Part shown: in pieces, positions 1 through 64,000 of the stretch | How the letters are laid out: every line of letters begins with the position of its first letter | Numbering within the stretch: position 1 is the first letter of the stretch | NCBI GenBank assembly: GCA_965206645.1 | Contig: CBDBKE010000002.1 | Location: forward strand, 320,001-384,000 | DNA length: 64,000 nt | Direction: 5' to 3' | Source: Terriglobia bacterium | GTDB lineage: Bacteria > Acidobacteriota > Terriglobia > JAJPHL01 > JAPKYU01 | Position numbers and translations under genes: made by a program | Notes under the pieces: generated by a model | The model's input: the letters and a program-made list of their open reading frames with translations, nothing else | What the model was told of the DNA's origin: nothing | Databases searched by the model: none

Positions 1-3
1 TCT

Positions 4-837
4 GTGAAACGAGTCCTCGTGGTTGTCCTGGCGGTTGTAGCGGCGTTCGCTGTGTCAGTTTCACGCCTTCATGCGCAACAAACCTCTATCAATTGCGATA
101 CCAAGGAGCACGGCCTCCAGCGGCAAATCAATAGTGCGGCGGATGCGGAGATCTTCGTTATCGGGACCTGCGAGGGACCTTTGCGCATTACCAGGAATTT
201 CACGTTGACCGGTCCCGCAACACTGTCGGCGCCTGGCAGCGAGAGTGTTCTTTTGATAAGTGGGGCTGCTGTGGAACTTCGCGGTCTCACGGTCGATGGC
301 AGTGGCGCCAATGTGGCGATCAAAGTTGCTAGCGGCTCGGTCAGCCTCAACAACGTGACTGTCCGGAATGCTTCCACCGCAGGTGTGTTTGTCGGAGACA
401 CGAGCTTTGCCGACATTCGGCAGAGTACGATCAACAGCAACGGCGTGGGAGTGTTCGTGACGAAGAGTTCGAGTGCAAACGTGGTTGAAAATACAATCCA
501 CAACAATTCTGGCAGTGGGATTGCCATAGATCTGAATAGCTCGGCCAAAGTTCGTGGCAACAAGATCAAAAACAACAAAAACGGACTGTGGGTGACCACG
601 ATGTCATCCGTTACCATTGGGGGGAACACAATCAAAAATAATTCCGCCAAGGGGGTTTGGGTCGGGCAGCAGTACGCGTACGTCGGAACATTGGGTCCGC
701 CAAACACCATTCAAAACAACAAGGTCGACGTAGAGTGCGGCAATAGAGGCATCTTTGAGTCCCCGCTAGCGCAGAAAAGCACCACAAAAACCGTAGCGAT
801 CACCGGTGGTTGCGCAGTCCTTGGCAGAATGTTTTGA
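4..837 (+). CDS. Secreted right-handed parallel beta-helix repeat protein (NosD/pectin-lyase-like fold)
   Basis: Hydrophobic signal peptide; repeated NxIxNNxxGI/V-x-V motifs typical of PbH1 repeats. Confidence 0.75.
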   Translation: MKRVLVVVLAVVAAFAVSVSRLHAQQTSINCDTKEHGLQRQINSAADAEIFVIGTCEGPLRITRNFTLTGPATLSAPGSESVLLISGAAVELRGLTVDGSGANVAIKVASGSVSLNNVTVRNASTAGVFVGDTSFADIRQSTINSNGVGVFVTKSSSANVVENTIHNNSGSGIAIDLNSSAKVRGNKIKNNKNGLWVTTMSSVTIGGNTIKNNSAKGVWVGQQYAYVGTLGPPNTIQNNKVDVECGNRGIFESPLAQKSTTKTVAITGGCAVLGRMF

Positions 838-1377
838 TCTGTATTTGGCCAACGCACGCAGTGGCGCTGTTGACATCTTCGTCGGATGCTGCCGCTTCCT
901 GCGCACCAGATACGGCTTGACTTCACTACGCTGGGAACACATGATCCCAGGTAAAACACCGGCAGCAGGAGGACCGTCATGAGAAAGATGGGGATATTAT
1001 CAGTCGCTCTCTTCTTGGCAACGTGCTCGATCCCTGCCTGGGCACAGGTCACGTTTGACAAAGTTCAAATCCGGACGAACTTCCTCGAAGCGAAGGAGGG
1101 CGACAAAGGCAAGCTGGTCATCAACAGTGAACGGATTCAGTTTACGAAAAAAGACGCAGTGACCGAATACTTCTCGATACCGGCGAAGGCGGTGACGGAA
1201 GTGCTCTACTCGAGTGTTTCCGGGAGGCGGAAAGGTACGTTCCTGTTGACCAAAGGTCGCAAGCACTACATGGCTCTGTCGTTCAATGACGGCGCGGACC
1301 TGGTTGGTAAGGTCGAGTTCAAGCTCCACAAGAGCAACTACCAAAGTGTGCTTGGGACTGTCGAGGAAGTGACCGGC

Positions 1378-1503
1378 CGGACCGTGGCATCCCAAGAGGA
1401 GGGCGTGGAGGACACTGAGCAGACCGTCGCATCCCAAGAGGAGAGCGTGAAGGAAACTAAGCAGACCGTCACATCCCAAGAGGGGGGCGTGAAGGACACT
1501 AAG
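1378..1503 (+). repeat. 42-bp coding tandem repeat (TVASQEEGVEDTEQ-like) x3, with a fourth partial copy after the IS at about 3168-3195
   Basis: Direct reading: gaccgt(g/c)(g/a)catcccaagagg recurs every 42 bp. Confidence 0.85.
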
Positions 1504-3162
1504 CCCGGATTTCCTTTATGAACTATCGGCGGCAACCTTCTGAATGACTCCAACGTCAGTATTGATGCAGGTTCCAGCATCAACATTGCCTTCCGGAGGT
1601 GTACACCGAATGGGTGAGAGCCAAAAACAGGCGTTTCAACTGTCATTCAACCGGTTTCTGCGGGTCACATTTCAGGGATCGCGAATCACTTCCGACGGCG
1701 GTCTGATTGTGGTGCGCGAGTTGGACGAACGTTTGGGGTTCGGCGAACTTATCGAACAGCACTTGATCGACTCTCGGGGGAAGAACACCCGGTTGCCCCT
1801 CGCTGACTTGCTGCGGCAGTCCATCTACAGCCGCTTGGCAGGATACGAAGACGTCAACGACGCCGAGCGGCTTTCCCAAGATCCGACGTTCCGGCTGATC
1901 GGTTCGGAGAAGATCTGGGAACGTGGCGCAGCCCTGACTTCCCGGTTACAGTCGTTCGAGACAGAACTGCTGACGCAAGACGAGAACCTTGCTGGTTTGG
2001 CAGCGATCAACCGGGATTTGATCGCCAGGGCGGAAGCTATGGATGCGCCGCGCCGGGTGGTGCTGGACATGGACAGCACCGAGATCCCGGTCTACGGCGA
2101 ACAGGAGCAGAGCGCCTACAACGGGCATTTCGAGTCGAGTTGCTATCACCCGTTGTTGCTGTTCAGTCGCGAGGGTGACTGTCTGGCGGCCAAGCTGCGA
2201 CCCGGCAACGTGCACAGCGCCGAGGATTGGGAAGAACTTCTCCTGCCAGAGATCGAACGGCAGCAGAAGCTGGGCAAGGAAGTGGTGTTTCGCGCCGACG
2301 CCGCCTTCGCCAAGCCGGAGATCTACGACGCACTGGAGGAGCGGGACGTGAAGTATGCGATTCGCGTCCCGGCCAACGACAGTCTGGAGAGGGACATCGC
2401 GGAGTTGTTGACGCGGTCAGTGGGGCGACCGAGCCACAAGCCGGTGGTCTGGTACAAGAGCTTTCTCTACCAGGCAGCCAGTTGGAAAAAGGCGCGGCGG
2501 GTGGTGGCGAAGGTGGAGTTCCACTTTGGCGAACTGTTCCCTCGCGTGGAGTTCATCGTCACCAATCTGGAGACCGACAGCCGGGCGGTGGTCCGGTTCT
2601 ACAACAAGCGGGGCACCGCAGAGCAATGGATCAAGGAAGGCAAGCAGGCGGTAAAGATGACCCGGCTGAGTTGCCATCGGTTTCGGTCGAACGAGGTGCG
2701 CCTATGGCTGAGCCTGATCGCCTACAACTTGGGAAACCTGTGGCGGCGGCTGGTGCTACCGAAGAGGATCAACAACTGGTCGCTGACGAGTTTGCAGCAG
2801 CGGCTGGTGAAAACGGGAGGACGGCTGGTGAAACATGCGCGATATTACTGGCTTTTGCTGGCCGAAGGGCACTTGAGCCGGAGGCTGTTCAGCAGCATGC
2901 TGCGAACAATCTCGGCACTGCCGCTGCCAGACGGCTAGCGAACCGGGAGAGAGGGTAATTTTAGGTGCTCAGAAGTGGTCGGGCCGGATAAGTGTCAGCG
3001 GCGAGGCAGGCTGGGCAGGCGAAACCCGCACAGCGACTCCGAAGAACAGCCAAAATGTGCCGCACTACCACCTCAAAGAGGCCCGGGCGATTTGCGATTG
3101 ACACGACAGGGTAAGAGGCATAGGTTTTCGGGTGAAGGGGAAGCTCAAAATGGAAATTCCGG
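1504..3162 (+). mobile_element. IS1380-family insertion sequence, copy 1 (type A, 1659 bp)
   Basis: Ends CCCGGATTTCC...GGAAATTCCGG; 5-bp TSD CTAAG at 1499-1503 and 3163-3167; single DDE transposase. Confidence 0.92.
1610..2938 (+). CDS. IS1380-family transposase
   Basis: TSDGGL, GYEDVND, LDMDST, FRADAAF and FYNKRGTAEQWIKEGK motifs. The ATG at 1610 follows a GGAGG RBS; the ORF track starts at 1544. Confidence 0.92.
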   Translation: MGESQKQAFQLSFNRFLRVTFQGSRITSDGGLIVVRELDERLGFGELIEQHLIDSRGKNTRLPLADLLRQSIYSRLAGYEDVNDAERLSQDPTFRLIGSEKIWERGAALTSRLQSFETELLTQDENLAGLAAINRDLIARAEAMDAPRRVVLDMDSTEIPVYGEQEQSAYNGHFESSCYHPLLLFSREGDCLAAKLRPGNVHSAEDWEELLLPEIERQQKLGKEVVFRADAAFAKPEIYDALEERDVKYAIRVPANDSLERDIAELLTRSVGRPSHKPVVWYKSFLYQAASWKKARRVVAKVEFHFGELFPRVEFIVTNLETDSRAVVRFYNKRGTAEQWIKEGKQAVKMTRLSCHRFRSNEVRLWLSLIAYNLGNLWRRLVLPKRINNWSLTSLQQRLVKTGGRLVKHARYYWLLLAEGHLSRRLFSSMLRTISALPLPDG

Positions 3163-3283
3163 CTAAGCAGACCCTCGCATCCCAAGAGGACGACAGATCC
3201 GGAGACATGCAAGGTGTCCTGAAGTTAACTTGCGACCCTGCTTGGCTTGAAGTCCGGATCGACGGAATCTACGGAGGAGTCTG

Positions 3284-4603
3284 TGACCAGACCGATTTTT
3301 TGTACCAACCGTAGTGAGAGTTTACATCGCAGCCTGGGGCTGTGAAACTGGTTTCAGTGGCAGGGGAGGGCTATAGGCCCCCGGCGCCGGGGGCCTATAG
3401 CCGAGCGCCGAGTGCGGCCGCACCGTGTTGTATTGCACCCTCCACTGTTCAATCACCACCTGTGCCTCCTTAGGCCCCCGGCGCCGGGGGCCTATAGCCG
3501 AGCGCCGAGTGCGGCCGCACCGTGTTGTATTGCACCCTCCACAACGAGTAGAAGATCTCTCCATTCAGGCATTCGTCCCGCAGCTTCCCATTGAAACTCT
3601 CGCAGTACCCGTTCTCCCAGGGACTGCCCGGTTCGATGTACAGTGTCCCGGTCCCTAGATTTGCCAACCACTGGCGCAGTTGTTTGGCGATGAACTCGGG
3701 ACCATTGTCGGATCGAATCTGTTCCGGTATCCCTCGCCACAACATCACGTCCGACAACGCCTCAATGATTTGTTGGCTGCCCATCCTCCGCTCCACCCGG
3801 ATCGCCAGGCATTCCCGCGTGTACTCATCCAGCAAGGTCAGCAGCCGCAGCGTTCTCCCCTCGTGCGTTCTGGCACTCATGAAGTCGTAGCTCCACACGT
3901 GGTTCGGTCGCTCCGGCCTCAGTCGTACACAGGAACCGTCGTTCAGCCACAGCCGTCCTCGCGGCCTTTGTTTTTGCGGCACTTTTAGCCCTTCCCGCCG
4001 CCAAATCCGCTGCACCCGGTCCTTGCCCACTTCCCAGCCCGCACTCCGCAGCAACGCTGTGATCCTCCGGTAGCCATATCGCCCGTACTTCGCTCCCAGG
4101 GCAATGATCGCTCGGGTCAGAGCATCCTCGTCCACCCGATGAATCGGCTCGTATCGTTGTGTCCCTCGCCATTGCCCCAGCAGCCGGCAGGCATGCCGTT
4201 CCGACAACCCGTGTTGCTCCCACGCACGCTCCACCGCACAACGCCGCCGCTCAGGGCTCAGAAGTTTCCCTGTGCCACATCCCGCAGCACCTGCTTCTCC
4301 AGAGAAAGCTCCGCTACCAACCGCTTCAGCCGCGTGTTTTCCTTCTCCAACTCCTTTAGCCGTTTTGCCTGCACCACCTTCAGCCCGCCGTATTCCTTCC
4401 GCCACCGGTAGTAGGTTTGGGTGTGGATTCCAGCTTCTTTGCAGGCTTGGGGCGCAGTCTTCCCGTTCCCCATCTGCACTTCTATCTGCCGTAGCACCGC
4501 TACAATCTGCTCCGGCTTGTAACTCCTTGTCGGCATGACCTCACTTCCTCCTCAAGTGGATTCTCTCTCTTTCCACTTGGTACAAAAAGTGCCGGTCAGG
4601 TCA
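3284..4603 (-). mobile_element. IS3-family element with a 70-bp internal duplication that truncates orfB
   Basis: TG...CA ends (TGACCTGACCG/TGACCAGACCG IRs); 4-bp TSD TCTG at 3280-3283 and 4604-4607; orfA 4258-4536; orfB with WSYDF, SDNGPEF and WENGYCESFNG. It is 70 bp longer than the copy at 38480-39729. Confidence 0.92.
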
Positions 4604-4768
4604 TCTGTCCACAGTCCAGAGCATTGGCACCGGGCCAGTACAAGGTCAAGCTGCAAAAGTATGGTTTCAAGGATTGGGAGCGCACGATTGCAATCAAGGC
4701 TGGTGAAACGTTGGAGGTTCGCGTGGAGATGGAGGAGAGCAAGTATTGAAACGAGTGGGCGGCCTGGG

Positions 4769-5245
4769 TTACTCGGGGCGAATCTTGATGAACCATCGAA
4801 TACTGCGGGCTACCTCCTCAAATCCTTCAGTGCGATAGAGCGTGTTCCCAACATGGTTCTCAACCAAGCAGTCCAGGTAGGCGTGCTCAGCGCCACGATC
4901 CAAAAAGGTACCGAGCATAGCGTTCAACAGCCGTCGCCCATGGCCTTTGCCCTGAGCCTTGGGATCGATGGCCAAAAGGTCCACATAGCCCAGTCGAAGT
5001 TCGGGGTCGATGGTCCCACTGGAGAATCCCACGATCTCCCCGTTGGTTTCGCCCAGCAGGATGATTTGGGTCTCGAAGATCCTCTGCATCCGTAGCCTCC
5101 AGTGGTCCTTCCAGTCCTTACCGTTCAAGGAGCCAAACTTCTCGTCAACAAGGCGGAACCAAGTAATGGACTCGAAGCTGCTGATGGCTATCTCTTCAAC
5201 GCGCGGATGATCAGCGGGTGTGGCAAAACGAAAAGTTAGAGGCAT
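4769..5245 (-). CDS. GNAT family N-acetyltransferase
   Basis: LAIDPKAQGKGHGRRLL acetyl-CoA motif A; N...LY...GF motif. Confidence 0.85.
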   Translation of the reverse strand: MPLTFRFATPADHPRVEEIAISSFESITWFRLVDEKFGSLNGKDWKDHWRLRMQRIFETQIILLGETNGEIVGFSSGTIDPELRLGYVDLLAIDPKAQGKGHGRRLLNAMLGTFLDRGAEHAYLDCLVENHVGNTLYRTEGFEEVARSIRWFIKIRPE

Positions 5246-5450
5246 GAGCAGGTCGCCCTCTCTGAATCATGTGTGTTCGCCGGTAGGCCGTGATAGGCCA
5301 TGATCCCCATGTTCAGAACCAGGCAGCACACAATAGGGAGCATTTGAATTGTAATACGGTGACGGCTAATTCCTACTACCGCCTCATAGCACCGCTAGCC
5401 AGAACGCAGCCCACTACCCCGGGAAAGCACTACTTCAGCAGGTTAGGGCA

Positions 5451-6164
5451 CTAGTCGAGGCGTACCACGAAAACGGAGAGGCGGTCCTGCCGGAGCCGTC
5501 CGGCGATCAAAGCGGCTCGTTGCTCGCTGGGCTCATTGCCCACCCAAACGCGGTAGCGGTGCCCGCTGGGGGTCGGGTTCAGGAGCACCGGATACTGGGG
5601 ATAGCTGCGGGCGAGCCGGTCGCGCAATCGGTCGGCATTGCGCCTGTCGGCAAAGGCGCCCACCTGGACAGTGTAGCGGCCGTTGCGAGTCCTCGCGCCA
5701 CCTTCAATACCGGCGGAGGAAGTGGCGCCGTTCCCCGGAACGCGAAGGATTTTTACCCGTACCAGGGCCGTCCCGGGGCCAACCAGACGGATGGCTTTGG
5801 CAGCCTTCAGCGACAGGTCAATGATGCGACCGTCCACAAACGGGCCGCGATCGTTGATGCGCACCTGCACCTTCCGCTCATTCTCCCTGTTGGTCACTTC
5901 CACCTCGGTGCCGAAGGGCAGGGTGCGATGGGCAGCCGTCAGCTTGTGCATGTCGTAAGTTTCGCCGCTGGAAGTCCGCCGGCCGTGGTAGGGATGGCCG
6001 TACCAACTGGCGTACCCGTACTCGAAGTCTCCTGGTTGCACCGCGACAGGGGAAGGAAGTCGCGGCGCGCGTTTCCCGGCACTTCGTTTCTTGCCACACC
6101 CGGCGGCGCCCACCACCAGCACCAGCGCCGCGACCAGGATCAGCCGAGCGTGCCGAGAATCCAT
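5451..6164 (-). CDS. rlpA: Septal ring lytic transglycosylase RlpA family lipoprotein with SPOR domain
   Basis: Lipobox AAGC; ASWYG, TAAHRTLPFGT, RINDRGPF and RIIDLS motifs; C-terminal VQVGAF SPOR domain. Confidence 0.92.
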   Translation of the reverse strand: MDSRHARLILVAALVLVVGAAGCGKKRSAGKRAPRLPSPVAVQPGDFEYGYASWYGHPYHGRRTSSGETYDMHKLTAAHRTLPFGTEVEVTNRENERKVQVRINDRGPFVDGRIIDLSLKAAKAIRLVGPGTALVRVKILRVPGNGATSSAGIEGGARTRNGRYTVQVGAFADRRNADRLRDRLARSYPQYPVLLNPTPSGHRYRVWVGNEPSEQRAALIAGRLRQDRLSVFVVRLD

Positions 6165-6252
6165 GGCTTATTGAAACACACTCTGCAGCGGATTCCGGGA
6201 CGGGCCATTCGGCGAGCACGGTACTATAACGGTACTATAATGGAATCGGCCG

Positions 6253-7173
6253 ATGCCTCTCTCGCCCCACATGAAGTGGAAACTGGAGCGGTACCGCCGC
6301 TCGTTGAGGGACCGGTTGGACAGGCTCAGCTGGCTCTTTAAGACCAGCATGGTGAAGCAGAAGGTTTGCCCGGCCTGTCGCGCCTTGGTGAGTGCGAAGG
6401 AGTCGCGGTGCCCGTACTGCAACGAGTCGCTGTCAGCCCTCCATCGGGCTGGCATCCGACGCTTGCTCGCCGGGTTGGTGCCCGAAAGAGCTCGCTACAC
6501 TACGCTGCTGCTTGGGGCGAACTTTTTCCTGTTCGGGATTGCCCTGCTGGCGGCGGCCCGCAGCGGCGTCGGTCTGGAGGCACTGTGGAGCATGCCCGGT
6601 CGGACGCTGGTGGAGTTGGGCGCACGCGACTACCACGTTGTAGAAGGTGAGTGGTGGCGTCTGGCGACCGCTGTCTTCCTTCATGGCAATCTGATCCACC
6701 TGTTGTTTAACACCCTGGTTCTGTTCGACCTCGGCCCAGCCGTTGAGGAAATGTACGGCACCGCCCGCTACCTGGTGCTCTACTTTCTGGCGGGCATTGC
6801 CGGCAGTCTGGCCAGCTTGCTGTGGCACCCGTTTGCCGTCTCGGTTGGCGCATCAGGCGCCCTGTTTGGCTTGATTGGCGTGATGATCGCCTACGGCTAC
6901 CGGCACCGTACGGCTCTCGGCGCGCAGGTCAAAACGATGTACATGCGCTGGGCCATCTACGGTCTAGTTTTCGGATTCTTCATTCCCGGAATTGACAACG
7001 CCGCCCACATCGGCGGGCTGCTGGCAGGCCTAGTGTTCGGCGCGCTGGTTAGCGACACTCCCTCGTTCCAACGCACCTCCATTCTGGCCTGGCGGTTTGC
7101 CAGTTACACCGTGCTGCTGATGATTGCCATTTCGTTCCTGCTGGTCGGTTGGAACTTCGGCCGGCTGGGCTAG
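6253..7173 (+). CDS. Rhomboid intramembrane serine protease with N-terminal CxxC...CxxC ribbon
   Basis: WWRL, HLLFN, GASG catalytic Ser, AHIGG catalytic His; CPAC and CPYC. Confidence 0.9.
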   Translation: MPLSPHMKWKLERYRRSLRDRLDRLSWLFKTSMVKQKVCPACRALVSAKESRCPYCNESLSALHRAGIRRLLAGLVPERARYTTLLLGANFFLFGIALLAAARSGVGLEALWSMPGRTLVELGARDYHVVEGEWWRLATAVFLHGNLIHLLFNTLVLFDLGPAVEEMYGTARYLVLYFLAGIAGSLASLLWHPFAVSVGASGALFGLIGVMIAYGYRHRTALGAQVKTMYMRWAIYGLVFGFFIPGIDNAAHIGGLLAGLVFGALVSDTPSFQRTSILAWRFASYTVLLMIAISFLLVGWNFGRLG

Positions 7174-7207
7174 CCGGATTTCCCACGTTCGCCAACTGAC
7201 TCGGGGT

Positions 7208-8002
7208 TCAAGGCTTCTCCCTGCCCGACCGGTGCGGATCCCCGGAGACTACATCCTCGTGCGGCGGATTGTATCTCCCCCGGAAGTCCATCCAACGAAT
7301 GCGCCACAGGTCGGCAAACATCCGCGCGCTGGCACTGAACATGGGAACTTTGGTGTCTTGATCATGGCTCCAGAGAACCGGCACCTCTGCAACCTGGTAT
7401 CCAAACTTGCGTGCCAGGTAGAGCACTTCTACGTCGAAGCCAAAGCCATCAATTTGCTGGCGGCTGAAGACGGCGCGCGCTGCCTCGCGCCGGAGCAACT
7501 TGAAACCGCACTGGGTATCCCGGAAAGGAAGTCCGGTAAACGCCCGCACGAGCAGATTAAAAATCCGTCCCGCCGTTTCGCGCATCCGTGACTGGTGCAC
7601 CACGATCAGCTCGGGCCGCAGGGCGCGGGAGCCAATCGCGACGTCGTGGCCGGCTTCGAGCGCCGCCAGCAGCCGGTCAGCTTCCTCGATGGGCGCGGCC
7701 AGGTCGGCGTCGGTAAACAGCGCAACCCGTCCGGCCGCTTCCAGCATTCCGTGGCGCACGCTGTAGCCCTTGCCGCGGTTGCCAGGATTACGCAGCAAGC
7801 GGACGGCCGACCAGTTCGCGGCCGCACGCGTTGCCGCCGCCGCAGTGCCGTCGTGTGAGCCATCGTCCACCACCAGCACCTCCACCGGGAAACTCTTCGA
7901 GGCTGCATAGGCGCCGATGGACTCCAGCGCCCGCGGCAGCCGGGTTTCTTCGTTGTATGCCGGGATGACGATGCTGAGAAAGGGTTCAGGCGATCGGGCC
8001 AA
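7208..8002 (-). CDS. GT2 glycosyltransferase (dolichyl-phosphate beta-glucosyltransferase-like)
   Basis: IPAYNEE, VDDGS, NRGKG, DAD, DTQCGFK and FDVE motifs. Confidence 0.9.
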   Translation of the reverse strand: MARSPEPFLSIVIPAYNEETRLPRALESIGAYAASKSFPVEVLVVDDGSHDGTAAAATRAAANWSAVRLLRNPGNRGKGYSVRHGMLEAAGRVALFTDADLAAPIEEADRLLAALEAGHDVAIGSRALRPELIVVHQSRMRETAGRIFNLLVRAFTGLPFRDTQCGFKLLRREAARAVFSRQQIDGFGFDVEVLYLARKFGYQVAEVPVLWSHDQDTKVPMFSASARMFADLWRIRWMDFRGRYNPPHEDVVSGDPHRSGREKP

Positions 8003-8080
8003 TCAAGACTCCCCCCGCATTATAGCGCCATGCGCTCAGGCACCCTGGCACCGAGCATGGATTTCCTATAACCTGTTGCC

Positions 8081-8302
8081 ATGACCTGCTGTACGGAGAT
8101 GGAGGACGCCCTGGACCGCGAATTCCTGGCGCACGGCTCGATCCAGCGCCTGCCGGGAGGGCGGGTGCTCAATGAAATCGATTCGGAGTACTTCCTGCGC
8201 AACGCCGAGGCGGGCCGCGTCTCTTACATGGCGGTCAATTACTGCCCGTTCTGCGGCCGAGCAATCTCGCGCGGCCTGTGGATCGCGGAAAAGAAAAAGT
8301 AG
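8081..8302 (+). CDS. Small Cys-containing hypothetical protein (CC...CPFCG)
   Basis: Fills the intergenic gap with genome-like codon usage; NYCPFCG zinc-knuckle-like motif. Confidence 0.6.
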   Translation: MTCCTEMEDALDREFLAHGSIQRLPGGRVLNEIDSEYFLRNAEAGRVSYMAVNYCPFCGRAISRGLWIAEKKK

Positions 8303-8382
8303 CGGCAGCCTTTTCTCCTTTCTGGTGTCCAGTGGTTGTAGCGCCGGGATTGTAGCCAGAGGACGCGGCCTGCTTTGGGCAA

Positions 8383-8910
8383 TTACGCCCCGGTGGTCAG
8401 TTCCCGGAAGAAAACAAGCAGGTTGGGATCACCCCAGTCGGCGGGACCAACCAGCTTCCGCAGCAGCCGCCCCTGCCGGTCCAGGATGTAGGTTTCCGGG
8501 TACATATAGGTCTGGTAAAGGGTGGGGACCTGGCGGCCGGGGTCGCGCAGGATGATCATCTCCAGTTGATGGTCGGCCACGAACCGGCGCAAGGCTCGCT
8601 CATCATCGTCCACGCTGACCGCCACCACCACCACTCCACGGGAAGCAAAAATCCGCGCGAAGCGGTTGAGCGAAGGCATCTCCTCGACACACGGAGGGCA
8701 CCAGGTGGCCCAGAAATTCAACACCACCACCTTGCCCCGGTACTTCGAGAGCCGAACCACTTGCCCTTGGAGGTCCGAAAGCTCGAAGTCCGGTGCAACT
8801 TTTCCCACTGCCGGCGGAGCATCGCCGGGATTCAGGATGGCGAAGATGAACGCGACGACCAACACCACCAGGAGTGCGCGTGCCACAGTTTGGGGCTGCA
8901 AAGAAATCAT
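8383..8910 (-). CDS. TlpA/ResA-like thiol-disulfide oxidoreductase
   Basis: N-terminal TM segment; [15 protein letters not shown] and YPETY motifs. Confidence 0.9.
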
Positions 8911-9071
8911 GTCCCGTCGAATGCGCTCTGCCCGACCTGCGGGCGATCTATGCCGTATATGATGATAAGCTCGGAGTCCCCACTCAGTTTACAACAGGAA
9001 GGAAAGGGACTGGGATGCAGCGGTCGCTGCAGCCGGGACGCCCAGGGCCGGGGCGGCGAAATGAGACATCC

Positions 9072-9695
9072 ATGACGAACTCCGCAGTGAAAACACCGGC
9101 CGGGAGCTCGGCTACCGGGGCCACTCCCGACACTCAGCCGTTGCAGGACTTGGTGCGCGAACTGCTGATCCGGCTGGGAGAAGACCCGGAGCGGGACGGC
9201 CTACGGGACACACCCAGACGCGTCGAGCAGGCGCTGCGCTTCCTCACCGGGGGATACCGGAAGAGCCTGGAGGATACGCTGAACGGAGCGCTGTATAGCG
9301 TCACCTACGACGAAATGGTCATCGTGAAGGACATCGAGGTGTTCAGCCTGTGCGAACACCACCTGCTGCCTTTCTTTGGCAAGGTCCATGTGGCCTACAT
9401 CCCCAACAAGAAGGTGATCGGGTTGAGCAAGATCCCCCGCCTGGTAGACATTTTTGCCCAACGTCTCCAAATTCAGGAGCGGCTTACCATGCAGATTGCG
9501 CAGGCCATCGAAGAAAAAATCCAGCCGCAAGGGGTGGGGGTGGTGATGGAAGCACGCCACCTTTGCATGATGATGCGCGGCGTGGAAAAGCAGCATTCCC
9601 AGGCCGTCACCAGCGCCATGCTCGGCTCGTTCCGGGCACAGAAGCAGACCCGGGACGAGTTCCTGGTCCTGGTCCAGCGCGGCAACAATAGCTGA
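9072..9695 (+). CDS. folE: GTP cyclohydrolase I
   Basis: [31 protein letters not shown] and HLCMMMRGV motifs. Start placed at MTNSAV (uncertain). Confidence 0.95.
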
Positions 9696-9766
9696 GTGCG
9701 CCGAGCCCGCAAGGGGCTGTCACACACCAGCGGCAGAAAGTTAGTACCGCGATCGGCTAATTCCTT

Positions 9767-11611
9767 TCAGTCTTTCTTACGGATCTGGAGGCCTAGCTCG
9801 CGGAGCTGCGCTTCGCTGATCGGAGTGGGCGCGTCCACCATCAGATCCACCGCGCGCGCCGTTTTCGGGAAAGCAATCACCTCGCGGATCGAGGTCTCGC
9901 CTGCCAATAGCATCACCACGCGATCCAGCCCCAGCGCCATGCCACCGTGAGGCGGCGTCCCGTACTCGAGCGCTTCCAGAAAAAACCCGAACCGAGCGCG
10001 CGCTTCCTCTTCGCTGAAGCCCAAGGCGCGAAACACTTGCAATTGCACATCTCGGCGGTGAATTCGGATCGAGCCAGAGCCCACCTCAGTCCCATTCAGC
10101 ACCAAGTCATAGGCGCGGGAGCGCACTGCGCCTGGAGCGCTTTCCAACCTGCCCAGGTCTTCCTCGTGGGGCGAGGTAAAGGGGTGATGCGCTGCCACCC
10201 AGCGCCGGTCCTGCTCGCTCCATTCAAACATGGGGAAGTCGGTGACCCACAGGAAACGGAAGTCGAGGGGCTTCAGCAGCCGGTGGCGTTCGTTGTACTT
10301 CTGTCCCAGGTGCAGGCGCAGGGCGCCTGCGGCGTTGAAAATCGGCGTGTCGTGCGGAGTCACCGCCGGACCCGCCGGAGGAATCGGCTCACCGCGCGCC
10401 TCCGGGCCCAGCGGTGCAGCCATGATGGGGATCAGGTCCCCGACCTCAGCGGCCACGGCGCCGGCAACGCGGCGCGCCGTTTCCGGCAAGCTCCGGGCCA
10501 GCGAGCCCTCCAGCCCTTCGCCTGACAGGCGAAGGTCAGCAAAGCCGCGTGCGTTCCGCTCAGCGATGAACTGGTCAATCTCCTCCCGCTCCTTTCGCGA
10601 CAGGCCGGCGCATTGAGGCACGCGGAAAGCCACCAGCGGCAATTCCGGGTCAAAGCGCAGCTTGGCGGTCTCCTCCGGGGCGAACAGTTGGTTGACGCGC
10701 ACGAGCGGCGGCAGGCGCAGATCGGGCTTGTCGCTCCCGTAGAGGCGGATGGCCTCGTCGTAGGTCAGGCGCGGGAACGGCCTGGGCGCTTCCACTCCGG
10801 CCAGCGCGGCCAGACCGAGCATCAGCGGCTCAACCAGCTCGAAGAGCCGATCCTGCTGGGCAAAGGCCATCTCGATGTCCAGTTGGGTGAACTCGGGCTG
10901 GCGGTCGGCGCGCAGGTCCTCGTCGCGGAAGCACCGGACGATTTGGAAGTAGCGGTCAAAGCCGGCGATCATCAGAATCTGCTTGAACAACTGGGGCGAC
11001 TGCGGCAGCGCGTAGAACGAACCGGGCTGGATGCGGCTGGGTACCAGGTAATCGCGCGCTCCTTCGGGAGTCGAGCGGGTCAGGAACGGAGTTTCGATTT
11101 CGAAAAAGCCCTGCTCGGTCATGTACCGGCGAATCTCAAAGCAGATGCGGTGGCGCAACGCGAGGTTCGCTTGCATGCCCGGCCGCCGCAGGTCGAGAAA
11201 GCGGTAGCGCAGCCGGGTGTCCTCCTGAACGGTGGTGTTGTCTTCGATGGGGAAAGGCGGCGTGCGGGCATCATTCAGCACGAAGAGCTGCGCGGCAACC
11301 AGTTCAACGGCGCCGGTGGCCAGTTCCGGGTTGACGGTTTTCGGGTCGCGCTCGACCACCTGCCCGCGCACTCCCACGACAAACTCCCGGCCCAGCCTGC
11401 TAGCGCGCTCGTGGACCTGGGGAAGAAGATCCCGGTTGAAAACGACCTGGGTGACGCCGGCGCGGTCGCGCAAGTCAATGAAGATGAGGCTGCCCAGGTC
11501 GCGCTGTCGCGCCACCCAGCCCGTCAGCACCGCAGTCTGCCCGGCGTGTTCTGAGCGCAGCTCGCCGCACATGTGGGTGCGGCACAGGTCGCCCAGGAAG
11601 TCGAGTTTCAT
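9767..11611 (-). CDS. aspS: Aspartate--tRNA ligase, probably discriminating type
   Basis: [46 protein letters not shown] and [12 protein letters not shown] motifs. RDLG and DPK occupy the positions where non-discriminating enzymes usually have His and Gly. Confidence 0.97.
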
Positions 11612-12969
11612 TGGTCCATGCCGCGGGCCTTGCCGCGAGCCGCCGGGCTGGCGCTGGTTGGCTCAGCCGTCTCGCGGGAGCGCCCCGGCGGCGGCAGTTC
11701 CTTGAGTAGCTCAGCTTTGCTCAGCTCCCGCTGTTCGCCCCGGGCCAGATCCCTCAGTGGATACCGACCTTGCCGGATTTCGTCTTCCCCCACGATCAGC
11801 GCGAACCGCGCCTTCTGCTTGCTGGCCAGCTCTAACGCGCGGCGCAGCTTCAAGGCTTCCGGTTGCAACTCCACGACCAGCCCGCGCGTCCGCAGCTCGC
11901 GAGCGAGTTCGGCCGCGTGGCGATAGGCGGGCCCAACCGGGCTGGCCGAGGCCGCGGCGGCTCCGGGCTCCGAAATCCAGGCTACGTATACGTCGAGTGC
12001 CAGCCCCGGTATCTCCACCCCCGAAGCCGCCAGAGCCAGCACAAAACGATCCTCGCCGATGGAGAAGCCAATCCCCGGCGCTTTCGGCCCACCCAGCGCC
12101 TCCGAGAGGCCATCGTAGCGGCCGCCGCCTAGCACCGCGTCTTGGGCGCCGAGGCCGCGATGCACAAACTCAAAAGTGGTGCGGGTGTAGTAGTCCAGAC
12201 CACGCACCATGCGCGGGACGACAGTGTATGCCACCCGGCGATCCTCTAGAGCTTGCTGGAGGGCTTGGAAGTGCTCGCGGCAGGGGTTGCAGAGCGAGTC
12301 CGCGACCGCCGGCAGCTTCTCAATGATGGGCTGATCGGCAGGCACCTTGCAGTCCAGCACACGCAGGGGGTTGGTGACGGCGCGGCGCTGGCAGTCGCCA
12401 CACATTTGGCCGCGCACCGCCGCCAGTTCCTGCCGCAGGCGTTCCAGGTAGCGAGGGCGGCAGCTCTCGTCGCCGATCGAGTTCAGTCGCAACTCGTAGG
12501 CCTTGAGTCCGGCACGGTCCAGCAGCTCCACCAGCATTTCCAGCATCTCGGCATCCACCGCCGGGCTTTCCGAACCAATGGCTTCCGCGCCGATCTGCGA
12601 GAACTGCCGGGAGCGGCCTTTTTGCGGCCGCTCCCGCCGGAACATCGGCCCCATGTAGTAGAGCTTGGTCAATCCGGGGCGCTGCCACATGCGGTGCTCG
12701 ATGTAGGCGCGGACGACCGACGCGGTCGCTTCCGGGCGCAGCGTCAGCGAGCCGCCGTCGCGGTCCTCGAACGTATACATCTCTTTGCGAACGATGTCGG
12801 TCTCCTCGCCCACGCTGCGGGCAAACAACTGGGTCTCTTCAAACAGGGGAGTGCGGATCTCCCCGTAGTTGTAGCTCGAAAATAGCTCGCGGGCCAGCGC
12901 CTCCAGCCGGTTCCAGAGCGCGGTTTCGGGCGGCAGGATGTCCCGGGTGCCTTTGACGGCGCGGATCAT
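11608..12969 (-). CDS. hisS: Histidine--tRNA ligase
   Basis: [34 protein letters not shown] and GGGRYDGL motifs; 4-bp overlap with aspS. Confidence 0.97.
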
Positions 12970-12996
12970 AAGAGGTCTTGGGTCTTTCCCCGCGTA

Positions 12997-13521
12997 CTAC
13001 TTCCTGCCGCTGTGTTCTGCCAGATAGGTCGCGGCATGCTCAACGTAGTTCGATGCGTGGCGGCGAATCACAGTGAGGTCTTCCGGGCCCAACTGACGCT
13101 TGAACCTGGCCGGGGTGCCCAGGAAAAGGCTGTTGGGGGGCACGACGGTGCCTTCCGTCACCACGGCGCCGGCGCCGACGATCGAGCCCGAGCCAACCTG
13201 CGCCCCGTTCAACACGATGGCGCCCATCGCAATCAGGCAATCGGATTCGATCCTACAGCCATGCAGGGTGACGCCGTGGCCGACGGTGACCCGGTCGCCT
13301 ACGAGCAGCGGGTGGAGGTCCCTCATCACGTGCAACACCGAGTTATCCTGGAGGTTGGTTTCGGCGCCGATGCGGATGTAGTTCACGTCGCCCCGAACCA
13401 CCGTGCCCATCCAGACGCTGGACCGCTCGCCGATCTCCACGTCGCCGATCACCTGGGCGCTTTCGTCAATGTAGGCATTGTGGGCGATGCGCGGCAGCGC
13501 GCCGCGGAAGCTGCGGACCAT
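12997..13521 (-). CDS. Gamma carbonic anhydrase family (YrdA/PaaY-like) hexapeptide protein
   Basis: IGDVEIG, RGDVN, NLQD, VLH and TVGHGVTLHGC motifs. Confidence 0.92.
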   Translation of the reverse strand: MVRSFRGALPRIAHNAYIDESAQVIGDVEIGERSSVWMGTVVRGDVNYIRIGAETNLQDNSVLHVMRDLHPLLVGDRVTVGHGVTLHGCRIESDCLIAMGAIVLNGAQVGSGSIVGAGAVVTEGTVVPPNSLFLGTPARFKRQLGPEDLTVIRRHASNYVEHAATYLAEHSGRK

Positions 13522-13664
13522 CGATCTCCTCGCTGGTGAAATTCGCCGAGAACAGGATAAGCGAGAAACCTAGCACAGCGAGCAGAGGCAGGCAAGCCGC
13601 ACCGGACCGCGGTAGTGGGTCATTTTCCGGGAAGCCGACCATTCGCCCAACTGAAACCGGGATT

Positions 13665-13692
13665 GATAAACGCTAGCCCGTTAGTAGAGACC
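13665..13692 (-). repeat. dif-like 11-6-11 site A: GGTCTCTACTA ACGGGC TAGCGTTTATC
   Basis: One of four near-identical imperfect palindromes. The repeat is directly seen; a recombination role is inferred. Confidence 0.6.
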
Positions 13693-13916
13693 TACCCTGC
13701 ATTTGCTGGTGACAAGAGGGTTTGCACCAGCAACCCGAGGCGCGCATAGCTCGGCTAAAGTGCTGTGGCTTGACACGGAGGATGAGCGACCGGTCAAATT
13801 GAGGTTTCCAGAGACCGGAACTGCTGGGGATTCAGTGACCCGTCTCTTGAATGATGCTAAAGCCCGCCTGCTCTGCCACCGGGTGAGTAGCCCCCATCAC
13901 GGATGGAGGACGCGGA

Positions 13917-13987
13917 TGCCAACCTATACCGTATGCGTGAACGACAACTTCCATTACATGGATGAGAGGGAGCACGAAAATCGTTGA
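13917..13987 (+). pseudogene. Short N-terminal gene remnant (MPTYTVCVNDNFHYMDE)
   Basis: Strong GGAGGA RBS and a protein-like start, but no continuing frame. Confidence 0.3.
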
Positions 13988-14114
13988 GTGGGAACCGGTA
14001 CTTTGGCTATCCTCTCGTTACGAGTAAGACCAGAACGAAAAGCTCGGTTGAGCGAAGCGGGCTAGCAAGGCTCAGTGCCTTAGGAGAAATTACAGACGAA
14101 AGGAACAAGGGAGC

Positions 14115-14890
14115 ATGTACATCCGGATCATCTTGGCAATGGCAACATTATGCTGCGTAGTGCCTGTAGCCACGTTAGGACGGCAGCTTGATGTGGCCGG
14201 ATCGGCCGATCACGAGGCAATCACGCGCTACAAAGGTTCTGTGTTGCTCTTCTACGACGAGCAGGAGTATGACGCTTACCTGCTTCCACTCGGAAACTGG
14301 ACTCGGGCCAAACGAGGTTTTGAGTCTTCGCGGACGGTCGAGGGTGAAGTCACTCGGCGATCTTATGTCGCCCCCGAAGGCCCCTCGGTTCTGGCGGTTT
14401 ACCGCAACTTCGAAAGGGCGGTTCAGAATAGCGGCCTGAAAATCCTCTATGGCTGCCTCGAGCAGAACTGCGACCGCAGGTTTGCAAGGAGCTTCATTGG
14501 GATGATGCCATACCGGCTCATCCCGAAGGATCACTATCACAACTTTCACGGACTTTCTCAGATGGCGTATATCGCCGGTGAAGGAGAGCACAAGGGGCGA
14601 CCTATATGGGTTTCCATTGGCATAGGCACGGTGACGGTAGCAGGATCCCGTTACAGGGATACAGACAATCGACGTCGCAGATTTGCCACCAACCGGGTTG
14701 TGTTCTTCGTTGATACGGTCGAGGGCGCCGAGATGGCGACGGACATGGTAACCATCTCCCTTGACAAACTGGCTCAGGCGCTAGCGAACGAGGGCAAGAT
14801 GGTTTTAGATGGCATTTTCTTTGATACCGGCAAGGCCGTTGTGAAACCGAAATCCGACGAGGCCCTCGCCATTATCGCGGATTACCTGAA
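14115..14890 (+). pseudogene. 5' part of a DUF4892-like/OmpA-family protein; remainder at 56156-56337 and 54639-54716 (minus strand)
   Basis: Signal peptide, DHEAITRYKGS, GIFFDTGKA; breaks at ADYL|IS. It rejoins in frame through TSD CTGAA to KGNSAMTFFVTGHTD. Confidence 0.88.
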
Positions 14891-16548
14891 CCCGGATTTC
14901 CGTTTTGAAACTCCAAAGCTAACCTTATACTGACCTCTGACGCCAATATTTATGCCGGTTCCAGCGTCAATACAGCTTCCGGAGGTAGAAACCGAGTGGG
15001 TGAGAGGCAAAATCAGCCCTTTCAGTTCTCTTTCAATGCTGCATTGAAGGTCGATTTCCAGGGGTCGCGGGTTACTTCCGACGGCGGCCTGATCCTCGTG
15101 CGCGAATCAGACGAACATTTGGGATTCGGAGAACTCATCAAACAGCACTTGGCCGATCCTCGGAGAAAGAACACACGGTTGCCCTTTGCTGACCTCCTGC
15201 GCCAGTCCGTGTACAGCCGCTTGGCGGGTTACGAAGATATGAATGACGCGGAACGGCTCTCTCAAGATCCGACGTTCCGGCTGATCGGTTCAGAAAAGAT
15301 CTGGGAGCGAGGAGCCGCGTTGACTTCCCGGCTGCAATCGTTCGAGACAGAACTACTGACGCAAGATGAGAACCTGGCTGGTTTGGCAGCGATCAACCGG
15401 GATTTAATCGCCAGGGCGGAAGCTATGGATTCCCCGCAACGGGTGGTGCTGGACATGGACTCGACCGAGATTCCGGTCTACGGCCAGCAGGAGCAGAGTG
15501 CCTACAACGGGCATTTCGAGTCGAGCTGCTATCACCCGTTGTTGCTGTTCAATCGCGAGGGTGACTGTCTGGCGGCCAAGCTGCGACCGGGCAACGTGCA
15601 CAGCGCCGAGGACTGGAAAGAACTTCTCCTGCCGGAGATCGAGCGGCAGCAGCAGCTGGGCAAGGAAGTGGTGTTTCGTGCCGACGCGGCCTTTGCCAAG
15701 CCGGAGATTTACGAGGCTCTGGAGGAGCGGGAGGTAAAGTACGCCATCCGCATCCCGGCTAACGACAGCCTACAGCGGGACATTGAGGAGTTGCTGACTC
15801 GGCCGGTGGGGAGACCCAGCAAGAAGCCGTTGGTGGAGTTCAAGGGCTTTCTATACCAAGCGGCCAGTTGGAAGACAGCCCGCAGGGTGGTGGCCAAGGT
15901 GGAGCATCATCCAGGGGAGCTGTTCCCGCGAGTAGGGTTTATCGTTACGAACTTGACTCTGCCAAGTCGGGCGGTGATGCGGTTTTACAACAAGCGGGGG
16001 ACAGCGGAGCAGTGGATCAAAGAAGGAAAGCAAGCAGTGAAGATGACGCGGCTCAGTTGTCACCGGTTCCGGTCGAACGAGGTCCGGCTGTGGCTCACCA
16101 TCATTGCCTATAATCTCGGCAACCTGTGGCGGCGACTGGTGCTGCCACAGAGAATCGGGAACTGGTCCCTGACGAGCTTGCAACAGCGGTTGGTGAAAAC
16201 GGGAGGACGGCTGGTGAAACATGCGCGATATTACTGGCTTTTGCTGGCCGAAGGGCACTTGAGCCGGAGGCTGTTCAGCAGCATGCTGCGAACGATCTCG
16301 GCACTGCCGCTGCCAGACGGCTAGCGAACCGGGAGAGAGGGTAATTTTAGGTGCTCAGAAGTGGTCGGGCCGGATAAGTGTCAGCGGCGCGGCAGGCTGG
16401 GCAGGCGAACCCCGCACAGCGACTCCGAAGAACAGCCAAAATGTGCCGCACTACCACCTCAAAGAGGCCAGAGCTGTTTGCGGTTGACACGACAGGGTAC
16501 GAGGCATAGCTTTTCGGGTGAAGAGGAAGCTCGAAATGGAAATTCCGG
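14891..16548 (+). mobile_element. IS1380-family copy 2 (type B, 1658 bp); transposase 14996-16324
   Basis: Same terminal motifs as copy 1. Its flanks CTGAA and ATGAG do not match each other but match sites near copy 4. Confidence 0.92.
16484..16512 (+). promoter_or_regulatory. Putative outward-facing sigma70 promoter inside the IS1380 right end
   Basis: TTGACA-17 bp-TAGCTT (TAGGTT in type A copies), 36 bp inside the IRR. Confidence 0.45.
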
Positions 16549-16595
16549 ATGAGTCCTATTCGCAGTTGCAGGACTTGCGCTTGAGGAGGATGTCG

Positions 16596-19500
16596 GTGAC
16601 TCTGAAACCCCTGAGCACCTCTCTGATCATCGCGCTCATACTGAGCGCGGCGGCGCGAGCAGAGGTGAGCTTCAATCGCGACGTCCGCCCAATCATGTCG
16701 GACACCTGCTTCCGTTGTCACGGTCCGGACGAGAATGCCCGCATGGCGGGTCTGCGGCTTGACATCCGGAAAGAAGCTCTGCGGTCCACCAAGTCCGGCC
16801 GCATTCCCATTGTTCCCGGCAAGCCGGAAGCGAGCGAGATTGTCAAACGCATCTTTTCGGATGACCCCAGGGTCATGATGCCACCGGCTTTCGCCGACAA
16901 GGAACTGACCGAGAGCCAGAAGGAAACCATTCGGCAGTGGGTGGCCGAAGGGGCGAAGTACGAGGGGCATTGGAGCTTCCAGCCCGTCCGGCGGCCGGCA
17001 GTGCCGGAGGTTGCGGAAAGAGGAGCCGCCATTCGCAATCCGATCGATTCGTTCATTCAGAATCGTCTGGCGAAGGAGGGATTGCAGCCGTCCCCCGAGG
17101 CGGATCGGCGGACGCTGATTCGGCGGGTCGCGCTAGACCTCACAGGTCTGCCGCCCACGCCTGCCGAGGTGGAAGCGTTTCTCAAGGACACATCGCCCAA
17201 TGCCTACGAAAAGCTGGTCGAGAAGCTGCTGGCTTCTCCGCGTTATGCGGAAAAGCAGGCGATGCATTGGCTCGACGCGGTCCGCTATGCAGACACGCGC
17301 GGGTTCCATGGGGATAACGACCAGCCGGCGTGGCCCTATCGAGATTACGTGTTGCGGGCGTTTCTCGACAACAAGCCGTTCGATCAATTCACACGGGAGC
17401 AGATTGCGGGAGATCTCTTGCCGGATGCCACCGTGCAGCAGCGAGTTGCCTCAGCATATAACCGCATCCTTCGCACCTCGCGGGAGGGCGGCCTCCAGGA
17501 AAAGGAGTACCTGGCCAAGTACGCCTCCGACCGCGTGCGGACAACGTCCAGCGTCTGGCTCGGTCTGACAATGGGCTGCGCGGAGTGCCACGACCACAAA
17601 TTCGATCCGGTGAAGACGAAGGACTTCTATTCGATGAAAGCCTTCTTCGCCGACATCAAAGAGAAGGGTCTTCTACCCGGTTCCGGCCCGGAAGCCTGGA
17701 TTGCAACCCTGTCGTTGCCAACCCCAAAGCAGCGTACGCGATTAGCCGAGCTGAATGAAGCGGTCAAGGCGGCCGAGCAGGCGCTCCAGGAAAAGACGGC
17801 GAGCCTGGCACCACAGCAGGCGGAATGGGAACAGCAACTGTTGGCTGACTTTGAAGCAGGCCGGCTAGAGTGGCGCTATCAGCGACCCTTCTCGGCTAGC
17901 TCCAGCAATGGCGCGCACCTCACCATCTACGACGACGAGCTCGTCGAACGCACCTTCCATGTCGACGCGAAGGCGACGCTGGTCACACAACGAGAGCCCG
18001 GAAATGGTCTGGTGGTGGTCAGCGGACCGAATCCGGACAACGAGACTTACACGATCAGCTTCAAGCCAGGGCTCGGTACATGGACGGCGCTCGGGGTGCA
18101 GGCAATCCAGGATGAAAGTCTGCCTGGCAAGCGGCTGGGGCGAGGCGCGGATCGCTTAGTCCTGACCGAGGTCGAGGCCGCATTGTCGGCCAATGGGAAG
18201 ACGCCAGAGCGGAAACTCTCGTTCGTTCTGGCGACCACCCGCGGATCTAGAGGACCCCTGGAGCAGCCGCCAATGGCCGCCATTGACGGCGACCCGGCCA
18301 GCGGTTGGGCTGGCGATTCGGGAAGTCCAGTCGACGAGGGCAGGAGCCCGTTTCTCGCGCTCCGTTTCGCTGAGCCTGTCAAGACGGACGCAACCTCGGT
18401 GATCACGGTCCGTCTCCGGCACGATTTCTCGCTTCGCCGTGCAACGATCGGCCGGCTGCGCCTTGCGCTCTCCTCCGGCCGATACTCCTGGCCGCTGGAT
18501 GATTTAGATACCGCAGAGGATGACCCAGAAGTTAGCGAGCGGCGCTCCAGTAAAGGTGGCGCAGGTGATGGTATGCCCAGCGAGGTGCTGGAGGCCCTCA
18601 AAGTTGCCCCCGAGGCGAGGTGCGACAACCATCTCAAGGCCCTCAGGGAGCATTTCCAATGGTCCTCTCCCGGGCTGCAGCCGCTTTTTGTCCAGCTGGA
18701 ACGCCTGAAAGCTGCCCGGGCTTTGCTGGAAACTGAGATTCCCACGGTGATGGTTACCGAAGCGACCAAACCACGGGAAACCCGCGTTCTCCCACGAGCG
18801 AACTGGATGGATGAGTCGGGCGAGATTGTGCAACCGTTGATTCCCGGCTTCCTCGGCCAAATGGAAACCAACGGCCGCCGAGCGAATCGTCTGGATCTGG
18901 CAAACTGGATTGGCTCCCGTAAGAACCCAATGACGGCGCGGGCGTTCGTCAATCGCCTATGGCGGCAGTTCTTCGGCATGGGGTTGTCCAAGGTGCTCGA
19001 CGATCTGGGCTCGCAGGGCGAGTGGCCAACACACCTTGAGCTGCTCGACTGGCTCGCCGCCGAGTTCATGGGGCCGAGTTGGAGGGCAGACGGCACACAC
19101 CCCTGGGATGTGAAGCACGTTATCCGGACGATTGTTACGAGCCACACCTATCGTCAGTCCTCCATGAGCAGCCCCCAATTCGACGAGCGAGACCCAGGCA
19201 ACCGGCTTCTGGCGCGCCAGAGCCGCTTCCGGGTAGATGCGGAAGTCGTCCGCGACGTCGCGCTGGCTGTGTCCGGTTTGTTGGTCGAAAAGTTCGGCGG
19301 CCCAAGCGTCCGACCGTATCAACCGGAAGGCTACTTAACGGCGATGAATTTCCCCATGCGCGCATACTCGGCAAGCCATGGCGAAAACCTGTACCGTCGA
19401 GGCGTCTATACTCATTGGCAGCGGACGTTCTTGCATCCCAGCTTGTTGACCTTTGATGCGCCTTCGCGTGAGGAGTGCACGGTGAGCCGGATGAGTTCCA

Positions 19501-19850
19501 ACACGCCGTTGCAGGCATTGATCCTCCTGAATGATCCCGTCTTCGTCGAAGCCGCGCGGGTGTTTGCGCAGAACATCCTGAAGAAAGGAGGTCCCACGCT
19601 CGATGCGCGCATCGGCTGGGCCTTCCTACAAGCCCTCAGCCGGAAGACGACTCCTGCCGAGCGAAAAATCCTCGCCGACCTACACAAGAAGAGCCTGGCG
19701 GAGTTTACTGCGCATCCGCAGAAGGCGCGAGAATTCGTTCGTGTGGGAGAATCGCCACTGGCGACGGATGTAAGACCAACCGACCTGGCGGCGATGACAA
19801 CCGTGGCGCGGGCGATCCTGAACCTCCATGAGACCATTACGAGGAACTAG
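16596..19850 (+). CDS. PSD1/planctomycete cytochrome c domain protein (DUF1549 + DUF1553)
   Basis: Signal peptide, FNRDVRPIMSDTCFRCHG, WLDAVRYADT, CAECHDHKFDP, THLELLDWLA and NTPLQALILLN motifs. GTG start follows GGAGG; the ORF-track N-terminus is IS-derived. Confidence 0.92.
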   Translation: MTLKPLSTSLIIALILSAAARAEVSFNRDVRPIMSDTCFRCHGPDENARMAGLRLDIRKEALRSTKSGRIPIVPGKPEASEIVKRIFSDDPRVMMPPAFADKELTESQKETIRQWVAEGAKYEGHWSFQPVRRPAVPEVAERGAAIRNPIDSFIQNRLAKEGLQPSPEADRRTLIRRVALDLTGLPPTPAEVEAFLKDTSPNAYEKLVEKLLASPRYAEKQAMHWLDAVRYADTRGFHGDNDQPAWPYRDYVLRAFLDNKPFDQFTREQIAGDLLPDATVQQRVASAYNRILRTSREGGLQEKEYLAKYASDRVRTTSSVWLGLTMGCAECHDHKFDPVKTKDFYSMKAFFADIKEKGLLPGSGPEAWIATLSLPTPKQRTRLAELNEAVKAAEQALQEKTASLAPQQAEWEQQLLADFEAGRLEWRYQRPFSASSSNGAHLTIYDDELVERTFHVDAKATLVTQREPGNGLVVVSGPNPDNETYTISFKPGLGTWTALGVQAIQDESLPGKRLGRGADRLVLTEVEAALSANGKTPERKLSFVLATTRGSRGPLEQPPMAAIDGDPASGWAGDSGSPVDEGRSPFLALRFAEPVKTDATSVITVRLRHDFSLRRATIGRLRLALSSGRYSWPLDDLDTAEDDPEVSERRSSKGGAGDGMPSEVLEALKVAPEARCDNHLKALREHFQWSSPGLQPLFVQLERLKAARALLETEIPTVMVTEATKPRETRVLPRANWMDESGEIVQPLIPGFLGQMETNGRRANRLDLANWIGSRKNPMTARAFVNRLWRQFFGMGLSKVLDDLGSQGEWPTHLELLDWLAAEFMGPSWRADGTHPWDVKHVIRTIVTSHTYRQSSMSSPQFDERDPGNRLLARQSRFRVDAEVVRDVALAVSGLLVEKFGGPSVRPYQPEGYLTAMNFPMRAYSASHGENLYRRGVYTHWQRTFLHPSLLTFDAPSREECTVSRMSSNTPLQALILLNDPVFVEAARVFAQNILKKGGPTLDARIGWAFLQALSRKTTPAERKILADLHKKSLAEFTAHPQKAREFVRVGESPLATDVRPTDLAAMTTVARAILNLHETITRN

Positions 19851-19860
19851 GGAGACTCCG

Positions 19861-21297
19861 ATGGACCCAGAATCATTGGCCTTGCAGATTCACCGGCGGA
19901 CGTTCCTGCGCTACGGCATTTCAGGACTGGGCCTGGTGGCGTTGAATTCATTACTCGATGCGAGGCTCTTGGCTTCGGAAGCGGCCCTGGGAACCCAGGG
20001 GTCGCAAGGAGCTGTGGACCCGCTACATCATCCGGCGAAAGCCAAGCGCGTTATCTTTCTTTATCAGGCAGGCGGACCATCGCACCTTGAGACCTTCGAT
20101 TACAAGCCAAAGCTCGCCGAAATGAACAGTAAACCAATGCCCGAGTCCTTCACCAAGGGCCAACAGCTGGCCCAGCTGCAGGGCAAGCCACTGGTTTGCT
20201 TTGGACCGCAGCACGAGTTCAGCAGGTTTGGCAAATCGGGGCTCGAGATCTGCGGGTTGTTTCCACACATCGGCAGCGTCGCAGATGATGTTTGCATTAT
20301 TCGCTCGATGTGGACGGAACAGATTAACCACGATCCGGCCCATACCTTGATGAACACTGGAGCGATCGTCGCGGGCCGGCCGAGCATGGGATCATGGTTG
20401 TTGTATGGGCTCGGGTCGGAAGCCAGCGATTTGCCGGGTTTCGTGGTGCTCGCCTCAAAGGGCAAGGGTGGGCAGATGCAGCCGATTGCGGCACGGCAAT
20501 GGGCCTCCGGATTCCTGCCCGGGAAATTTCAGGGTGTAAAGTTCAACTCCATCGGGGACCCCGTACTATACATCCAGAACCCGCAGGGCTTGAATGCCAG
20601 CATCCAGCACGCTTCCGTGCAGGCGATTCAGGCCATCAACAAGATCCAGCACGAAGCGCGGCGGGATCCGGAGGTTCTTACGAGGATTTCGCAATATGAG
20701 ATGGCGTTCAAGATGCAGACCAGCGTGCCGGACCTCATGGACATGAGCAAGGAGCCACCCCATATCCTGGAAATGTATGGTGCCAAGCCAGGGGATGGCT
20801 CTTTTGCGTCCAATTGCATGCTGGCGCGGCGCCTGGCAGAGCGCGGCGTGAGGTTCATCCAGCTGTATCACCGGGACTGGGACCACCATGGCGCGGTCAA
20901 AAACAACGTTGCCATCAAGGCGCAGGAAACGGACCGGGCTACTGCCGCGCTGATCAAAGACTTGAAGCAGCGAGGCATGTTTGAGGATACGTTGGTTGTT
21001 TGGGGAGGCGAATTCGGTCGGACACCCATGTCGCAGGGGGACAACGGGCGCGACCATCACATCAAGGGCTTCTCGTTCATGCTGGCGGGTGGTGGGATTA
21101 AGGGCGGCATCACGTACGGGGCCACCGACGAGCTGGGCTATGCGGCGGTGGAAAAACCCGTCAGCGTCCACGACTTTCATGCCACTATGCTGCACCTACT
21201 GGGGATCGATCACCTGCGCATGACGGTCAAGTTCCAGGGCTTGGACGCACGGCTGACGGGGGTTTCTGGTGAGGTCCTGAAAGAAATTCTGGCTTAG
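19861..21297 (+). CDS. DUF1501 family protein (sulfatase-like fold, Tat signal)
   Basis: RRTFL; GGPSHLETFDYKP, ARRLAERGVRF, WDHH, GEFGRTP and GRDHH motifs; usual partner of PSD1 proteins. Confidence 0.92.
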   Translation: MDPESLALQIHRRTFLRYGISGLGLVALNSLLDARLLASEAALGTQGSQGAVDPLHHPAKAKRVIFLYQAGGPSHLETFDYKPKLAEMNSKPMPESFTKGQQLAQLQGKPLVCFGPQHEFSRFGKSGLEICGLFPHIGSVADDVCIIRSMWTEQINHDPAHTLMNTGAIVAGRPSMGSWLLYGLGSEASDLPGFVVLASKGKGGQMQPIAARQWASGFLPGKFQGVKFNSIGDPVLYIQNPQGLNASIQHASVQAIQAINKIQHEARRDPEVLTRISQYEMAFKMQTSVPDLMDMSKEPPHILEMYGAKPGDGSFASNCMLARRLAERGVRFIQLYHRDWDHHGAVKNNVAIKAQETDRATAALIKDLKQRGMFEDTLVVWGGEFGRTPMSQGDNGRDHHIKGFSFMLAGGGIKGGITYGATDELGYAAVEKPVSVHDFHATMLHLLGIDHLRMTVKFQGLDARLTGVSGEVLKEILA

Positions 21298-21424
21298 TCG
21301 GGCCAGCCATATACCTCAATCTCAAAGGGCAAAGCCAATACAGCTTTACAATTCCATTGGCCAATCCCATTGGACAGAAGGTCCTTGACAGCGGTGGAAG
21401 CCCCAAGGGAGAATCATTATCACG

Positions 21425-21520
21425 GTGCAGTTCGGTCGGAGAGAGTTAAGGCTTTGTTGCCCTACGCCGGGATGTTGTTGCCCGTGCGGGCGGCTCTCCG
21501 GCGGACGGTTCGTCTCGTAG
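21425..21520 (+). CDS. Putative cysteine-rich leader peptide MQFGRRELRLCCPTPGCCCPCGRLSGGRFVS
   Basis: GTG...TAG, 31 aa with 6 Cys codons in an 11-codon span. It lies between TTGACA (21385-21390) and a terminator upstream of the sulfite reductase. Confidence 0.7.
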   Translation: MQFGRRELRLCCPTPGCCCPCGRLSGGRFVS

Positions 21521-21547
21521 CTTGTAGCCTAAGTTATCATCCAGCTG

Positions 21548-21590
21548 ACCCGCCGTCGAGAGATCGAGCCTCTCGGGCGGGTTTTTCGTT
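21548..21590 (+). terminator. Intrinsic terminator/attenuator hairpin in the sulfite reductase leader
   Basis: ACCCGCC-gt-CGAGAG loop CTCTCG-GGCGGGT followed by TTTTCGTT, 43 bp before the ATG. Confidence 0.8.
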
Positions 21591-21632
21591 CCGCGCGATT
21601 GATCTGAGCGGAAGCAGACGGAGTACGGAATT

Positions 21633-23894
21633 ATGAAAGTCTCCAGCGCACTCTGGAAAGAACGGCTTGTCGGGAAGCTGCCGGATAGCTTGGCCCGCGA
21701 AGTGGACATCTTCGAAACGGAGATAGATTTGCGAAGACAGGGCAAAGTGGAAGAAAAACTCTTTGCGGAAACTCGGCTTCGCAGAGGTGTCTACGGACAA
21801 CGCTATGACAACGGCCAGCGGCACGATGGGCAGAAAGTCCAGGATCTCGCCTATCCTTCCAGACAACTGACCAAGGGGCCAAATGCGGTGTGGGATGCTC
21901 CCGGCATGCAGCGTATCAAGGTCCCTTACGGAGGACTCAATGCGGAGCAACTGGAGACCCTAGCGGATTTGACCGAGGAATATTCCGACGGCATTGCGCA
22001 CGTCACGACCCGGCAGGACTTCCAACTGCACTATGTGCAGATTGACGATACGCCCGCTTTGATGCGGCGGCTGGCCGCGGTCAAGATCACCACCCGCGAG
22101 GCTTGCGGCAACTCGGTGCGCAATGTGACCGCTTGCCCCTACGCCGGTGTTTGCCCGGACGAGGCTTTCGACGTCACCCCGTATGCCCGCGCCCTTTCCC
22201 GATTCTTGCTGGGACATCCCGACGCGCAGAACTTCGGCAGGAAGTTCAAGCCGGCCTTCAGCGGCTGCCGGGACCATGGCTGTGGCCTCACCAACATGCA
22301 CGATCTGGGTTTGATCGCAGTCAAACGGAACGGTGGCGGAAAAGAAGAACGAGGTTTTGAAATGTACGTCGGCGGTGGATTGGGGGCCGTTCCCTATCAG
22401 GCGAAGCTGTTTGACTCCTTCCTGCGGCCGGAGGAGCTTCTGCCGACAGCTCAGGCAATTGCCAGGGTCTTCGCGCGGCAGGGGGAGAAGAAAAACCGCA
22501 ATCGGGCCCGTATCAAATTCCTGGTCCATGACCTGGGGATTGAGAAATTTAAGGAGCTGGTGCTTGAGGAGCGCAAGAATCTTCCTCCAGATGTCCGATG
22601 GAACGATTCCCTGGAGGGCGCCGAGCAGGAGTCGGAAGGAGCTCTCCGACCCGGAGGGAAGCTGCCGGCCGGAGGCTCGGAAGACTTCCGGCGCTGGGTG
22701 GAAACCAATACTCGCCGGCAGAAGCAGGAGGGATATGTCGTGGCCACGGTGGCGCTCCCCCTGGGAGATCTCACCTCGCTACAACTTCGTGCTTTGGCCG
22801 ACATCGTCCGCCGGTTCACAAAAGAAACTATCCGCACCACTGTGGAACAAAATTTCGTTCTCCGCTGGATCAGTCAAAGCGATTTGCCCGAACTCTATCG
22901 AGCATTAAAGGAGGCCGGCATGGCAGAGCCGGGCGCGGGCACGCTCGTGGACATTGTTGCCTGCCCAGGCACAGATACCTGCAAACTCGGGATTTCCTCC
23001 TCGCGCGGGCTGGCCGCCGAGTTGCGGAAACGACTGGCCGAGAAATGCTTTCAACTGGATGAGGCCGTTCGAAGCCTGCACATCAAAGTCAGCGGCTGCT
23101 TTAACAGCTGCGGGCAGCACCACGTCGCCGACCTGGGCTTTTACGGCGTCAGCCGCAAGCTGGCTGGCCATGCCGTACCGCACTTTCAGGTTGTTCTCGG
23201 CGGTGAGTGGACCCACAATGCGGGCTCCTATGGCCTGGCCATTGTAGCGATTCCCTCCAGAAGAATTCCGGAAGTGGTCACCCGCATTACCGAACGCTAT
23301 GTCTCCGGCCGAAAGAACGGAGAAGGCTTTCAGGACTTCATTAAGCGAATCGGCAAGGTGGAATTGAAGAAAATGCTGGAAGATCTTGCCCAGCCACCCG
23401 ACCCCGCGACCGATCGCTCCTTTTTCCAGGACTGGGGTGACCCCCGGGAGTACAGCCTGGGCGACCTCGGCGTCGGCGAATGCGCCGGGGAGGTGGTGAG
23501 CTCGGTCGAGTTCGGCCTAGCGGCCGCGGAACGCGAAGTCTTCGAGGCGCAGGTGGCGTTGGAAAATGGCGAAACAGAGAAGGCCAGAGAGACGGCGTAT
23601 CAATCCATGCTCCATGCTGCCAAGGCGCTCGTCCGAATCGAGCACCTGGATATTTCCGACGACTCGGATCAGATTGTCCAGCAATTCCGCACCCGTTTCT
23701 ACGATACGCAGAAGTTCTTCGATCCTTTTGCCGGCGGTAAGTTCGCCCATTACCTGTTTGCCGCTCACCGAAAGGCCGAGGACCCATACACACCGGAGGC
23801 CACCCACCACTTGATCGAGGAGGCGCAACTGTTCATCGAGGCCTCGCACAGTTGCTACAGCCGCATGGCCACCCCTGCAGGCGCCAGGGCGTAG
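21633..23894 (+). CDS. Siroheme/4Fe-4S nitrite/sulfite reductase (probably assimilatory sulfite reductase) with C-terminal HEPN-like extension
   Basis: GVYGQR, HVTTRQDFQLH, CGNSVRN, RKFK, CPGTDTC and SGCFNSCGQH motifs. The Cys leader favours sulfite. Confidence 0.88.
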   Translation: MKVSSALWKERLVGKLPDSLAREVDIFETEIDLRRQGKVEEKLFAETRLRRGVYGQRYDNGQRHDGQKVQDLAYPSRQLTKGPNAVWDAPGMQRIKVPYGGLNAEQLETLADLTEEYSDGIAHVTTRQDFQLHYVQIDDTPALMRRLAAVKITTREACGNSVRNVTACPYAGVCPDEAFDVTPYARALSRFLLGHPDAQNFGRKFKPAFSGCRDHGCGLTNMHDLGLIAVKRNGGGKEERGFEMYVGGGLGAVPYQAKLFDSFLRPEELLPTAQAIARVFARQGEKKNRNRARIKFLVHDLGIEKFKELVLEERKNLPPDVRWNDSLEGAEQESEGALRPGGKLPAGGSEDFRRWVETNTRRQKQEGYVVATVALPLGDLTSLQLRALADIVRRFTKETIRTTVEQNFVLRWISQSDLPELYRALKEAGMAEPGAGTLVDIVACPGTDTCKLGISSSRGLAAELRKRLAEKCFQLDEAVRSLHIKVSGCFNSCGQHHVADLGFYGVSRKLAGHAVPHFQVVLGGEWTHNAGSYGLAIVAIPSRRIPEVVTRITERYVSGRKNGEGFQDFIKRIGKVELKKMLEDLAQPPDPATDRSFFQDWGDPREYSLGDLGVGECAGEVVSSVEFGLAAAEREVFEAQVALENGETEKARETAYQSMLHAAKALVRIEHLDISDDSDQIVQQFRTRFYDTQKFFDPFAGGKFAHYLFAAHRKAEDPYTPEATHHLIEEAQLFIEASHSCYSRMATPAGARA

Positions 23895-23932
23895 CCAGGG
23901 CGTTAACCCAGGGCGTTAGCAAAGAGGCCCTT

Positions 23933-24508
23933 ATGGAACTCCAGCACGTCAACGTAAAGCTCTACGTGGAGAATCCAAAGGGAACCGACCTAGAGGTGTT
24001 GATTCCAGTCTTTCACAACTGGATCCAGGATCAGGTGTGTGAGGAATTGTTGATCGATGTGGCCGATTACCGGCACGTTCATCAAGGTCCGGGAGTGGTC
24101 CTGATCGGCCATGAAGCCAATTACAGTCTGGACAATGCAGATAACCGGCTGGGCGTTCGCTACAACCGCAAGGCTCCCTTAGCAGGCGGCAATCAAGACC
24201 GCTTCGTGCAAGCCACCCGGGCGGCGCTGACCGCCTACAGACGTCTGGATTCCGATCCGCGGATTCAGGGAAAATTTCTCCTGAACGGTCAGGAGCTGGA
24301 GCTATTTGTGAACGACCGACTGCTGGCTCCGAACCTTGAGAAAACCTACCAGGCTGCGAAGCCGGAACTGGAAGGCTTTTTCGGGAAACTCTTTGCGGGA
24401 AGTGGTTACTCGGTCGCGCACAATGGCGACCCTCGGAATCTGTTCTCGGTCGAAGTCCAGGCTTCCAGGCCCTTCACAGCAAGCGAATTGCTCAAGAACC
24501 TATCCTGA
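23933..24508 (+). CDS. Hypothetical protein, likely co-transcribed with the reductase
   Basis: GAGG RBS before MELQHV; protein-like (LLIDVADYRHV...GPGVVLIGHEA); 38 bp after the reductase stop. Confidence 0.7.
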   Translation: MELQHVNVKLYVENPKGTDLEVLIPVFHNWIQDQVCEELLIDVADYRHVHQGPGVVLIGHEANYSLDNADNRLGVRYNRKAPLAGGNQDRFVQATRAALTAYRRLDSDPRIQGKFLLNGQELELFVNDRLLAPNLEKTYQAAKPELEGFFGKLFAGSGYSVAHNGDPRNLFSVEVQASRPFTASELLKNLS

Positions 24509-24622
24509 CCATTTGACACACGCCCTCAACGATTCTCCACGGGGAGAATCGTCCTCTGGTCCCGCGTCAGTTCGGGATGCCAACCAGGAAACGCCATGGC
24601 GATGTGACCTTGAGTTGACTAC

Positions 24623-25288
24623 TCAAGGCTTACGAACGACAACGCAAAAGCGTTGCTCAGGCCAGGACCACCAGGTATCTATGGCGCGCTCAAGTTGGAA
24701 CCCTGCGTCTCTGAGCTCCTGGATGAGAATATCCAACGGCATCCCATGTCCACCACGGTTTTCCGGCACTCCATCCGGCGTCGAAAGCCAGAATCGCCAA
24801 ACGCGCGGCTCAAAGTCGATGACCGCAAGCTGGCCACCGGAACGAAGCGCTTCGTAGATACTGCGGTTCATCGCCGTGGGGTCAGTGAAGTGATGATAGA
24901 CCTTCGACATGAAAATCGCGTCACAGCATGCGGCCGGCAGATTCGTGTCCGCCTCCTCACCGCCAACGACGGTCATGTTCGCAAAGCCGGCTGTCGCAAT
25001 ATTGTTCCGAAGTTCTTCCAGGATAGTTCCCTCCAGCTCTGTAGCGTAGACGTAACCAGCGGGGCCCACGTGCTCGGCCAACCGGACAGTCATTCGGCCT
25101 TTGCCGGCACCAATTTCCGCTACTGTGGTGCCGGGCTTCAACTCCAGCAACTCGATCAAGCGCGTCACCTCAGGGCGGGGATAAGCATCGCGGTAAGCGC
25201 CTATCGCGTAGAGTCCTCCAGCCAGAGCGACCAGCAGCAACAGCGGCCAGCTCAGCTTCTTTAGGATGTGTGCAGGTTGAACTCTCAT
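24623..25288 (-). CDS. Class I SAM-dependent methyltransferase with N-terminal membrane anchor
   Basis: VAEIGAGKG motif I; VYHHF; LRSGGQLAVIDF. Confidence 0.85.
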   Translation of the reverse strand: MRVQPAHILKKLSWPLLLLVALAGGLYAIGAYRDAYPRPEVTRLIELLELKPGTTVAEIGAGKGRMTVRLAEHVGPAGYVYATELEGTILEELRNNIATAGFANMTVVGGEEADTNLPAACCDAIFMSKVYHHFTDPTAMNRSIYEALRSGGQLAVIDFEPRVWRFWLSTPDGVPENRGGHGMPLDILIQELRDAGFQLERAIDTWWSWPEQRFCVVVRKP

Positions 25289-25365
25289 CGGCGGCGACTG
25301 GACTTCGAGCGATCTGAGCTATCCTTCGACGTTGGAGCTCCCCGACGCCTCGCTTCTGACGGACC

Positions 25366-27102
25366 TCAAATGACCGGGGTCTCCCGGTACGTGCCCCAGA
25401 TCTGCCTGAGCGTCTCCACGATATCGCCCATGGTGGCGCCTGTCTTCACCAGCTCGATCGTGATCGGCATGATATTTTGGTTCTCGTCCCTGGCCACCCG
25501 CTGCAACTCCTCTAAGAGCTGCGCAACCTCCTGATTGTCGCGCTCGCAACGAACCTTTTGAAGGGCCTGGATCTGGCGGTGCTCGGTTTCTGGATCATAG
25601 GGATGGGCGTCAAGATCCAGCTTCTCGTCCTCCTCTACGTATTTATTGACGCCAATGACGTTGTGCTCACCCCGGGCCTTTTTCAGCGCCGTCCGATAGG
25701 CCGTGTCGGCGATTTCTCGCTGGAACCAACCATCCTCGATCGCCTGAACCGCGCCACCCATGGTGTCTACTTTGTCCAGGACCGTGAAAATTTCCCGTTC
25801 CATTTGCGTGGTCAGGCTCTCCACAAAATAGGAGCCCCCTAAAGGGTCGACCACCGAGGTGATGTTGGTCTCGTCGGCAATGACCTGCTGCGTTCGCAAA
25901 GCCAGCTTCATCGCCTCCTCGGTGGGGATGGTGAACGCTTCGTCGAATCCATTTGTATGCAGACTTTGCGCACCGCCCAGAACGCCAGCTAGCGCCTGGA
26001 AGGCGGTACGGAGCAGATTGACCTTGTACTGCGGCTTGGTGAGCGTCGCCGCCGAAGTCTGGCAGTGGAAGCGCAGCCGCATGGACTCGGGCTTCTTCGC
26101 TCCGAACCGATCCCTCATGATCTTGGCGTACACGCGGCGCAGCGCACGGAACTTGGCGATCTCCTCGAAAAAATCCGCCTGGCTGACAAAGTAGAACGAG
26201 AGCCGCGGCGCGAAGCTGTCCACGTCCACTCCGGCTTTGACCACCTCCTCCACGTAGGCCACAGCGTTCGCCAGGGTGAAACCACTTTCCTGCACTGCGT
26301 TGGCTCCGGCCTCGGAGATGTGGTAGCCGGAGATGTTGATCGGGTTGTAGCGCGGCAGGTGGCGGGTGCTGTAAACAATGGTGTCTCGCACAATGCGCAT
26401 CGAGGGACGAACAGGATAAATCCACTCTTTCTGGGCCACATACTCCTTCAGGATGTCGTTCTGGATGGTCCCGGAGAGCTGGCCTGGGTCATAGCCGTGC
26501 TTTTCCGCCAGCGCGATGTACATGGCGAACAGGATCCAGGCCGTAGGGTTGATGGTCATGGACACCGAGATCCGGGTGAGATCAATCCCCTCGAACAGAG
26601 CCTCCATGTCGGCCAGTGTGTCAATGGCCACACCCTCGCGCCCCACCTCTCCATGCGACATTGGGTGGTCGGAGTCGTAGCCCATGAGCGTCGGCATGTC
26701 GAAATCGGTCGAAAGGCCTGTCTGTCCTTGCGAGATCAGGTACTGAAACCGAGCATTCGTATCCGCACCTGTGCCGTAGCCAGCGATCTGCCGCATGGTC
26801 CACAGGCGACCTCGGTACATGGTCGGATAGGGTCCGCGGGTGAAGGGGTATTGCCCCGGCAGCCCAATATCTTCCAGTGAAGTTTGCTTGAGATCCAGGG
26901 CAGTGTAGACCCGCTGGAGGGGCGACCCGGCCAGAGTCCGGTACTCAGCGCGGCTTTCCGGCTGGCGATTCAGGAAAGCCGCAAGCTCGCCCTCCTCCCA
27001 CCTGCGCACGCGCTCCTCCCACCGCGCGATTTCCGCCCCTGCCTTGGCGTCTTTGCTGTCGGCTACAGCGCGCCTATCGTTGCGGTCTTCCTTGCCTGCC
27101 AT
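25366..27102 (-). CDS. hcmA: 2-hydroxyisobutyryl-CoA mutase large subunit (acyl-CoA mutase family)
   Basis: PGQYPFTRG, WTMRQIAG (Ile rather than Tyr/Phe), STDFDMPTLMGYDSD (Asp), QNDILKE and ISGYH motifs; no B12-binding domain. Confidence 0.8.
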   Translation of the reverse strand: MAGKEDRNDRRAVADSKDAKAGAEIARWEERVRRWEEGELAAFLNRQPESRAEYRTLAGSPLQRVYTALDLKQTSLEDIGLPGQYPFTRGPYPTMYRGRLWTMRQIAGYGTGADTNARFQYLISQGQTGLSTDFDMPTLMGYDSDHPMSHGEVGREGVAIDTLADMEALFEGIDLTRISVSMTINPTAWILFAMYIALAEKHGYDPGQLSGTIQNDILKEYVAQKEWIYPVRPSMRIVRDTIVYSTRHLPRYNPINISGYHISEAGANAVQESGFTLANAVAYVEEVVKAGVDVDSFAPRLSFYFVSQADFFEEIAKFRALRRVYAKIMRDRFGAKKPESMRLRFHCQTSAATLTKPQYKVNLLRTAFQALAGVLGGAQSLHTNGFDEAFTIPTEEAMKLALRTQQVIADETNITSVVDPLGGSYFVESLTTQMEREIFTVLDKVDTMGGAVQAIEDGWFQREIADTAYRTALKKARGEHNVIGVNKYVEEDEKLDLDAHPYDPETEHRQIQALQKVRCERDNQEVAQLLEELQRVARDENQNIMPITIELVKTGATMGDIVETLRQIWGTYRETPVI

Positions 27103-27301
27103 GGCTTCACCCTCGCTTCCGATCACTAGCTCGACACCATCCCCCAGCTTCAACCCGCGCCCGCAATATTCGTACAATTAATACCGCTACCGGGGACTTG
27201 AGTTCAGACAAAAAGTTTGGCCACCACCTGCAGATCAATGTCCCGTAGGAAGGCACGATCCATCCCGCCTGCGAGTGCCGGAATGGATCCCGCACGGCGA
27301 T

Positions 27302-28723
27302 TCACCCGGTTTGGCTTTCATATTTTCGAAACAGGTCACGGTCGTCGATGACGCGCCGTGCCTTGAAGTCGGTCCGCGCAATGGTGTTGGGCTCGACCAC
27401 ATCCACCTTCGCCCGGACCCCCAGGACCCGCTGCAAGTCGCGTTCCGTCCACTTGCGAAAGCCCGCCACTGCTTGGCCCCCTTGCTCGTAGACGGACGGC
27501 TGAACCTCGACTCGCACCACCAATTCGTCCATTGAGGTTTCCCGAGTAATGACGATGCGGTGCTCGCCGCCGTATCCAGGCAGCTCGTTGAGCACGGCGT
27601 CGATGGCGCTGGGATAAATGTTCTCACCGCGAATAGTAAACATGTCGTCAATTCGCCCATACATGCCGCGAGGCAGCTGCGGGTAGGTTCGCCCGCACGG
27701 TGTTTGCCCGTCCACCCACCGGGTGAGATCCCCGGATAACAGGCGGATCATCGGCTGCGAGGTGCGTTCCAAGTGCGTATAGACAGGGGTGCCTTCCTCG
27801 CCGTACGGAACGCGGCGAAAGCTTTTCGGGTCGCACACCTCGGTGTAGACAAAGTCCTGCCACAGGAGCATGCCTTCGTGACTTTCCCAGCTTCCCGCGC
27901 CGTTCATCCAGGGCGTCATTTCAGCCATCGTACCGCAGTCGATCACTCGGGCCCCATAGACGTCCTCGATGCGTTTGCGAATGCCGGGAATCGAGGCTCC
28001 TGGCTCACCCGAAAAGAACATCAACTTCAGCCGAAAATCGAGCGGATTGTAGCCCTCCTCCTCAGCCACCTCAGCGAGGTGCAAGGCGTAGGAGGGTGTG
28101 CCGTAGAAAGCCGTCGGCTTCACCAGCTTCATCCACATCGCCGCCCGAGCCGTCATCCCTGGCGCACCCGCCCCGAACGGGAAACACTTCGCCCTCAGCC
28201 GCTCCGCCCCCGCTAGCGTGCCCCATGAGCCCATGTACAGGCTGAATACCCCAGCAATGAACACCGTGTCGCCCGGGCGAATGCCCATCCCCCACATCAC
28301 CCGAGCCTGAGCGTTGGCGATGGCGTCCCAGTCGCTGCGGCCGATGGCGAAGGCCGTGGGCCGACCGGTCGTACCTGACGTCCCATGAATGTGATGGATC
28401 TCTGACTCCGGGATGCATAGAAAATCACCGAACGGCGCGGCGCGTTCCTGAGATTCTCTGAGCTCTGTCTTGGTGACAACCGGCACGCGCTCGAAATCCT
28501 CCAGGCTTCGAATGCGGTCCGGATGGACGCCGGCTTCATCCCATTTTCGCCTGTAGAAGGGCGCCTTCCCGTAAGCGTAGCGCATGACCTGCCGGATGCG
28601 CCCGAGGATCGCCTGTTCCCGCTCCTGCGGATCCATCGTTTCCCGCACGGGAAACCAATACCGGCTCCCCGGCTCAGGAATATATTTGGGATCATATTGC
28701 GGGGGGAAGGACCAGTATTCCAT
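27302..28723 (-). CDS. Phenylacetate-CoA-ligase-like acyl-CoA synthetase, probable 2-hydroxyisobutyrate-CoA ligase
   Basis: HGTSGTTGRP, GTPSYA, SGEPG and GRIDDMFTIRGENIYPS motifs; lies between the two mutase subunits. Confidence 0.8.
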   Translation of the reverse strand: MEYWSFPPQYDPKYIPEPGSRYWFPVRETMDPQEREQAILGRIRQVMRYAYGKAPFYRRKWDEAGVHPDRIRSLEDFERVPVVTKTELRESQERAAPFGDFLCIPESEIHHIHGTSGTTGRPTAFAIGRSDWDAIANAQARVMWGMGIRPGDTVFIAGVFSLYMGSWGTLAGAERLRAKCFPFGAGAPGMTARAAMWMKLVKPTAFYGTPSYALHLAEVAEEEGYNPLDFRLKLMFFSGEPGASIPGIRKRIEDVYGARVIDCGTMAEMTPWMNGAGSWESHEGMLLWQDFVYTEVCDPKSFRRVPYGEEGTPVYTHLERTSQPMIRLLSGDLTRWVDGQTPCGRTYPQLPRGMYGRIDDMFTIRGENIYPSAIDAVLNELPGYGGEHRIVITRETSMDELVVRVEVQPSVYEQGGQAVAGFRKWTERDLQRVLGVRAKVDVVEPNTIARTDFKARRVIDDRDLFRKYESQTG

Positions 28724-28760
28724 TCCTTGTCTACCGGGTGGAGGCTTCCAAAGACAGCTC

Positions 28761-29159
28761 TCAACGCGGGCGGCGGTCGGTGACCAGCCGCCGGACCGTG
28801 TTGACAATCGTCTCGGGCGGCGTATCCTGGAGCAGGACCTCCGCCACCCCCATTTTCTTGAGCGCTGTCAAGTCCCCTTCCGGCATAACGCCGCCCGCCA
28901 CAAGGATGATGTCCTGTGCCTTTCCGGCCTTCAGCAGGTCGAGGATTCGCGTCAGGATCGTCATGTGCGCTCCGGACAGTACGCTGACGCCCAGCACGTC
29001 CACGTCCTCCTGAATCGCCGCGGAGACTACCTCTTCGGGCGTTCGGTGCAGCCCCGTGTAAATCACTTCCATGCCGGCGTCTCGAAGGCAGCGGGCAACG
29101 ATCTTCACCCCGCGATCGTGACCGTCAAGCCCAACTTTGGCGATTAGGACGCGGATCAC
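28761..29159 (-). CDS. hcmB: Cobalamin-binding small subunit of acyl-CoA mutase
   Basis: GLDGHDRG...SVLSGAH...GG B12-binding motif. Confidence 0.85.
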   Translation of the reverse strand: MIRVLIAKVGLDGHDRGVKIVARCLRDAGMEVIYTGLHRTPEEVVSAAIQEDVDVLGVSVLSGAHMTILTRILDLLKAGKAQDIILVAGGVMPEGDLTALKKMGVAEVLLQDTPPETIVNTVRRLVTDRRPR

Positions 29160-29813
29160 ATCAGTCTCTGGAGTGTTTCATCACGCTGCACAGCGGTTCT
29201 TTTGCGCGCAAAAGACCCGAAAGAACTGAATTGCTGGCAAAGCTCCGACGAACGCAAGCTCCTAAAGCCCTTTTCACAATTGCGAAGCAACAACTGCGAG
29301 GCAATAGATACGCAAGCATCCGTCTCACCGGTGTCCCTCCAAACTCTATGCGAACTACATCCTCGACTCCTTGAGAGGTTTGGTCAATAGCAAATGTTGC
29401 CCATATGATCCGCACAGCACATTGCATGTACATGGTCCAGGTTCTATCTCTGTCTAGGCGTCGTCTTTCGAGCACGCGCGGCACGAAAGGCGCCGGGCCT
29501 TGCTTCGGCTCCCTCCGGACTTCGTGGTACACTCATTGAGGCATACGTTGCTGACCCTTTTGGGCGAAGCTGGGGCGGACGCCTTCACAATCACGCGGAT
29601 CCTGGGACACAGCAGGGCGGCCAATATTTCAGAGGTACGTACACCCCAGCCCGGAATCGCTTGAAGGCGCCTTCGCCCGGCTGCATGCTCCGAACGAAAG
29701 GGCCACCAAGGGACTATCTGAGGCGTAGGAACTGCAGCTACGCGCTACAGTTTTCACTAGAGTCTGGGCAGGGGCAGAATGCGCAATCAGCTAAGTGCCT
29801 TGTCTTGAAGCTT

Positions 29814-29900
29814 GCGGAAGTGGCGGAACGGCAGACGCAGCGGACTCAAAATCCGCCGCCCCTCGCGGGCATGAGGGTTCAAATCCCTCCTTCCGCACCA
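29814..29900 (+). tRNA. tRNA-Leu (CAA)
   Basis: GCGGAAG/CTTCCGC acceptor stem + ACCA; anticodon arm GCGGA-CTCAAAA-TCCGC; long variable arm; GGTTCAAATCC T arm. Confidence 0.97.
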
Positions 29901-29925
29901 TCTTTCTCTCTTTCTTTTCATTGAA

Positions 29926-31047
29926 TTACTGCCAGTTTTTCTCGTGTCCCCCAGATATCCCCGAGTACACGGCCTGCAACAGAGCATTGATGCGTTCCTG
30001 CCGAGCCTGTGACCACTTGGCGTAATGCTTCCGCGCAACGTGCTCACCGATGCCAAGCACATCGGCAACATCCGCCATCGAGCCACCGCGTGCCAAAATG
30101 TCGGTGGCAAGAGTATGCCTGAAACGATGGGCGTGGGCGCCTTCTACCTTGGCCTTCTCGAACACAGCACCAAGTAGCCGTTCTGCAATGCCTCGGGCCG
30201 AGCTTTTCTTCCCCGACCCACTCCAGAAGAAATATCCGCTGTCCACCTGGCTACCGTTCTCGCGCATCGGGAAGGGTAGGGCATCCAGTGCGTTTTTCAG
30301 TTCCACGGGAATCGGCAACGTCACGTGACCCTTGGTTTTTTGGGTGAACAGTTGTATCTGCCAGCCGCGCCGGCCATCTGGTCTAATGCGGTCCTTGTCC
30401 AGCGTGACTGCATACATAATCCTCAGTCCGGTAAACCTGAGCAAAAGCACCAAAGTCCGCGCACGAAGCCGCTCATAGGAATTCTGGCCGATGGCGTCAC
30501 AGCTCGCTAGCATCTCTGCCGCCTGTTGCGGCGTGTACGGGACAACCTCTTTTGGTTGCGCCTTCGGTGTTTTGATTTTTCTCGCGTAGTTTTCTTTCGC
30601 CCACCCGCGCTCAAAACAGAAGGAGAAGAACTGCCGAAGTGTTTGCAGCTCTTTCGCTGCCGGCATGCGTGACACCTTCCGACCGACGCGAAAGGCATCC
30701 AGTTGCTCCAACCCAAGGGCGCTGACTGTCTCAATGCCGTTCCGCTCGCAGAAGTCACGGAGCTGACGCATCAGGCGCTTGTACTTGAGCAGGCTTGGTT
30801 CCTGCACGCTCAGTTGTGATTCCCAAGCAGCGATAGCTTCGGCAACGAGTTTCTGGGGTTTCGCGTCAGGGTCCTCGATTTGGGCGAGCTTGCGGATAGC
30901 CCGTTGCCAATCTCTCAGCTTCAGCGAAACGCGAAACTGGCGTCCATTGCGATCGCCGTCTGCCCAAATGGGGCAGTTGCAGCCGGTGTACTTGCGGCCT
31001 TTCTTCCGGTGTGAACAATTCTTCCTGTGGCGTCGGTAGAGATTCAT
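29926..31047 (-). CDS. Tyrosine recombinase/integrase
   Basis: TGLR, TQKT, HAHRFRHT and KHYAKW motifs; AGGAGG RBS before MNLYRRH; ends 25 bp from the tRNA. Confidence 0.92.
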   Translation of the reverse strand: MNLYRRHRKNCSHRKKGRKYTGCNCPIWADGDRNGRQFRVSLKLRDWQRAIRKLAQIEDPDAKPQKLVAEAIAAWESQLSVQEPSLLKYKRLMRQLRDFCERNGIETVSALGLEQLDAFRVGRKVSRMPAAKELQTLRQFFSFCFERGWAKENYARKIKTPKAQPKEVVPYTPQQAAEMLASCDAIGQNSYERLRARTLVLLLRFTGLRIMYAVTLDKDRIRPDGRRGWQIQLFTQKTKGHVTLPIPVELKNALDALPFPMRENGSQVDSGYFFWSGSGKKSSARGIAERLLGAVFEKAKVEGAHAHRFRHTLATDILARGGSMADVADVLGIGEHVARKHYAKWSQARQERINALLQAVYSGISGGHEKNWQ

Positions 31048-31072
31048 GGTGCCTCCTGGTCGGCGCATTCTA

Positions 31073-31306
31073 CTACCGGCACCTCCGTTCGTACACTCGC
31101 TGAGCTACGGATTCTGGGATCCGTAGGGTGATGTGGTCCCGCTTGCTTCTCCGGCCTTCCTGCCCGATCTTCAGCACGCCAGGCTCGTCCCGGAAAATGT
31201 CCCGTATGGTGCGCGAGTTCAGCACCCACACCTTGGCCAGTTCTTGCGGGCTGAAATGCCGCTCAAACGCGCTTGGGAGTGTTCCGGGTTGGAGGTTGTG
31301 GTTCAA
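31073..31306 (-). CDS. Excisionase-like HTH protein
   Basis: FSPQELAKVW...RTIRDIF...LRIPES; sits directly upstream of the integrase. Confidence 0.65.
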   Translation of the reverse strand: MNHNLQPGTLPSAFERHFSPQELAKVWVLNSRTIRDIFRDEPGVLKIGQEGRRSKRDHITLRIPESVAQRVYERRCR

Positions 31307-31361
31307 AGGTCAGTCCCTACGGGCCATTCCGTTCCTCATGGCTCTTTCGTACTCGCTCCCT

Positions 31362-31853
31362 TCACGTGTTCGAGGTGTTTAATTGCTCTGATTCCGGTGG
31401 GGACGACCCAGGAGCCGTCCCCGGCCCTTCCCATTGAAAATTCGCCTCTGAACGACCCTCTCCCAAGTGATTCCAGCGATTCTGGAGGGCCGTCGCCCTC
31501 ATCCTAGCCAACTGCTCCCGTTGCTTCGGGGAGGCAGTACGACGGGGCCTCACTCCCGCCAGCTTCAGAACCGTTTTTACCTGAGCGGGGTTCAGCGGAT
31601 CGAACAGCGCCGATCCCTCTCCATCCGCGTCCTGCCAGATTTCGCACCCCACTGCTTTCCACCTCCGGCGGATGCTGTTCCACCTCCTCGGCGTCAGGTT
31701 CAAGAACATCACCCCGAGACGCTCGTCTCCGTGTTCGTACAGGTGGCCAAAGCGCCCATGCACGACCGGATCCCCTCACTCGTCGTGGCGCGTTTTGAGG
31801 TTGTGGTGCTTCGCGAACTCGCGAATCGTCGCCTCTTCTTGCCCACTTCTCAC
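31362..31853 (-). pseudogene. Element hypothetical protein with in-frame TGA at 31776-31778
   Basis: GTG start overlaps the upstream stop (GTGA); the frame reads ...LKTRHDE*GDPVVHGRFGHLYEHG into ORF 31362-31763. Confidence 0.5.
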
Positions 31854-33055
31854 TGTCTTCTTGCACCTCTGTTAAAAGCATCCGCAGGCGTTTGGTAACT
31901 CGGCCTCACCTCCGGGATGAAGCCACCTTCCTCAAGCCGCAAGGAAAACTTTGACTCTTCGGCAAAGCGATTCTTGAGGCAGCGTAAATCCACAGCGCGC
32001 CGGTCCTGCTCGCGGCGCTCCACGCGCCAGGCCATATCGGCGTCGGCCAAAAGCTCGGACGATCCCCTGTACTCCGGCGAGTTGGGCTTGTCGCTCTTGT
32101 GCGCAATGACCAGCACGGTTCCGCCGGCGTTCACCAATTCTCGGAAGGCGGCGGTCACGCGGGCCATGTCCTCGGCGCTATTTTCGGCACCGCGAAAGAA
32201 TCTGACCAGTGAGTCAAAGATTACCAGCGGGCGATGCTTGGCGCAGAAATCGAGAAGCCGACGGTCCCATATCGACGCTGGTTTCTCCTGGAGCCACTGC
32301 CCCCAGTAGTGCAGGCCCTGCGGATTGCCCGCTTGCAAATATTTCTTGCGGCGGTTAACAACCGCCTCTGGATTCTCCCGGTTCAGCACCAGCGCTCGCG
32401 TTCTTGCTGTCCGCTTCTGCGCGAAAGCGGCTCCCTGCGAAACCCGGACTGCCAAATCTATCTGCAGCCAAGACTTGAGACTCCCGCGCGCACCAACTAC
32501 TAGCGCGAGCGACTGGCGCGGGATGAAATCTTCTACCAGGTACTCCAGCGGAACGTCGCGGACTGAATCTAGTCCTGGAACTTGCTCAAGGTCAGTGAAC
32601 GTGGCGGCGTGACTGTTCTCAGCCAGGGTATTTCCGTGGTCCCGCAGGTCATCTAGTAGGGCTTCGGAGCCTTCGCTGTCGAGGGCTCGGTTTTCGATTG
32701 CGCGGCAGGTGCGGATGATTTTCCGCAGGCGCGATTTTTCGCTGACAATCGCGGCATAGTGCTCGATGTTTACTGACCGTGGAAGACCCTCGGTCAAGCT
32801 CGGCAATAGGCTTACTAGGCGGTGGGCGTTGTCTGCAATCAGCCGTTCGGTCAGTGTCACCGGGTCGATAGGCTCGCCGTCTTCCCTCATCGCAGCCATA
32901 TGCCGCCAAAGCATCGCGTGGTCCGCAACGGTGAAATCTGCAGGCTGCAAGAACACAGTGGCCATCGCGGCGTTGTCCTGCAGCACGGCCCCGAGCACGG
33001 CGCATTCGGCATCGACGTTTACGGGCAGGCCCCTTGTTAAGATCGCGTCGCTCAT
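31850..33055 (-). CDS. DnaB N-terminal domain + RepA/AAA_25-like helicase
   Basis: LPVNVDAECAVLGAVL DnaB-N; Walker A-like GARGSLKS; VIFDSL; IAH...YRGSS. Confidence 0.8.
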   Translation of the reverse strand: MSDAILTRGLPVNVDAECAVLGAVLQDNAAMATVFLQPADFTVADHAMLWRHMAAMREDGEPIDPVTLTERLIADNAHRLVSLLPSLTEGLPRSVNIEHYAAIVSEKSRLRKIIRTCRAIENRALDSEGSEALLDDLRDHGNTLAENSHAATFTDLEQVPGLDSVRDVPLEYLVEDFIPRQSLALVVGARGSLKSWLQIDLAVRVSQGAAFAQKRTARTRALVLNRENPEAVVNRRKKYLQAGNPQGLHYWGQWLQEKPASIWDRRLLDFCAKHRPLVIFDSLVRFFRGAENSAEDMARVTAAFRELVNAGGTVLVIAHKSDKPNSPEYRGSSELLADADMAWRVERREQDRRAVDLRCLKNRFAEESKFSLRLEEGGFIPEVRPSYQTPADAFNRGARRQ

Positions 33056-33900
33056 CCCTCCCCCATCCATTTTTCCATCCGCTCTGCGGACCCAAAGACG
33101 TGCTGTAAGTCGGCATGGACCTTGGCCCGGTCATTCTGGCCCATGTGGAACGGGCTTCTCCGGATGGCGTCAACGCACCTGCACATTGCTTCGGTTGCTG
33201 CAGCCATCAGGGTAGGGCCTTTCAGGTCAGGATTCAGGTTCCGTCCAATTTCGATTGCTTCTCTTGCCCTGGCTTTGAGCATCTGCCGCCGCTTGTCAGT
33301 GAATCGGTACAAAGCTGCGTTCTTCCCCATTACCGTGAGGTAGTGTTGGTAGACCCTGCTGGTGATGTGGTGGTAAGCAGTCTCCGGGGGCGAATCCCCG
33401 AGAGCCGGCGAAGGAGCCTCCTTGGCGACTTCGCCAACGGTGTTAGTATTTCTTCTGTTTCCGTTTCCTTCTCTTTCTTGATAGGAGGAGTTGTCCTCGC
33501 GTGTCTCCCCGCGGGTGCCCTTACCGTTCTCCTCGCGCTTTTCATAGACGGGAGTGCGGTAATCCGTTGTTTTCTCAGTGTTCAGTAACCATCCGCTCCT
33601 CGCCCCCTTGCTGGCGAGGTACTTATTGATGAGAATTGGGTAACTTCCGTGGCGTCCTGGGATCGTGAACCGCTTGATGTAGCCGTCCCTTTCCAGGCTT
33701 TCTAGAACGTCGCGTGCATACCTCTCTTGATAGCCGTATCGAGCCGCCAGTCCTTTCGCGCTGGACCACACAATGCCGGTTTCGCAATCGGCTTCCAAAA
33801 TCAGGTGGGCGTAGGTGGCAAAATGCAAAGGCGGCAGTTTTCCTTGAACACAGTGATTGAGAATGCCCCGGCGCAGTTGGACGTAACCGCTCCAATTCAC
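33052..33900 (-). CDS. Putative phage-type replication initiator protein
   Basis: N-terminal GYVQLRR plus winged-HTH-like segment, charged linker, overlapping the helicase gene. Confidence 0.55.
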   Translation of the reverse strand: MNWSGYVQLRRGILNHCVQGKLPPLHFATYAHLILEADCETGIVWSSAKGLAARYGYQERYARDVLESLERDGYIKRFTIPGRHGSYPILINKYLASKGARSGWLLNTEKTTDYRTPVYEKREENGKGTRGETREDNSSYQEREGNGNRRNTNTVGEVAKEAPSPALGDSPPETAYHHITSRVYQHYLTVMGKNAALYRFTDKRRQMLKARAREAIEIGRNLNPDLKGPTLMAAATEAMCRCVDAIRRSPFHMGQNDRAKVHADLQHVFGSAERMEKWMGEG

Positions 33901-34157
33901 AGCCTGCTCACCTCTGCTGCCCAGCGGCGCAGGACCGCTACCACCCTCCGGGCGCTGTCCTCCGACCCGTCCAGAGGAACACCAGCTTCACTCGCGGCTC
34001 GTGCGAAAATATCGCCCAGCCGGACCATTTGCGTCGGCTCGGCCTTGCCTTGTCCATCAATGTTTGAATGGGAATTGCTGCCGCCTGTCGGCCTGGGTTC
34101 CAGCCAGGCCGATAGGGTTTGAGGCTCGTTGTCAATCGCTCCCATCTCGTACTCCAC
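33897..34157 (-). CDS. Hypothetical element protein
   Basis: ORF overlaps the next gene start by 4 bp on the same strand. Confidence 0.4.
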   Translation of the reverse strand: MEYEMGAIDNEPQTLSAWLEPRPTGGSNSHSNIDGQGKAEPTQMVRLGDIFARAASEAGVPLDGSEDSARRVVAVLRRWAAEVSRL

Positions 34158-34362
34158 GATTAAGATTCAGCGTACGCGTTTAGAGTAGCGACCAACCTGG
34201 TACGTGCCAAGAATGCAGATTGCGGGTTACTTCGGGTTATTTCTGGTTTTTTGGAAGGAGATAATGTTTGAGGGATTCTACCGTTATCTTGCTGTTGTGT
34301 CCGCCACCCACAACTACCAAAGCTCCACTTCTTACGAGGTTTTGCCGTTGCCTCTCACTAAT

Positions 34363-36021
34363 CCCGGATTTCCTTTATGAACTATCGGCGGCAACCTTCT
34401 GAATGACTCCAACGTCAGTATTGATGCGGGTTCCAGCATCAACATTGCCTTCCGGAGGTGTACACCGAATGGGTGAGAGCCAAAAACAGGCGTTTCAACT
34501 GTCATTCAACCGGTTTCTGCGGGTCACATTTCAGGGATCGCGAATCACTTCCGACGGCGGTCTGATTGTGGTGCGCGAGTTGGACGAACGTTTGGGGTTC
34601 GGCGAACTTATCGAACAGCACTTGATCGACTCTCGGGGGAAGAACACCCGGTTGCCCCTCGCTGACTTGCTGCGGCAGTCCATCTACAGCCGCTTGGCAG
34701 GATACGAAGACGTCAACGACGCCGAGCGGCTTTCCCAAGATCCGACGTTCCGGCTGATCGGTTCGGAGAAGATCTGGGAACGTGGCGCAGCCCTGACTTC
34801 CCGGTTACAGTCGTTCGAGACAGAACTGCTGACGCAAGACGAGAACCTTGCTGGTTTGGCAGCGATCAACCGGGATTTGATCGCCAGGGCGGAAGCTATG
34901 GATGCGCCGCGCCGGGTGGTGCTGGACATGGACAGCACCGAGATCCCGGTCTACGGCGAACAGGAGCAGAGCGCCTACAACGGGCATTTCGAGTCGAGTT
35001 GCTATCACCCGTTGTTGCTGTTCAGTCGCGAGGGTGACTGTCTGGCGGCCAAGCTGCGACCCGGCAACGTGCACAGCGCCGAGGATTGGGAAGAACTTCT
35101 CCTGCCAGAGATCGAACGGCAGCAGAAGCTGGGCAAGGAAGTGGTGTTTCGCGCCGACGCCGCCTTCGCCAAGCCGGAGATCTACGACGCACTGGAGGAG
35201 CGGGACGTGAAGTATGCGATTCGCATCCCGGCCAACGACAGTCTGGAGAGGGACATCGCGGAGTTGTTGACGCGGTCAGTGGGGCGACCGAGCCACAAGC
35301 CGGTGGTCTGGTACAAGAGCTTTCTCTACCAGGCAGCCAGTTGGAAAAAGGCGCGGCGGGTGGTGGCGAAGGTGGAGTTCCACTTTGGCGAACTGTTCCC
35401 TCGCGTGGGGTTCATCGTCACCAATCTGGAGACCGACAGCCGGGCGGTGGTCCGGTTCTACAACAAGCGGGGCACCGCAGAGCAATGGATCAAGGAAGGC
35501 AAGCAGGCGGTAAAGATGACCCGGCTGAGTTGCCATCGGTTTCGGTCGAACGAGGTGCGCCTATGGCTGAGCCTGATCGCCTACAACTTGGGAAACCTGT
35601 GGCGGCGGCTGGTGCTACCGAAGAGGATCAACAACTGGTCGCTGACGAGTTTGCAGCAGCGGCTGGTGAAAACGGGCGGACGGCTGGTGAAACATGCGCG
35701 ATATTACTGGCTTTTGCTGGCCGAAGGGCACTTGAGCCGGAGGCTGTTCAGCAGCATGCTGCGAACGATCTCGGCACTGCCGCTGCCAGACGGCTAGCGA
35801 CCCAGGAGAGAGGGTAATTTTAGGTGCTCAGAAGTGGTCGGGCCGGACAAGTGTCAGCGGCGAGGCAGGCTGGGCAGGCGAAACCCGCACAGCGACTCCG
35901 AAGAACAGCCAAAATGTGCCGCACTACCACCTCAAAGAGGCCCGGGCGATTTGCGATTGACACGACAGGGTAAGAGGCATAGGTTTTCGGGTGAAGGGGA
36001 AGCTCAAAATGGAAATTCCGG
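34363..36021 (+). mobile_element. IS1380-family copy 3 (type A, 1659 bp); transposase ORF 34403-35797
   Basis: Near-identical to copy 1. The left-flank CTAAT recurs at 36286-36290 rather than at the IRR. Confidence 0.92.
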
Positions 36022-36059
36022 TTTAATTGAGGTGATTCCCGCGGCTGCGCCGCCTCGCT

Positions 36060-36285
36060 TCAGCGCCCCTCGACCATGGTGAGGAAATATTGATGGAGGC
36101 GAGGGTCGGGGGTCAATTCCGGGTGGAACGTAGCGGCCAACAGGTACTGTTGGCGCACCAGCACCGCCGAACCCCGGCATTCAGCCAGCACCTGAACTCC
36201 CGGCCCAACCCGTTCAATGATGGGCGCGCGGATAAAGACCATCTCCAATGAAGAATCGGACCAGCCGCCAACGGGACTTTCTCGG
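36060..36285 (-). pseudogene. pdxT: Captured 3' fragment of pyridoxal-phosphate synthase glutaminase subunit
   Basis: VFIRAP and ATFHPELT motifs characteristic of the PdxT/SNO C-terminus. Confidence 0.85.
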
Positions 36286-36969
36286 CTAATACCTAAGTAT
36301 TGCTCTGCGGTTCTAAAAGTAACTGCGTCTTTGCCCCTAAGGAGTGTCGAGTCGCCCTTACGCTCCTTCCTGCGTGGAGCTTTCTTTTGAGGCGTGCGCC
36401 GTTCCGTCCCTTTGCTGGTGCCGCCTGCCTCTTTGTATCCAAGTTGCAACATCTCCTCTTCCGCATTGATGCGCCAGTCCTCACAAACCTCTTCGACAGC
36501 TTTTCCCAGGCGTAATCTGCCGGCACGGAAAGTCGCATCGGATTCCGGCAGTCCCCCCGCTGCGGCATAGCTTTGAAATTCTTGCCAAATACCAGTCGTG
36601 CGGCCCTGTATCGTCGGCAGGATTACCTTGTTAAACATTACCTGTACGAACTCCGGGGTTTTCTTCTCACCTTGCTTTTTCCAAACCTCACAGGCCGCGT
36701 TATATGCCTGCTCCGGGACTTTCCTGAGGTGCTCAATCTGGATCGCCAACTGCTCTAAGATAAAAGCCTGCCCCATGGGATTCTGTTGCAAGTGGATGCT
36801 GTTGGTCTCTTTTCTTGTTTGCGTGTCCCTCTGTTTTGCGATTCGGGTCAGTTTCAAACCGAGATGCCGCTGGTTGAAGCGGTCCCACAGGCTTCCTTCT
36901 GCCACAATAGTTAGTGGTCTGAATGAGCTGGTGCTGTGAGACTTACCCGCCTCTGCAGGCAACGGCCAC

Positions 36970-37050
36970 CTCCTGAAAGCGGCTCCTGAAAGAAAATGCC
37001 CGGCAACCGGCTCAGGATTCCGGTGTTCGAGAGCTACCCTAGCCGGGCTT
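36970..37050 (-). ncRNA. Putative C4/CI-like antisense RNA structure with two adjacent targets
   Basis: Outer stem GCCCGGC/GCCGGGC; inner stem ACCGG/CCGGT whose loop (AATCCTGAG on the minus strand) is complementary to two TCAGGA copies overlapping the RBS. Confidence 0.5.
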
Positions 37051-37084
37051 TCCGTCCAAGTTTACACGGGCAGGGCCCCCCTAC

Positions 37085-38364
37085 TGACCTGCCGGCTTTC
37101 TTCGGACCACCGATTACTGGAGAACAGCGCCAGTCGGCATGGTTAAGTCGCTCTCGTGTTCTTCTTGGTCAGCGTGAGCCGGCATCGCCGGCGAGCGCCC
37201 ACCGTCATCCGAGCCAGCACGGAGCTGCGCTTTGAACTCGGCTGGCGTCAGATAGCCAAGGCTCGAGTGCGGTCGCACGTCGTTGTAGTGCCGTCGCCAT
37301 TGCTCGATCCCCACCTTCGCGTCCACGCGGTTCCGAAACCACTGCAGGCTCAGATACTCGTCGCGGAACTTCCCGTTGAACGATTCGTCGGTCGCATTCT
37401 GCCACGGCTTGCCCGGCTCGATGAGCGCGGTTTCGATCTGCGCCTGGAGCAGCCACCGGAGAATCGCACCCGCAACAAACTCGGGGCCGTTGTCGGACCG
37501 GAGGTAACGTGGGGCTCCGTGGACGCTCACGAGCTGCGTGAGCACCTCGATAACGCGCCCGGACCGAATGCCGCCGGCCACGTCGATCGCGAGTGACTCG
37601 CGGGTCCATTCGTCGACGACGGTGAGGCACTTGAGCGTCTGCCCATTCGCGCAGGTGTCGAACACGAAGTCGTACGCCCAGACGTGATTGACCGCAGTGG
37701 CGGGCACCGGGCGGGGCCGGCTCAGGGCGACCCGGCGCCGCGGCCGCCGCCGAGGCACCTGCAACCCCGCCTGGCGCCAGAGGCGATGGGTCCGGTCCGT
37801 GCTCATCGTGTGCCCTTCGCGTTTTAGGAAAATCCGAATCCGGCGATAGCCGTACCGCGGATACTGCGCCGCCAGACGACGCATCGCGGCCAGCGCCGGG
37901 GCATCCCGGTCGACCAGCCGCGACTGGTAGCCCAGCGTGGACCGTGCGACGGAGAGCAAGGCGCACGCGCGGCGACCCGACAGACCGCGTGCACGTGCAT
38001 ACGCGACCTGCGGCCGGCGCACGCGTGCGCCTACCATTTTTTTCGGGTGATCTCCTTGAGCACGTCGATCTCCAGATCTCGATCGGCCACCATCTTTTTC
38101 AGCCGGCCGTTCTCCTGCTCGAGCTGCCGCAGCCGCTTCACATCGGCGGGCTCCAACGTGCCGAAGTGTTTCCGCCAGGCGTAGAGCGTCTGGGCGCTGA
38201 CGCCGTTCTTTTTGGCCACCTCCGGAACGGGCCGCTGATCGGCCTCGCGGAGGATCGTCACCATCTGCTCTTCGGTAAACCGGGTCTTCTTCATGGCTCC
38301 CTCGTTTCTCCGAGGGCGCCATTCTCTCAGGCTTCAGCTGGTCCGGAAATCGCCAGGCAGGTCA
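37085..38364 (-). mobile_element. IS3-family element of a second type; orfA 38031-38294, orfB to 37114 via frameshift
   Basis: TGACCTGCC IRs; orfA MKKTRFTEEQ ends at an A7 run; orfB has WAYDF, SDNGPEF and ESFNGK. Flanks CTAC/ATAC are not a perfect TSD. Confidence 0.9.
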
Positions 38365-38479
38365 ATACTGCAACCCGGTTCTTGTACGGGTTATTCTGGG
38401 CTCCGCGGGTGCGCAGGGCACCCACCGCAGGGTGGGTACCCCTCTTGCGCTTGTGCATTGTAGGGGGGCCTGTGCGCGA

Positions 38480-39729
38480 TGACCTGACCGGCACTTTTTG
38501 TACCAAGTGGAAAGAGAGAGAATCCACTTGAGGAGGAAGTGAGGTCATGCCGACAAGGAGTTACAAGCCGGAGCAGATTGTAGCGGTGCTACGGCAGATA
38601 GAAGTGCAGATGGGGAACGGGAAGACTGCGCCCCAAGCCTGCAAAGAAGCTGGAATCCACACCCAAACCTACTACCGGTGGCGGAAGGAATACGGCGGGC
38701 TGAAGGTGGTGCAGGCAAAACGGCTGAAGGAGTTGGAGAAGGAAAACACGCGGCTGAAGCGGTTGGTAGCGGAGCTTTCTCTGGAGAAGCAGGTGCTGCG
38801 GGATGTGGCACAGGGAAACTTCTGAGCCCTGAGCGGCGGCGTTGTGCGGTGGAGCGTGCGTGGGAGCAACACGGGTTGTCGGAACGGCATGCCTGCCGGC
38901 TGCTGGAGCAATGGCGAGGGACACAACGATACGAGCCGATTCATCGGGTGGACGAGGATGCTCTGACCCGAGCGATCATTGCCCTGGGAGCGAAGTACGG
39001 GCGATATGGCTACCGGAGGATCACAGCGTTGCTGCGGAGTGCGGGCTGGGAAGTGGGCAAGGACCGGGTGCAGCGGATTTGGCGGCGGGAAGGGCTGAAA
39101 GTGCCGCAAAAACAAAGGCCGCGAGGACGGCTGTGGCTGAACGACGGTTCCTGTGTACGACTGAGGCCGGAGCGACCGAACCACGTGTGGAGCTACGACT
39201 TCATGAGTGCCAGAACGCACGAGGGGAGAACGCTGCGGCTGCTGACCTTGCTGGATGAGTACACGCGGGAATGCCTGGCGATCCGGGTGGAGCGGAGGAT
39301 GGGCAGCCAACAAATCATTGAGGCGTTGTCGGACGTGATGTTGTGGCGAGGGATACCGGAACAGATTCGATCCGACAATGGTCCCGAGTTCATCGCCAAA
39401 CAACTGCGCCAGTGGTTGGCAAATCTAGGGACCGGGACACTGTACATCGAACCGGGCAGTCCCTGGGAGAACGGGTACTGCGAGAGTTTCAATGGGAAGC
39501 TGCGGGACGAATGCCTGAATGGAGAGATCTTCTACTCGTTGAAGGAGGCACAGGTGGTGATTGAACAGTGGAGGGTGCAATACAACACGGTGCGGCCGCA
39601 CTCGGCGCTCGGCTATAGGCCCCCGGCGCCGGGGGCCTATAGCCCTCCCCTGCCACTGAAACCAGTTTCACAGCCCCAGGCTGCGATGTGAACTCTCACT
39701 ACGGTTGGTACAAAAAATCGGTCTGGTCA
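38480..39729 (+). mobile_element. IS3-family element, intact copy of 3284-4603; orfA 38547-38825, orfB to 39691
   Basis: Same IRs; GGGAAAC slippery heptamer at 38813-38819; no TSD (GCGA/GGTG). Confidence 0.92.
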
Positions 39730-39837
39730 GGTGACGCTCTGAGCGGCCGAGTGAGGTCGTGATCGTGTCTCGGCTGCCACCATCGCGGTTCAACAAGCGC
39801 TTTCAGGCTACCTCCTTGTCGGCCGCAATACCGGATG

Positions 39838-39865
39838 GGTCTGCACTAACGGGCTAGTGTTTACC
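39838..39865 (+). repeat. dif-like 11-6-11 site B: GGTCTGCACTA ACGGGC TAGTGTTTACC
   Basis: Same spacer as site A; arms match E. coli dif at 7/11 and 6/11 positions. Confidence 0.6.
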
Positions 39866-40161
39866 AACCAAGGATGTGAACCGCGCGCCGGGGGCAATCC
39901 TCCGTGAAGTGGCTGCCTGATCCCGGCTGAACCCCACCAGCACGGCAGGCGGAAGATCGCCGGGCGCGGCTGGCCGGGTCGTCGCGCTGGTTTACCCGTG
40001 GGAAGGGCTCGGATTTTGTGGCAGTGGGGATCGCGGATTCGGGCGGAAGGGGGCTCCCTTTTTCCGGAGGGAGTGGCGGAAAGTAGCGGTGGGAGGCTAC
40101 GTTTTGCTTGAAGGATGTTGAATGCTGCGTGGGTGTATCATACGGCGGCAGAAGGGTTGCG

Positions 40162-40254
40162 GTGATTGAGAAGCATGAGTTTGGGAAGTTGCGGGTGGAC
40201 GGGGATGAGTACCACCACGATGTCATCAGAGTGGTCAGACTTAGAGATTCTTAG
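40162..40254 (+). pseudogene. N-terminal fragment resembling Mth938-like proteins
   Basis: IEKHEFGKLRVDGDEYHHDVI followed by an early stop. Confidence 0.4.
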
Positions 40255-40363
40255 CACAACCCAAAAAACGCAGTTGGGCACTCCGTCTTTTGTGGCGAAC
40301 ATGTTCTGCCAGGCTGACGAGATAGTGGGCCTGGTCGGGTCCCTACCTTGAGCGAGGAGAGAT

Positions 40364-41659
40364 ATGAAACGAAGAGACTGGCTTCGATGTGTCGCTGGGG
40401 GAGTTGTGTCCCAGCTGGTCTGCCCGGAGGTGAGCCGCGCCGCGCCCGAGCCTCTGCCGTGGCCTCAAAAGGACGGCGATCTGACAATCACGAGTGTCCG
40501 CCTGGTCAAAGTGCGGCCCAAACGCCCCGTCCCAACCTATACGCCGGACCCCAACTCCTGGATCGCGCGGGTACGACAAGGTACAGAAGAAATCGCCAGC
40601 CCGATGTCGATCTATCCCAAATACAAGCCGTCTCGTTCTTTGTTTGGGCCGGACGATGAGCGGCTGGGGCGAGTGTGGGTCGAGATCGGCACCAACCAAG
40701 GGGTGACCGGGCTGGCTCCGGGAGGTCCCGGAGGCGGACCCATCATCGGGGGTCACCTGGTGAAACTTCTGCTTGGAGAAAACCCGCTCAACGTTGAGCG
40801 GCTGTGGGATATCCTGTGGCGCTCGACGATGTCCTACGGTCGCAAGGGAGCCGTTCTGCACGCGATCAGCGGGGTGGACCTAGCCCTCTGGGACCTCGCC
40901 GGGAAGGTTTGGGGACTGCCTGTTTACAAACTTCTCGGTGGTGAGACGAAAGCCCGCATCCCGGCCTACTGCACGGGGAATGATATCGAGCAGCATGTCG
41001 AGTTCGGATATACGAAGCTCAAGCTGGCGCTGCCGCATGGTCCGGTGGACGGCAAAGAGGGGATTCGCAAGAACGTGGCGCTGGTGAAGCGTGCCAGGGA
41101 GGCGGTTGGACGCGCCGGCGAAGTCATGATGGACTGCTGGATGGCGCTGACCGAGCGGTATACGCTCGAATTGGCCGAAGCGTTCGAGCCCTATCGGGTC
41201 TATTGGTTGGAGGAGTGCTTGCCCCCTCACGACTACGAAGGAATGGGGCGGCTGCGGAAGCTGATTCGCTCCACGCGCCTCGTCACAGGTGAGCACGAAT
41301 ATACGCGGTATGGATTTCGGCAACTGCTCGAACACGATGCCGCCGATATCTGGCAGCCGGACGTACATTGGTGCGGAGGGTTGACCGAGCTACGGCGGAT
41401 CGGGGCGCTGGCTGCGGCCTACGACATTCCGGTCATCCCCCACAGCGGCGGTCAACGTGACTCGGCGCACTACATCACGGCGACGCCGAACACCCCGTGG
41501 GCGGAGTTCTCCCGAGGAGGGATGCCACCGCCCGGTGGCCCAGCGGTGGTCTATGAGCGCTACGAAGAGGACAACCTGTTGAGCCGCGGTCCCGAAGGCA
41601 TCTATACGCGTCCCTCGGACGAACCCGGGTTTGGGTGGGATCTGGAGGTTGCGAGCTAA
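40364..41659 (+). CDS. Mandelate racemase/enolase-superfamily sugar-acid dehydratase (L-rhamnonate dehydratase-like) with Tat-like signal
   Basis: AISGVDLALWDL, KLK, MMDCW, WLEE, TGEHE, QPDVHWCGG and IPH motifs; N-terminal KRRDWL. Confidence 0.85.
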   Translation: MKRRDWLRCVAGGVVSQLVCPEVSRAAPEPLPWPQKDGDLTITSVRLVKVRPKRPVPTYTPDPNSWIARVRQGTEEIASPMSIYPKYKPSRSLFGPDDERLGRVWVEIGTNQGVTGLAPGGPGGGPIIGGHLVKLLLGENPLNVERLWDILWRSTMSYGRKGAVLHAISGVDLALWDLAGKVWGLPVYKLLGGETKARIPAYCTGNDIEQHVEFGYTKLKLALPHGPVDGKEGIRKNVALVKRAREAVGRAGEVMMDCWMALTERYTLELAEAFEPYRVYWLEECLPPHDYEGMGRLRKLIRSTRLVTGEHEYTRYGFRQLLEHDAADIWQPDVHWCGGLTELRRIGALAAAYDIPVIPHSGGQRDSAHYITATPNTPWAEFSRGGMPPPGGPAVVYERYEEDNLLSRGPEGIYTRPSDEPGFGWDLEVAS

Positions 41660-41928
41660 CCCCCAGCCAAACTGCTCTCTGAGAATAGCGGAGGTGCAGG
41701 TTGAAAGAGGGAACATGGAAGCGTAACGCGGTGTTCGCAGTCTGTATGGCCGTCGTTAAGGCAGCGCTAGCCCCCTCGAGCGCGTGTTCCTCCGGAAGCC
41801 GGAAACTCCGCCCCTGCGCAGGAACGTTTCAGCAAAGAAAAACCGGGACGGGCACACACAGCGACACACCCGGGAGATGAACAATAAGTGAATAGTCCTG
41901 GACTGTATTCTTCTTCAGGAGGGATCTG

Positions 41929-43286
41929 ATGAGCAACGACCCGAAACAGCATTTCCATGACCGTACTCACCAGAACTCGTGGGCATCTGGAGTTTCACGC
42001 CGCAAGCTCTTCCAGGCTGGGGTGGCTTTCACCCCGCTGAGCCTGATTGGGTCCTCAGGCAAGGACCCGCTTCTGGCCCAAGCACCCGGTGGTGCGCCGC
42101 TGGGGGTGGTCGGGGAGCCGCGCTCGGATTCCACAATCTGGAAGTCGCTTCGGCAGCACGCTGCGGGCATGTCTCCGCAAGCCGTGCGCGACTTGCAGAA
42201 TCCGGAGATCCCGTTAGAAAAGCGTTGGAAGGACCTCGCTCCTTATTGGCCGTTCACGCGGACGACGGGCTACGGTCGCTGCATGCTGATCGCGGCGCGT
42301 GATCTGTTTGGCGTTGAAGATATTAACGCGCAGACCTATCGCCTGTTATCCGAGCGGATCTCGGCGGCGAACCGCTTCGGGTGGTACGAGACCGTATTGA
42401 AGGACAGAGCCCGCATCGAAAGCTGCGTGCTCGATGACTTGACTACCCAGCGTGGGGAGCCGCTCAAGCCCGACCCTAGGTTCTTCAAGATCGTGACGCG
42501 CTTCGATTATATCGTCACTGCCGACAGCAGAGATGATCTGACGCATATCGAGAAAGTCACTGGGGTGGCTGTTCACACGCTGGCCGATCTTGAGAAAGCG
42601 CTGGAAAAGGCAGTGGACAAGGGATTACGCGAGGGATTGGCGGGGATCAAGACGGCCCTCGCCTATGAACGCACCATCCAATTCGATAAAGTATCCCGAG
42701 CTGATGCCGAACGCTGCTTTGCTTCCCTTTCCCACCCGTCTTCTTCGCGGCCGCAGGAGCCGGCGGCGCGCAAGCCGCTCGAAGATTTTCTGTTGCACAA
42801 GGTCATCCAGCAGGCCGCTGAGCACCACCTGCCCGTTCAGATCCACACTGGCATGCAGAACGGAAACCGTAACCACGTCGCCTGGACGCGTCCATCGCAC
42901 CTCAGCGAACTGCTAAACGAATACCGTCAGGTCCGATTCGACCTGTTCCACGGGGGATATCCCTACGGCAGTGAATTCGCCACCTTGGCCAAGAATCTAC
43001 CCAACGTCTACCCCGACCTCTGCTGGCTGCACATCATCGCGCCCGGAGTGGCGAAGAGGAGCTTGCGCGAGTTGATCGAGACCGTACCCGCCAGCAAGAT
43101 CTTGGGATTCGGCGGGGACTTTAAGCACGTGGAGGGGCCTACGCCCACGCGCAAATGGCTCGCGCCATCACCGCTGAAGTACTGGCCGAGAAGGTGGAGG
43201 ATGGCTACCTCAAAGAAGAGGAAGCGGCGGTGCTGATGGAGAGAATCCTCTACCGGAACGGTAGGGAGTTGTTTGCCTCGCGATGA
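41929..43286 (+). pseudogene. Amidohydrolase-family protein, frameshifted near 43138 and apparently lacking the N-terminal HxH
   Basis: SRRKLF Tat motif; QIHTG, LFHGGYP, DLCW and FGGD motifs; the C-terminus continues in another frame (YAHAQMARA...ILYRNGRELF). Confidence 0.75.
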
Positions 43287-43463
43287 GGTGAAGGGCAAGC
43301 GGATGTAACACCAAACTCGCGGGCGCTTTTAGGACTCGCTCCCTTGGCTCGGGGGTATCGGCATTCCTGCGCTGGACGGATTCTCTGCTGCGCTGTGTTC
43401 CACGCGAGCGCGGTCTACCGCGATTACCGCACGGGAGGGAGTCTCAAGCTTACGGCGGAAGGT

Positions 43464-43949
43464 TCACGCGGCCTGTCCGCCCGGACGGGAAGCACTCCGG
43501 ATGGCTAAAGGCAAGCGGTGTCTATTAACCACTGCTCCGATAACGAGCAGCACCAATGATGTGGCGGCTACAGTCCAGCCAAATGGCAGGCCGGGAAGCC
43601 TTGACGTTGCCTCCGAGCCGGCGGCCATAAGCAATCCCAGGCAAGACCAGCTCATGAATTACGCATGGTGTGACACCCGCGTGCCGCGCGGTTGCTTCCG
43701 ACAGGCGGGAACGAACCCAGCAGCAACGGTGGCCAAACTCAGTAGGGCGAACCAATGAAATGTACCAAATCCGCCGAACAGGTCGTAAATCATAAGCGCA
43801 GTTGCATTGAGTCCAACCATGCAGGGGAAATAGGTCCGCACCAACAAGCGGTGCCGTCGAGTTCCTTTGCGGCGGGACACAACGCTGGCGCCGGAGAGTG
43901 TCGTCGCCCCCAAACCCAAACCGGTCTGAACGAGCCCCAGAATGTCCAT
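43464..43949 (-). pseudogene. DUF2306-like membrane protein with in-frame TAA at 43659-43661
   Basis: RKGTRRHR...FHWFALLS...HHA*FMSWS; the two ORFs share one frame. Confidence 0.65.
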
Positions 43950-44153
43950 AGCGCCTGTGTCCTCTGTATTCAACCTAGCACAGGCTATACGAACAAACCT
44001 CTTTTCTAATGCGCGCCCGAAGAGGTAACAGCACCCGCAGGCGGGTCGACGCGGCAACCAGGCCAGGCGCGGGATGACCTCAGGCGGCGCGGTTTGGTGG
44101 GGTGAAGCGAGGTCTGGATTTGGTTGGAGCGCTCCGGTCCAGCCGGAACTAGG

Positions 44154-44411
44154 CTACTCGGCTTTCTGCCTGAGACCGAACCAATTCCCCCCGGGTCCAG
44201 GAAAATGGCAAACGGCCCCCAGGGCATGTGTTTCGGCGGCTGAGTAAATGTGACCCCTCGCGAAGACATCTCCTGATGCTTCGCTTCGATGTCCTCGCAC
44301 GCGAATACGACAGAAGGTTTTCGTTCTGACCAGTCCGTCATCATCGACTTGGGGTAGATAACCAAACACGACTCGGCACCCTCCAGCCCTACCTCCAGCC
44401 ACCTCGCCTCA
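44154..44411 (-). pseudogene. VOC/glyoxalase family fragment, 5'-truncated and frameshifted
   Basis: RWLEV...VFACEDI...GVTFTQPPKHMPWG...FLDP/GNWFGL. Confidence 0.75.
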
Positions 44412-44554
44412 GACTCTGCGCGTCCCTACATTAACCCCTTGGCTTCGCCACTGATCCCCCGGTGGCGTAGCCCGTGTGAGTGTCTATCTCGTGGTGGAGT
44501 CGGCTCGTGTGGGTCCTGAGACCTGCAGCTCTCGGAGTTCTTCCTGGGAGGATT

Positions 44555-44582
44555 AGTAAACACTAGCCGACTAGTGGAGACC
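44555..44582 (-). repeat. dif-like 11-6-11 site C: GGTCTCCACTA GTCGGC TAGTGTTTACT
   Basis: 60 bp past the stop of the dehydrogenase gene; direct repeat of site D. Confidence 0.6.
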
Positions 44583-44642
44583 TATCCACTAAATCCGAGG
44601 CAAGCGTCTTGTACTCAAAGACCTGGACTGAGGCGAAGCGGG

Positions 44643-46526
44643 CTACTGTATGGCGATGGTGACGGTGTTCGAGGTGGCGCCGCCTATGCTGAGCACGACC
44701 GGCACGTTATCGCCGGGGGGCGCGTTTGCAGGCACCTGGACGTCAACTTGGTAAAGCCCTACGAATCCGGGAGCTAGCCCAGAGAAGCTCACGGTTGCCG
44801 CCACACCGCCAATGGTCACGGTGGGAGTCGTGGTCGTCCCGGGCAGCGAATTGATCGAGGCCGCATCGCCAGTCGCTGGTTGGTTCGTCACCGGCCCCAG
44901 GCCGGTGCAGAAGGTCGAAACAAACTCTCCTCGCATGGCTGGTCGGGAGCCGGAGAACATTCCCACCGGTGCAGCTACAGACGCCGTATTGGCAATCAAG
45001 ATGGCACCTTGACCGCTACCCGCCGCGTTGGCAGCAAACAGCCCAGGCTCGAAGGGTGCCAGATCTATTGTCTGCGGACTGCTCGCTGCCGTCCCGGCGG
45101 TAACGCTCAGCGACGCCTGCGCCTGTCCCTGCAGTTGCCAAGGAATTTGGAAGTTGATCTGAGTAGGGGAGACGAGGAACAACGGTACCGCAATGCCATT
45201 GAGTCGCAACGTGGTGTGGAAGATCGTGGTAGGCGGTGCTTCAACAGAAGCGCCGGTCGCAGGGGCGAGGTTGGTGCCGAATACGGACGCGATGCTGCCA
45301 GGCGCCACCGCAGCCCCGGATGCAAAGCTAGCTCCGTTGACCACGCCACCCTCGTTCACGGCAGGCTGGGGTGCGTCGGGATCGACAATCCGCCGCACAC
45401 TGCCCTTGTAATCCACCACGTAGACTTCGCCACTTTCGTCTTCCCCGAACGAGCTGATGGATAGGCCGGTGCTCAACACTTGTTCTCTCTGCCACTGTCC
45501 AAGGGGAATCTCCGTCAGAGCCCAAAGGCGGCCCGAAATGAAATCGGCGAACAGGTACTTTCCCCAAAGAGAAGGAGCGGAAGGCCCCCGGTAGACGTAA
45601 CCGCCTGTGACTGACCTTCCAAGATCTCGACCGTATTCGTGGATGGGCGGAATCAGGCCGGATGTGTTGCAGTCGCTAGGTGGTAAGAAACACAGTGTGC
45701 CCTCCATGATATTCCAGCCATAGTTGCCTCCTTTAACGATGATGTCGATTTCCTCGAGGCGATTCTGGCCTACATCTCCGGCCATCAGCCGGCCCGTCAC
45801 CCGGTCGAAGGAAAAACGCCAGGGATTGCGCAGGCCGTAGGCCCAGATCTCATTGCGGCCAGGCTTTCCCACGAACGGGTTGTCCTGAGGTGCGGCGAAA
45901 GGACTGCCGGAATCGACATCGATCCGCAGGATTTTGCCCAGGAGTGCTTCGAGATTCTGACCGTTGCCCTGCGGGTCGCCACCCGATCCGCCATCGCCGG
46001 TTCCAATGTAAAGAAATCCGTCCGGGCCGAACGCCAGCATCCCGCCGTTGTGGTTAGAAAAGGGTTGCCGGAAGCTAAGCAGAATCTCCTCCGACCCCTT
46101 TACCGCCAGATTCACGTTTTCCGGCGAGACGGCATATTCGGCAACCACCGTCTCCAGTCCGTTCGCTCCGTCCCGAGTGTAGTTGACAAAAAAGCGGCCA
46201 TTAGTCGGATAGCTGGGATGGAAAGCCAATCCCAGCAGGCCCCGTTCGCCCCCGGACCGAACCCGATCCGAGATTTCCAGAAAGGGCGTAGCCAGGAGGG
46301 CGTCCCCGGAGAGGATCCGTATGCGGCCGCCTTGTTCGACAATAAACAGTCGGTCACTGCCGTCACCGGCTGTGGTGACGTAAAGGGGCGACGAAAGACC
46401 ACTGGTAATCGTTTCGAGTTCGCCGGCGGCTCTAGCATCCCCGGTAAGGATTACAAAAACGGCCGCCAGCAGTAGAAACCGAAGTCGCCACCGAAGGTAG
46501 AAGAGATTTTCAGATTTCCAGGCCAC
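44643..46526 (-). CDS. PQQ-dependent sugar dehydrogenase (GSDH beta-propeller) fused to TIGR03437-type C-terminal domain
   Basis: ERGLLGLAFHP, NHNGG, GKILRID, YGLRNPWR and GGNYGW motifs, then GVVNGASF...GLYQV. Start uncertain (46526-46610). Confidence 0.88.
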   Translation of the reverse strand: MAWKSENLFYLRWRLRFLLLAAVFVILTGDARAAGELETITSGLSSPLYVTTAGDGSDRLFIVEQGGRIRILSGDALLATPFLEISDRVRSGGERGLLGLAFHPSYPTNGRFFVNYTRDGANGLETVVAEYAVSPENVNLAVKGSEEILLSFRQPFSNHNGGMLAFGPDGFLYIGTGDGGSGGDPQGNGQNLEALLGKILRIDVDSGSPFAAPQDNPFVGKPGRNEIWAYGLRNPWRFSFDRVTGRLMAGDVGQNRLEEIDIIVKGGNYGWNIMEGTLCFLPPSDCNTSGLIPPIHEYGRDLGRSVTGGYVYRGPSAPSLWGKYLFADFISGRLWALTEIPLGQWQREQVLSTGLSISSFGEDESGEVYVVDYKGSVRRIVDPDAPQPAVNEGGVVNGASFASGAAVAPGSIASVFGTNLAPATGASVEAPPTTIFHTTLRLNGIAVPLFLVSPTQINFQIPWQLQGQAQASLSVTAGTAASSPQTIDLAPFEPGLFAANAAGSGQGAILIANTASVAAPVGMFSGSRPAMRGEFVSTFCTGLGPVTNQPATGDAASINSLPGTTTTPTVTIGGVAATVSFSGLAPGFVGLYQVDVQVPANAPPGDNVPVVLSIGGATSNTVTIAIQ

Positions 46527-46625
46527 GTTCCCCACCTCTAGAGTATAGGTCGGCCCCGTTAAGTCGGAATTTCCGAAATTAAGCCTCCTCTTTTCGAGTT
46601 GGTCGCACACCCCGCTAGCTAGATA

Positions 46626-46653
46626 AGTAAACGCTAACCGACTAGTGGAGACC
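46626..46653 (-). repeat. dif-like 11-6-11 site D: GGTCTCCACTA GTCGGT TAGCGTTTACT
   Basis: 26/28 identical to site C; lies upstream of the dehydrogenase gene. Confidence 0.6.
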
Positions 46654-46730
46654 TATCTGCTAGGTCTGAGCCATCTCTTGCCGTTTCAGAGAATTACATG
46701 AGCCTGAGAAAGTATCGGCAGCGAGGCATG

Positions 46731-47340
46731 CTAGATTGCCTCGGGGTTCCCTGCGAGCGGATTTCGGACCTCCTTCTCCGGGCCAGCCGGGGAGCTAGGC
46801 TGCGCTGCCCCCGCAGTGAGCGAAAAGCCCCAAATGGCTGCCGCTAGCACCGCTGCCAAGTTTCCAGACCGCCCACAGAAGCTACCGTTTAACGGTGCCA
46901 GATCCTCAGCTCCCAATCTGCGCCATACCTTATGTGGCCTAGTGTTTGCCCGGACTCTCTTTGGCGAGGATGCCGTGGGGCAAGGCGACGGCGAAAAGGG
47001 CGCTTCCCGCGGCGATGACGACGTACTGCTTGCCGCCGAGCGCGTAGGCGCTGGGGCTGCAGCTCATGCTGTGGGGCCTGTCCAAGAAGGTCGTCATCGC
47101 CGACCGGCTTGCCACGTTCGTCGATTCTGCCTACGGGCAGCCCAGTTTTTCATCGCCCGCCGATCTGGTTCTGGCCATCTACTTTTCGCCTTCAGTTGCA
47201 CTGCGATTTTTCGGGCACACCTTCGCCAGTCGGCTCGTGATGGCGGGCATTGACATCAGGACAGCAGAAGCCGTGGAACGTCTGGTAGCCGCAAGTGACA
47301 CCGCTACTGACACCAAGCCCTATGGTGATGAACCGGACTG
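46731..47340. pseudogene. Mosaic of fragments: signal-peptide N-terminus (-), PQQ-dehydrogenase C-terminus (-), MBOAT fragment (+), integrase C-terminus (+)
   Basis: VRNPLAGNPEAI*; SPSAYALGGKQYVVIAAGSALFAVALP; WGLSKKVVIADRLATFVD; HTFASRLVMAGIDIRT. Confidence 0.65.
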
Positions 47341-47361
47341 GCCGCAAGTGATTGAGGAAGT

Positions 47362-47437
47362 TGGTGGCGGCGGTGCGACTCGAACGCACGACCTAGGGAT
47401 TATGAGACCCTCGCTCTGCCGACTGAGCTACGCCGCC
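47362..47437 (-). tRNA. tRNA-Met (CAT), elongator-like
   Basis: GGCGGCG/CGCCGCC + ACCA; anticodon loop CTCATAA; G1-C72 paired, so not initiator. Ile2 is not strictly excluded. Confidence 0.93.
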
Positions 47438-47469
47438 TGCAGGGAGTCGGCTTAACACCCTTCATACTT

Positions 47470-47499
47470 ATGCTATCGGAGGCGGAGGCGAGGTGTCAA
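47470..47499 (-). promoter_or_regulatory. Putative sigma70 promoter of tRNA-Met
   Basis: TTGACA-18 bp-TAGCAT on the minus strand. Confidence 0.45.
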
Positions 47500-47593
47500 A
47501 GGAACTGCCGGCGCGGAGCCGCTCCTGCCGAGAGAGGCCGCCAGTCGGACCCGGGGAGCCGCACCCTTGCCGTCGCTGCCCCTTGTTCCGGCG

Positions 47594-49576
47594 CTACAGT
47601 CTGGCGATCACAATCACAGTGAGTACGCTGAAGAAGACGCCGGCACACAGCACTCCCAATTGCACCATCCAGTGGGATCGCAGCGGTGCGGGCAGAAAAA
47701 CGCGATTGAGGTAAAAGGTGTGGAAAGCGTTGGCTGCCAGGACGGCGTTCGCCAGGCCCGCTCCAAACTTGGCGAGCTGCAGAGGATCGAGGAAGGCCAG
47801 CGAGAACAGGCCCCAGAATCCGTACACAACCAGGATGCCATAGTAAATATACTTGACCTGGTTTCCCTGAAGCCGTTGCGCACTCTTACTCGTGGCCCAG
47901 ATGAGGTCTGTCCAGAGGCGGGCGATGATGTCGGTTGCAAACACCTGCCCGGGACCCAGGATCACGAAGCCACAAAGCAAGGTCACAAACCAGAGGAGTG
48001 GTCCGTAGTCGGCATACTGTTGCGCCATAGCTCCGGCGGTCATGGCCGCAATGCGGTCGCCCACCACCGGGGCGTGACGGATGAAGCGCAAGGAGATCAT
48101 ACAGGGCAGCGCCATGCCCAACAGCGAGGCGATCATCCAGAGGCCGGCCTGATCACGCCACATGTGGCGGATCCAGCCGCGCCATCGGCCCAGGTTCGCG
48201 GCAGTGAGGGGAAAGACCTGGCCGGTATGAGAAAGGGTAACCCGTCCCCCGCCAACGGCACTGGGGATGGCCCCCACGCGAGCTCCCATTCCCCAACCTT
48301 TATCCCGCACGTAATTCGATATGAGAGCATTGGCGATCCCGCCGGCGCCGGCGATGGAGGCAAAGGCGGCCAGCAGTGCCCAGTCCAGATCGGGAAGCTG
48401 ACCACCGCCAAACAGGTAGCCGAGGAGGTTTTTATGCTGGACGCCTCGATTGCGGACCAGCTCAGTGAACGTCGAGGCCAGCGGCTCAGGGATTTCTTCC
48501 AGTTTTGTCCAGCTTGACTGCTGATCGCCCTCCTGCGCCGAAAACGCTACCGGCATCCATCTCCCGTCCGAATCCACATCACCTTCGACGACAAGAATCT
48601 TCTCTCCCTGCCGGTGCCGGACAAAGAACCCCCCTTTCTCGACGCGAGCCAGCGCCGCGGCAACCATCCGTTGATATCGCGGTTGAAGATCGGGAGAAAT
48701 GCTGTCGCCCATCGCGAAGCTCTGCTTATTTTCCCCGGTGCGGACGATAAATGAGGTTACCAATGGCTGGCCATCCTCCAGCGTGCCCCTCACGGTATAA
48801 ACGGACGGCCCCTCGTATTCCGTGAGAGTGAAGTGGGGACCCAGGATAATCGTCTCGGCGCGCTCCGGTACCGTGCCAATCCGGAAAAAGCCCTGGACCA
48901 CTTCCCAGGCAATGTTGCCGGGAACCATCAGTGCACAGATGATGATGAAGTAACCCAGGACAAGGACCAGCTTGGTGGTCATGAGCCACTCGATCATCTT
49001 GTAAACGGTCCCTCCGAAAATCAGGGGGACGAATGCTCCCAGGAACACGCAGTAGCCCAGGATCTTGACGAACGCGCTCTCGGAGATCGTTAATCCAAGT
49101 ATGGTGATCGTGGCGTCGCCGGGGAGATGACCGAGGATGGCCGCCGCCAACGGAACGGCGGCATTGGCGGCCATGAAAGGAAAGATATCAGAGATCATTA
49201 AGGTTACATAAACGATCGCCCAGAGCCGCGGACCAGGTCGAGTGCGGAAAAATCCGACCCAGACTGGTTCGCCCGTGTAGAGCGTATATCGGATCACTTC
49301 GAGGTTGACGAACAGCTGAGTAACGATGCTGAGGGCGGCCAGCCACAGGATGACTGCGCCATATTGAGCCGTGACCGCCGGTCCGAACAGCCACTCTCCA
49401 CCGCCAATCGAAGCGCCCGCAAGCAGCAGGCCCGGCCCGGCCGCCTTCTTTAAATAGGCGAAGCCGCCTTTTGGTGCGGGGGGCAAATCTCCGGTCGTCC
49501 AGGGACGGAGCGCGCCGGCCTCCACAAGCTTCGGTGTTTTGGTTTCAGATAGGTTCGTGTCCTGGCCCGACTCCAT
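47594..49576 (-). CDS. Nramp-related (YcsG-like) transporter with large inserted soluble domain, paralog 1
   Basis: GPGLLLAGASIGGGEW, RYTLYTGE and YVRDKGWGMG motifs; many TM segments. Confidence 0.78.
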   Translation of the reverse strand: MESGQDTNLSETKTPKLVEAGALRPWTTGDLPPAPKGGFAYLKKAAGPGLLLAGASIGGGEWLFGPAVTAQYGAVILWLAALSIVTQLFVNLEVIRYTLYTGEPVWVGFFRTRPGPRLWAIVYVTLMISDIFPFMAANAAVPLAAAILGHLPGDATITILGLTISESAFVKILGYCVFLGAFVPLIFGGTVYKMIEWLMTTKLVLVLGYFIIICALMVPGNIAWEVVQGFFRIGTVPERAETIILGPHFTLTEYEGPSVYTVRGTLEDGQPLVTSFIVRTGENKQSFAMGDSISPDLQPRYQRMVAAALARVEKGGFFVRHRQGEKILVVEGDVDSDGRWMPVAFSAQEGDQQSSWTKLEEIPEPLASTFTELVRNRGVQHKNLLGYLFGGGQLPDLDWALLAAFASIAGAGGIANALISNYVRDKGWGMGARVGAIPSAVGGGRVTLSHTGQVFPLTAANLGRWRGWIRHMWRDQAGLWMIASLLGMALPCMISLRFIRHAPVVGDRIAAMTAGAMAQQYADYGPLLWFVTLLCGFVILGPGQVFATDIIARLWTDLIWATSKSAQRLQGNQVKYIYYGILVVYGFWGLFSLAFLDPLQLAKFGAGLANAVLAANAFHTFYLNRVFLPAPLRSHWMVQLGVLCAGVFFSVLTVIVIARL

Positions 49577-49646
49577 AGCACCTCCAGTTTGGATACGTCT
49601 TCGCTTGCTGGCTGCTGGCTGCTGGCTGCTGGCGGGAGGCTTCCGG

Positions 49647-51629
49647 CTACACTCTAGCGATCACAATCGCACTGAGTACACCGAAGAAGGTGCCGGCGCA
49701 CAGCAGTCCCAATTGCACGATCCAGTGGGATCGCAGCGGTGGGGGCAGGAAAACGCGATTGGTGTAGAAGGTGTGGAAAGCGGTAGCCGCCAGAACGACG
49801 TTTGCGAGGCCCGCTCCAATCTTGGCGATCTGCAGAGGATCGAGGAAGGCCAGCGAGTACACGCCCCAGGATCCGTACACAACCAGGATACCGTAGTAAA
49901 TATACTTGACCTGGTTTCCCTGAAGCCGTTGCGCCCTCTTATTCGACACCCAGAGAAGGTCTGTCCAGAGGCGGGCGATGATGTCGGCCGCAAACACCTG
50001 CCCGGGACCCAGTACCATGAAGCCCGTAAACAAGGTCAGGATCCAGAGAAGTGGTCCGTAGTCGGCATACTGTTGCGCCATAGCTCCGGCGGTCATGGCC
50101 GCAACGCGGTCGCCCACCACCGGGGCGTGACGGATGAAGCGCAAGGAGATCATGCAGGGCAGCGCCATGCCCAACAGCGAGGCGATCATCCAGATGCAAA
50201 GCTGGTCGCGCCAAATGTGGCGGATCCAGCCGCGCCAGCGGCCCAAGTTGGCTTGATTCAGGGGAAAGACCTGTCCGGTATGGGAAAGAGTAACCCGTCC
50301 TCCGCCAACGGCACTGGGGATGGCCCCCACGCGAGCCCCCATTCCCCAACCTTTATCCCGCACGTAATTCGAGAGGAGAGCATTGGCGATCCCGCCGGCG
50401 CCGGCGATGGAGGCAAAGGCGGCCAGCAGTGCCCAGTCCAGGTCGGGAAGCTGACCACCGCCAAACAGGTAGCCGAGGAGGTTTTTGTGCTCGACGCCTC
50501 GATTGCGTACCAGCTCAGTGAACGTCGAGGCCAGCGGCTCAGGGATTTCTTCCAGTTTTGTCCAGCTTGACTGCTGATCGCCCTCCTGCGCCGAAAACGC
50601 CACCGGCTTCCATCTCCCGTCCGAATCCACATCACCTTCGACGACAAGGATCTTCTCTTCCTGCCGGTGCCGGACAAAGAATCCCCCCTGTTCGACGCGA
50701 GCCAGCGCCGCGGCAACCATCCGTTGATATCGCGGTTGAAGGTCGGGAGAAATGCTGTCGCCCATGGCGAAGCTCTGCTTATTTTCCCCGGTGCGGACGA
50801 TAAATGAGGTTACCAATGGCTGGCCATCCTCCAGCGTACCCCTCACGGTATAAACGGACGGCCCATCGTGTTCGGTAAGGGTGAAGTGGGGACCCAGGAT
50901 AATCGTCTCGGCGCGCAGCGGCACCGTGCCAAACCGGAAAAAGCCCTGGACCACTTCCCAAGCAATGTTGCCGGGCACCATCAGGGCTGCGATGATGATG
51001 GAGTAACCCAGGACCAGAACCAGCTTGGTGGTCATGAGCCACTCGATCACCTTGTAAATGGTTCCTCCGAAAATCAGAGGCACGAATGCTCCCAGGAACA
51101 CGCAGTAGCCCAGGACCTTGACGAACGCGCTCTCGGAAATCGTGAATCCAACTATGGTGATCGTGGCGTCGCCGGGGAGATGGCCGAGGATGGCCGCCGC
51201 CAACGGAACCGCGGCATTGGCGGCCATGAAAGGCCAGATCATATAGGAGCATAAAATCACATAAAAGGCGGTCCAGAGCCGCGGACCGGGCCGGGTGCGG
51301 AAAAATCCGACGAAGATGGGTTCGCCTGAGTAGAGCGTATATCGGATCAATTCAATGTTGATAAACAGCTGGCCGGCGATGCTGAGGAAGGCCAGCCACA
51401 GGAGAGCGGCGCCATATTGAGCCGAGACCGCCGGTCCGAACAGCCACTCTCCAGCGCCAATCGAAGCGCCCGCGAACAACAGTCCCGGCCCGATCGCTTT
51501 CTTCCAATAGGCGAGGCCGCCTCCCGGTGCGGGGGGCAAATCCCCGGTCGTCCAGGGACGGAGCGCGCCAGCCTCCACAAATTCCGGCGTTTGGGTTTCA
51601 GATAGGTTCGCGTCCTGGCCCGACTCCAT
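49647..51629 (-). CDS. Nramp-related (YcsG-like) transporter, paralog 2
   Basis: Colinear 660-aa tandem paralog; the upstream leader is also duplicated. Confidence 0.78.
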   Translation of the reverse strand: MESGQDANLSETQTPEFVEAGALRPWTTGDLPPAPGGGLAYWKKAIGPGLLFAGASIGAGEWLFGPAVSAQYGAALLWLAFLSIAGQLFINIELIRYTLYSGEPIFVGFFRTRPGPRLWTAFYVILCSYMIWPFMAANAAVPLAAAILGHLPGDATITIVGFTISESAFVKVLGYCVFLGAFVPLIFGGTIYKVIEWLMTTKLVLVLGYSIIIAALMVPGNIAWEVVQGFFRFGTVPLRAETIILGPHFTLTEHDGPSVYTVRGTLEDGQPLVTSFIVRTGENKQSFAMGDSISPDLQPRYQRMVAAALARVEQGGFFVRHRQEEKILVVEGDVDSDGRWKPVAFSAQEGDQQSSWTKLEEIPEPLASTFTELVRNRGVEHKNLLGYLFGGGQLPDLDWALLAAFASIAGAGGIANALLSNYVRDKGWGMGARVGAIPSAVGGGRVTLSHTGQVFPLNQANLGRWRGWIRHIWRDQLCIWMIASLLGMALPCMISLRFIRHAPVVGDRVAAMTAGAMAQQYADYGPLLWILTLFTGFMVLGPGQVFAADIIARLWTDLLWVSNKRAQRLQGNQVKYIYYGILVVYGSWGVYSLAFLDPLQIAKIGAGLANVVLAATAFHTFYTNRVFLPPPLRSHWIVQLGLLCAGTFFGVLSAIVIARV

Positions 51630-51841
51630 AGCACCTCCCGCTCAGATAAGTCTTCGCTTGCTGGCTGCTGAAGGGGGGCTTCCGCGCCAGCAGCCCGGAA
51701 CGTATCATGTATAACTGGTTTGAACAACTTGCTTGACGTGCTTTCCCTCGCACCACAGCCGGGGCAAAACAACTCGGCCCGCGAAGAAAAATGGAAGTCA
51801 GATAAATTGAACTTGCTGTCGTAACTGGAGGCCGAGCAACG

Positions 51842-52570
51842 GTGTCAAACAGACCGCCCGCGGGCAGCTCCTTCCTGGATCGCTTGGGTATTTCTGCCGT
51901 CATCTTTGACCTGGACGGCGTGCTGATTGACTCCATGCCCTTTCATTACGAGGCCTACCGGCGGCTGCTGGCCGAGGAAGGTCTGCCGCTGGAGCGGATG
52001 GAGATTTACCTGCGCGAAGGCCTGGGTTCGCCGGACGTGATCCGATCCCTGGCCGAGGATAAGGGGTGGGCATTCTCTCCGGAGCGTATCGAAGAGCTGG
52101 CGCAGCGCCGACGGCAGCTCTTCTACCAAGTCTACCAGCACCGGGTCTTTACCGAAGTGCCGGAGATACTGACCTGGCTCAGCCAGGCGGGATACCGCCT
52201 GGCTGTCGTATCTGCAGCCACGCAGAAAAGCCTCGACGTTTGCTTGAACCAGTATCCCGCGGGCCCGGACGGAAGAGGTCTGGGGCAGTGGTTCCCGTTG
52301 GTCATCAGCGGAACCATGGTGGAGCGCGGCAAGCCCTTTCCCGACCCTTACCTGAAAGCCCTGGAGGATCTGGGAGTGAAAGGGACGCAGGTGCTGGTGG
52401 TGGAGAATGCTCCGGCGGGGGTCACCGCGGCGTTGGCAGCCGGATGCCATTGCGTGGCCTTAGAGACGACGCTGCCTCGAAGTCATCTTGAGGGCGCGCA
52501 CTGGGTCCTACCTGATCATGCGGCTCTGCTCCAGAAGCTACGGGATTCGCCTGACCCAACTGGCGTCTAG
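51842..52570 (+). CDS. HAD-IA family phosphatase (beta-phosphoglucomutase-like)
   Basis: FDLDGVLIDS, VVS, GKPFPDPY and VVENAPAGV motifs. Confidence 0.9.
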   Translation: MSNRPPAGSSFLDRLGISAVIFDLDGVLIDSMPFHYEAYRRLLAEEGLPLERMEIYLREGLGSPDVIRSLAEDKGWAFSPERIEELAQRRRQLFYQVYQHRVFTEVPEILTWLSQAGYRLAVVSAATQKSLDVCLNQYPAGPDGRGLGQWFPLVISGTMVERGKPFPDPYLKALEDLGVKGTQVLVVENAPAGVTAALAAGCHCVALETTLPRSHLEGAHWVLPDHAALLQKLRDSPDPTGV

Positions 52571-52572
52571 CA

Positions 52573-53947
52573 CTAGCGGCGGCGCCCCTTGCGGCGGCTC
52601 CGTTTCAGCTTGAATCGGATCTGCTCCGTCCGGTCTTCATGCACCACCACATACCGCGTTTGGCGGTTGAACCCGGCACGATCAACGGTGACCCTGTACC
52701 TGCCGGGGGTGAGGCCGATATTGGCCGGGGAACGGTGAGCGGTGGCTCTTCCGTTCAAGTAGATCTTGTCGAGTGTGGATCACCAGGCGCGCGACCGCCG
52801 CTGGGGCCGCCGCACGACCTGACCGTGGTTGTGGGCGCGCCGGCGGCGTTGCTCTTTCCAACTGAGTGGCTGTGGGCGCCTGGGCTGGGGCTGAGTCCGC
52901 GGGGCTGCGCATCCGCCAGATGGCTCCGGCGGCCAGGGCCAGCACTATGGCAGCCCCCACTGCCAGCAACGCTTTCTTTCGCCGCCACCATCTTGTTCGC
53001 AACCATGCTGCGCCAAGGACCCGTGGCGCTGCTTCAGGTTGCACGCCGGCCTGGAGAAGCATCGTCTTCTCTGCAGAGGCATCAACTCCGCCCGCGGCAG
53101 CCGGAGCAAGCACGGCCGCCTTAGCCCCTGCGCCTTGCTTTGGCGCCCCCGCGGCATGACCCTTCAGGTCGGCGACCAGCTCAGCGCAATTCTGGTAGCG
53201 CTCAGCCGGATCCTTGGCCAGCGTCTTCAGCACCACGTGGTCCAAGCCTGGGTGCAGTGTGGGATTCAACGCGGTCGGCGCCTGCGGTTGCTCCCCGACG
53301 ATCTGGAAGATGACGGTGGTAATGTTTTCGCCGGCGAAGGGCTTGGTCCAGGCCAGCATCTCGTAGAGAACCACGCCGAGCGAGAAGATGTCGGAGCGTC
53401 CGTCCAAAGCTCCGCCCTTCACCAGCTCCGGCGACATGTAGGACGAGGTGCCCAGCGCCTGGCCGGTGCGGGTCATGCCCATGTTGACGATCTTGGCCAC
53501 GCCGAAGTCCATCACCTTGACGTGGCTGCCCGTGACCATGATGTTGGCCGGCTTGATGTCGCGATGGATGATCTGGCGGGAATGGGCGTGATCCAGCGCC
53601 GCGCCTACTTGCTCCACAATGGGAATGGCCTGCTCCACTGGCACCGGAGTGCGACCTATGATGCGCTGCAGGGTCTCTCCCTCCACCAGCTCCATGGCGA
53701 TGTAGAACAGCCCCTGGTCTTCGCCGGCATCGTAGATGGTGACAATGTTGGGATGCGACAGGATGCCAGCCGCCTGAGCCTCGCGCCGGAAGCGCATCAC
53801 CAATTCCGGGTCCGCGGCCTCCAGCGAGATGGTCTTGATTGCGACCGGGCGGCCGATGGTGGGGTCAAAGCCACGGTACACGACGCCCATTGCCCCCCGG
53901 CCCAACTCTTCCTGGATCTGGTAGCGTCCGACCCTAGTCAAAGGCAT
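52573..53947 (-). pseudogene. Hanks-type Ser/Thr kinase with TM segment and frameshifted PEGA domain
   Basis: LGRGAMG, VAIK, HRDIKPAN, DFG and DIFSLG motifs; the PEGA half IYLNGR...LTPGRYRVTVDRAGF is in another frame after about 52768. The kinase domain itself is intact. Confidence 0.75.
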
Positions 53948-54016
53948 GGGAAGCCGGAATCCCGCTCTCTGCGCCTGTTCCCGGAGCGGGTGCGCTTGTT
54001 GTGGGCAGCAGGCGGA

Positions 54017-54096
54017 GTATAGCATGTCGGGTATAGCATGCCGGCGCCCGGCGACTTATAGTGGTCGCCTTATAGTGGCTGCCTTATAGTGGGGGC
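54017..54096. repeat. Two 14-bp tandem repeat sets in a divergent intergenic region
   Basis: GTATAGCATG(T/C)CGG x2 and CTTATAGTGGnnGC x3. Confidence 0.85.
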
Positions 54097-54125
54097 CATT
54101 CCACTATCGCGCGAGGCAAACGACG

Positions 54126-54536
54126 ATGTCCTACTGGTTCTTTCTCAGCGACCCGGAGGATTACCACTTCGATGCGCTGCTGCGGCGCAAGAACGAAACG
54201 TGGGACGGGGTGTTTGGCACAGCGGCGCAGAGCTTTTTGGGCCAGGTCAAACGCGGCGATCGCATTCTGGGCTACCACACCGCCCCGGAGAAGCAGGTGG
54301 TCGCCGTGCTGGAAGCTTCGAGCGATGCCTACCAGAATCCCGAGATCAAGGGCAAGAAGAACTGGGTGGTGAACGTGAAGGGGCTCGAGAAGCTGCCGCG
54401 CCCCGTTCCCCTGGCGGAACTGAAGGCCACCAGGAAGCTGGCCCAGATGAAGCTGTTCAAGCTGATGCGCCCGATTGCCGTCTCCCCACTCACTGAGGCT
54501 GAGTTCAACGAGATCCGCCGCATGGGCGGCCTGTAA
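54126..54536 (+). CDS. EVE-domain protein
   Basis: YWFFLSDPEDY, WDGV, GDRILGYH, AYQNP, VPLAELK and VSPLT motifs. Confidence 0.85.
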   Translation: MSYWFFLSDPEDYHFDALLRRKNETWDGVFGTAAQSFLGQVKRGDRILGYHTAPEKQVVAVLEASSDAYQNPEIKGKKNWVVNVKGLEKLPRPVPLAELKATRKLAQMKLFKLMRPIAVSPLTEAEFNEIRRMGGL

Positions 54537-54638
54537 AGCGCTGTCCTGGGGCCGGGTTCTGGGGCGCTGCTGAGAACGCGGAAGCTGGTCATTCCGCAAA
54601 AGAGCCGGGCCGCAGCATTCAGCAGCGAGACTTGTCGC

Positions 54639-54716
54639 TCAGTTCGCTCTTTTGACCAGTTCCACCCGCCGGTTCTTGGCGCGGCCCTCTTCCGTCTCGT
54701 TAGTTGCCACGGGCGC
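54639..54716 (-). pseudogene. Extreme 3' piece of the OmpA-family gene
   Basis: APVATNETEEGRAKNRRVELVKRAN*. Confidence 0.88.
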
Positions 54717-56155
54717 GAGGGTGTCCTGAACTCAGTTGAAAGTTCGTAGCGGCGGTTCGGAGCCATCATACTACGCCACCTCCCGTCGAGTGGCCGACTT
54801 TGATCCTTCGAGGATCGCTTTCAACATCCACAGGTCCTGGTACCCCATCAGGCGGCGGAAGTTTTTCTCCGTGGCCAGGAAGCTGGAGGCGACCCAGCGC
54901 TGGACCATGGCCGCATCCCGCCAGCGGCACACCCGGCGAGTTCGCAACCTCACTCCCGCCTGCGGACTCTCGATGAGATTGGTGGTGGCCAGACAGCGAT
55001 GTAGCGAAGCCGGAAGCTCCAGCCGGTTGATGGTGAAACATTCCTCCAGACCCTCCCGTAAGCTGGCCGCCGCGGCCGGACAATCTCGCTCCAACCATTG
55101 GGCCAACTTCTCCAGCTTGGCCCTGCCGGTCTTCGGATCCAACCGCCAGGCGGCCCGCATCGCCGCCCGCACCTGGTCCCGCTCTGGCTCCGGCAACCGG
55201 TCCAGGACGTTGCGCAACTTGTGGGCGCGGCAGCGCTGCACCGGCTGCTCGGCCCCGAACACGGCGCGGATCGCCGCCCGCAAGGCCTTCGAGCCGTCGA
55301 TCACAAACAGCCGTTTCTGGGCCGGCTGCACCCCTCGCCGCACTAAACCTTCCAGCAAGTCCTGGACGGCCGCGGCGTTCTCCGTAGCCCCCTGCTGAAT
55401 CCCCAGCACGTGCTTGTGCCCTTCCGCATCCACGCCCACAGCCGCAATCACGTGATGGTCGCCAAACACCATCCCGTCGATGTAGAGGATCAGCAACTCT
55501 ACTTCCTCGAAGCGGCGGTTCAACAGACGTTCTAACTCGGCTGCGGCAGCCTCCATCGTTTCCCGGCTGACCGTGGAGCGCGACACACCCACGGTGTCCG
55601 CCATCTCCGGCAACACCCGCTGGTACTGCCGGGTCGAGACGCCCCGCAGCAAGATATCCAACATCCGGGCCCCCAGACCCTCGCCCTCCTGCATGGCTTC
55701 GTAGGCCGGGAGGGGAACTTCTTTCCCCGCTCCCCGGCCTGGCCGCCGGAGCCGTGGCCTGTGCACGGCCAGCTTTCTCTCCTTCAGGCGCACCCGTCCC
55801 CGCTGGCGCCCATACCAGCCCACCCCACGGCGCCGCCGGCCCTGACGGCGCGGACCGGCCACCTGCGCGGCCGACAACTCCAGCACCGCTTCAATCGCCG
55901 CCCTACCCACCACGTCGATCAGCTCGTCGACGGCTAACCGCGATTGTTCGATCAACTCCACCCAGGGCAGCAGAAACTGCCCGTGGCGAGCCAGGTAGGC
56001 AGCCAGTTTGCGGGAGCTTCGGCTATCGCTCCGGCCTAGGATGTGGTAGCTTCTCTGCACGGCGGTTCCCCTTTCCAGAAAGTTTCCCAACCCGATTCTA
56101 CGGAACCAGGTCAGCGAACCGCCGCTCAACTTTCAACTAAAGGTGAGACACTCTC
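54717..56155 (-). mobile_element. IS256-family element; transposase ORF 54771-56129
   Basis: IRs GAG(A/G)GTGTC...AGTTGAAAGTT; 8-bp TSD ACGGGCGC at 54709-54716 and 56156-56163; GVSTR, YIDG, IDG, QRCRAHK and TTNLIES motifs. Confidence 0.93.
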
Positions 56156-56337
56156 ACGGGCGCTACGGGTCCGACACCCACCGCCTTAAGGCGAGAGGCG
56201 GCAATGCCGTATTTCTGTGACAGTGCGACTGTCACCGCCTTTGCCCGCGCATCGGAAAGCTGCAGATTGTGCTCGTAGCTTCCGGTGCCGTCTGTGTGTC
56301 CGGTGACGAAAAAAGTCATGGCCGAATTGCCCTTCAG
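56156..56337 (-). pseudogene. Middle piece of the OmpA-family gene
   Basis: LKGNSAMTFFVTGHTDGTGSYEHNLQLSDARAKAV...GVGPVAP. Confidence 0.88.
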
Positions 56338-56588
56338 TGGGGAAACGCACTATTAGCGCTAAAGCGGGTTCTTTCGTCTTTGTCCCTAGAGGTACAGTTC
56401 ACGCCTTTTGTAGGGCTGGGCAGGAACCAGTCAAGGGACTAGCCATGTTCTCTCCAGCAGGGGTTGAGAAGTTTTTTGAAGAAGCGGTCGACATGGATGT
56501 AACGGACACTGAAGCTTATATTGCCAGAGCCAATGCTTTAGCCGAGAAGTACAACATGGAGATTGTGGGGCCGCCACTGGAGGTCTAG
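56338..56588 (+). pseudogene. Captured 3' half of a cupin-domain gene
   Basis: Only cupin motif 2 (AGSFVFVPRGTVHAF) and the C-terminal EIVGPPL are present; the fragment begins exactly at the displaced TSD. Confidence 0.78.
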
Positions 56589-56619
56589 AAGCGGTCTCAG
56601 AGTGCCGAAACGTAGTAGG

Positions 56620-58277
56620 CCGGAATTTCCATTTTGAGCTTCCTCTTCACCCGAAAAGCTATGCCTCGTACCCTGTCGTGTCAACCGCAAACAGCTCTGG
56701 CCTCTTTGAGGTGGTAGTGCGGCACATTTTGGCTGTTCTTCGGAGTTGCTGTGCGGGTTTCGCCTGCCCAGCCTGCCGCGCCGCTGACACTTATCCGGCC
56801 CGACCACTTCTGAGCACCTAAAATTACCCTCTCTCCCGGTTCGCTAGCCGTCTGGCAGCGGCAGTGCCGAGATCGTTCGCAGCATGCTGCTGAACAGCCT
56901 CCGGCTCAAGTGCCCTTCGGCCAGCAAAAGCCAGTAATATCGCGCATGTTTCACCAGCCGTCCTCCCGTTTTCACCAACCGCTGTTGCAAGCTCGTCAGG
57001 GACCAGTTCCCGATTCTCTGTGGCAGCACCAGTCGCCGCCACAGGTTGCCGAGATTATAGGCAATGATGGTGAGCCACAGCCGGACCTCGTTCGACCGGA
57101 ACCGGTGACAACTGAGCCGCGTCATCTTCACTGCTTGCTCTCCTTCTTTGATCCACTGCTCCGCTGTCCCCCGCTTGTTGTAAAACCGCATCACCGCCCG
57201 ACTTGGCAGAGTCAAGTTCGTAACGATAAACCCTACTCGCGGGAACAGCTCCCCTGGATGATGCTCCACCTTGGCCACCACCCTGCGGGCTGTCTTCCAA
57301 CTGGCCGCTTGGTATAGAAAGCCCTTGAACTCCACCAACGGCTTCTTGCTGGGTCTCCCCACCGGCCGAGTCAGCAACTCCTCAATGTCCCGCTGTAGGC
57401 TGTCGTTAGCCGGGATGCGGATGGCGTACTTTACCTCCCGCTCCTCCAGAGCCTCGTAAATCTCCGGCTTGGCAAAGGCCGCGTCGGCACGAAACACCAC
57501 TTCCTTGCCCAGCTGCTGCTGCCGCTCGATCTCCGGCAGGAGAAGTTCTTTCCAGTCCTCGGCGCTGTGCACGTTGCCCGGTCGCAGCTTGGCCGCCAGA
57601 CAGTCACCCTCGCGATTGAACAGCAACAACGGGTGATAGCAGCTCGACTCGAAATGCCCGTTGTAGGCACTCTGCTCCTGCTGGCCGTAGACCGGAATCT
57701 CGGTCGAGTCCATGTCCAGCACCACCCGTTGCGGGGAATCCATAGCTTCCGCCCTGGCGATTAAATCCCGGTTGATCGCTGCCAAACCAGCCAGGTTCTC
57801 ATCTTGCGTCAGTAGTTCTGTCTCGAACGATTGCAGCCGGGAAGTCAACGCGGCTCCTCGCTCCCAGATCTTTTCTGAACCGATCAGCCGGAACGTCGGA
57901 TCTTGAGAGAGCCGTTCCGCGTCATTCATATCTTCGTAACCCGCCAAGCGGCTGTACACGGACTGGCGCAGGAGGTCAGCAAAGGGCAACCGTGTGTTCT
58001 TTCTCCGAGGATCGGCCAAGTGCTGTTTGATGAGTTCTCCGAATCCCAAATGTTCGTCTGATTCGCGCACGAGGATCAGGCCGCCGTCGGAAGTAACCCG
58101 CGACCCCTGGAAATCGACCTTCAATGCAGCATTGAAAGAGAACTGAAAGGGCTGATTTTGCCTCTCACCCACTCGGTTTCTACCTCCGGAAGCTGTATTG
58201 ACGCTGGAACCGGCATAAATATTGGCGTCGGAGGTCAGTATAAGGTTAGCTTTGGAGTTTTAAAACGGAAATCCGGG
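56620..58277 (-). mobile_element. IS1380-family copy 4 (type B); transposase 56844-58172
   Basis: Near-identical inverted copy of copy 2; its left flank (element sense) ATGAG equals the right flank of copy 2. Confidence 0.92.
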
Positions 58278-58557
58278 CTCATTCGGGATGTATCTAGCAT
58301 CTTCGGATTTTGCATCCCGGAAAGCAAGTTGTCCAGCATTTCTTCGGCGCCAGAAGGGACCCGTTCTTGAGGCGCACAGGAGGATGGTTATCTTTGATGG
58401 TGAAGTGCCCAGGCTCTCCGAACCCAGTGACGCTTTTAGCGTCTGCAACCCATTGTTTGCTCTGCGGCGGCCCCGGCAACGCCACGATGGGGCTGTCCCA
58501 GCTGCGGCCCTTGTCAGTGGATCGCAGGACGAAGGTCTTATCGTGATAGCACACTAT

Positions 58558-58935
58558 GAGAGTGAGCGAAACTTAGTTGGAAATTGAAACGGCTCCCACA
58601 CCCGTGTGGTTTGATGACGTTAAGAGACGGACATCACCCCACGAGAGAAAGGAGCCGAGATGAGCAGTGTCCTACGTCCTGTCAGGAAGCGCAAGAAGGG
58701 TCGCACGCTGGGTCCGGTCAAGATCATCCGCCGCGAGGACTACTCCGACCTGGAGCTCGACGCCAAGGTGGAGCTAATCCGGTCCTTGGTCCCCCTGGGG
58801 TTGATGCACGTGGAGGAGTTGCTCGATGAGGAGGTGACGGCGCTGGCGGGCGAGCGATACGCCCGCAAGGACGCGTCGGTCGGAGGGCGCCGTCATGGCA
58901 GCAATCCCGGGACGGTCGGGCTGGCCGGACAGCGC
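58558..58935 (+). mobile_element. Left-end fragment of a second IS256-family element
   Basis: GAGAGTG...TTAGTTG end resembles the IS256 IR above; ORF with EEVTALAGERY...RHGSNPGTV is cut off. Confidence 0.72.
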
Positions 58936-59120
58936 ACTCCGCTGCTGTGGCGCAGCTGAGTCGGTGGGGTAGGAGGAAGCCACGGTTGCTCCACGTCGGC
59001 TGGCTTGAACAGCTTCTTCAGGTTTTCGGTAAGCTGGGTCACCGCTTCCCCATAGGGCACATGTTAGGTCTTGCGGGGCCGTCCGGGCAGGTGGCGTCCG
59101 GTTCTGGCCGATCGGAAGGA

Positions 59121-59651
59121 TCAAGGAAGCTTCTTTCCCGTGCTGAAACCGGCATGGGACGATGGCGCGGTAGCGGCGGCGGCCGTCTCCGCTTTCCTGG
59201 CCTCCGCCCGGGCCACTTCGGCCCGCTGGGTTTCAATGCTTCCCTTGACGTAGGCGCCCTCCTCGATGATGGGCCGGGCTGTGATGATATCGCCGATCAA
59301 CGATCCGGACTTTCGGATCTCGACCTTGTCGATGGCGCGCACGTTCCCCTGCACCTTGCCGATGATGGTAATGTCCTTGGCGTGCAGGTTGGCCTTGACC
59401 CGGCCGTTGGGTCCGACGGTCAGGTTGTGGTCTGGCAGTTCCACCGTGCCTTCGACTTCTCCATCAAGGTACAGGTCCTCCTTTCCCGACAGCTCCCCTT
59501 TTACGACGACGGTTTTGCCGATGTAGGCCATTCCACTGTGGGGCGATCCTTCTCGCTCTGGCTCGAAAGGTCTCCGTTCACTGGGTGTAGCCACAGGACT
59601 CACCTCCTTTGCCACGTTGGTTGTGACTTCTTCTTTGCGCGTTTTCCACAT
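59121..59651 (-). CDS. Bactofilin (polymer-forming cytoskeletal protein), IS passenger
   Basis: IGKTVVVKGEL...DLYLDGEVEG...LTVGPNGRVKA...IIEEGAYVKG; GAGGAG RBS. Confidence 0.9.
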   Translation of the reverse strand: MWKTRKEEVTTNVAKEVSPVATPSERRPFEPEREGSPHSGMAYIGKTVVVKGELSGKEDLYLDGEVEGTVELPDHNLTVGPNGRVKANLHAKDITIIGKVQGNVRAIDKVEIRKSGSLIGDIITARPIIEEGAYVKGSIETQRAEVARAEARKAETAAAATAPSSHAGFSTGKKLP

Positions 59652-59901
59652 GCATTGGACTCCTCGTTGGCAACAAGCGGTCACTTGTCGCCATCAGGCC
59701 GGCCATTTCGATGAAACTATAACACAGGGAGGTCCTGAGCACGGTGCGCAAGCCCGGACGCGTGTCTTCCAAGTACTACTTGCGGCACAATGTCTGCGAT
59801 GGGTCTTCGAGGGAGCTGTGTTTGGAGAAACTGGTAGGGTCTGGTCTGCTTGTGGGCAGGATTTCTTTTTTGGTGTCCCGCTATAGGAGTTGGGACTTTA
59901 G

Positions 59902-61549
59902 CCGGAATTTCCTTTTTGGCCTTCCGGCGATTAAAAATATACACGCATCTGCGTCCCAGCGAGTACAATGTTTTCTCCGAGAGGACCATCAGCTCCGAGC
60001 GTCCCTTTCGGGGTCCCCTAAAACCGTCCAATCAGCATCCAAACCCAGCTTTTTCAGACAACTCTCCATACCTGGGGGATAGCGGCATCGTTTTCTTGTG
60101 TGCCGTAGCCCAGGCTATCCCGACGGGAGTGCCAATCCATCGATCCGCCCCAGCATGCTGGCAAACAGCCGTCGGGTCAAATGGCCCTCGGCCAGCAGGA
60201 GCCAGTAGTACCGTGAGTGTTTTAGGAGCCGTCCTCCGGTTTTCACCAGCCGCTGCTGGAGGCTCGTCAAGGACCACTTCTCGATTCTCTGTGGCAGCAC
60301 TAGCCGTCGCCATAGGTTGCCCAGGTTGTAGGCGATGATCGTCAGCCAAAGCCGTACCTCGTTAGATCGGAACTTGTGGCAACTGAGCCGCGTCATCTTC
60401 ACCGCCTGCTTGCCTTCCTTGATCCACTGTTCTGCGGTGCCGCGCTTGTTATAGAATCGCACCACCGCCCGATTCGGCAGCGTCAGATTCGTTACAATGA
60501 ACCCCACTCGCGGGAACAACTCCCCGGAATGATGCTCTACTTTCGCCACCACCCTTCGAGCCGTCTTCCAACCGGCTGCCTGGTACAAGAACCCCTTGTA
60601 CTCGACCAGCGGTTTCTTGGTGGGCCTTCCCACGGGGCGTTTCAGTAGCTCTTCGATGTCTCGCTGCAGAATATCGTTGGCCGGGATGCGAATTGCGTAC
60701 TTCACACCCCGTTCCTCCAATGCCTCGTACACCTCCGGCTTGGCAAAGGCCGCGTCCGCCCGAAACGCAATCTCTTTTCCCATTCTTTGCTGGCGCTCAA
60801 TCTCGGGCAACAGGAGTTTCTCCCAACCCTCGGCACTGTGCACGTTGCCCGGACGGAGCTGGGCCGCCAGACAATCCCCCTCGCGGTTGAACAGCAACAG
60901 CGGGTGAAAGCAAGTTGACTCGAAGTGCCCGTTGTAGGCGCTCTGCTCCTGTTCGCCGTAGACAGGGATCTCAGTCGAGTCCATGTCCAGCACTGTTCGG
61001 TACGGCGAATTCAACGCTTCTGCTTTGCCAATCAGTTCCCGGTTCACCCGTGCCAGCCCTGGGAAGTTCCCATCCTCGGCCAGCAGGTCCGTCTCGAAGG
61101 TTTGCAACCGGGATGGCAGTGCTGCCCCTCGATCCCAGATCTTCTCGGAGCCGATCAGCCGGAAGGTCGGATCTCGTGAGAGCTGCTTGGCATCATTCAC
61201 ATCCTCGTACCCAGCCAGGCGGCTGTACACCGACTGCCGCAGCAGGTCCGCGAAAGACAACCGCGCATTGTTTGCCCGCGAATCGGTCAGGTGCTCGTCA
61301 ATGAGTTCGCTGAATCCCAGACGCTCATCCAACTCCCGGACCAGAATCAGTCCACCATTGGAAGTCACTCGTGATCCCTGGAACCCGACTCGCAGAAATC
61401 GGTTGAACGACAGCTGAAATCCCTGTTTTCCGCTCTCACCCATTGGGTGTACACCTCCGGAAGGCAATGTTGATGCTCGAACCCGCATGAATATTGACGT
61501 TGGAGGTTAGCAGAACGTTGCCGCTGCGTTTTCAAAAAGGAAATCCGGG
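59902..61549 (-). mobile_element. IS1380-family copy 5 (type C, 1648 bp); transposase 60115-61443
   Basis: Same terminal motifs with a diverged transposase; flank CTTAT (61550-61554) recurs at 58537-58541. Confidence 0.92.
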
Positions 61550-62199
61550 CTTATAGTAGTTTCCCCCCAGATTCAGGCGGCTGTGAAAAGCCGAGTGAAA
61601 GTAAAACATGGCGCCCGGTTTGGACATATTGAGCCGTGGAATGGCCTGACCGTGAAAAAGGAGCTTTTTCTGCTCTTCCGCCGGCCGGCGGGCATCCCAG
61701 ACGACCACATCGTTCTCCCGGGACCAGGTCTCGCCGTTGTCCGTCGATCGCTGGAGAAGCACAACCGAGTTGGCATGAATCCTAAAATGGTCCACATCTT
61801 CGCGGGTCTGGTACTTGGAGGGCGCATGGTAGTGGAGGACCACAATCTCTCCGTTGCCAAAATTGGCGATGCCGCACTGACGCGGCCAGCCACAATAAGT
61901 GTTTCTGCTCTCGCACACCTTGATATGACGCACATCGGTGATGTGGATTTTCGAGGAGAAGCTCCTTTCGGCGCCCGCAAGGAAAACCAAGTTGAGCAAA
62001 GTCAGAACTACTAAAAAACCGCCAAGCCTTCTCGTCATTGCAAATCTCCTTTCCAAAGCGGAAAGATCAGTTGACCGTGCGTTCCTGGTTATAATGAAAC
62101 CCGACTGTCCCTGCAACTACACATGTCAAAGCAAGACCCTGGACAGCTTGTGCTGGGGATGGCCGGGACTGAAACCGTGAGACCCCAACCGGTGGTCGA

Positions 62200-63429
62200 T
62201 CAAAGCTTCCCGATCTGCTCGACCGCAGGCCATAAATCCAACTGCTCGACCGCGTGGCTACGGTAGATTCCAACTTCATCGGCTCCGTTGGCTCTCGCGC
62301 GGCGAGCGGCTTCGACCAGCAACTTTGGATCCTGGATACTCCCTGGGTGATAACAGGAAATCTCGGCAACCAGGGGGCAACGACCATCTATAATTCTCGC
62401 CGCCTGCTTGACGTGGCGCTCCACGATTCGTAAATCCGAGGTTGTGCGAAACCAGACGTGGAACTCATCAATCAAGCCGTCCTCCACCCAACGAGGCCAG
62501 TCCTGACCTGCTTTGATGTAATCCTCCTGGTCGCGATTCATGGCCGTTACGGTTAAGAGCGGACGTGGAGCCTTTTCCATCAGCCTGTGCCGCAATTCTC
62601 TCAGGCACGTCGTGACCTGGTCCGCTCGGAACTGCACCCACGCAGGATCATCGTTGGCCAAGTCGAACGGACTCTTCGCAAATTTCTCACCATAGGCAGC
62701 CACAGTGGGCTGCTCGTAGCCGTAGATGGTCACGTCGCGCTCATCTTCGTCGCCTGAAACGAACTATACTTGAACACCGTCACCGCCGTTGTCGTCGAGC
62801 AGCGACAAGTAGCTGTGGGCTTCAAAAGCGCGCACTTCCGGTACGGCCAGGCTCATGACGCGCCTTCGGCCCACGTGCAACTCCTTGGTTTGCTGCCGAT
62901 CCAGGGCCCACCATTCGGGATGCCGCTTGGCGAATTCGCTCACCTTCACCGAATACCGCGGATGGGACCAGATGGGGCGATGGCGATTCAGGATGTTCTT
63001 GGCTTCCGGCGTCCCCAGCGGCGGCCCCACATAGTGAACGGACCACGCGTACGCTGTTGTCTTTCGACCGTGAGAGTTGAAAGCCAGGTAAGGGTGGACT
63101 TCAATGTCCTTTTCGTGAGCAGCTTCCAGGAGCACTCGCGACCCAACCCAGGGGAAGAGCCTCGTCACTCCGTGATTGGCGCACTTTCGAACGAAGTCCC
63201 TGACCTTCTTTTCGTCCGAGGCTTCAGTGGGATCAATCAGCCCCCCCTTATGACACCATAAGGGGGACCCGATCCTGTTACGCGCTGCGCTCGGTACCGC
63301 TCGCCGCCCGGCGGGAGCCGAAGCGGCGTTCGCGCCCGCCGCCGCGGCGGTCAAAGAAAGTGTGCCGCCCAAAAACGTCCTGCGGCTGACCTTTGCAGAC
63401 CGCTGGTTGCCTTGCACAGAATTTTCCAT
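62200..63429 (-). pseudogene. Tat-exported glycoside-hydrolase-like protein (GHL10/DUF187-like) with in-frame TAG at 62764-62766
   Basis: SRRTFL; AHEKDIEVHPY, PEVRAF, DGVQV*F, WVQFR and QDWPRWVEDGLID motifs; both ORFs are in one frame. Confidence 0.72.
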
Positions 63430-63741
63430 TTCTTCTCACCCTCGAGGAGATGCGGGCCGGAATCTCCGGTCTTTGGCCATTCGGCTCGCTGATAGTACTC
63501 CCGTCGCGATTGGGCGCCCAAGCAACTTTGGCCTCGAAAGGCCAGCATTAACGGGATCGGAGTGTCCCGATGGCCTTTTGCCGCCCGACCAGGTTTTCTG
63601 GATCGTTTGTAGCCGATTTCTCAGACACTGCTCCGGCTTTCCTGCTTCCGTACCCAGATTTTCTTAAGATATAAACTTAGCGGCATCAAGACCCCGCACC
63701 ATTCAGCCTTCACCGGCATTGCTCCGCTCTCGCGGGTGGCG

Positions 63742-64000
63742 TCAGGCTAGGTCGAACAACAGAATTTCGGAGCGATCAGTGGCCTTGATTTCCAAGACGA
63801 GCTCTTCGCTCACCGCCGCGCCGTCGCCGGCGTCGAGCCGTGAACCGTTAAGCGTGACCGCGCCCCCCGCCACCTGCAGCCACGCGTGACGGCCCGGCTT
63901 CAGCGGATGCGTCGCCTGCTTCTCCGGTTCCATTTGCGCAATGTACAGCTCAACATCCTGATGTATCCGCACTGCACCTTCCAAGGGATCAACTGCGGCC
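63742..64000 (-). CDS. Pirin-family protein, C-terminal part (runs off the window)
   Basis: VRIHQD, GRHAWLQVAGG, GDGAAV and EILLFDLA motifs. Confidence 0.88.
   Translation of the reverse strand, partial: AAVDPLEGAVRIHQDVELYIAQMEPEKQATHPLKPGRHAWLQVAGGAVTLNGSRLDAGDGAAVSEELVLEIKATDRSEILLFDLA

Follow-up and report, generated by a model that had tools for sequence, protein, structure and literature searches.

Probable read-through units of IS1380-family elements (IS1247 branch) in an acidobacterial chromosome

The analysed window, a stretch of 64,000 nucleotides from the chromosome of a Terriglobia bacterium, contains five IS1380-family copies, and in three of the five insertions one IS whose IRL is intact carries added DNA solely past its IRR, with the 5-bp target duplication placed around the whole unit. 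The same behaviour is seen in all three IS types of the window and in a second genome. We suggest, with a probability of roughly 85%, that these are read-through units of elements of the IS1247 branch, that is, a transposable module or transposition unit of the ISEcp1 type. In the proposed mechanism the transposase would use the true left end and, in a large share of events, overshoot the true right end, so that a downstream site with a weak likeness to the IRR would be joined to the target in its place. The moving unit would comprise the IS and 0.26–1.4 kb of the DNA that happened to adjoin the donor copy on its right, and this entire unit would then be enclosed by the 5-bp duplication usual for the family. 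The outer cut is presumably made by the transposase itself.

The five copies are 1648–1659 bp long, start with CCCGGATTTCC and end with GGAAATTCCGG. Each has one intact transposase ORF of 442–464 aa, and by manual count the IRL agrees with the reverse complement of the IRR at 15 of 20 positions. Type 1 comprises A (1504–3162, + strand, with an intact 464-aa transposase at 1544–2938) and C (34363–36021, + strand, 99.5% identical to A). Type 2 comprises B (14891–16548, + strand) and D (56620–58277, − strand, 6 differences from B). Type 3 is represented by E (59902–61549, − strand), which is 73% identical to the other copies. Across 1.66 kb the copies of one type are 99.5–99.6% identical. Positions and ends are the same as in the preliminary description, and its assignment to the IS1380 family holds, with 366–374 bits for the transposases on NCBIfam NF033539 (A 374, B 372, E 367), where the curated cut-off is 180 bits, and E-values of 1e-115 to 1e-119 on PF13701. 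Among the annotated sequences of the plasmid set, the nearest relative is an IS1247-like transposase with 49.6% identity. The window as a whole is rich in IS elements, which are of the IS1380, IS256 and IS3 types.

Five pairs of 5-bp duplications are present in the window. In two insertions the duplicate lies directly at both ends: CTAAG of A (1499–1503 and 3163–3167), a normal insertion, and ATGAG, once the flanks of B and D are exchanged. In the three others the second duplicate lies further out. The left duplicate of C, CTAAT at 34358–34362, recurs at 36286–36290 (+ strand), 264 bp past the IRR; CTGAA is found beyond D at 56337..56333 (− strand), 282 bp past the IRR; and ATAAG of E, at 61554..61550 on the left, recurs at 58541..58537 (− strand), 1360 bp past the IRR. 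The CTGAA pair, inspected by eye, does not extend to 6 bp.

B is flanked by CTGAA on the left (14886–14890) and ATGAG on the right (16549–16553), and D by ATGAG on the IRL side (58282..58278) and the distal CTGAA. The 5′ part of an OmpA-like gene lies to the left of B, and the region upstream of a PSCyt/DUF1549/DUF1553 gene to its right. The OmpA case resolves only when B and D are seen to have swapped flanks, which implies an inversion of about 40 kb between these inverted, near-identical copies. The flank pattern apparently shows that the segment 16549–56619 now lies in the orientation opposite to that at the time of both insertions, and B and D would have exchanged flanks later through this inversion. 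When the duplicates are paired after the exchange, ATGAG marks a normal insertion and CTGAA a displaced one.

Recurrence of a 5-mer within 264–1360 bp has a chance of about 0.2–0.7 and alone is not rare. Chance is excluded for the displaced duplicates by the gene test, in which open frames and gap-free alignment to homologues decide, rather than 5-mer recurrence. Joins at the duplicates yield open frames for an HTH protein, an OmpA-like protein and a BNR/Asp-box (sialidase-like) protein. The HTH-type gene split by the C unit (34240–36962, − strand) has its N part at 36288–36962 and its C part at 34240–34362. The OmpA-like gene begins at 14115–14890 (+ strand), continues at 56337..56156 (− strand; this middle part, 56156–56337, covers OmpA profile positions 31–85 of 98) and, after an IS256-family insertion, proceeds at 54716..54639. 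The BNR/Asp-box gene split by the E unit (58297–62116, − strand) has its N part at 61550–62116 and its C part at 58297–58536. Pfam gives no match for the short halves of the HTH gene or the C part of the BNR gene, and these pieces were assessed by alignment to homologues in place of Pfam. All three rebuilt proteins align without an indel to uninterrupted public proteins, which represent the empty-site alleles: P0019 (265 aa, 97% identical to the query part) for HTH, P0002 (340 aa, 91%) for OmpA and P0023 (243 aa, 99%) for BNR/Asp-box. Control joins made straight at the IRR break the frame after 0–27 residues. Hence the earlier observation of duplicates displaced by 264, 282 and 1360 bp in three of five insertions is confirmed with exact pairs, as is the claim that joining at them restores the interrupted genes in frame.

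The DNA between each IRR and its distal duplicate consists of unrelated gene pieces. The 264-bp passenger of C (36022–36285, + strand, ending ...GACTTTCTCGG) contains the 3′-terminal 74 codons of pdxT, which run on the opposite strand (36063–36284). This piece covers SNO profile positions 124–187 of 188, and its 74 residues are 100% identical to residues 131–204 of full-length P0140, encoded on another contig. The 282-bp passenger beyond the IRR of D (56338–56619, − strand, ending ...GCGTTTCCCCA) contains a + strand fragment of a cupin gene, namely its C-terminal 82 codons (56340–56585). The 1360-bp passenger of E (58542–59901, − strand, ending ...GTGCTATCACG) includes a bactofilin gene that is complete and runs in the direction of the transposase (59124–59531 tested, PF04519), and a transposase-like, IS256-like relic of 99 codons on the + strand (58660–58959). 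The relic protein is not similar to the IS256-family transposase of the window. By BLAST the three passengers are single-copy in the window (self-matches only), with no similarity among themselves or to the rest of it, and the 10 related loci described below, all from other genomes, hold no second copy. We suggest that the donor copies adjoined pdxT, the cupin gene and the bactofilin gene. The preliminary description had called the passengers unrelated chromosomal sequence and interpreted them as DNA captured beyond the right end; both statements are supported, the latter by the addition of DNA past the IRR only, the duplication around the unit and the content of the passengers.

The same structure might arise in two steps, by a plain insertion followed by later entry of foreign DNA between the IRR and the duplicate, or from a composite transposon that lost its second IS. 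The window is indeed IS-dense and underwent at least one IS-mediated rearrangement, so multi-step histories occur here; however, this origin needs exact placement three times in the window and twice in the related MAG, with a different fragment each time. Nor is a second IS end present at any outer boundary. The IS256-like terminus in the E passenger starts 16 nt inside the outer end, and on this ground, together with the dissimilarity of the relic protein to the IS256-family transposase of the window, it was rejected as the origin of that end. Homologous recombination swaps whole flanks and cannot return to the target gene after 264–1360 bp. We consider a two-step origin very improbable. A composite transposon proper was rejected, as each duplication-bounded unit has one IS only and no match to the IRL or IRR core is found at the outer ends of the window units.

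Misjoining of contigs at the repeated IS copies seems scarcely credible as the source of the units. The near-identity of same-type copies over their 1.66 kb would favour misjoins, and one inside the repeat could also produce the B/D flank exchange. Yet the junction of passenger end, duplicate and target lies in unique sequence, outside the repeats, and therefore repeat-driven misassembly cannot create it. The same architecture is found in an independent assembly (L002 and L007, see below). In addition, the IS256-family element in the same OmpA-like gene is orthodox, with an 8-bp duplication tight at both ends, which indicates that displaced duplicates are not general in this assembly.

Displaced duplicates are also seen beyond the window, in a related set of 10 loci from acidobacterial and other MAGs obtained by one scan of genome contigs. 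Three insertions were resolved (L002, L007 and L005, all with 5-bp duplications) and three were not (L001, L003 and L009), while L004, where the IRL is damaged, L006, L008 and L010 stayed outside the analysis. At L001 the duplicate is only 10 bp out at an intergenic site and is ambiguous, and at L009 and L003 none of the tested offsets restored a gene convincingly. L002 and L007 belong to one Terriglobia MAG, with IS copies that share 99.3% identity with A; the two have one and the same right flank and different left flanks. An ORF is restored at L002 with the duplicate CTAGG at offset 949 (unit of 949 bp), and at L007 with CTTAG at offset 1066 (unit of 1066 bp). The L002 passenger holds a whole 269-aa ORF. 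The L007 unit consists of the entire L002 unit plus part of the L002 target gene, which suggests that modules grow serially and that the parent copy is kept. Displaced units thus make up two of the three resolvable related insertions and, with the window, five of the eight resolved ones. The earlier view that capture is frequent agrees with these proportions, as with the three of five in the window, though the counts behind it are small.

The three 11-mers quoted earlier as outer ends are exactly those found, and they match the IRR at 4–5 of 11 positions (4–7 of 11 over all five endpoints, L002 and L007 included). The description of very degenerate ends holds in this respect, though the ends do not appear to be random: within their own passengers the five endpoints have rank fractions of 0.003–0.33 (top 0.3–33% of positions) over six window lengths, with Fisher combined P of 0.006–0.04, values that come from six lengths tried and five endpoints only. 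‘Surrogate IRR’ would appear to fit the outer ends weakly. One-ended Tn21/Tn3 transposition is reported to yield quasi-random endpoints, and by analogy the elements might undergo one-ended replicative transposition in which likeness to the IRR plays no part in the choice of right end and the slight likeness is noise. In the 11-mer comparison the three window endpoints are within the top 13–29% of positions and not at the top rank, and better sites (8–9 of 11) were skipped in four of five passengers, that of D having 6 of 11 as its best. A passage of PMC9330008 calls the transposition pathway of the IS1380 family unknown, and PMC4133298 mentions one-ended Tn21 transposition with variable endpoints. 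Nevertheless, whichever of the six window lengths is used, all five endpoints rank within the better third of positions, and at n = 17 they are in the top 4–12%; G occupies position −11 in five of five and a TCA..TG-like subterminal pattern occurs in three of five. Exact 5-bp duplications at both junctions also suit ordinary two-ended strand transfer. We therefore regard one-ended transposition as unlikely. Only tentatively do we propose for the read-through units that read-through might be the majority outcome, and no rare slip, in this acidobacterial clade of IS1380 elements and that the right end might be set by a loose subterminal signal (about −17 to −10) rather than by the terminal bases; this is possible, though doubtful.

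We consider that the mechanism is not new: it appears to match the ISPme1/IS1247a modules and the ISEcp1 units, and the window would be a clean new example. In Paracoccus, according to the relevant sections of PMC3281130 and PMC9330008, transposable modules (TMos) consist of a single IS that moves DNA of various length situated past its right (3′) end; what they carry is normal genomic DNA instead of resistance genes, and the donor seems to stay in place. The window units share with them the single IS at one end and ordinary cargo of variable length beyond the right end. The statement of the preliminary description that ordinary genes are moved is correct for the pdxT, cupin and bactofilin pieces, and the Paracoccus modules already do so. 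Table 2 of PMC3281130 lists IS1247 with 1672 bp, 5-bp DR and IR 16/13, a length close to that of the window copies and the same duplication size. However, TMos are hosted by Alphaproteobacteria and the present units by Acidobacteriota, here in a chromosome without selection or a trap plasmid, and two of the three window passengers consist of functionless 3′ ends of genes, oppositely oriented. PMC9330008, in its part on ISPme1 and ISEcp1, attributes an outward promoter to both, whereas a simple consensus scan of the 3′ end of A (2900–3200), which does not cover acidobacterial promoter types, gave no sigma-70-like site.

ISEcp1 units, as outlined in part of PMC4508618, combine the IRL with a poorly matching alternative right end and have a 5-bp duplication round the unit, and an interrupted gene served there as proof; the window units are alike in all these points. 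Unlike them, ISEcp1 has a transposase with 22.5% identity to those of the window (plasmid set) and carries mainly resistance genes under selection (blaCTX-M, blaCMY and others), whereas the cargo here is unselected chromosomal DNA. In IS91/ISCR elements one copy likewise takes adjacent DNA along when it fails to stop at its own terminator end, but these elements have another type of transposase and leave no target duplications (both points from the corresponding part of PMC9330008). Rolling-circle identity was rejected for the window elements, whose transposase is an IS1380-family DDE enzyme and which are flanked by 5-bp duplications. Judged by titles and abstract openings, none of the four papers retrieved on IS1380 together with Acidobacteria concerns read-through capture.

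The finding leaves the mechanism itself unchanged. What is known of read-through in the IS1380 family comes mostly from ISEcp1, with resistance genes that antibiotics select for, and from trap-plasmid work on Paracoccus (ISPme1); the window presents it in a distant phylum, in a chromosome without such selection, and for three diverged IS types together. It adds the empty-site alleles as proof, and with them comes one module that apparently grew by a second read-through. It also gives an unbiased view of unselected cargo, which is mostly useless gene ends and occasionally a whole gene, and provides a small natural endpoint set with which recognition by the transposase can be studied. Annotators of such genomes are warned to look further downstream for IS boundaries and for target duplications that seem ‘missing’. 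If read-through is truly the majority outcome, the elements would continually create duplicates of gene fragments and of whole genes and extend them, with serial growth as from L002 to L007, and would steadily supply soil bacteria with segmental duplications, independently of selection.

Two minor observations concern short motifs. An extra IRL-core 10-mer at 7174–7183, with no similarity outside its 10 bases, is probably due to chance and was rejected. The NTNAN pattern occurs in three of four passenger starts and six of eight duplications, with a chance of 0.034–0.04 per site (binomial P 2.5e-4), and the first 5 bp of the passengers look like old target sites.

The window carries one kind of insertion sequence in five copies: A (1504-3162, plus strand), B (14891-16548, plus), C (34363-36021, plus), D (56620-58277, minus) and E (59902-61549, minus). 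All five start with CCCGGATTTCC and end with GGAAATTCCGG, and each carries a single intact transposase ORF of 442-464 aa. The copies form three types. A and C (type 1) are 99.5% identical, B and D (type 2) share 99.6% identity with 6 differences, the identity between types 1 and 2 is 85%, and E (type 3) shows 73% identity to each other copy. The A, B and E transposases hit the Pfam family PF13701 with E-values of 1e-115 to 1e-119 and score 366-374 bits with the NCBIfam IS1380-family model, against a cut-off of 180. Their nearest annotated relative in the plasmid collection is IS1247-like (49.6% identity); the ISEcp1 transposase from the same collection is 22.5% identical to those of the window. 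The 10-nt core of the left inverted repeat (IRL) has one further exact match, its sixth, at 7174-7183; the likeness ends at this core and is probably due to chance.

The 5-bp target duplications divide the insertions into two groups. CTAAG adjoins both ends of A. In C the left CTAAT is repeated 264 bp past the right inverted repeat (IRR), and in E the left ATAAG is repeated 1360 bp past the IRR. B has CTGAA at the left and ATGAG at the right, while D has ATGAG at the left and CTGAA 282 bp past its IRR. Thus, two of the five insertions are orthodox (CTAAG and ATGAG) and three have a displaced second duplicate (CTAAT, CTGAA and ATAAG). B and D are near-identical, mutually inverted and have exchanged flanks. 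This pattern is as expected from, and implies, the inversion of the ~40-kb segment 16549-56619. Two separate insertions may have recombined to give it, or it may stem from a replicative event within one molecule; the flanks fit both. The exchange could also be a misjoin.

Since it is no rarity for a 5-mer to recur at distances between a few hundred and 1400 bp, the weight rests on the genes restored when the DNA is joined at the duplicates. The CTAAT join yields a minus-strand ORF with a helix-turn-helix region at its C-terminus. Joining the left flank of B to the DNA past CTGAA at the right of D gives an OmpA-like protein, the right half of which alone covers positions 31-85 of 98 of the OmpA profile. 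The ATAAG join produces a BNR/Asp-box protein. Each of the three has an uninterrupted counterpart in public protein sets: P0019 (265 aa, 97% identity to the query part), P0002 (340 aa, 91%) and P0023 (243 aa, 99%), respectively. No residue is gained or lost across the junction in the alignments of the joined proteins, and P0019, P0002 and P0023 act as empty-site alleles. In the control joins made right at the IRR the frame stops after 0-27 residues. The displacement of the second duplicate in three of the five insertions, claimed in the preliminary description, is thus confirmed by the duplicates, the frame-restoring joins and the uninterrupted proteins. The BNR/Asp-box gene (58297-62116, minus strand) encodes 243 aa even in its uninterrupted form P0023, and its relatives have ~400 aa; probably, it was already truncated before the arrival of the IS.

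The three passengers, that is, the DNA between the IRR and the displaced duplicate, are mutually unrelated, and no further copy of any of them is present in the window. The 264-bp passenger of C comprises the final 74 codons of pdxT, read from the opposite strand (SNO profile, positions 124-187 of 188; also TIGR03800); these residues are 100% identical to positions 131-204 of the full-length 204-aa public protein P0140. The 282-bp passenger of D likewise carries a gene end on the opposite strand, the C-terminal 82 codons of a cupin protein. The 1360-bp passenger of E carries a complete bactofilin gene (PF04519, positions 2-97 of 98), co-oriented with the transposase, and a 99-codon transposase-like relic. 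At its upstream end, which begins 16 nt inside the outer boundary of the passenger, the relic is similar to the inverted repeat of the IS256-family element of the window. These contents suggest that the cargo of a unit is whatever adjoined the donor copy on the right, cut at an arbitrary-looking point in or beyond a gene. It is ordinary DNA rather than resistance genes, as had been stated before, and ordinary cargo is already known from Paracoccus.

A scan of the genome collection with an internal 35-nt pattern returned 10 related loci (L001-L010), all from genomes other than the source. L002 and L007 share one contig of a Terriglobia MAG (CBDCVK01) and hold copies 99.3% identical to A. Their left flanks differ, and the DNA on the right is identical for 1068 bp past the IRR. 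The left 5-mer of L002, CTAGG, is found again at offset 949, where the join restores an ORF of 305 codons; that of L007, CTTAG, is repeated at offset 1066, where a 475-codon frame is restored. The passenger common to both includes a complete ORF of 269 codons that runs in the same direction as the transposase. Because the first 1066 bp are identical, the L007 unit is made up of the L002 unit together with the duplication of the latter and 112 bp from the L002 target gene. Hence, L007 arose when an existing module read through a second time, with the parent kept, and this MAG adds a case of serial module growth. The insertion in L005 is orthodox, with TTACA on either side. In L001 the duplicate lies 10 bp out at an intergenic site and is ambiguous, and in L004 the IRL is damaged. 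With the five insertions of the window and L002, L005 and L007 counted as resolved (L001, L003, L004, L006, L008, L009 and L010 stand outside the count), passengers are present in 5/8. The high frequency proposed earlier is therefore suggestive, with the numbers being small.

The duplications of these eight insertions follow the pattern NTNAN in six cases; T occupies position 2 in all eight, A occupies position 4 in 6/8, and the sequence is often CTNAG-like. The passengers of the window themselves start with TTTAA (pdxT), CCTAC (cupin) and CTAAA (bactofilin), and such initial 5-mers also fit NTNAN in three of four cases (chance 0.034-0.04 per site, P 2.5e-4). This is expected if a passenger opens with the right-hand duplication of the donor copy itself.

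We suggest read-through by DDE transposition as the best reading of these units. The left end would be correctly recognised in an otherwise ordinary reaction, and the right-end reaction would take place further downstream, at a site of poor match. The IS would then move together with its right flank as a single unit, bracketed by the 5-bp duplication of the family. The interpretation that IS1380-family copies move adjacent DNA is supported by the three units of the window together with L002 and L007. Misassembly cannot produce the passenger-target junction, which lies in unique sequence, and would leave the same design in another assembly unexplained. Recombination between IS copies cannot produce the units either, as it swaps whole flanks, which is the case for B and D, and does not lead back into the target gene some hundred bases later. 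For a two-step history, an identical exact placement would have to occur five times. The displaced duplications are also specific to the IS1380 copies, as follows from the IS256-family element at 54717-56155 (minus strand; 452-aa transposase, NF033543, 230 bits), whose 8-bp duplicates at 54709-54716 and 56156-56163 are tight against both ends. This element lies in the 3' end of the OmpA-like gene hit by the IS1380 unit, and the gene resumes with its final 25 codons at 54716..54639; it was thus struck twice.

The proposed mechanism makes the units similar to the transposable modules of ISPme1 and IS1247a, in which a single IS1380-family element moves with adjacent DNA of various lengths and for which the hybridisation evidence described points to a replicative process (PMC3281130, PMC9330008). 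They also resemble ISEcp1 units, described as using an alternative IRR and as being enclosed by a 5-bp repeat (PMC4508618), in the poor alternative right end and the 5-bp duplication around the unit. New here are the host lineage, the co-occurrence in three IS types that have diverged from each other, and the proof by empty sites in a chromosomal setting free of selection. Among the papers retrieved on IS1380 and Acidobacteria, titles and abstract openings gave no account of such behaviour in Acidobacteria.

The outer ends are very degenerate, as the preliminary description correctly held. Against the terminal 11 bases of the IRR, they match at 5 (C), 4 (D), 4 (E), 5 (L002) and 7 (L007) positions, and better sites with up to 9/11 matches are skipped inside the passengers. 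When each used end is ranked against all positions of its own passenger, the ends fall in the top 0.3-33%, with a combined P of 0.006-0.04 over six window lengths. At the best length, n=17, all five are in the top 4-12%. G stands at position -11 in 5/5 ends, and a TCA..TG-like pattern, as in the subterminal IRR, is seen in three; positions -17 to -10 are thereby a candidate subterminal motif. These five endpoints, with several window lengths tried, lend weak support to a loosely recognised IRR-like site; the choice of the right end may follow such loose likeness or be quasi-random. A more distant relative in L010 (reverse strand), with ~78% identity to A, has at its end three IRR-like units of 17-19 nt in tandem, seen in about 150 bp around the expected IRR, and it is possible that this relative has several right ends of its own.

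Other repeats were also noted. An IS3-family element (NF033516) forms inverted 1064-bp stretches at 3542-4605 and 38478-39541, reported as 100% complementary. The copy near A seems shorter (311 vs 337 codons), and directly ahead of it a ~70-bp stretch is present twice at about 3390-3541. In L005 an IS3-family-like element (9241-9393 and 11063-11165), 74-79% similar to that of the window, hosts the type-2-like copy as a nested insertion. Finally, two neighbouring ORFs of 660 codons each, at 47594-49576 and 49647-51629 (minus strand), share 89% identity in the 300 nt that were compared and have the look of a tandem gene duplication.

Follow-up and report, generated by a model that had tools for sequence, protein, structure and literature searches.

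The pdif modules of Acinetobacter plasmids, which belong to the XerC/XerD system, consist of genes located between inverted 28-nt sites with an 11-6-11 layout and asymmetric arms. Duplications of 8–9 bp and terminal repeats that begin with GGT are typical of IS1. Mobile insertion cassettes (MICs), such as MIC231 of Bacillus cereus and the TnXax1-related MICs of Xanthomonas, lie between target duplications as long as those of the related IS, and movement in trans is presumed for them, according to those parts of PMC4337579 that deal with them. REP, BIME and REPIN sequences are characterized, in the sections of PMC3733652 devoted to them, as short imperfect palindromes that occur in high copy between genes, as inverted doublets and in mosaics. 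Cargo-carrying non-autonomous elements are already known elsewhere; our literature search found no account of an IS1-related cargo-carrying family of this type in Planctomycetes.

The stretch of 64,000 nucleotides analysed here (the window) contains four 28-bp sites, A to D, which a preliminary description had interpreted as re-coded targets of a Xer-type gene-cassette system. The units that carry such sites resemble pdif modules in that gene modules lie between inverted 28-nt, 11-6-11 sites with asymmetric arms. However, they end 53–69 nt outside the sites, have 8-bp target duplications, lack the inner ATAA/TTAT and are not associated with recombinase genes. They share with MICs the length relationship of the target duplication and the presumed movement in trans, but their ends are related to the IS1 family rather than to IS231/IS4 or Tn3, their arms are long and mosaic (100–200 nt) with different internal palindrome classes on the left and right, and their cargo consists mostly of single ordinary chromosomal genes. 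The transposases of elements with the same tips pass the Pfam cut-off for DDE_Tnp_IS1, and these elements have GGT-initial inverted repeats and 8-bp duplications as in the IS1 family, although their match to the NCBI IS1 model is below the cut-off and they are about 2.1 kb long with extra ORFs. In contrast to IS1 MITEs, the non-autonomous derivatives carry up to several kb of cargo. The sites themselves are REP-like in being short imperfect palindromes in high copy between genes, with inverted doublets and mosaics, but the two RAYT-like genes of the genome have other palindromes and many of the sites move within arms that make target duplications. We consider it probable (roughly two chances in three) that the sites are a recurrent inner module in the terminal arms of genus-restricted, non-autonomous transposable elements, and not a Xer/dif system.

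The four sites in the window

The originally proposed pattern had exactly four matches in the window and none in 100 dinucleotide-preserving shuffles, and allowing up to three mismatches added no further match in the window. All four sites were confirmed at the reported positions and strands (Table 1), and the spacers were as claimed: ACGGGC at sites A and B, GTCGGC at C and GTCGGT at D. The short inverted flanks that had been pointed out around the sites were real and general, the 28-mer being embedded in a 38-nt imperfect palindrome (GGATAGGT...ACCTATCC). All four sites were outside ORFs with Pfam domains. The earliest potential start codon (GTG) of a 655-aa ORF with a GSDH domain follows 16 nt downstream of site D, and the inner module of site C begins where the 655-aa GSDH-domain gene has its stop codon. 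An Rfam scan of the window detected two tRNAs and one int-alpA RNA, and nothing at the sites.

Table 1. Features of the window that relate to sites A to D
Feature	Position	Strand	Remark
Outer tip of the left-end arm, GGTAGTGGGTCATTTTCCGG	13611..13630	+	One mismatch to the family tip
Terminal module (T-module, type 1a), from tip to core A	13611..13664	-	Same module of about 53 nt follows class-1 cores elsewhere in the genome
Site A, class-1 core (spacer ACGGGC), inner module of the left-end arm	13665..13692	-	Tip 53 nt beyond
Inner flank module of site A, cargo side	13693..13740	-	Likeness to other copies reaches up to 48 nt
IS1380-like element (DDE_Tnp_1_4)	14887..16548	+	Identical inverted copy at 56620-58281
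Site B, class-1 core (39838-39865) with 30-nt inner flank module	39808..39865	+	No terminal module and no tip
Site C, class-2 core (44555-44582) with repeated modules on both sides	44455..44652	-	Similarity -237/+100
Site D, class-2 core (46626-46653) with 75-nt inner flank module	46626..46728	-	Similarity -75/+4

The preliminary description had placed all four sites at edges of accessory DNA. This was borne out for site A: synteny with the congener G003 ended a few bases beyond the arm tip, and a second congener, G001, had the same tip, which is the true boundary of the site A element. Sites B, C and D are located in a patchwork region in which only gene-sized blocks recur in congeners. A search for a tip at site C found none, and the tip side of site D had no conserved sequence. 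Sites B, C and D, none of which has a tip, are probably remnants of arms, that is, cores with the outer arm missing or replaced; numerous insertions of ISs, together with recombination, would have reshuffled them in this region. An IS3-family element ends about 100 nt left of site B, and this copy (38478-39541) is identical to the one at 3542-4605. The geometry of the proposed 40-kb inversion was also correct, with site A outside and site B inside the pair of identical, inverted 1662-bp IS copies. This IS1380-like element was rejected as a member of the repeat family, its inverted repeats starting with CCGGA(A)TTTCC, unlike the family tip.

A genome-wide core family and the arms that carry it

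The four sites are copies of a genome-wide palindromic repeat and not a private set of the window. The original pattern gave 4, 16, 36, 51 and 67 matches in the genome at 0 to 4 mismatches. With a refined motif, 56 copies were found in this 4.4-Mb genome (G000), 41 in G001, 42 in G003 and 9 in G002, a congener whose assembly is 62% complete. Elsewhere among the 31 genomes scanned, one copy was present in G017 and none in the other 26, the motif being almost absent from the rest of the class; a reversed control pattern had no matches in the same scan. Of 197 genomes from other genera, four contained the extended palindrome, at one to three places and without tips.

The 28-mer lies in the middle of an asymmetric, imperfect palindrome of 38 nt, which we call the core. 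Two spacer classes, class 1 (ACGGGC) and class 2 (GTCGGY), were sharply separate (31 and 25 of the 56 cores, with no intermediate). In some variants the central loop was longer by about 57 nt, which extended the palindrome, and changes of ACTA to ACAA were frequent and broke the stem without compensation. Many cores followed shortly after a stop codon or separated two convergent genes, and no constant neighbouring gene of the cores was found.

Terminal arms that contain a core can end in the tip GGTAGTGGGTCAG, and the box TAGTGGG is common to core and tip in the same orientation. A tip was present 53–69 nt 3' of the core in 20 of the 56 copies (12 of class 1 and 8 of class 2), including site A; eight cores were in short tail-to-tail doublets, and the remaining 28 had neither tip nor partner. 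Among the copies listed, terminal module 1a accompanied class-1 cores, and 2a accompanied class-2 cores. The arms were mosaics of approximately 100–200 nt: when 502 pairs of copies were compared in register, the core alone was shared in 163, the tip side alone in 154, the cargo side alone in 46 and both sides in 36. The core is the hinge of the mosaic structure of the family. Such a pattern could also have arisen by recombination at the core or by independent spread of the core.

Twelve pairs of outward-facing tips, 0.6–8.6 kb apart, were found in the genome, and about half of them were without any core. The 8-mers flanking these pairs were identical at 8, 8, 7, 7, 7, 7, 6, 5, 4, 4, 2 and 1 of 8 positions. 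An 8-bp flanking duplication was thus recognizable, at an identity of at least 6/8, in seven of the 12 pairs (null P = 0.006); the other five had no convincing duplication. The length of the duplication equals that of the related IS1-family elements, as in a MITE or a mobile insertion cassette. The mobile units do not end at the 28-mers. Their boundaries are imperfect terminal inverted repeats 53–69 nt beyond these, followed by 8-bp duplications, and 20 of the 56 copies, site A included, belong to the end of a larger IS/MITE-type element.

The genome also contained eleven palindromic units of the form tip-8 bp-tip, for which simple insertion does not account.

Cargo, congeneric polymorphism and IS1-family ends

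A 3.1-kb element carrying a kinase gene (C3:758130-761271 in G000) was precisely absent from G001 and was absent from G003 too; its flanks were CAACCCAA and CAACCCGA in G000, compared with a single CAACCCGA in G001. A 2.9-kb element (C2:192569-195446) was likewise precisely absent from G003, which had a single GCGCTTGG there, and the element at C4:902028-903854 was absent from G003 with a decayed duplication. Three loci thus showed the presence/absence polymorphism with empty sites that is expected of a non-autonomous IS derivative. For doublets and tip-less arms, the regions examined for empty sites were non-syntenic in the congeners or had untidy breakpoints. In a comparison that used metagenome contigs, the two flanks of the kinase element were joined, with six ambiguous letters, in two of four runs; the source of these bridging contigs may be a congener rather than a polymorphic population.

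The cargo scan covered 33 ORFs from 16 loci, of which 16 ORFs had no Pfam family. Others included a kinase-TPR protein, a hydrolase, a reductase, a globin, a cytochrome P460 and a beta-propeller protein. Transposases in the scanned cargo were limited to those of nested ISs of other families (three IS1380-like and one IS256-like), and the cargo ORFs were unrelated to IS1, except that C2:14857-19500 contained a broken IS1-family gene. The earlier idea of a system that moves gene modules and would be driven in trans holds, in that whole gene-carrying units with one ACGGGC-class and one GTCGGY-class site vary between congeners in their presence.

The exceptional element, C2:14857-19500, has the same 16-nt tip at both ends, with the broken IS1-family transposase inside. 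An intact 2076-bp IS1-family element of G000 (L060) has the tips GGTAGTGGGCTAC and a perfect duplication, GCCCGCCT; an IS1-family element of G003 has the tips GGTAGTGGTCT and a perfect 8-bp duplication, CAATATCC. The 16-nt family tip is identical to the ends of C2:14857-19500 and has 8–9 nt in common with the intact IS1-family elements of G000 and G003. Their matches to Pfam DDE_Tnp_IS1 scored 35.3 and 30.5 bits, over a short stretch, against a cut-off of 24.1, and those to NCBIfam transpos_IS1 scored 73 and 54 bits, below the cut-off of 100. In G000, the transposase whose element has the exact tip is broken; it was not detected in G001 or G003, whose closest match was 39–40% identical. The IS1-family elements themselves have no core. 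IS1380-like, IS256-like and IS3 elements were rejected as the parent, their inverted repeats differing from the tip.

Transposon arms weighed against other explanations

The elements are bounded by tips rather than cores, have 8-bp target duplications, are polymorphic between congeners and mostly lack a transposase of their own. A complete element would consist of a tip, a terminal module of about 45 nt, a class-1 core, an inner flank and the cargo gene or genes, followed by an inner flank, a class-2 core, a terminal module and a tip. Since both the tip and the 8-bp duplication recur in the IS1-family elements of the genus, the enzyme that moves elements with GGTAGTGGG tips would be a DDE transposase of the IS1 family, provided in trans. 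The core is not essential for movement: about half of the tip pairs, and the IS1-family elements, carry none, which also makes the link between core and transposase weak. Our best guess is that the core is a putative protein-binding palindrome that marks the inner edge of the arm.

Tip boundaries with 8-bp target duplications are the signature of a DDE transposase and not of a tyrosine recombinase, and the proposed exchange at the 28-mers was not borne out. It is quite improbable that, in a modified form of the original proposal, the cores are crossover sites at which a site-specific (tyrosine) recombinase, acting on two incompatible spacer classes, re-assorts arms and cargo. The 11-6-11-like layout and the asymmetric arms would suit such sites, the asymmetry being retained in distant genomes, as would the sharp separation of the two spacer classes, the independent assortment of the modules on each side of the core and one G000/G001 breakpoint that begins within core A. 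However, all clean presence/absence events found end at tips with 8-bp duplications, and the left and right ends of one element differ in spacer class and hence could not recombine together. The inner ATAA...TTAT of a Xer site is absent, all 56 cores having ACTA or ACAA...TAG. By hand count, the arms of site B match the E. coli dif quoted in the preliminary description at 7/11 and 6/11 positions. The genome does have 36 matches to the phage-integrase (tyrosine-recombinase) family, but cores were not enriched near them (6 of 56 within 5 kb, compared with 3.95 ± 1.9 for random places, a number reached in a fraction of 0.19 of the simulations having been 6). A strict search with the E. coli dif sequence had no match, and looser dif patterns gave one good separate candidate with canonical ATAA-N6-TTAT arms, at C4:400161 of G000. 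The cumulative GC skew of that contig reaches its maximum about 100 kb away from this candidate, which is no more than suggestive. Also improbable, and again a form of the original idea, is a hybrid of DDE transposition and cassette recombination, in which the palindrome would be a functional site of its own, with two mutually incompatible spacer classes, serving for site-specific crossover or for assembly, at which arms, cargo and circular forms (tip, 8 bp, tip) are re-assorted. The palindrome would then predate the transposon arms, as is suggested by its presence in four genomes that belong to three other planctomycete genera.

The core could instead be an independent REP/BIME-like repeat, secondarily caught in IS1-derived arms and either spread by a mechanism of its own or kept through binding of a host protein or through an RNA or single-stranded DNA hairpin. 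This is unlikely, although it would fit a discrete 38-nt imperfect palindrome in high copy outside genes, with 36 of 56 copies lacking an IS1-type tip and similarity between copies often, in 163 of 502 pairs, ending on both sides within a few nucleotides of the palindrome. The tail-to-tail doublets are like REP doublets, the loop variants of about 57 nt extend the palindrome, and the four genomes of other genera carry it in low copy in ordinary intergenic DNA. Yet both genes for Y1 transposases (RAYT-like) are flanked by their own unrelated palindromes, for which reason a RAYT was rejected as the mobiliser; no core lies within 9 kb of either Y1_Tnp match. Predicted hairpins were weak, with Z-scores from -0.08 to -4.1 that fell below -2 in three of eight folds, the frequent ACAA variants disrupt the stem, and no precise gain or loss of a lone core was seen among the loci compared. 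An RNA hairpin or terminator was likewise rejected, given the weak folds and the lack of a U-run. A palindrome with a 6-nt centre that is located outside genes and conserved in sequence in three species might also be the operator or promoter element of a global regulator. This is highly improbable, since distance and orientation to the neighbouring ORF starts are not constant, many copies are just past stop codons or between convergent genes, and the copies have long repeated flanks and travel with transposon arms.

Reading the sites as parts of transposon arms replaces a re-coded Xer system with a testable transposon picture. In this genus, single ordinary genes, such as those for kinases, hydrolases and secreted proteins, travel around the chromosome as packages with IS1-type ends, which helps to account for the patchwork gene content among congeners. 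Clues to the assembly of such cassettes could come from the tip-8 bp-tip units and from the asymmetric palindrome, which is conserved.

The 28-mers as copies of a genome-wide repeat

The observation of four sites in the window is confirmed. Sites A to D all matched the degenerate 28-mer exactly, whereas 100 dinucleotide-preserving shuffles gave no match, and relaxing the pattern to three mismatches added no further match in the window. The spacers paired as the preliminary description had claimed (A with B, C with D), and ORF listing and Pfam scans placed all four sites outside recognisable genes. Across the genome of the window (G000; 4.41 Mb in four contigs, C1 to C4), the same pattern gave 4, 16, 36, 51 and 67 matches at zero to four mismatches. 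A refined core pattern, run on 31 genomes with up to three mismatches, gave 56 matches in G000, 41, 42 and 9 in three congeners (the 9 in a genome only 62% complete), one in G017 from another genus and none in the remaining 26; the reversed control pattern had no match in any genome searched.

All 56 cores could be classified by spacer, 31 as class 1 (ACGGGC-like) and 25 as class 2 (GTCGGY-like). The 28-mer lies at the middle of an imperfect palindrome of 38 nt, GGATAGGT...ACCTATCC, the arms of which are consistently unlike, one having CCCC and the other TTT. Four core copies, two of which are one duplicated locus, had an insertion of about 57 nt exactly within the central spacer. Of 197 genomes from other genera in the class, four carried the palindrome with its asymmetry intact, at one to three places each; three of these contexts were examined and proved to be ordinary intergenic DNA, with no recombinase near the palindrome. 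The palindromes of G017 and G106 have a common upstream module of about 60 nt, and G017 has two tandem copies.

The window itself is IS-rich (five IS1380-like, three IS3 and one IS256-like) and contains PSCyt1/PSCyt2/PSD1 and DUF1501 genes, which point to a planctomycete. Two 1662-bp IS1380-like copies (14887-16548 and 56620-58281) are 100% identical and inverted, so that the approximately 40 kb between them could invert; at least 17 more genomic copies at (rounded) 100% identity indicate that this IS was recently active. A tRNA gene (29814-29897) adjoins a tyrosine integrase (29926-31068), followed by a helicase-like gene (DnaB-N/AAA_25; 31850-33070) and small uncharacterised ORFs; 29814-33900, together with an int-alpA RNA match at 36984-37049, is probably an integrated island. 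An enolase-superfamily gene (40322-41663) is shared with the congeners G001 and G003 merely as a gene-sized block, at 94-95% identity and in differing contexts, and the G001 copy is inverted relative to a neighbouring core-bearing arm. Three adjacent minus-strand genes lie at 44643-51629: one of 655 aa with a GSDH domain, whose stop codon directly adjoins site C's inner module, and two of 660 aa without a Pfam family, arranged as tandem paralogues and 89% identical in their first 300 nt.

Tips as element ends

Repeated sequence flanked the cores on both sides, as alternative modules. In 20 of the 56 cores, site A among them (tip at window 13611), the 3' side led, via a roughly 45-nt terminal module, to the motif ...CTGACCCACTACC, 53-69 nt from the core; seen from outside, this motif is the tip GGTAGTGGGTCAG. 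Eight cores stood in short tail-to-tail doublets 31-42 nt apart, and the remaining 28, to which sites B, C and D belong, had neither tip nor partner. Among the copies whose flanks were listed, each spacer class went with its own version of the terminal module, so that the two ends of an element can be told apart. At site A, homology to G003 stopped a few bases outside the tip; in G001 the tip and terminal module were kept and divergence started inside the core. IS1380-like and IS3 elements were repeatedly inserted in or beside arms (e.g. G000 C2:509904, C2:518369, C4:68552, C1:159513 and C2:894426), making the arms either preferred or tolerated IS targets.

Twelve outward-facing tip pairs, spaced 0.6-8.6 kb, were chosen by eye from 61 matches, and the 8 nt outside each end were compared with the tip taken as 9 nt. 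The flanks were identical at 8, 8, 7, 7, 7, 7, 6, 5, 4, 4, 2 and 1 positions; identity at six or more has a chance frequency of 0.006 for random 8-mers at matched spacings. Three elements were comparable with congeners. The empty site of the 3.1-kb element in G001 had a single CAACCCGA, against a left-hand CAACCCAA and a right-hand CAACCCGA in G000, and that of the 2.9-kb element in G003 had a single GCGCTTGG, against GCGCTCGG and GCGCGCGG in G000. Both flanks of the 3.1-kb element were joined in metagenome contigs from two of four runs, with six ambiguous letters; these contigs may derive from a congener and are therefore no independent proof of polymorphism. Summed metagenome depth was many-fold higher over arms than over cargo, as repeats predict.

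In eleven further units, two tips of a variant form peculiar to these units face each other, separated by a gap of exactly 8 bp, CTGGCGGG or a sequence close to it. This gap equals the target duplication length, and the units resemble circle or tandem junctions. IS1 produces duplications of 8-9 bp, has inverted repeats starting GGT and forms circles with few bases between the ends.

Coordinates of the cores, elements and related features
Feature	Position	Strand	Remarks
Site A	window 13665	-	spacer ACGGGC
Site B	window 39838	+	spacer ACGGGC
Site C	window 44555	-	spacer GTCGGC
Site D	window 46626	-	spacer GTCGGT
Class 2 cores with ~57-nt insert	G000 C2:100733; C3:194417 (duplicated at C3:902074); C4:2091862		palindrome extended by insert ends
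3.1-kb element	G000 C3:758130-761271		Ser/Thr kinase-TPR gene; precisely absent from G001, absent from G003
2.9-kb element	G000 C2:192569-195446		672-aa protein without Pfam family; absent from G003
Hydrolase-gene element	G000 C4:902028-903854		absent from G003; in G001 left tip at same place, interior differs
Tip-8 bp-tip units	G000 C2:95601, 436228, 441245, 478005, 496594, 522185, 527706; C3:302467; C4:68621, 1915739, 2128445
Palindrome outside the genus	L090 (G017); L089 (G106); L091 (G021); G127 C64:52934		three other genera
Y1-transposase (RAYT-like) gene L001	G000 C4:708578-711883		own palindromic repeats, unrelated to 28-mer
Y1-transposase (RAYT-like) gene L002	G000 C4:114372-117572		own palindromic repeats, unrelated to 28-mer

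Cargo and probable IS1-family relatives

A Pfam scan of 33 ORFs from 16 bracketed loci left 16 ORFs without a family; annotated cargo included a kinase, a hydrolase, an aldo-keto reductase, a globin, a cytochrome P460, a beta-propeller protein, a short-chain dehydrogenase and PsiE, among others. The only transposases in these 33 ORFs were those of nested IS of other families, which were rejected as parents of the element ends because their inverted repeats are unlike the tip. A 4.6-kb element (C2:14857-19500) has only its terminal 16 nt in common with the family, and its IS1-family transposase gene is split by an IS1380-like insertion. An intact relative in G000 (2076 bp), which encodes a transposase of 285 aa, is bounded by tips GGTAGTGGGCTAC and flanked by a perfect 8-bp duplication, GCCCGCCT; in another from G003 (about 2.1 kb), the tips read GGTAGTGGTCT and the duplication reads CAATATCC. 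Both transposases scored above the Pfam DDE_Tnp_IS1 cut-off over a short stretch and below that of the NCBI IS1 model.

Mobile insertion cassettes, as outlined in PMC4337579, are passenger genes between IS-type ends that are moved in trans. The tip-bounded family likewise has passenger genes between IS-type ends and thus behaves like such cassettes; by analogy, its cargo elements would be moved in trans.

Role of the core and alternative readings

Movement does not require the core, which is absent from the IS1-family elements and from roughly half of the 12 tip pairs. Among 502 in-register copy pairs, sharing involved the core region alone in 163, the tip side alone in 154, the cargo side alone in 46 and both sides in 36, and the core is the hinge of a mosaic. 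A large tip-side-only class is expected of transposons that share their ends and differ in cargo; to account for the other classes, either recombination or a separate spread of the core has to be invoked, and the core could still behave independently in a REP-like manner. A REP/RAYT system proper (background in PMC3733652) is unlikely because both RAYT-like genes are flanked by other palindromes. An operator does not fit, as the position of the core relative to genes is variable. The box TAGTGGG, noticed post hoc, recurs in the same orientation in core and tip, which suggests a putative common binding protein.

The 28-mers had been proposed as dif-like, Xer-type sites at which a divergent tyrosine recombinase shuffles gene modules. 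This reading was not supported: all clean events ended at tips with duplications, and the cores showed no enrichment around the 36 integrase-family matches (within 5 kb, 6 of 56 vs 3.95 ± 1.9 expected). A separate canonical-armed site, ATAA-N6-TTATGTCAA, also speaks against it; the sole G000 site with canonical Xer-like arm ends, it lies at C4:400161(-), some 100 kb away from the contig's cumulative GC-skew maximum, and is a candidate for the true dif.

The literature searched gave no account of an IS1-related cargo-carrying family in Planctomycetes. In place of an Xer system, the best reading is an IS1-related, non-autonomous, cargo-carrying transposon family, in whose arms the 28-mer forms a conserved inner module.

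Follow-up and report, generated by a model that had tools for sequence, protein, structure and literature searches.

In a 2014 article in Comput Biol Chem, Lyubetsky et al. are said to have predicted cysteine-dependent attenuation, either Rho-dependent or classic, at Cys-tract leaders of sulfur genes, in Actinobacteria only. According to the accessible text of Canestrari et al. (10.1101/834739), control by leaderless poly-Cys ORFs is proven in mycobacteria, being translational at the one locus that was dissected, and the mechanism at the other mycobacterial poly-Cys loci is left open there. Seliverstov et al. 2005, in the portion available (PMC1262725), described actinobacterial cys leaders without terminator hairpins. 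Also, Brewer et al. 2021 predicted, in the text open to us (PMC8632094), an element named uORFC-8-2 upstream of cysS in Rhodobacterales, which combines tandem Cys codons with a U-tailed intrinsic terminator. As for Acidobacteria, their attenuators were noted as almost wholly unannotated in the available part of PMC2965389.

Here we analyze a leader that precedes a siroheme reductase gene in a 64,000-nucleotide stretch of DNA from a Terriglobia bacterium (hereafter the window), together with homologous loci, designated by L numbers. The element is real, conserved and very probably functional, and we consider with good confidence that it is a classical ribosome-stalling transcription attenuator sensing Cys-tRNA. 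The parts of such an attenuator are present, and so are their conservation, covariation and spacing.

Layout of the locus

The sequence-only reading of this DNA had named a TTGACA/GAGAAT promoter, a 31-codon ORF, a U-tailed hairpin and the reductase ATG, all of which lie at the positions listed in Table 1. This promoter is the top promoter-like site of the region and predicts a transcription start at ~21421-21422, the leader GTG being ~4-5 nt downstream of it. Among 940 short ORF frames (15-45 aa) in the window, the leader ORF is the sole one with at least six Cys and a CCC run. For the window leader, Pfam gave no match and Rfam 15 gave none at E<=5.

Table 1. Features of the leader and the genes downstream of it (window coordinates)
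Feature	Position	Strand	Remark
Promoter, sigma-70-type: -35 TTGACA (21385), 18-nt spacer, -10 GAGAAT (21409-21414)	21385..21414	+	10/12 match
Leader ORF, 31 codons, GTG start, 6 Cys codons	21425..21520	+	near-leaderless, without Shine-Dalgarno
Control codons: CC, CCC and last C (6 Cys codons)	21455..21487	+	Cys run in 38/38 curated leaders
Segment 1 candidates, 21438-21443 and 21466-21473	21437..21473	+	may pair with segment 2 if no ribosome covers them
Segment 2, antiterminator strand	21494..21508	+	13 nt past the CCC run; cognate-specific across leaders
Intrinsic terminator: segment 3 21548-21563, loop, segment 4 21570-21582, U-tract 21582-21586	21548..21586	+	covariation
Reductase Shine-Dalgarno GGAG	21620..21623	+	outside the terminator hairpin
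Siroheme/[4Fe-4S] reductase of SirA/NirA (sulfite-reductase) type, ATG 21633	21633..23894	+	Pfam, PDB match
Conserved 191-aa protein, function unassigned	23933..24508	+	probably co-transcribed with the reductase

Elsewhere in the window, a tRNA-Leu (29814-29900) adjoins a phage-type integrase (29926-31068, minus strand) and replication-like genes, and the whole region (29814-33900) is probably an integrated element. The window also holds two 442-aa DDE transposases of one family (14996-16324, plus strand; 56844-58172, minus strand) and further ORF pairs of equal length (1544-2938/34403-35797 and 47594-49576/49647-51629).

The reductase and its partner gene

The 753-aa reductase matches Pfam NIR_SIR and NIR_SIR_ferr above cut-off, and its best PDB match is NirA of M. 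tuberculosis (1zj8), a sulfite reductase according to the title of Schnell 2005. In alignments its RKFK corresponds to RKYK of 1zj8 and to RKWN of plant nitrite reductase, and it shares EACG with 1zj8; the KxK, the N-terminal Tyr motif and EACG are present in 81/81 homologues. We take KxK, the two active-site lysines (KxN in plant nitrite reductase), and the Tyr and Cys cross-link residues as marks of a preference for sulfite, presuming likewise which Tyr is the cross-linked one. Superfamily membership can mislead, since NirA of P. aeruginosa, from the same superfamily, is a nitrite reductase according to the accessible text of PMC8092218. Orthologues of the reductase are found in operons with cysH, sat and siroheme genes (L045, L048, L050, L052, L063 and L064). 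As the Terriglobia loci have no other cys genes flanking the reductase, with the 191-aa protein as its only partner, and as the reductase reaches no NCBIfam equivalog cut-off, sulfite is given here as the presumed substrate. A C-terminal extension of ~140 aa (23475-23891, plus strand) shows a weak HEPN-like match, below cut-off (E 5e-4). The 191-aa protein, to which no Pfam or NCBIfam family corresponds, follows the reductase in 60/81 loci from several phyla.

Distribution of the leader among reductase homologues

A scan of GTDB gave at least 584 matches, the best 80 of which (reductases 62-97% identical) were kept and make up, with the window, the set of 81 loci; a 97% identical reductase (GTDB record CBDCVK010000008.1) identifies the host as a Terriglobia acidobacterium. 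A detector that looks for an ORF of 8-45 codons whose Cys codons form a cluster of three or more, CC among them, and then a U-tailed hairpin, fired upstream of 37/81 reductases and of 2/1015 other genes in the same DNA (Fisher p 9e-44, related genomes not being independent observations). The conservation of a Cys-rich short ORF plus terminator upstream of orthologues, which the sequence-only reading had proposed as a check, is therefore borne out, and in the well-supported Terriglobia clade that includes the window the leader is present in 33/37 members (FastTree tree, midpoint-rooted). When the same detector was set to other residues, it fired at 16 (Leu), 11 (Val), 10 (Arg) and 8 (Ser) of the 81 loci, and at 0-2 for the rest, versus 37 for Cys.

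Outside this clade, the leader occurs in 5/5 Anaerolineales of the set and once in Vicinamibacterales. In the latter (L064, 7317-7530, plus strand) a promoter, a Cys-run leader and a strong terminator stand at the head of a DUF2061-cysH-cysG-sir operon. The Anaerolineales leaders (L043, L044, L045, L050 and L054) lie 100-380 nt upstream of the reductase and have 2:3 and 3:4 helices of their own. All five are accompanied by a second terminator-like hairpin with a strong U-tract; a hairpin cascade acting on it was considered and is unsupported, as folding did not open this second hairpin. The covariance model of the Terriglobia leaders did not find the Anaerolineales and Vicinamibacterales ones, which share the design and have dissimilar sequences. 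Separate origins in the three lineages are likely, to judge from these dissimilar leader sequences and the scattered placement on the tree. The remaining rows of the set, among them Bryobacteraceae, Versatilivoraceae, Planctomycetota and Latescibacterota, showed no leader directly upstream of the reductase. One of them may use another type of control: in L062, the place just before the reductase is occupied by a gene for an Rrf2-family regulator (1614-2045, plus strand) instead of a leader, which suggests protein-based control in that lineage.

One of the two detector matches at other genes is a second leader of the same family in one genome (L024, ~14045-14206, minus strand). It precedes a rhodanese/sulfurtransferase gene (13150-14001, minus strand) that is convergent with the reductase operon, and a covariance model built without it recovers it with 45.5 bits. 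The remaining match looks like chance.

Some copies depart from the pattern. In L011 (~9700-9925) the leader ORF runs through the terminator. In L028, L032 and L040 the last 130 nt before the reductase contain no Cys run, and L032 retains a terminator-like hairpin and an ORF starting with MGK; these three are possibly decayed leaders. Other Cys leader candidates were discarded, one as the off-frame end of a long gene (L076, ~20828) and others for having no matching terminator or not being a Cys run (L029 ~11338, L050 ~4132, L047, L058 and L035). Separately, the titles of L027 (Saccharimonadales) and L004 (Methylomirabilota) clash with their reductases, which fall inside the Terriglobia clade, pointing to mislabelling, misbinning or transfer.

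The leader ORF

The Cys frame was picked by its Cys run, the start codon playing no part in the choice, and a start codon downstream of the predicted -10 is available in this frame in 38/38 leaders, versus 6/38 for the Val frame and 9/38 for the Leu frame. Start-codon availability thus rules out reading the TGT repeat as Val or Leu. TGT accounts for 135/193 Cys codons in leaders (70%) and for 632/2372 in neighbouring ORFs (27%). For most of the 38 leaders, the sequence immediately before the leader contains a promoter-like site. Relative to the predicted transcription start, the first in-frame start, itself also a prediction, is found at -2 to +2 in 10/38, at +5 to +9 in 17/38 and further away in 11/38 leaders. 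Most leaders would then begin within ~9 nt of the transcription start, which is too close for a Shine-Dalgarno sequence. The leader peptides are 21-39 aa long and hold 3-10 Cys. Downstream of the Cys run the peptide is unconserved, and even its frame differs (L024 versus L009/L030) although the RNA motif persists. In many leaders a further Cys codon falls inside segment 2, where a stall would hide that segment.

A comparison with L001, the 97% identical relative, bears on the possibility that the family is real and the copy of this strain is weakened or decaying, its start codon lost and its terminator mostly constitutive. The predicted +1 carries ATG in L001 and ACG in the window, the window leader is among those scored lowest by the family model (34.8 bits), and the apparent decay in L028, L032 and L040, together with the read-through in L011, also speaks for this possibility. 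Nevertheless, an in-frame GTG remains in the window, 17/38 leaders begin 5-9 nt from the predicted transcription start, the three differences between both ORFs are all at synonymous third positions, and both helices are intact, for which we regard decay as unlikely.

The cause of a stall deserves a similar consideration. The same switch might respond to something different from a shortage of Cys-tRNA, such as nascent-peptide arrest by oxidation, metal or sulfide acting on the Cys run, or the loss of a sulfur-dependent tRNA modification. Arrest peptides are usually conserved around the arrest site, however, and the residues around the Cys run are unconserved; moreover, the regulated genes make cysteine precursors, and mycobacterial poly-Cys uORFs respond to cysteine (10.1101/834739, accessible text). 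A thiol run in a short peptide and the strong TGT bias, which could reflect decoding effects, speak for such a cause, which we nevertheless consider very unlikely, and Cys-tRNA is retained as the likely signal.

Terminator and antiterminator

The window hairpin (21548-21582) has a folding energy of -23.3 kcal/mol and is followed by UUUUUCGUU. Taken by itself, the window offers modest RNA evidence: its terminator is unexceptional for its composition (folding z -1.35), the folding of the whole leader is not significant (z -1.49), and the antiterminator duplex is no stronger than those of shuffles of the G-rich segment (z -0.6). Since the window duplex falls within its shuffles, the evidence beyond chance for the antiterminator rests on the relatives.

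Two pairings had been proposed by the sequence-only reading. The complementarity of CGGCGG (21499-21504) and CCGCCG (21550-21555) is real, and so is that of GGAGAG (21438-21443) and CTCTCC (21494-21499), but the second pairing is preferred only while the terminator arm is still missing (P 0.73); with the arm present, a more local 1:2 hairpin (21466-21502, P 0.98) displaces it. CTCTC also pairs with GAGAG of the terminator 5' arm, a pairing overlooked in that reading, which lengthens the window antiterminator to ~11-13 bp in two alternative registers.

Covariation was assessed on an alignment of 32 Terriglobia leaders (MAFFT, A2), a set from which L001 and the five Anaerolineales are left out. 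Pairing in the terminator amounts to 87%, 8/11 pairs show two-sided changes, and 0/500 shuffles match this result. In fixed columns, the antiterminator is 77% paired, which is not above shuffles (149/500) though above slid controls (26-63%). Because bulges put the fixed columns out of register and the row of the window is misaligned there, an alignment-free test of cognate pairing was used, with row and column composition effects removed. Segment 2, taken as the 33 nt after the Cys run, favours its own terminator arm in 26/32, 18/20 and 14/14 leaders as divergence rises, with a permutation p of ~1e-5 for the diverged Terriglobia leaders; no cognate pairing signal emerges from five control segments of these loci (p 0.14-0.95). 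The best duplex within 200 nt upstream begins 3-25 nt past the Cys run in 25/32 leaders. Singly, the antiterminator duplex reaches p<=0.05 in 21/38 leaders, and clear compensated cases are L010, L011, L019, L022, L026, L049 and L056.

This cognate 2:3 pairing would have no role if the Cys-rich peptide itself were the product, that is, a metal-binding or redox micro-protein or the precursor of a modified peptide, made from a short terminated transcript while the reductase is expressed by leaky read-through or from other promoter. Many of the peptides do share a CxCCC and a recurrent APxCGG tail, as such a product could. The tail, however, is explained by the RNA antiterminator, and it appears in other frames or is replaced in L009, L010, L022, L024, L026, L030, L033, L037 and L049. 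With peptide lengths varying between 21 and 39 aa, one ORF (L011) reading through and no NCBIfam match for any of the eight leader peptides scanned, a peptide product seems very unlikely to us.

The spacing of the elements also discriminates. The Cys run is 59-70 nt away from the terminator in 33/33 leaders, and the distance from the U-tract to the reductase ATG varies between 20 and 148 nt across 33 leaders. Four terminators (L024, L043, L044 and L054) were set by hand, as the automatic call chose another hairpin or failed. In a translational attenuator of the Ms5788A type, the Cys-run ORF would govern whether the Shine-Dalgarno of the reductase is accessible, the hairpin being incidental; the near-leaderless poly-Cys ORF indeed resembles the mycobacterial ones (10.1101/834739, accessible text), and by eye CTCTCC of the window could pair with GGAG at 21620-21623. 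Yet the hairpin with its U-tract covaries and is found in all curated leaders, the Shine-Dalgarno lies outside it, and the distance that is fixed is the one to the terminator, not the one to the ATG. We therefore see this alternative as very unlikely and continue with transcription attenuation.

Folding with a ribosome footprint of 27 nt, a static model with an assumed footprint whose outcome is partly given by construction, yielded a median of 12 expected 2:3 pairs with the ribosome stalled on Cys, 0.9 five codons on and 0.0 at the stop codon (n=37, L011 being left out as its ORF reads through the terminator). The stalled state exceeds the state five codons past by at least three pairs in 37/37 leaders, and the stop state in 34/37. 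In the window, ~15 2:3 pairs are expected while the ribosome sits on the Cys codons, a number that drops to 0 once it is within the last six codons. In 4/5 Anaerolineales the 2:3 helix is still open when the ribosome has reached the stop codon. A looser first metric that counted any upstream pairing separated stalled and stop states in just 19/37 leaders and was replaced by the segment-specific one because unrelated pairings confounded it. The 1:2 pairing, present in the window, varies among leaders (median 1.7 expected pairs, with at least 6 in about half of them). Even with a stalled ribosome, the equilibrium favours the terminator in nearly all leaders (mean P(3:4) 0.86); in the window, forcing 2:3 gives -33.9 versus -39.1 kcal/mol, and the terminator is favoured once segment 4 is made. 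Consequently, the switch would have to act kinetically. Kinetic action of the antiterminator is usual for attenuators.

Proposed mechanism

The leaders bring together the features by which an attenuator is recognized, namely clustered codons for the end product, an intrinsic terminator, an antiterminator that shares the 5' arm with it and overlaps the 3' portion of the leader, and a spacing compatible with a ribosome. The attenuator proposed by the sequence-only reading is thus supported by conservation, by the covarying terminator and by the cognate-specific antiterminator, its response to cysteine being a prediction. We infer leader translation, stalling, kinetic control and a cysteine response as follows. 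Transcription would begin a few bases ahead of the leader ORF, whose near-leaderless start would then receive a ribosome. Upon scarcity of Cys-tRNA the ribosome would stall on the Cys run and leave segment 2 free, which would capture the emerging terminator 5' arm, so that the terminator would come too late and the reductase and its partner gene would be transcribed. When cysteine is plentiful, the ribosome would cover segment 2, or segment 1 would take segment 2 behind the ribosome, and the terminator would form, ending transcription ~47-51 nt upstream of the reductase ATG. The extra Cys codon within segment 2 of many leaders, the read-through in L011 and the second hairpin of the five Anaerolineales are not accounted for by this scheme and speak against it.

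Comparison with known systems

Our literature search, which reached few subscription papers, found no report of this element for Acidobacteriota, Chloroflexota or a sulfite reductase, and the supplement of PMC11109978 may list such motifs. The element is without mention in the accessible parts of PMC13236596, PMC5314783, PMC2965389, PMC11951088 and PMC11109978, and a supplement of PMC8632094 contains no match for it. The sequence-only reading knew of no description of a terminator-based cysteine attenuator in a probable acidobacterium; none was found for Acidobacteriota in the literature searched, but a Cys uORF of the terminator type had already been predicted for cysS in Rhodobacterales (PMC8632094, accessible text). 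The Terriglobia sulfite-reductase leader family, carried by many soil Acidobacteria, appears to be undescribed, its type of mechanism being classical. The searchable literature contains no experimental demonstration of a cysteine attenuator of the terminator type: the poly-Cys uORF with proof acts on translation, and the terminator type is the cysS prediction.

The new leaders share with uORFC-8-2 the tandem-Cys uORF, the U-tailed terminator and the proposed logic. As described in the available text of PMC8632094, uORFC-8-2 is alphaproteobacterial, targets a tRNA synthetase, has two Cys at codons 14-15 with UGC dominant, and no antiterminator helix is named for it. Here, in contrast, 3-10 Cys with UGU dominant (70%) precede a reductase or a rhodanese, and the antiterminator is supported by covariation. 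This comparison is one of described features, Rfam having given no match.

With Ms5788A and the mycobacterial 'Cys ribulon', the likeness is in a poly-Cys sORF before sulfur genes, leaderless there and mostly near-leaderless by prediction here, including a thiosulfate sulfurtransferase, and in the occurrence of several loci per genome, as L024 has two; the difference is that Ms5788A works by sequestration of the Shine-Dalgarno and was shown not to act by termination (10.1101/834739, in the part accessible). The leaders studied here have instead a covarying terminator, and the Shine-Dalgarno is outside of it at a variable distance.

Regarding the biological meaning of these data, the family is a fully specified and testable case, with its promoter, control codons, 2:3 and 3:4 helices and natural compensatory variants, and it is attached to a biosynthetic gene of a phylum that ranks among the most abundant in soil. 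It also supports annotating a poorly classified family of 750-aa reductases as sulfite reductases, and the Cys leader may serve as a marker for finding other sulfur genes. Furthermore, it raises the question of whether near-leaderless initiation is coupled tightly enough to drive transcription attenuation.

Finally, trpL, hisL, pheL, leuL and the ilvB uORF work in the way proposed here, with control codons for the end product, competing 2:3 and 3:4 helices and the position of the ribosome as the switch (10.1101/834739, PMC13236596 and PMC5314783, accessible text of each). The leaders described here differ from these classical attenuators in that cysteine would be sensed and a sulfite reductase controlled, in starting mostly within ~9 nt of the predicted transcription start without a Shine-Dalgarno, and in their Acidobacteriota and Chloroflexota hosts. 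We give about even chances to a broader picture, in which Terriglobia would have a cysteine 'ribulon' acting by transcription termination on sulfite reductase, rhodanese and probably more sulfur genes through near-leaderless poly-Cys ORFs with covarying terminator and antiterminator, the design having three or more separate origins within this reductase family (Terriglobia, Anaerolineales and Vicinamibacterales), with other lineages lacking the leader and one having an Rrf2 gene instead. If true, cysteine would thereby take its so far vacant place in the trp/his/leu/thr/phe series of attenuators for a biosynthetic pathway.
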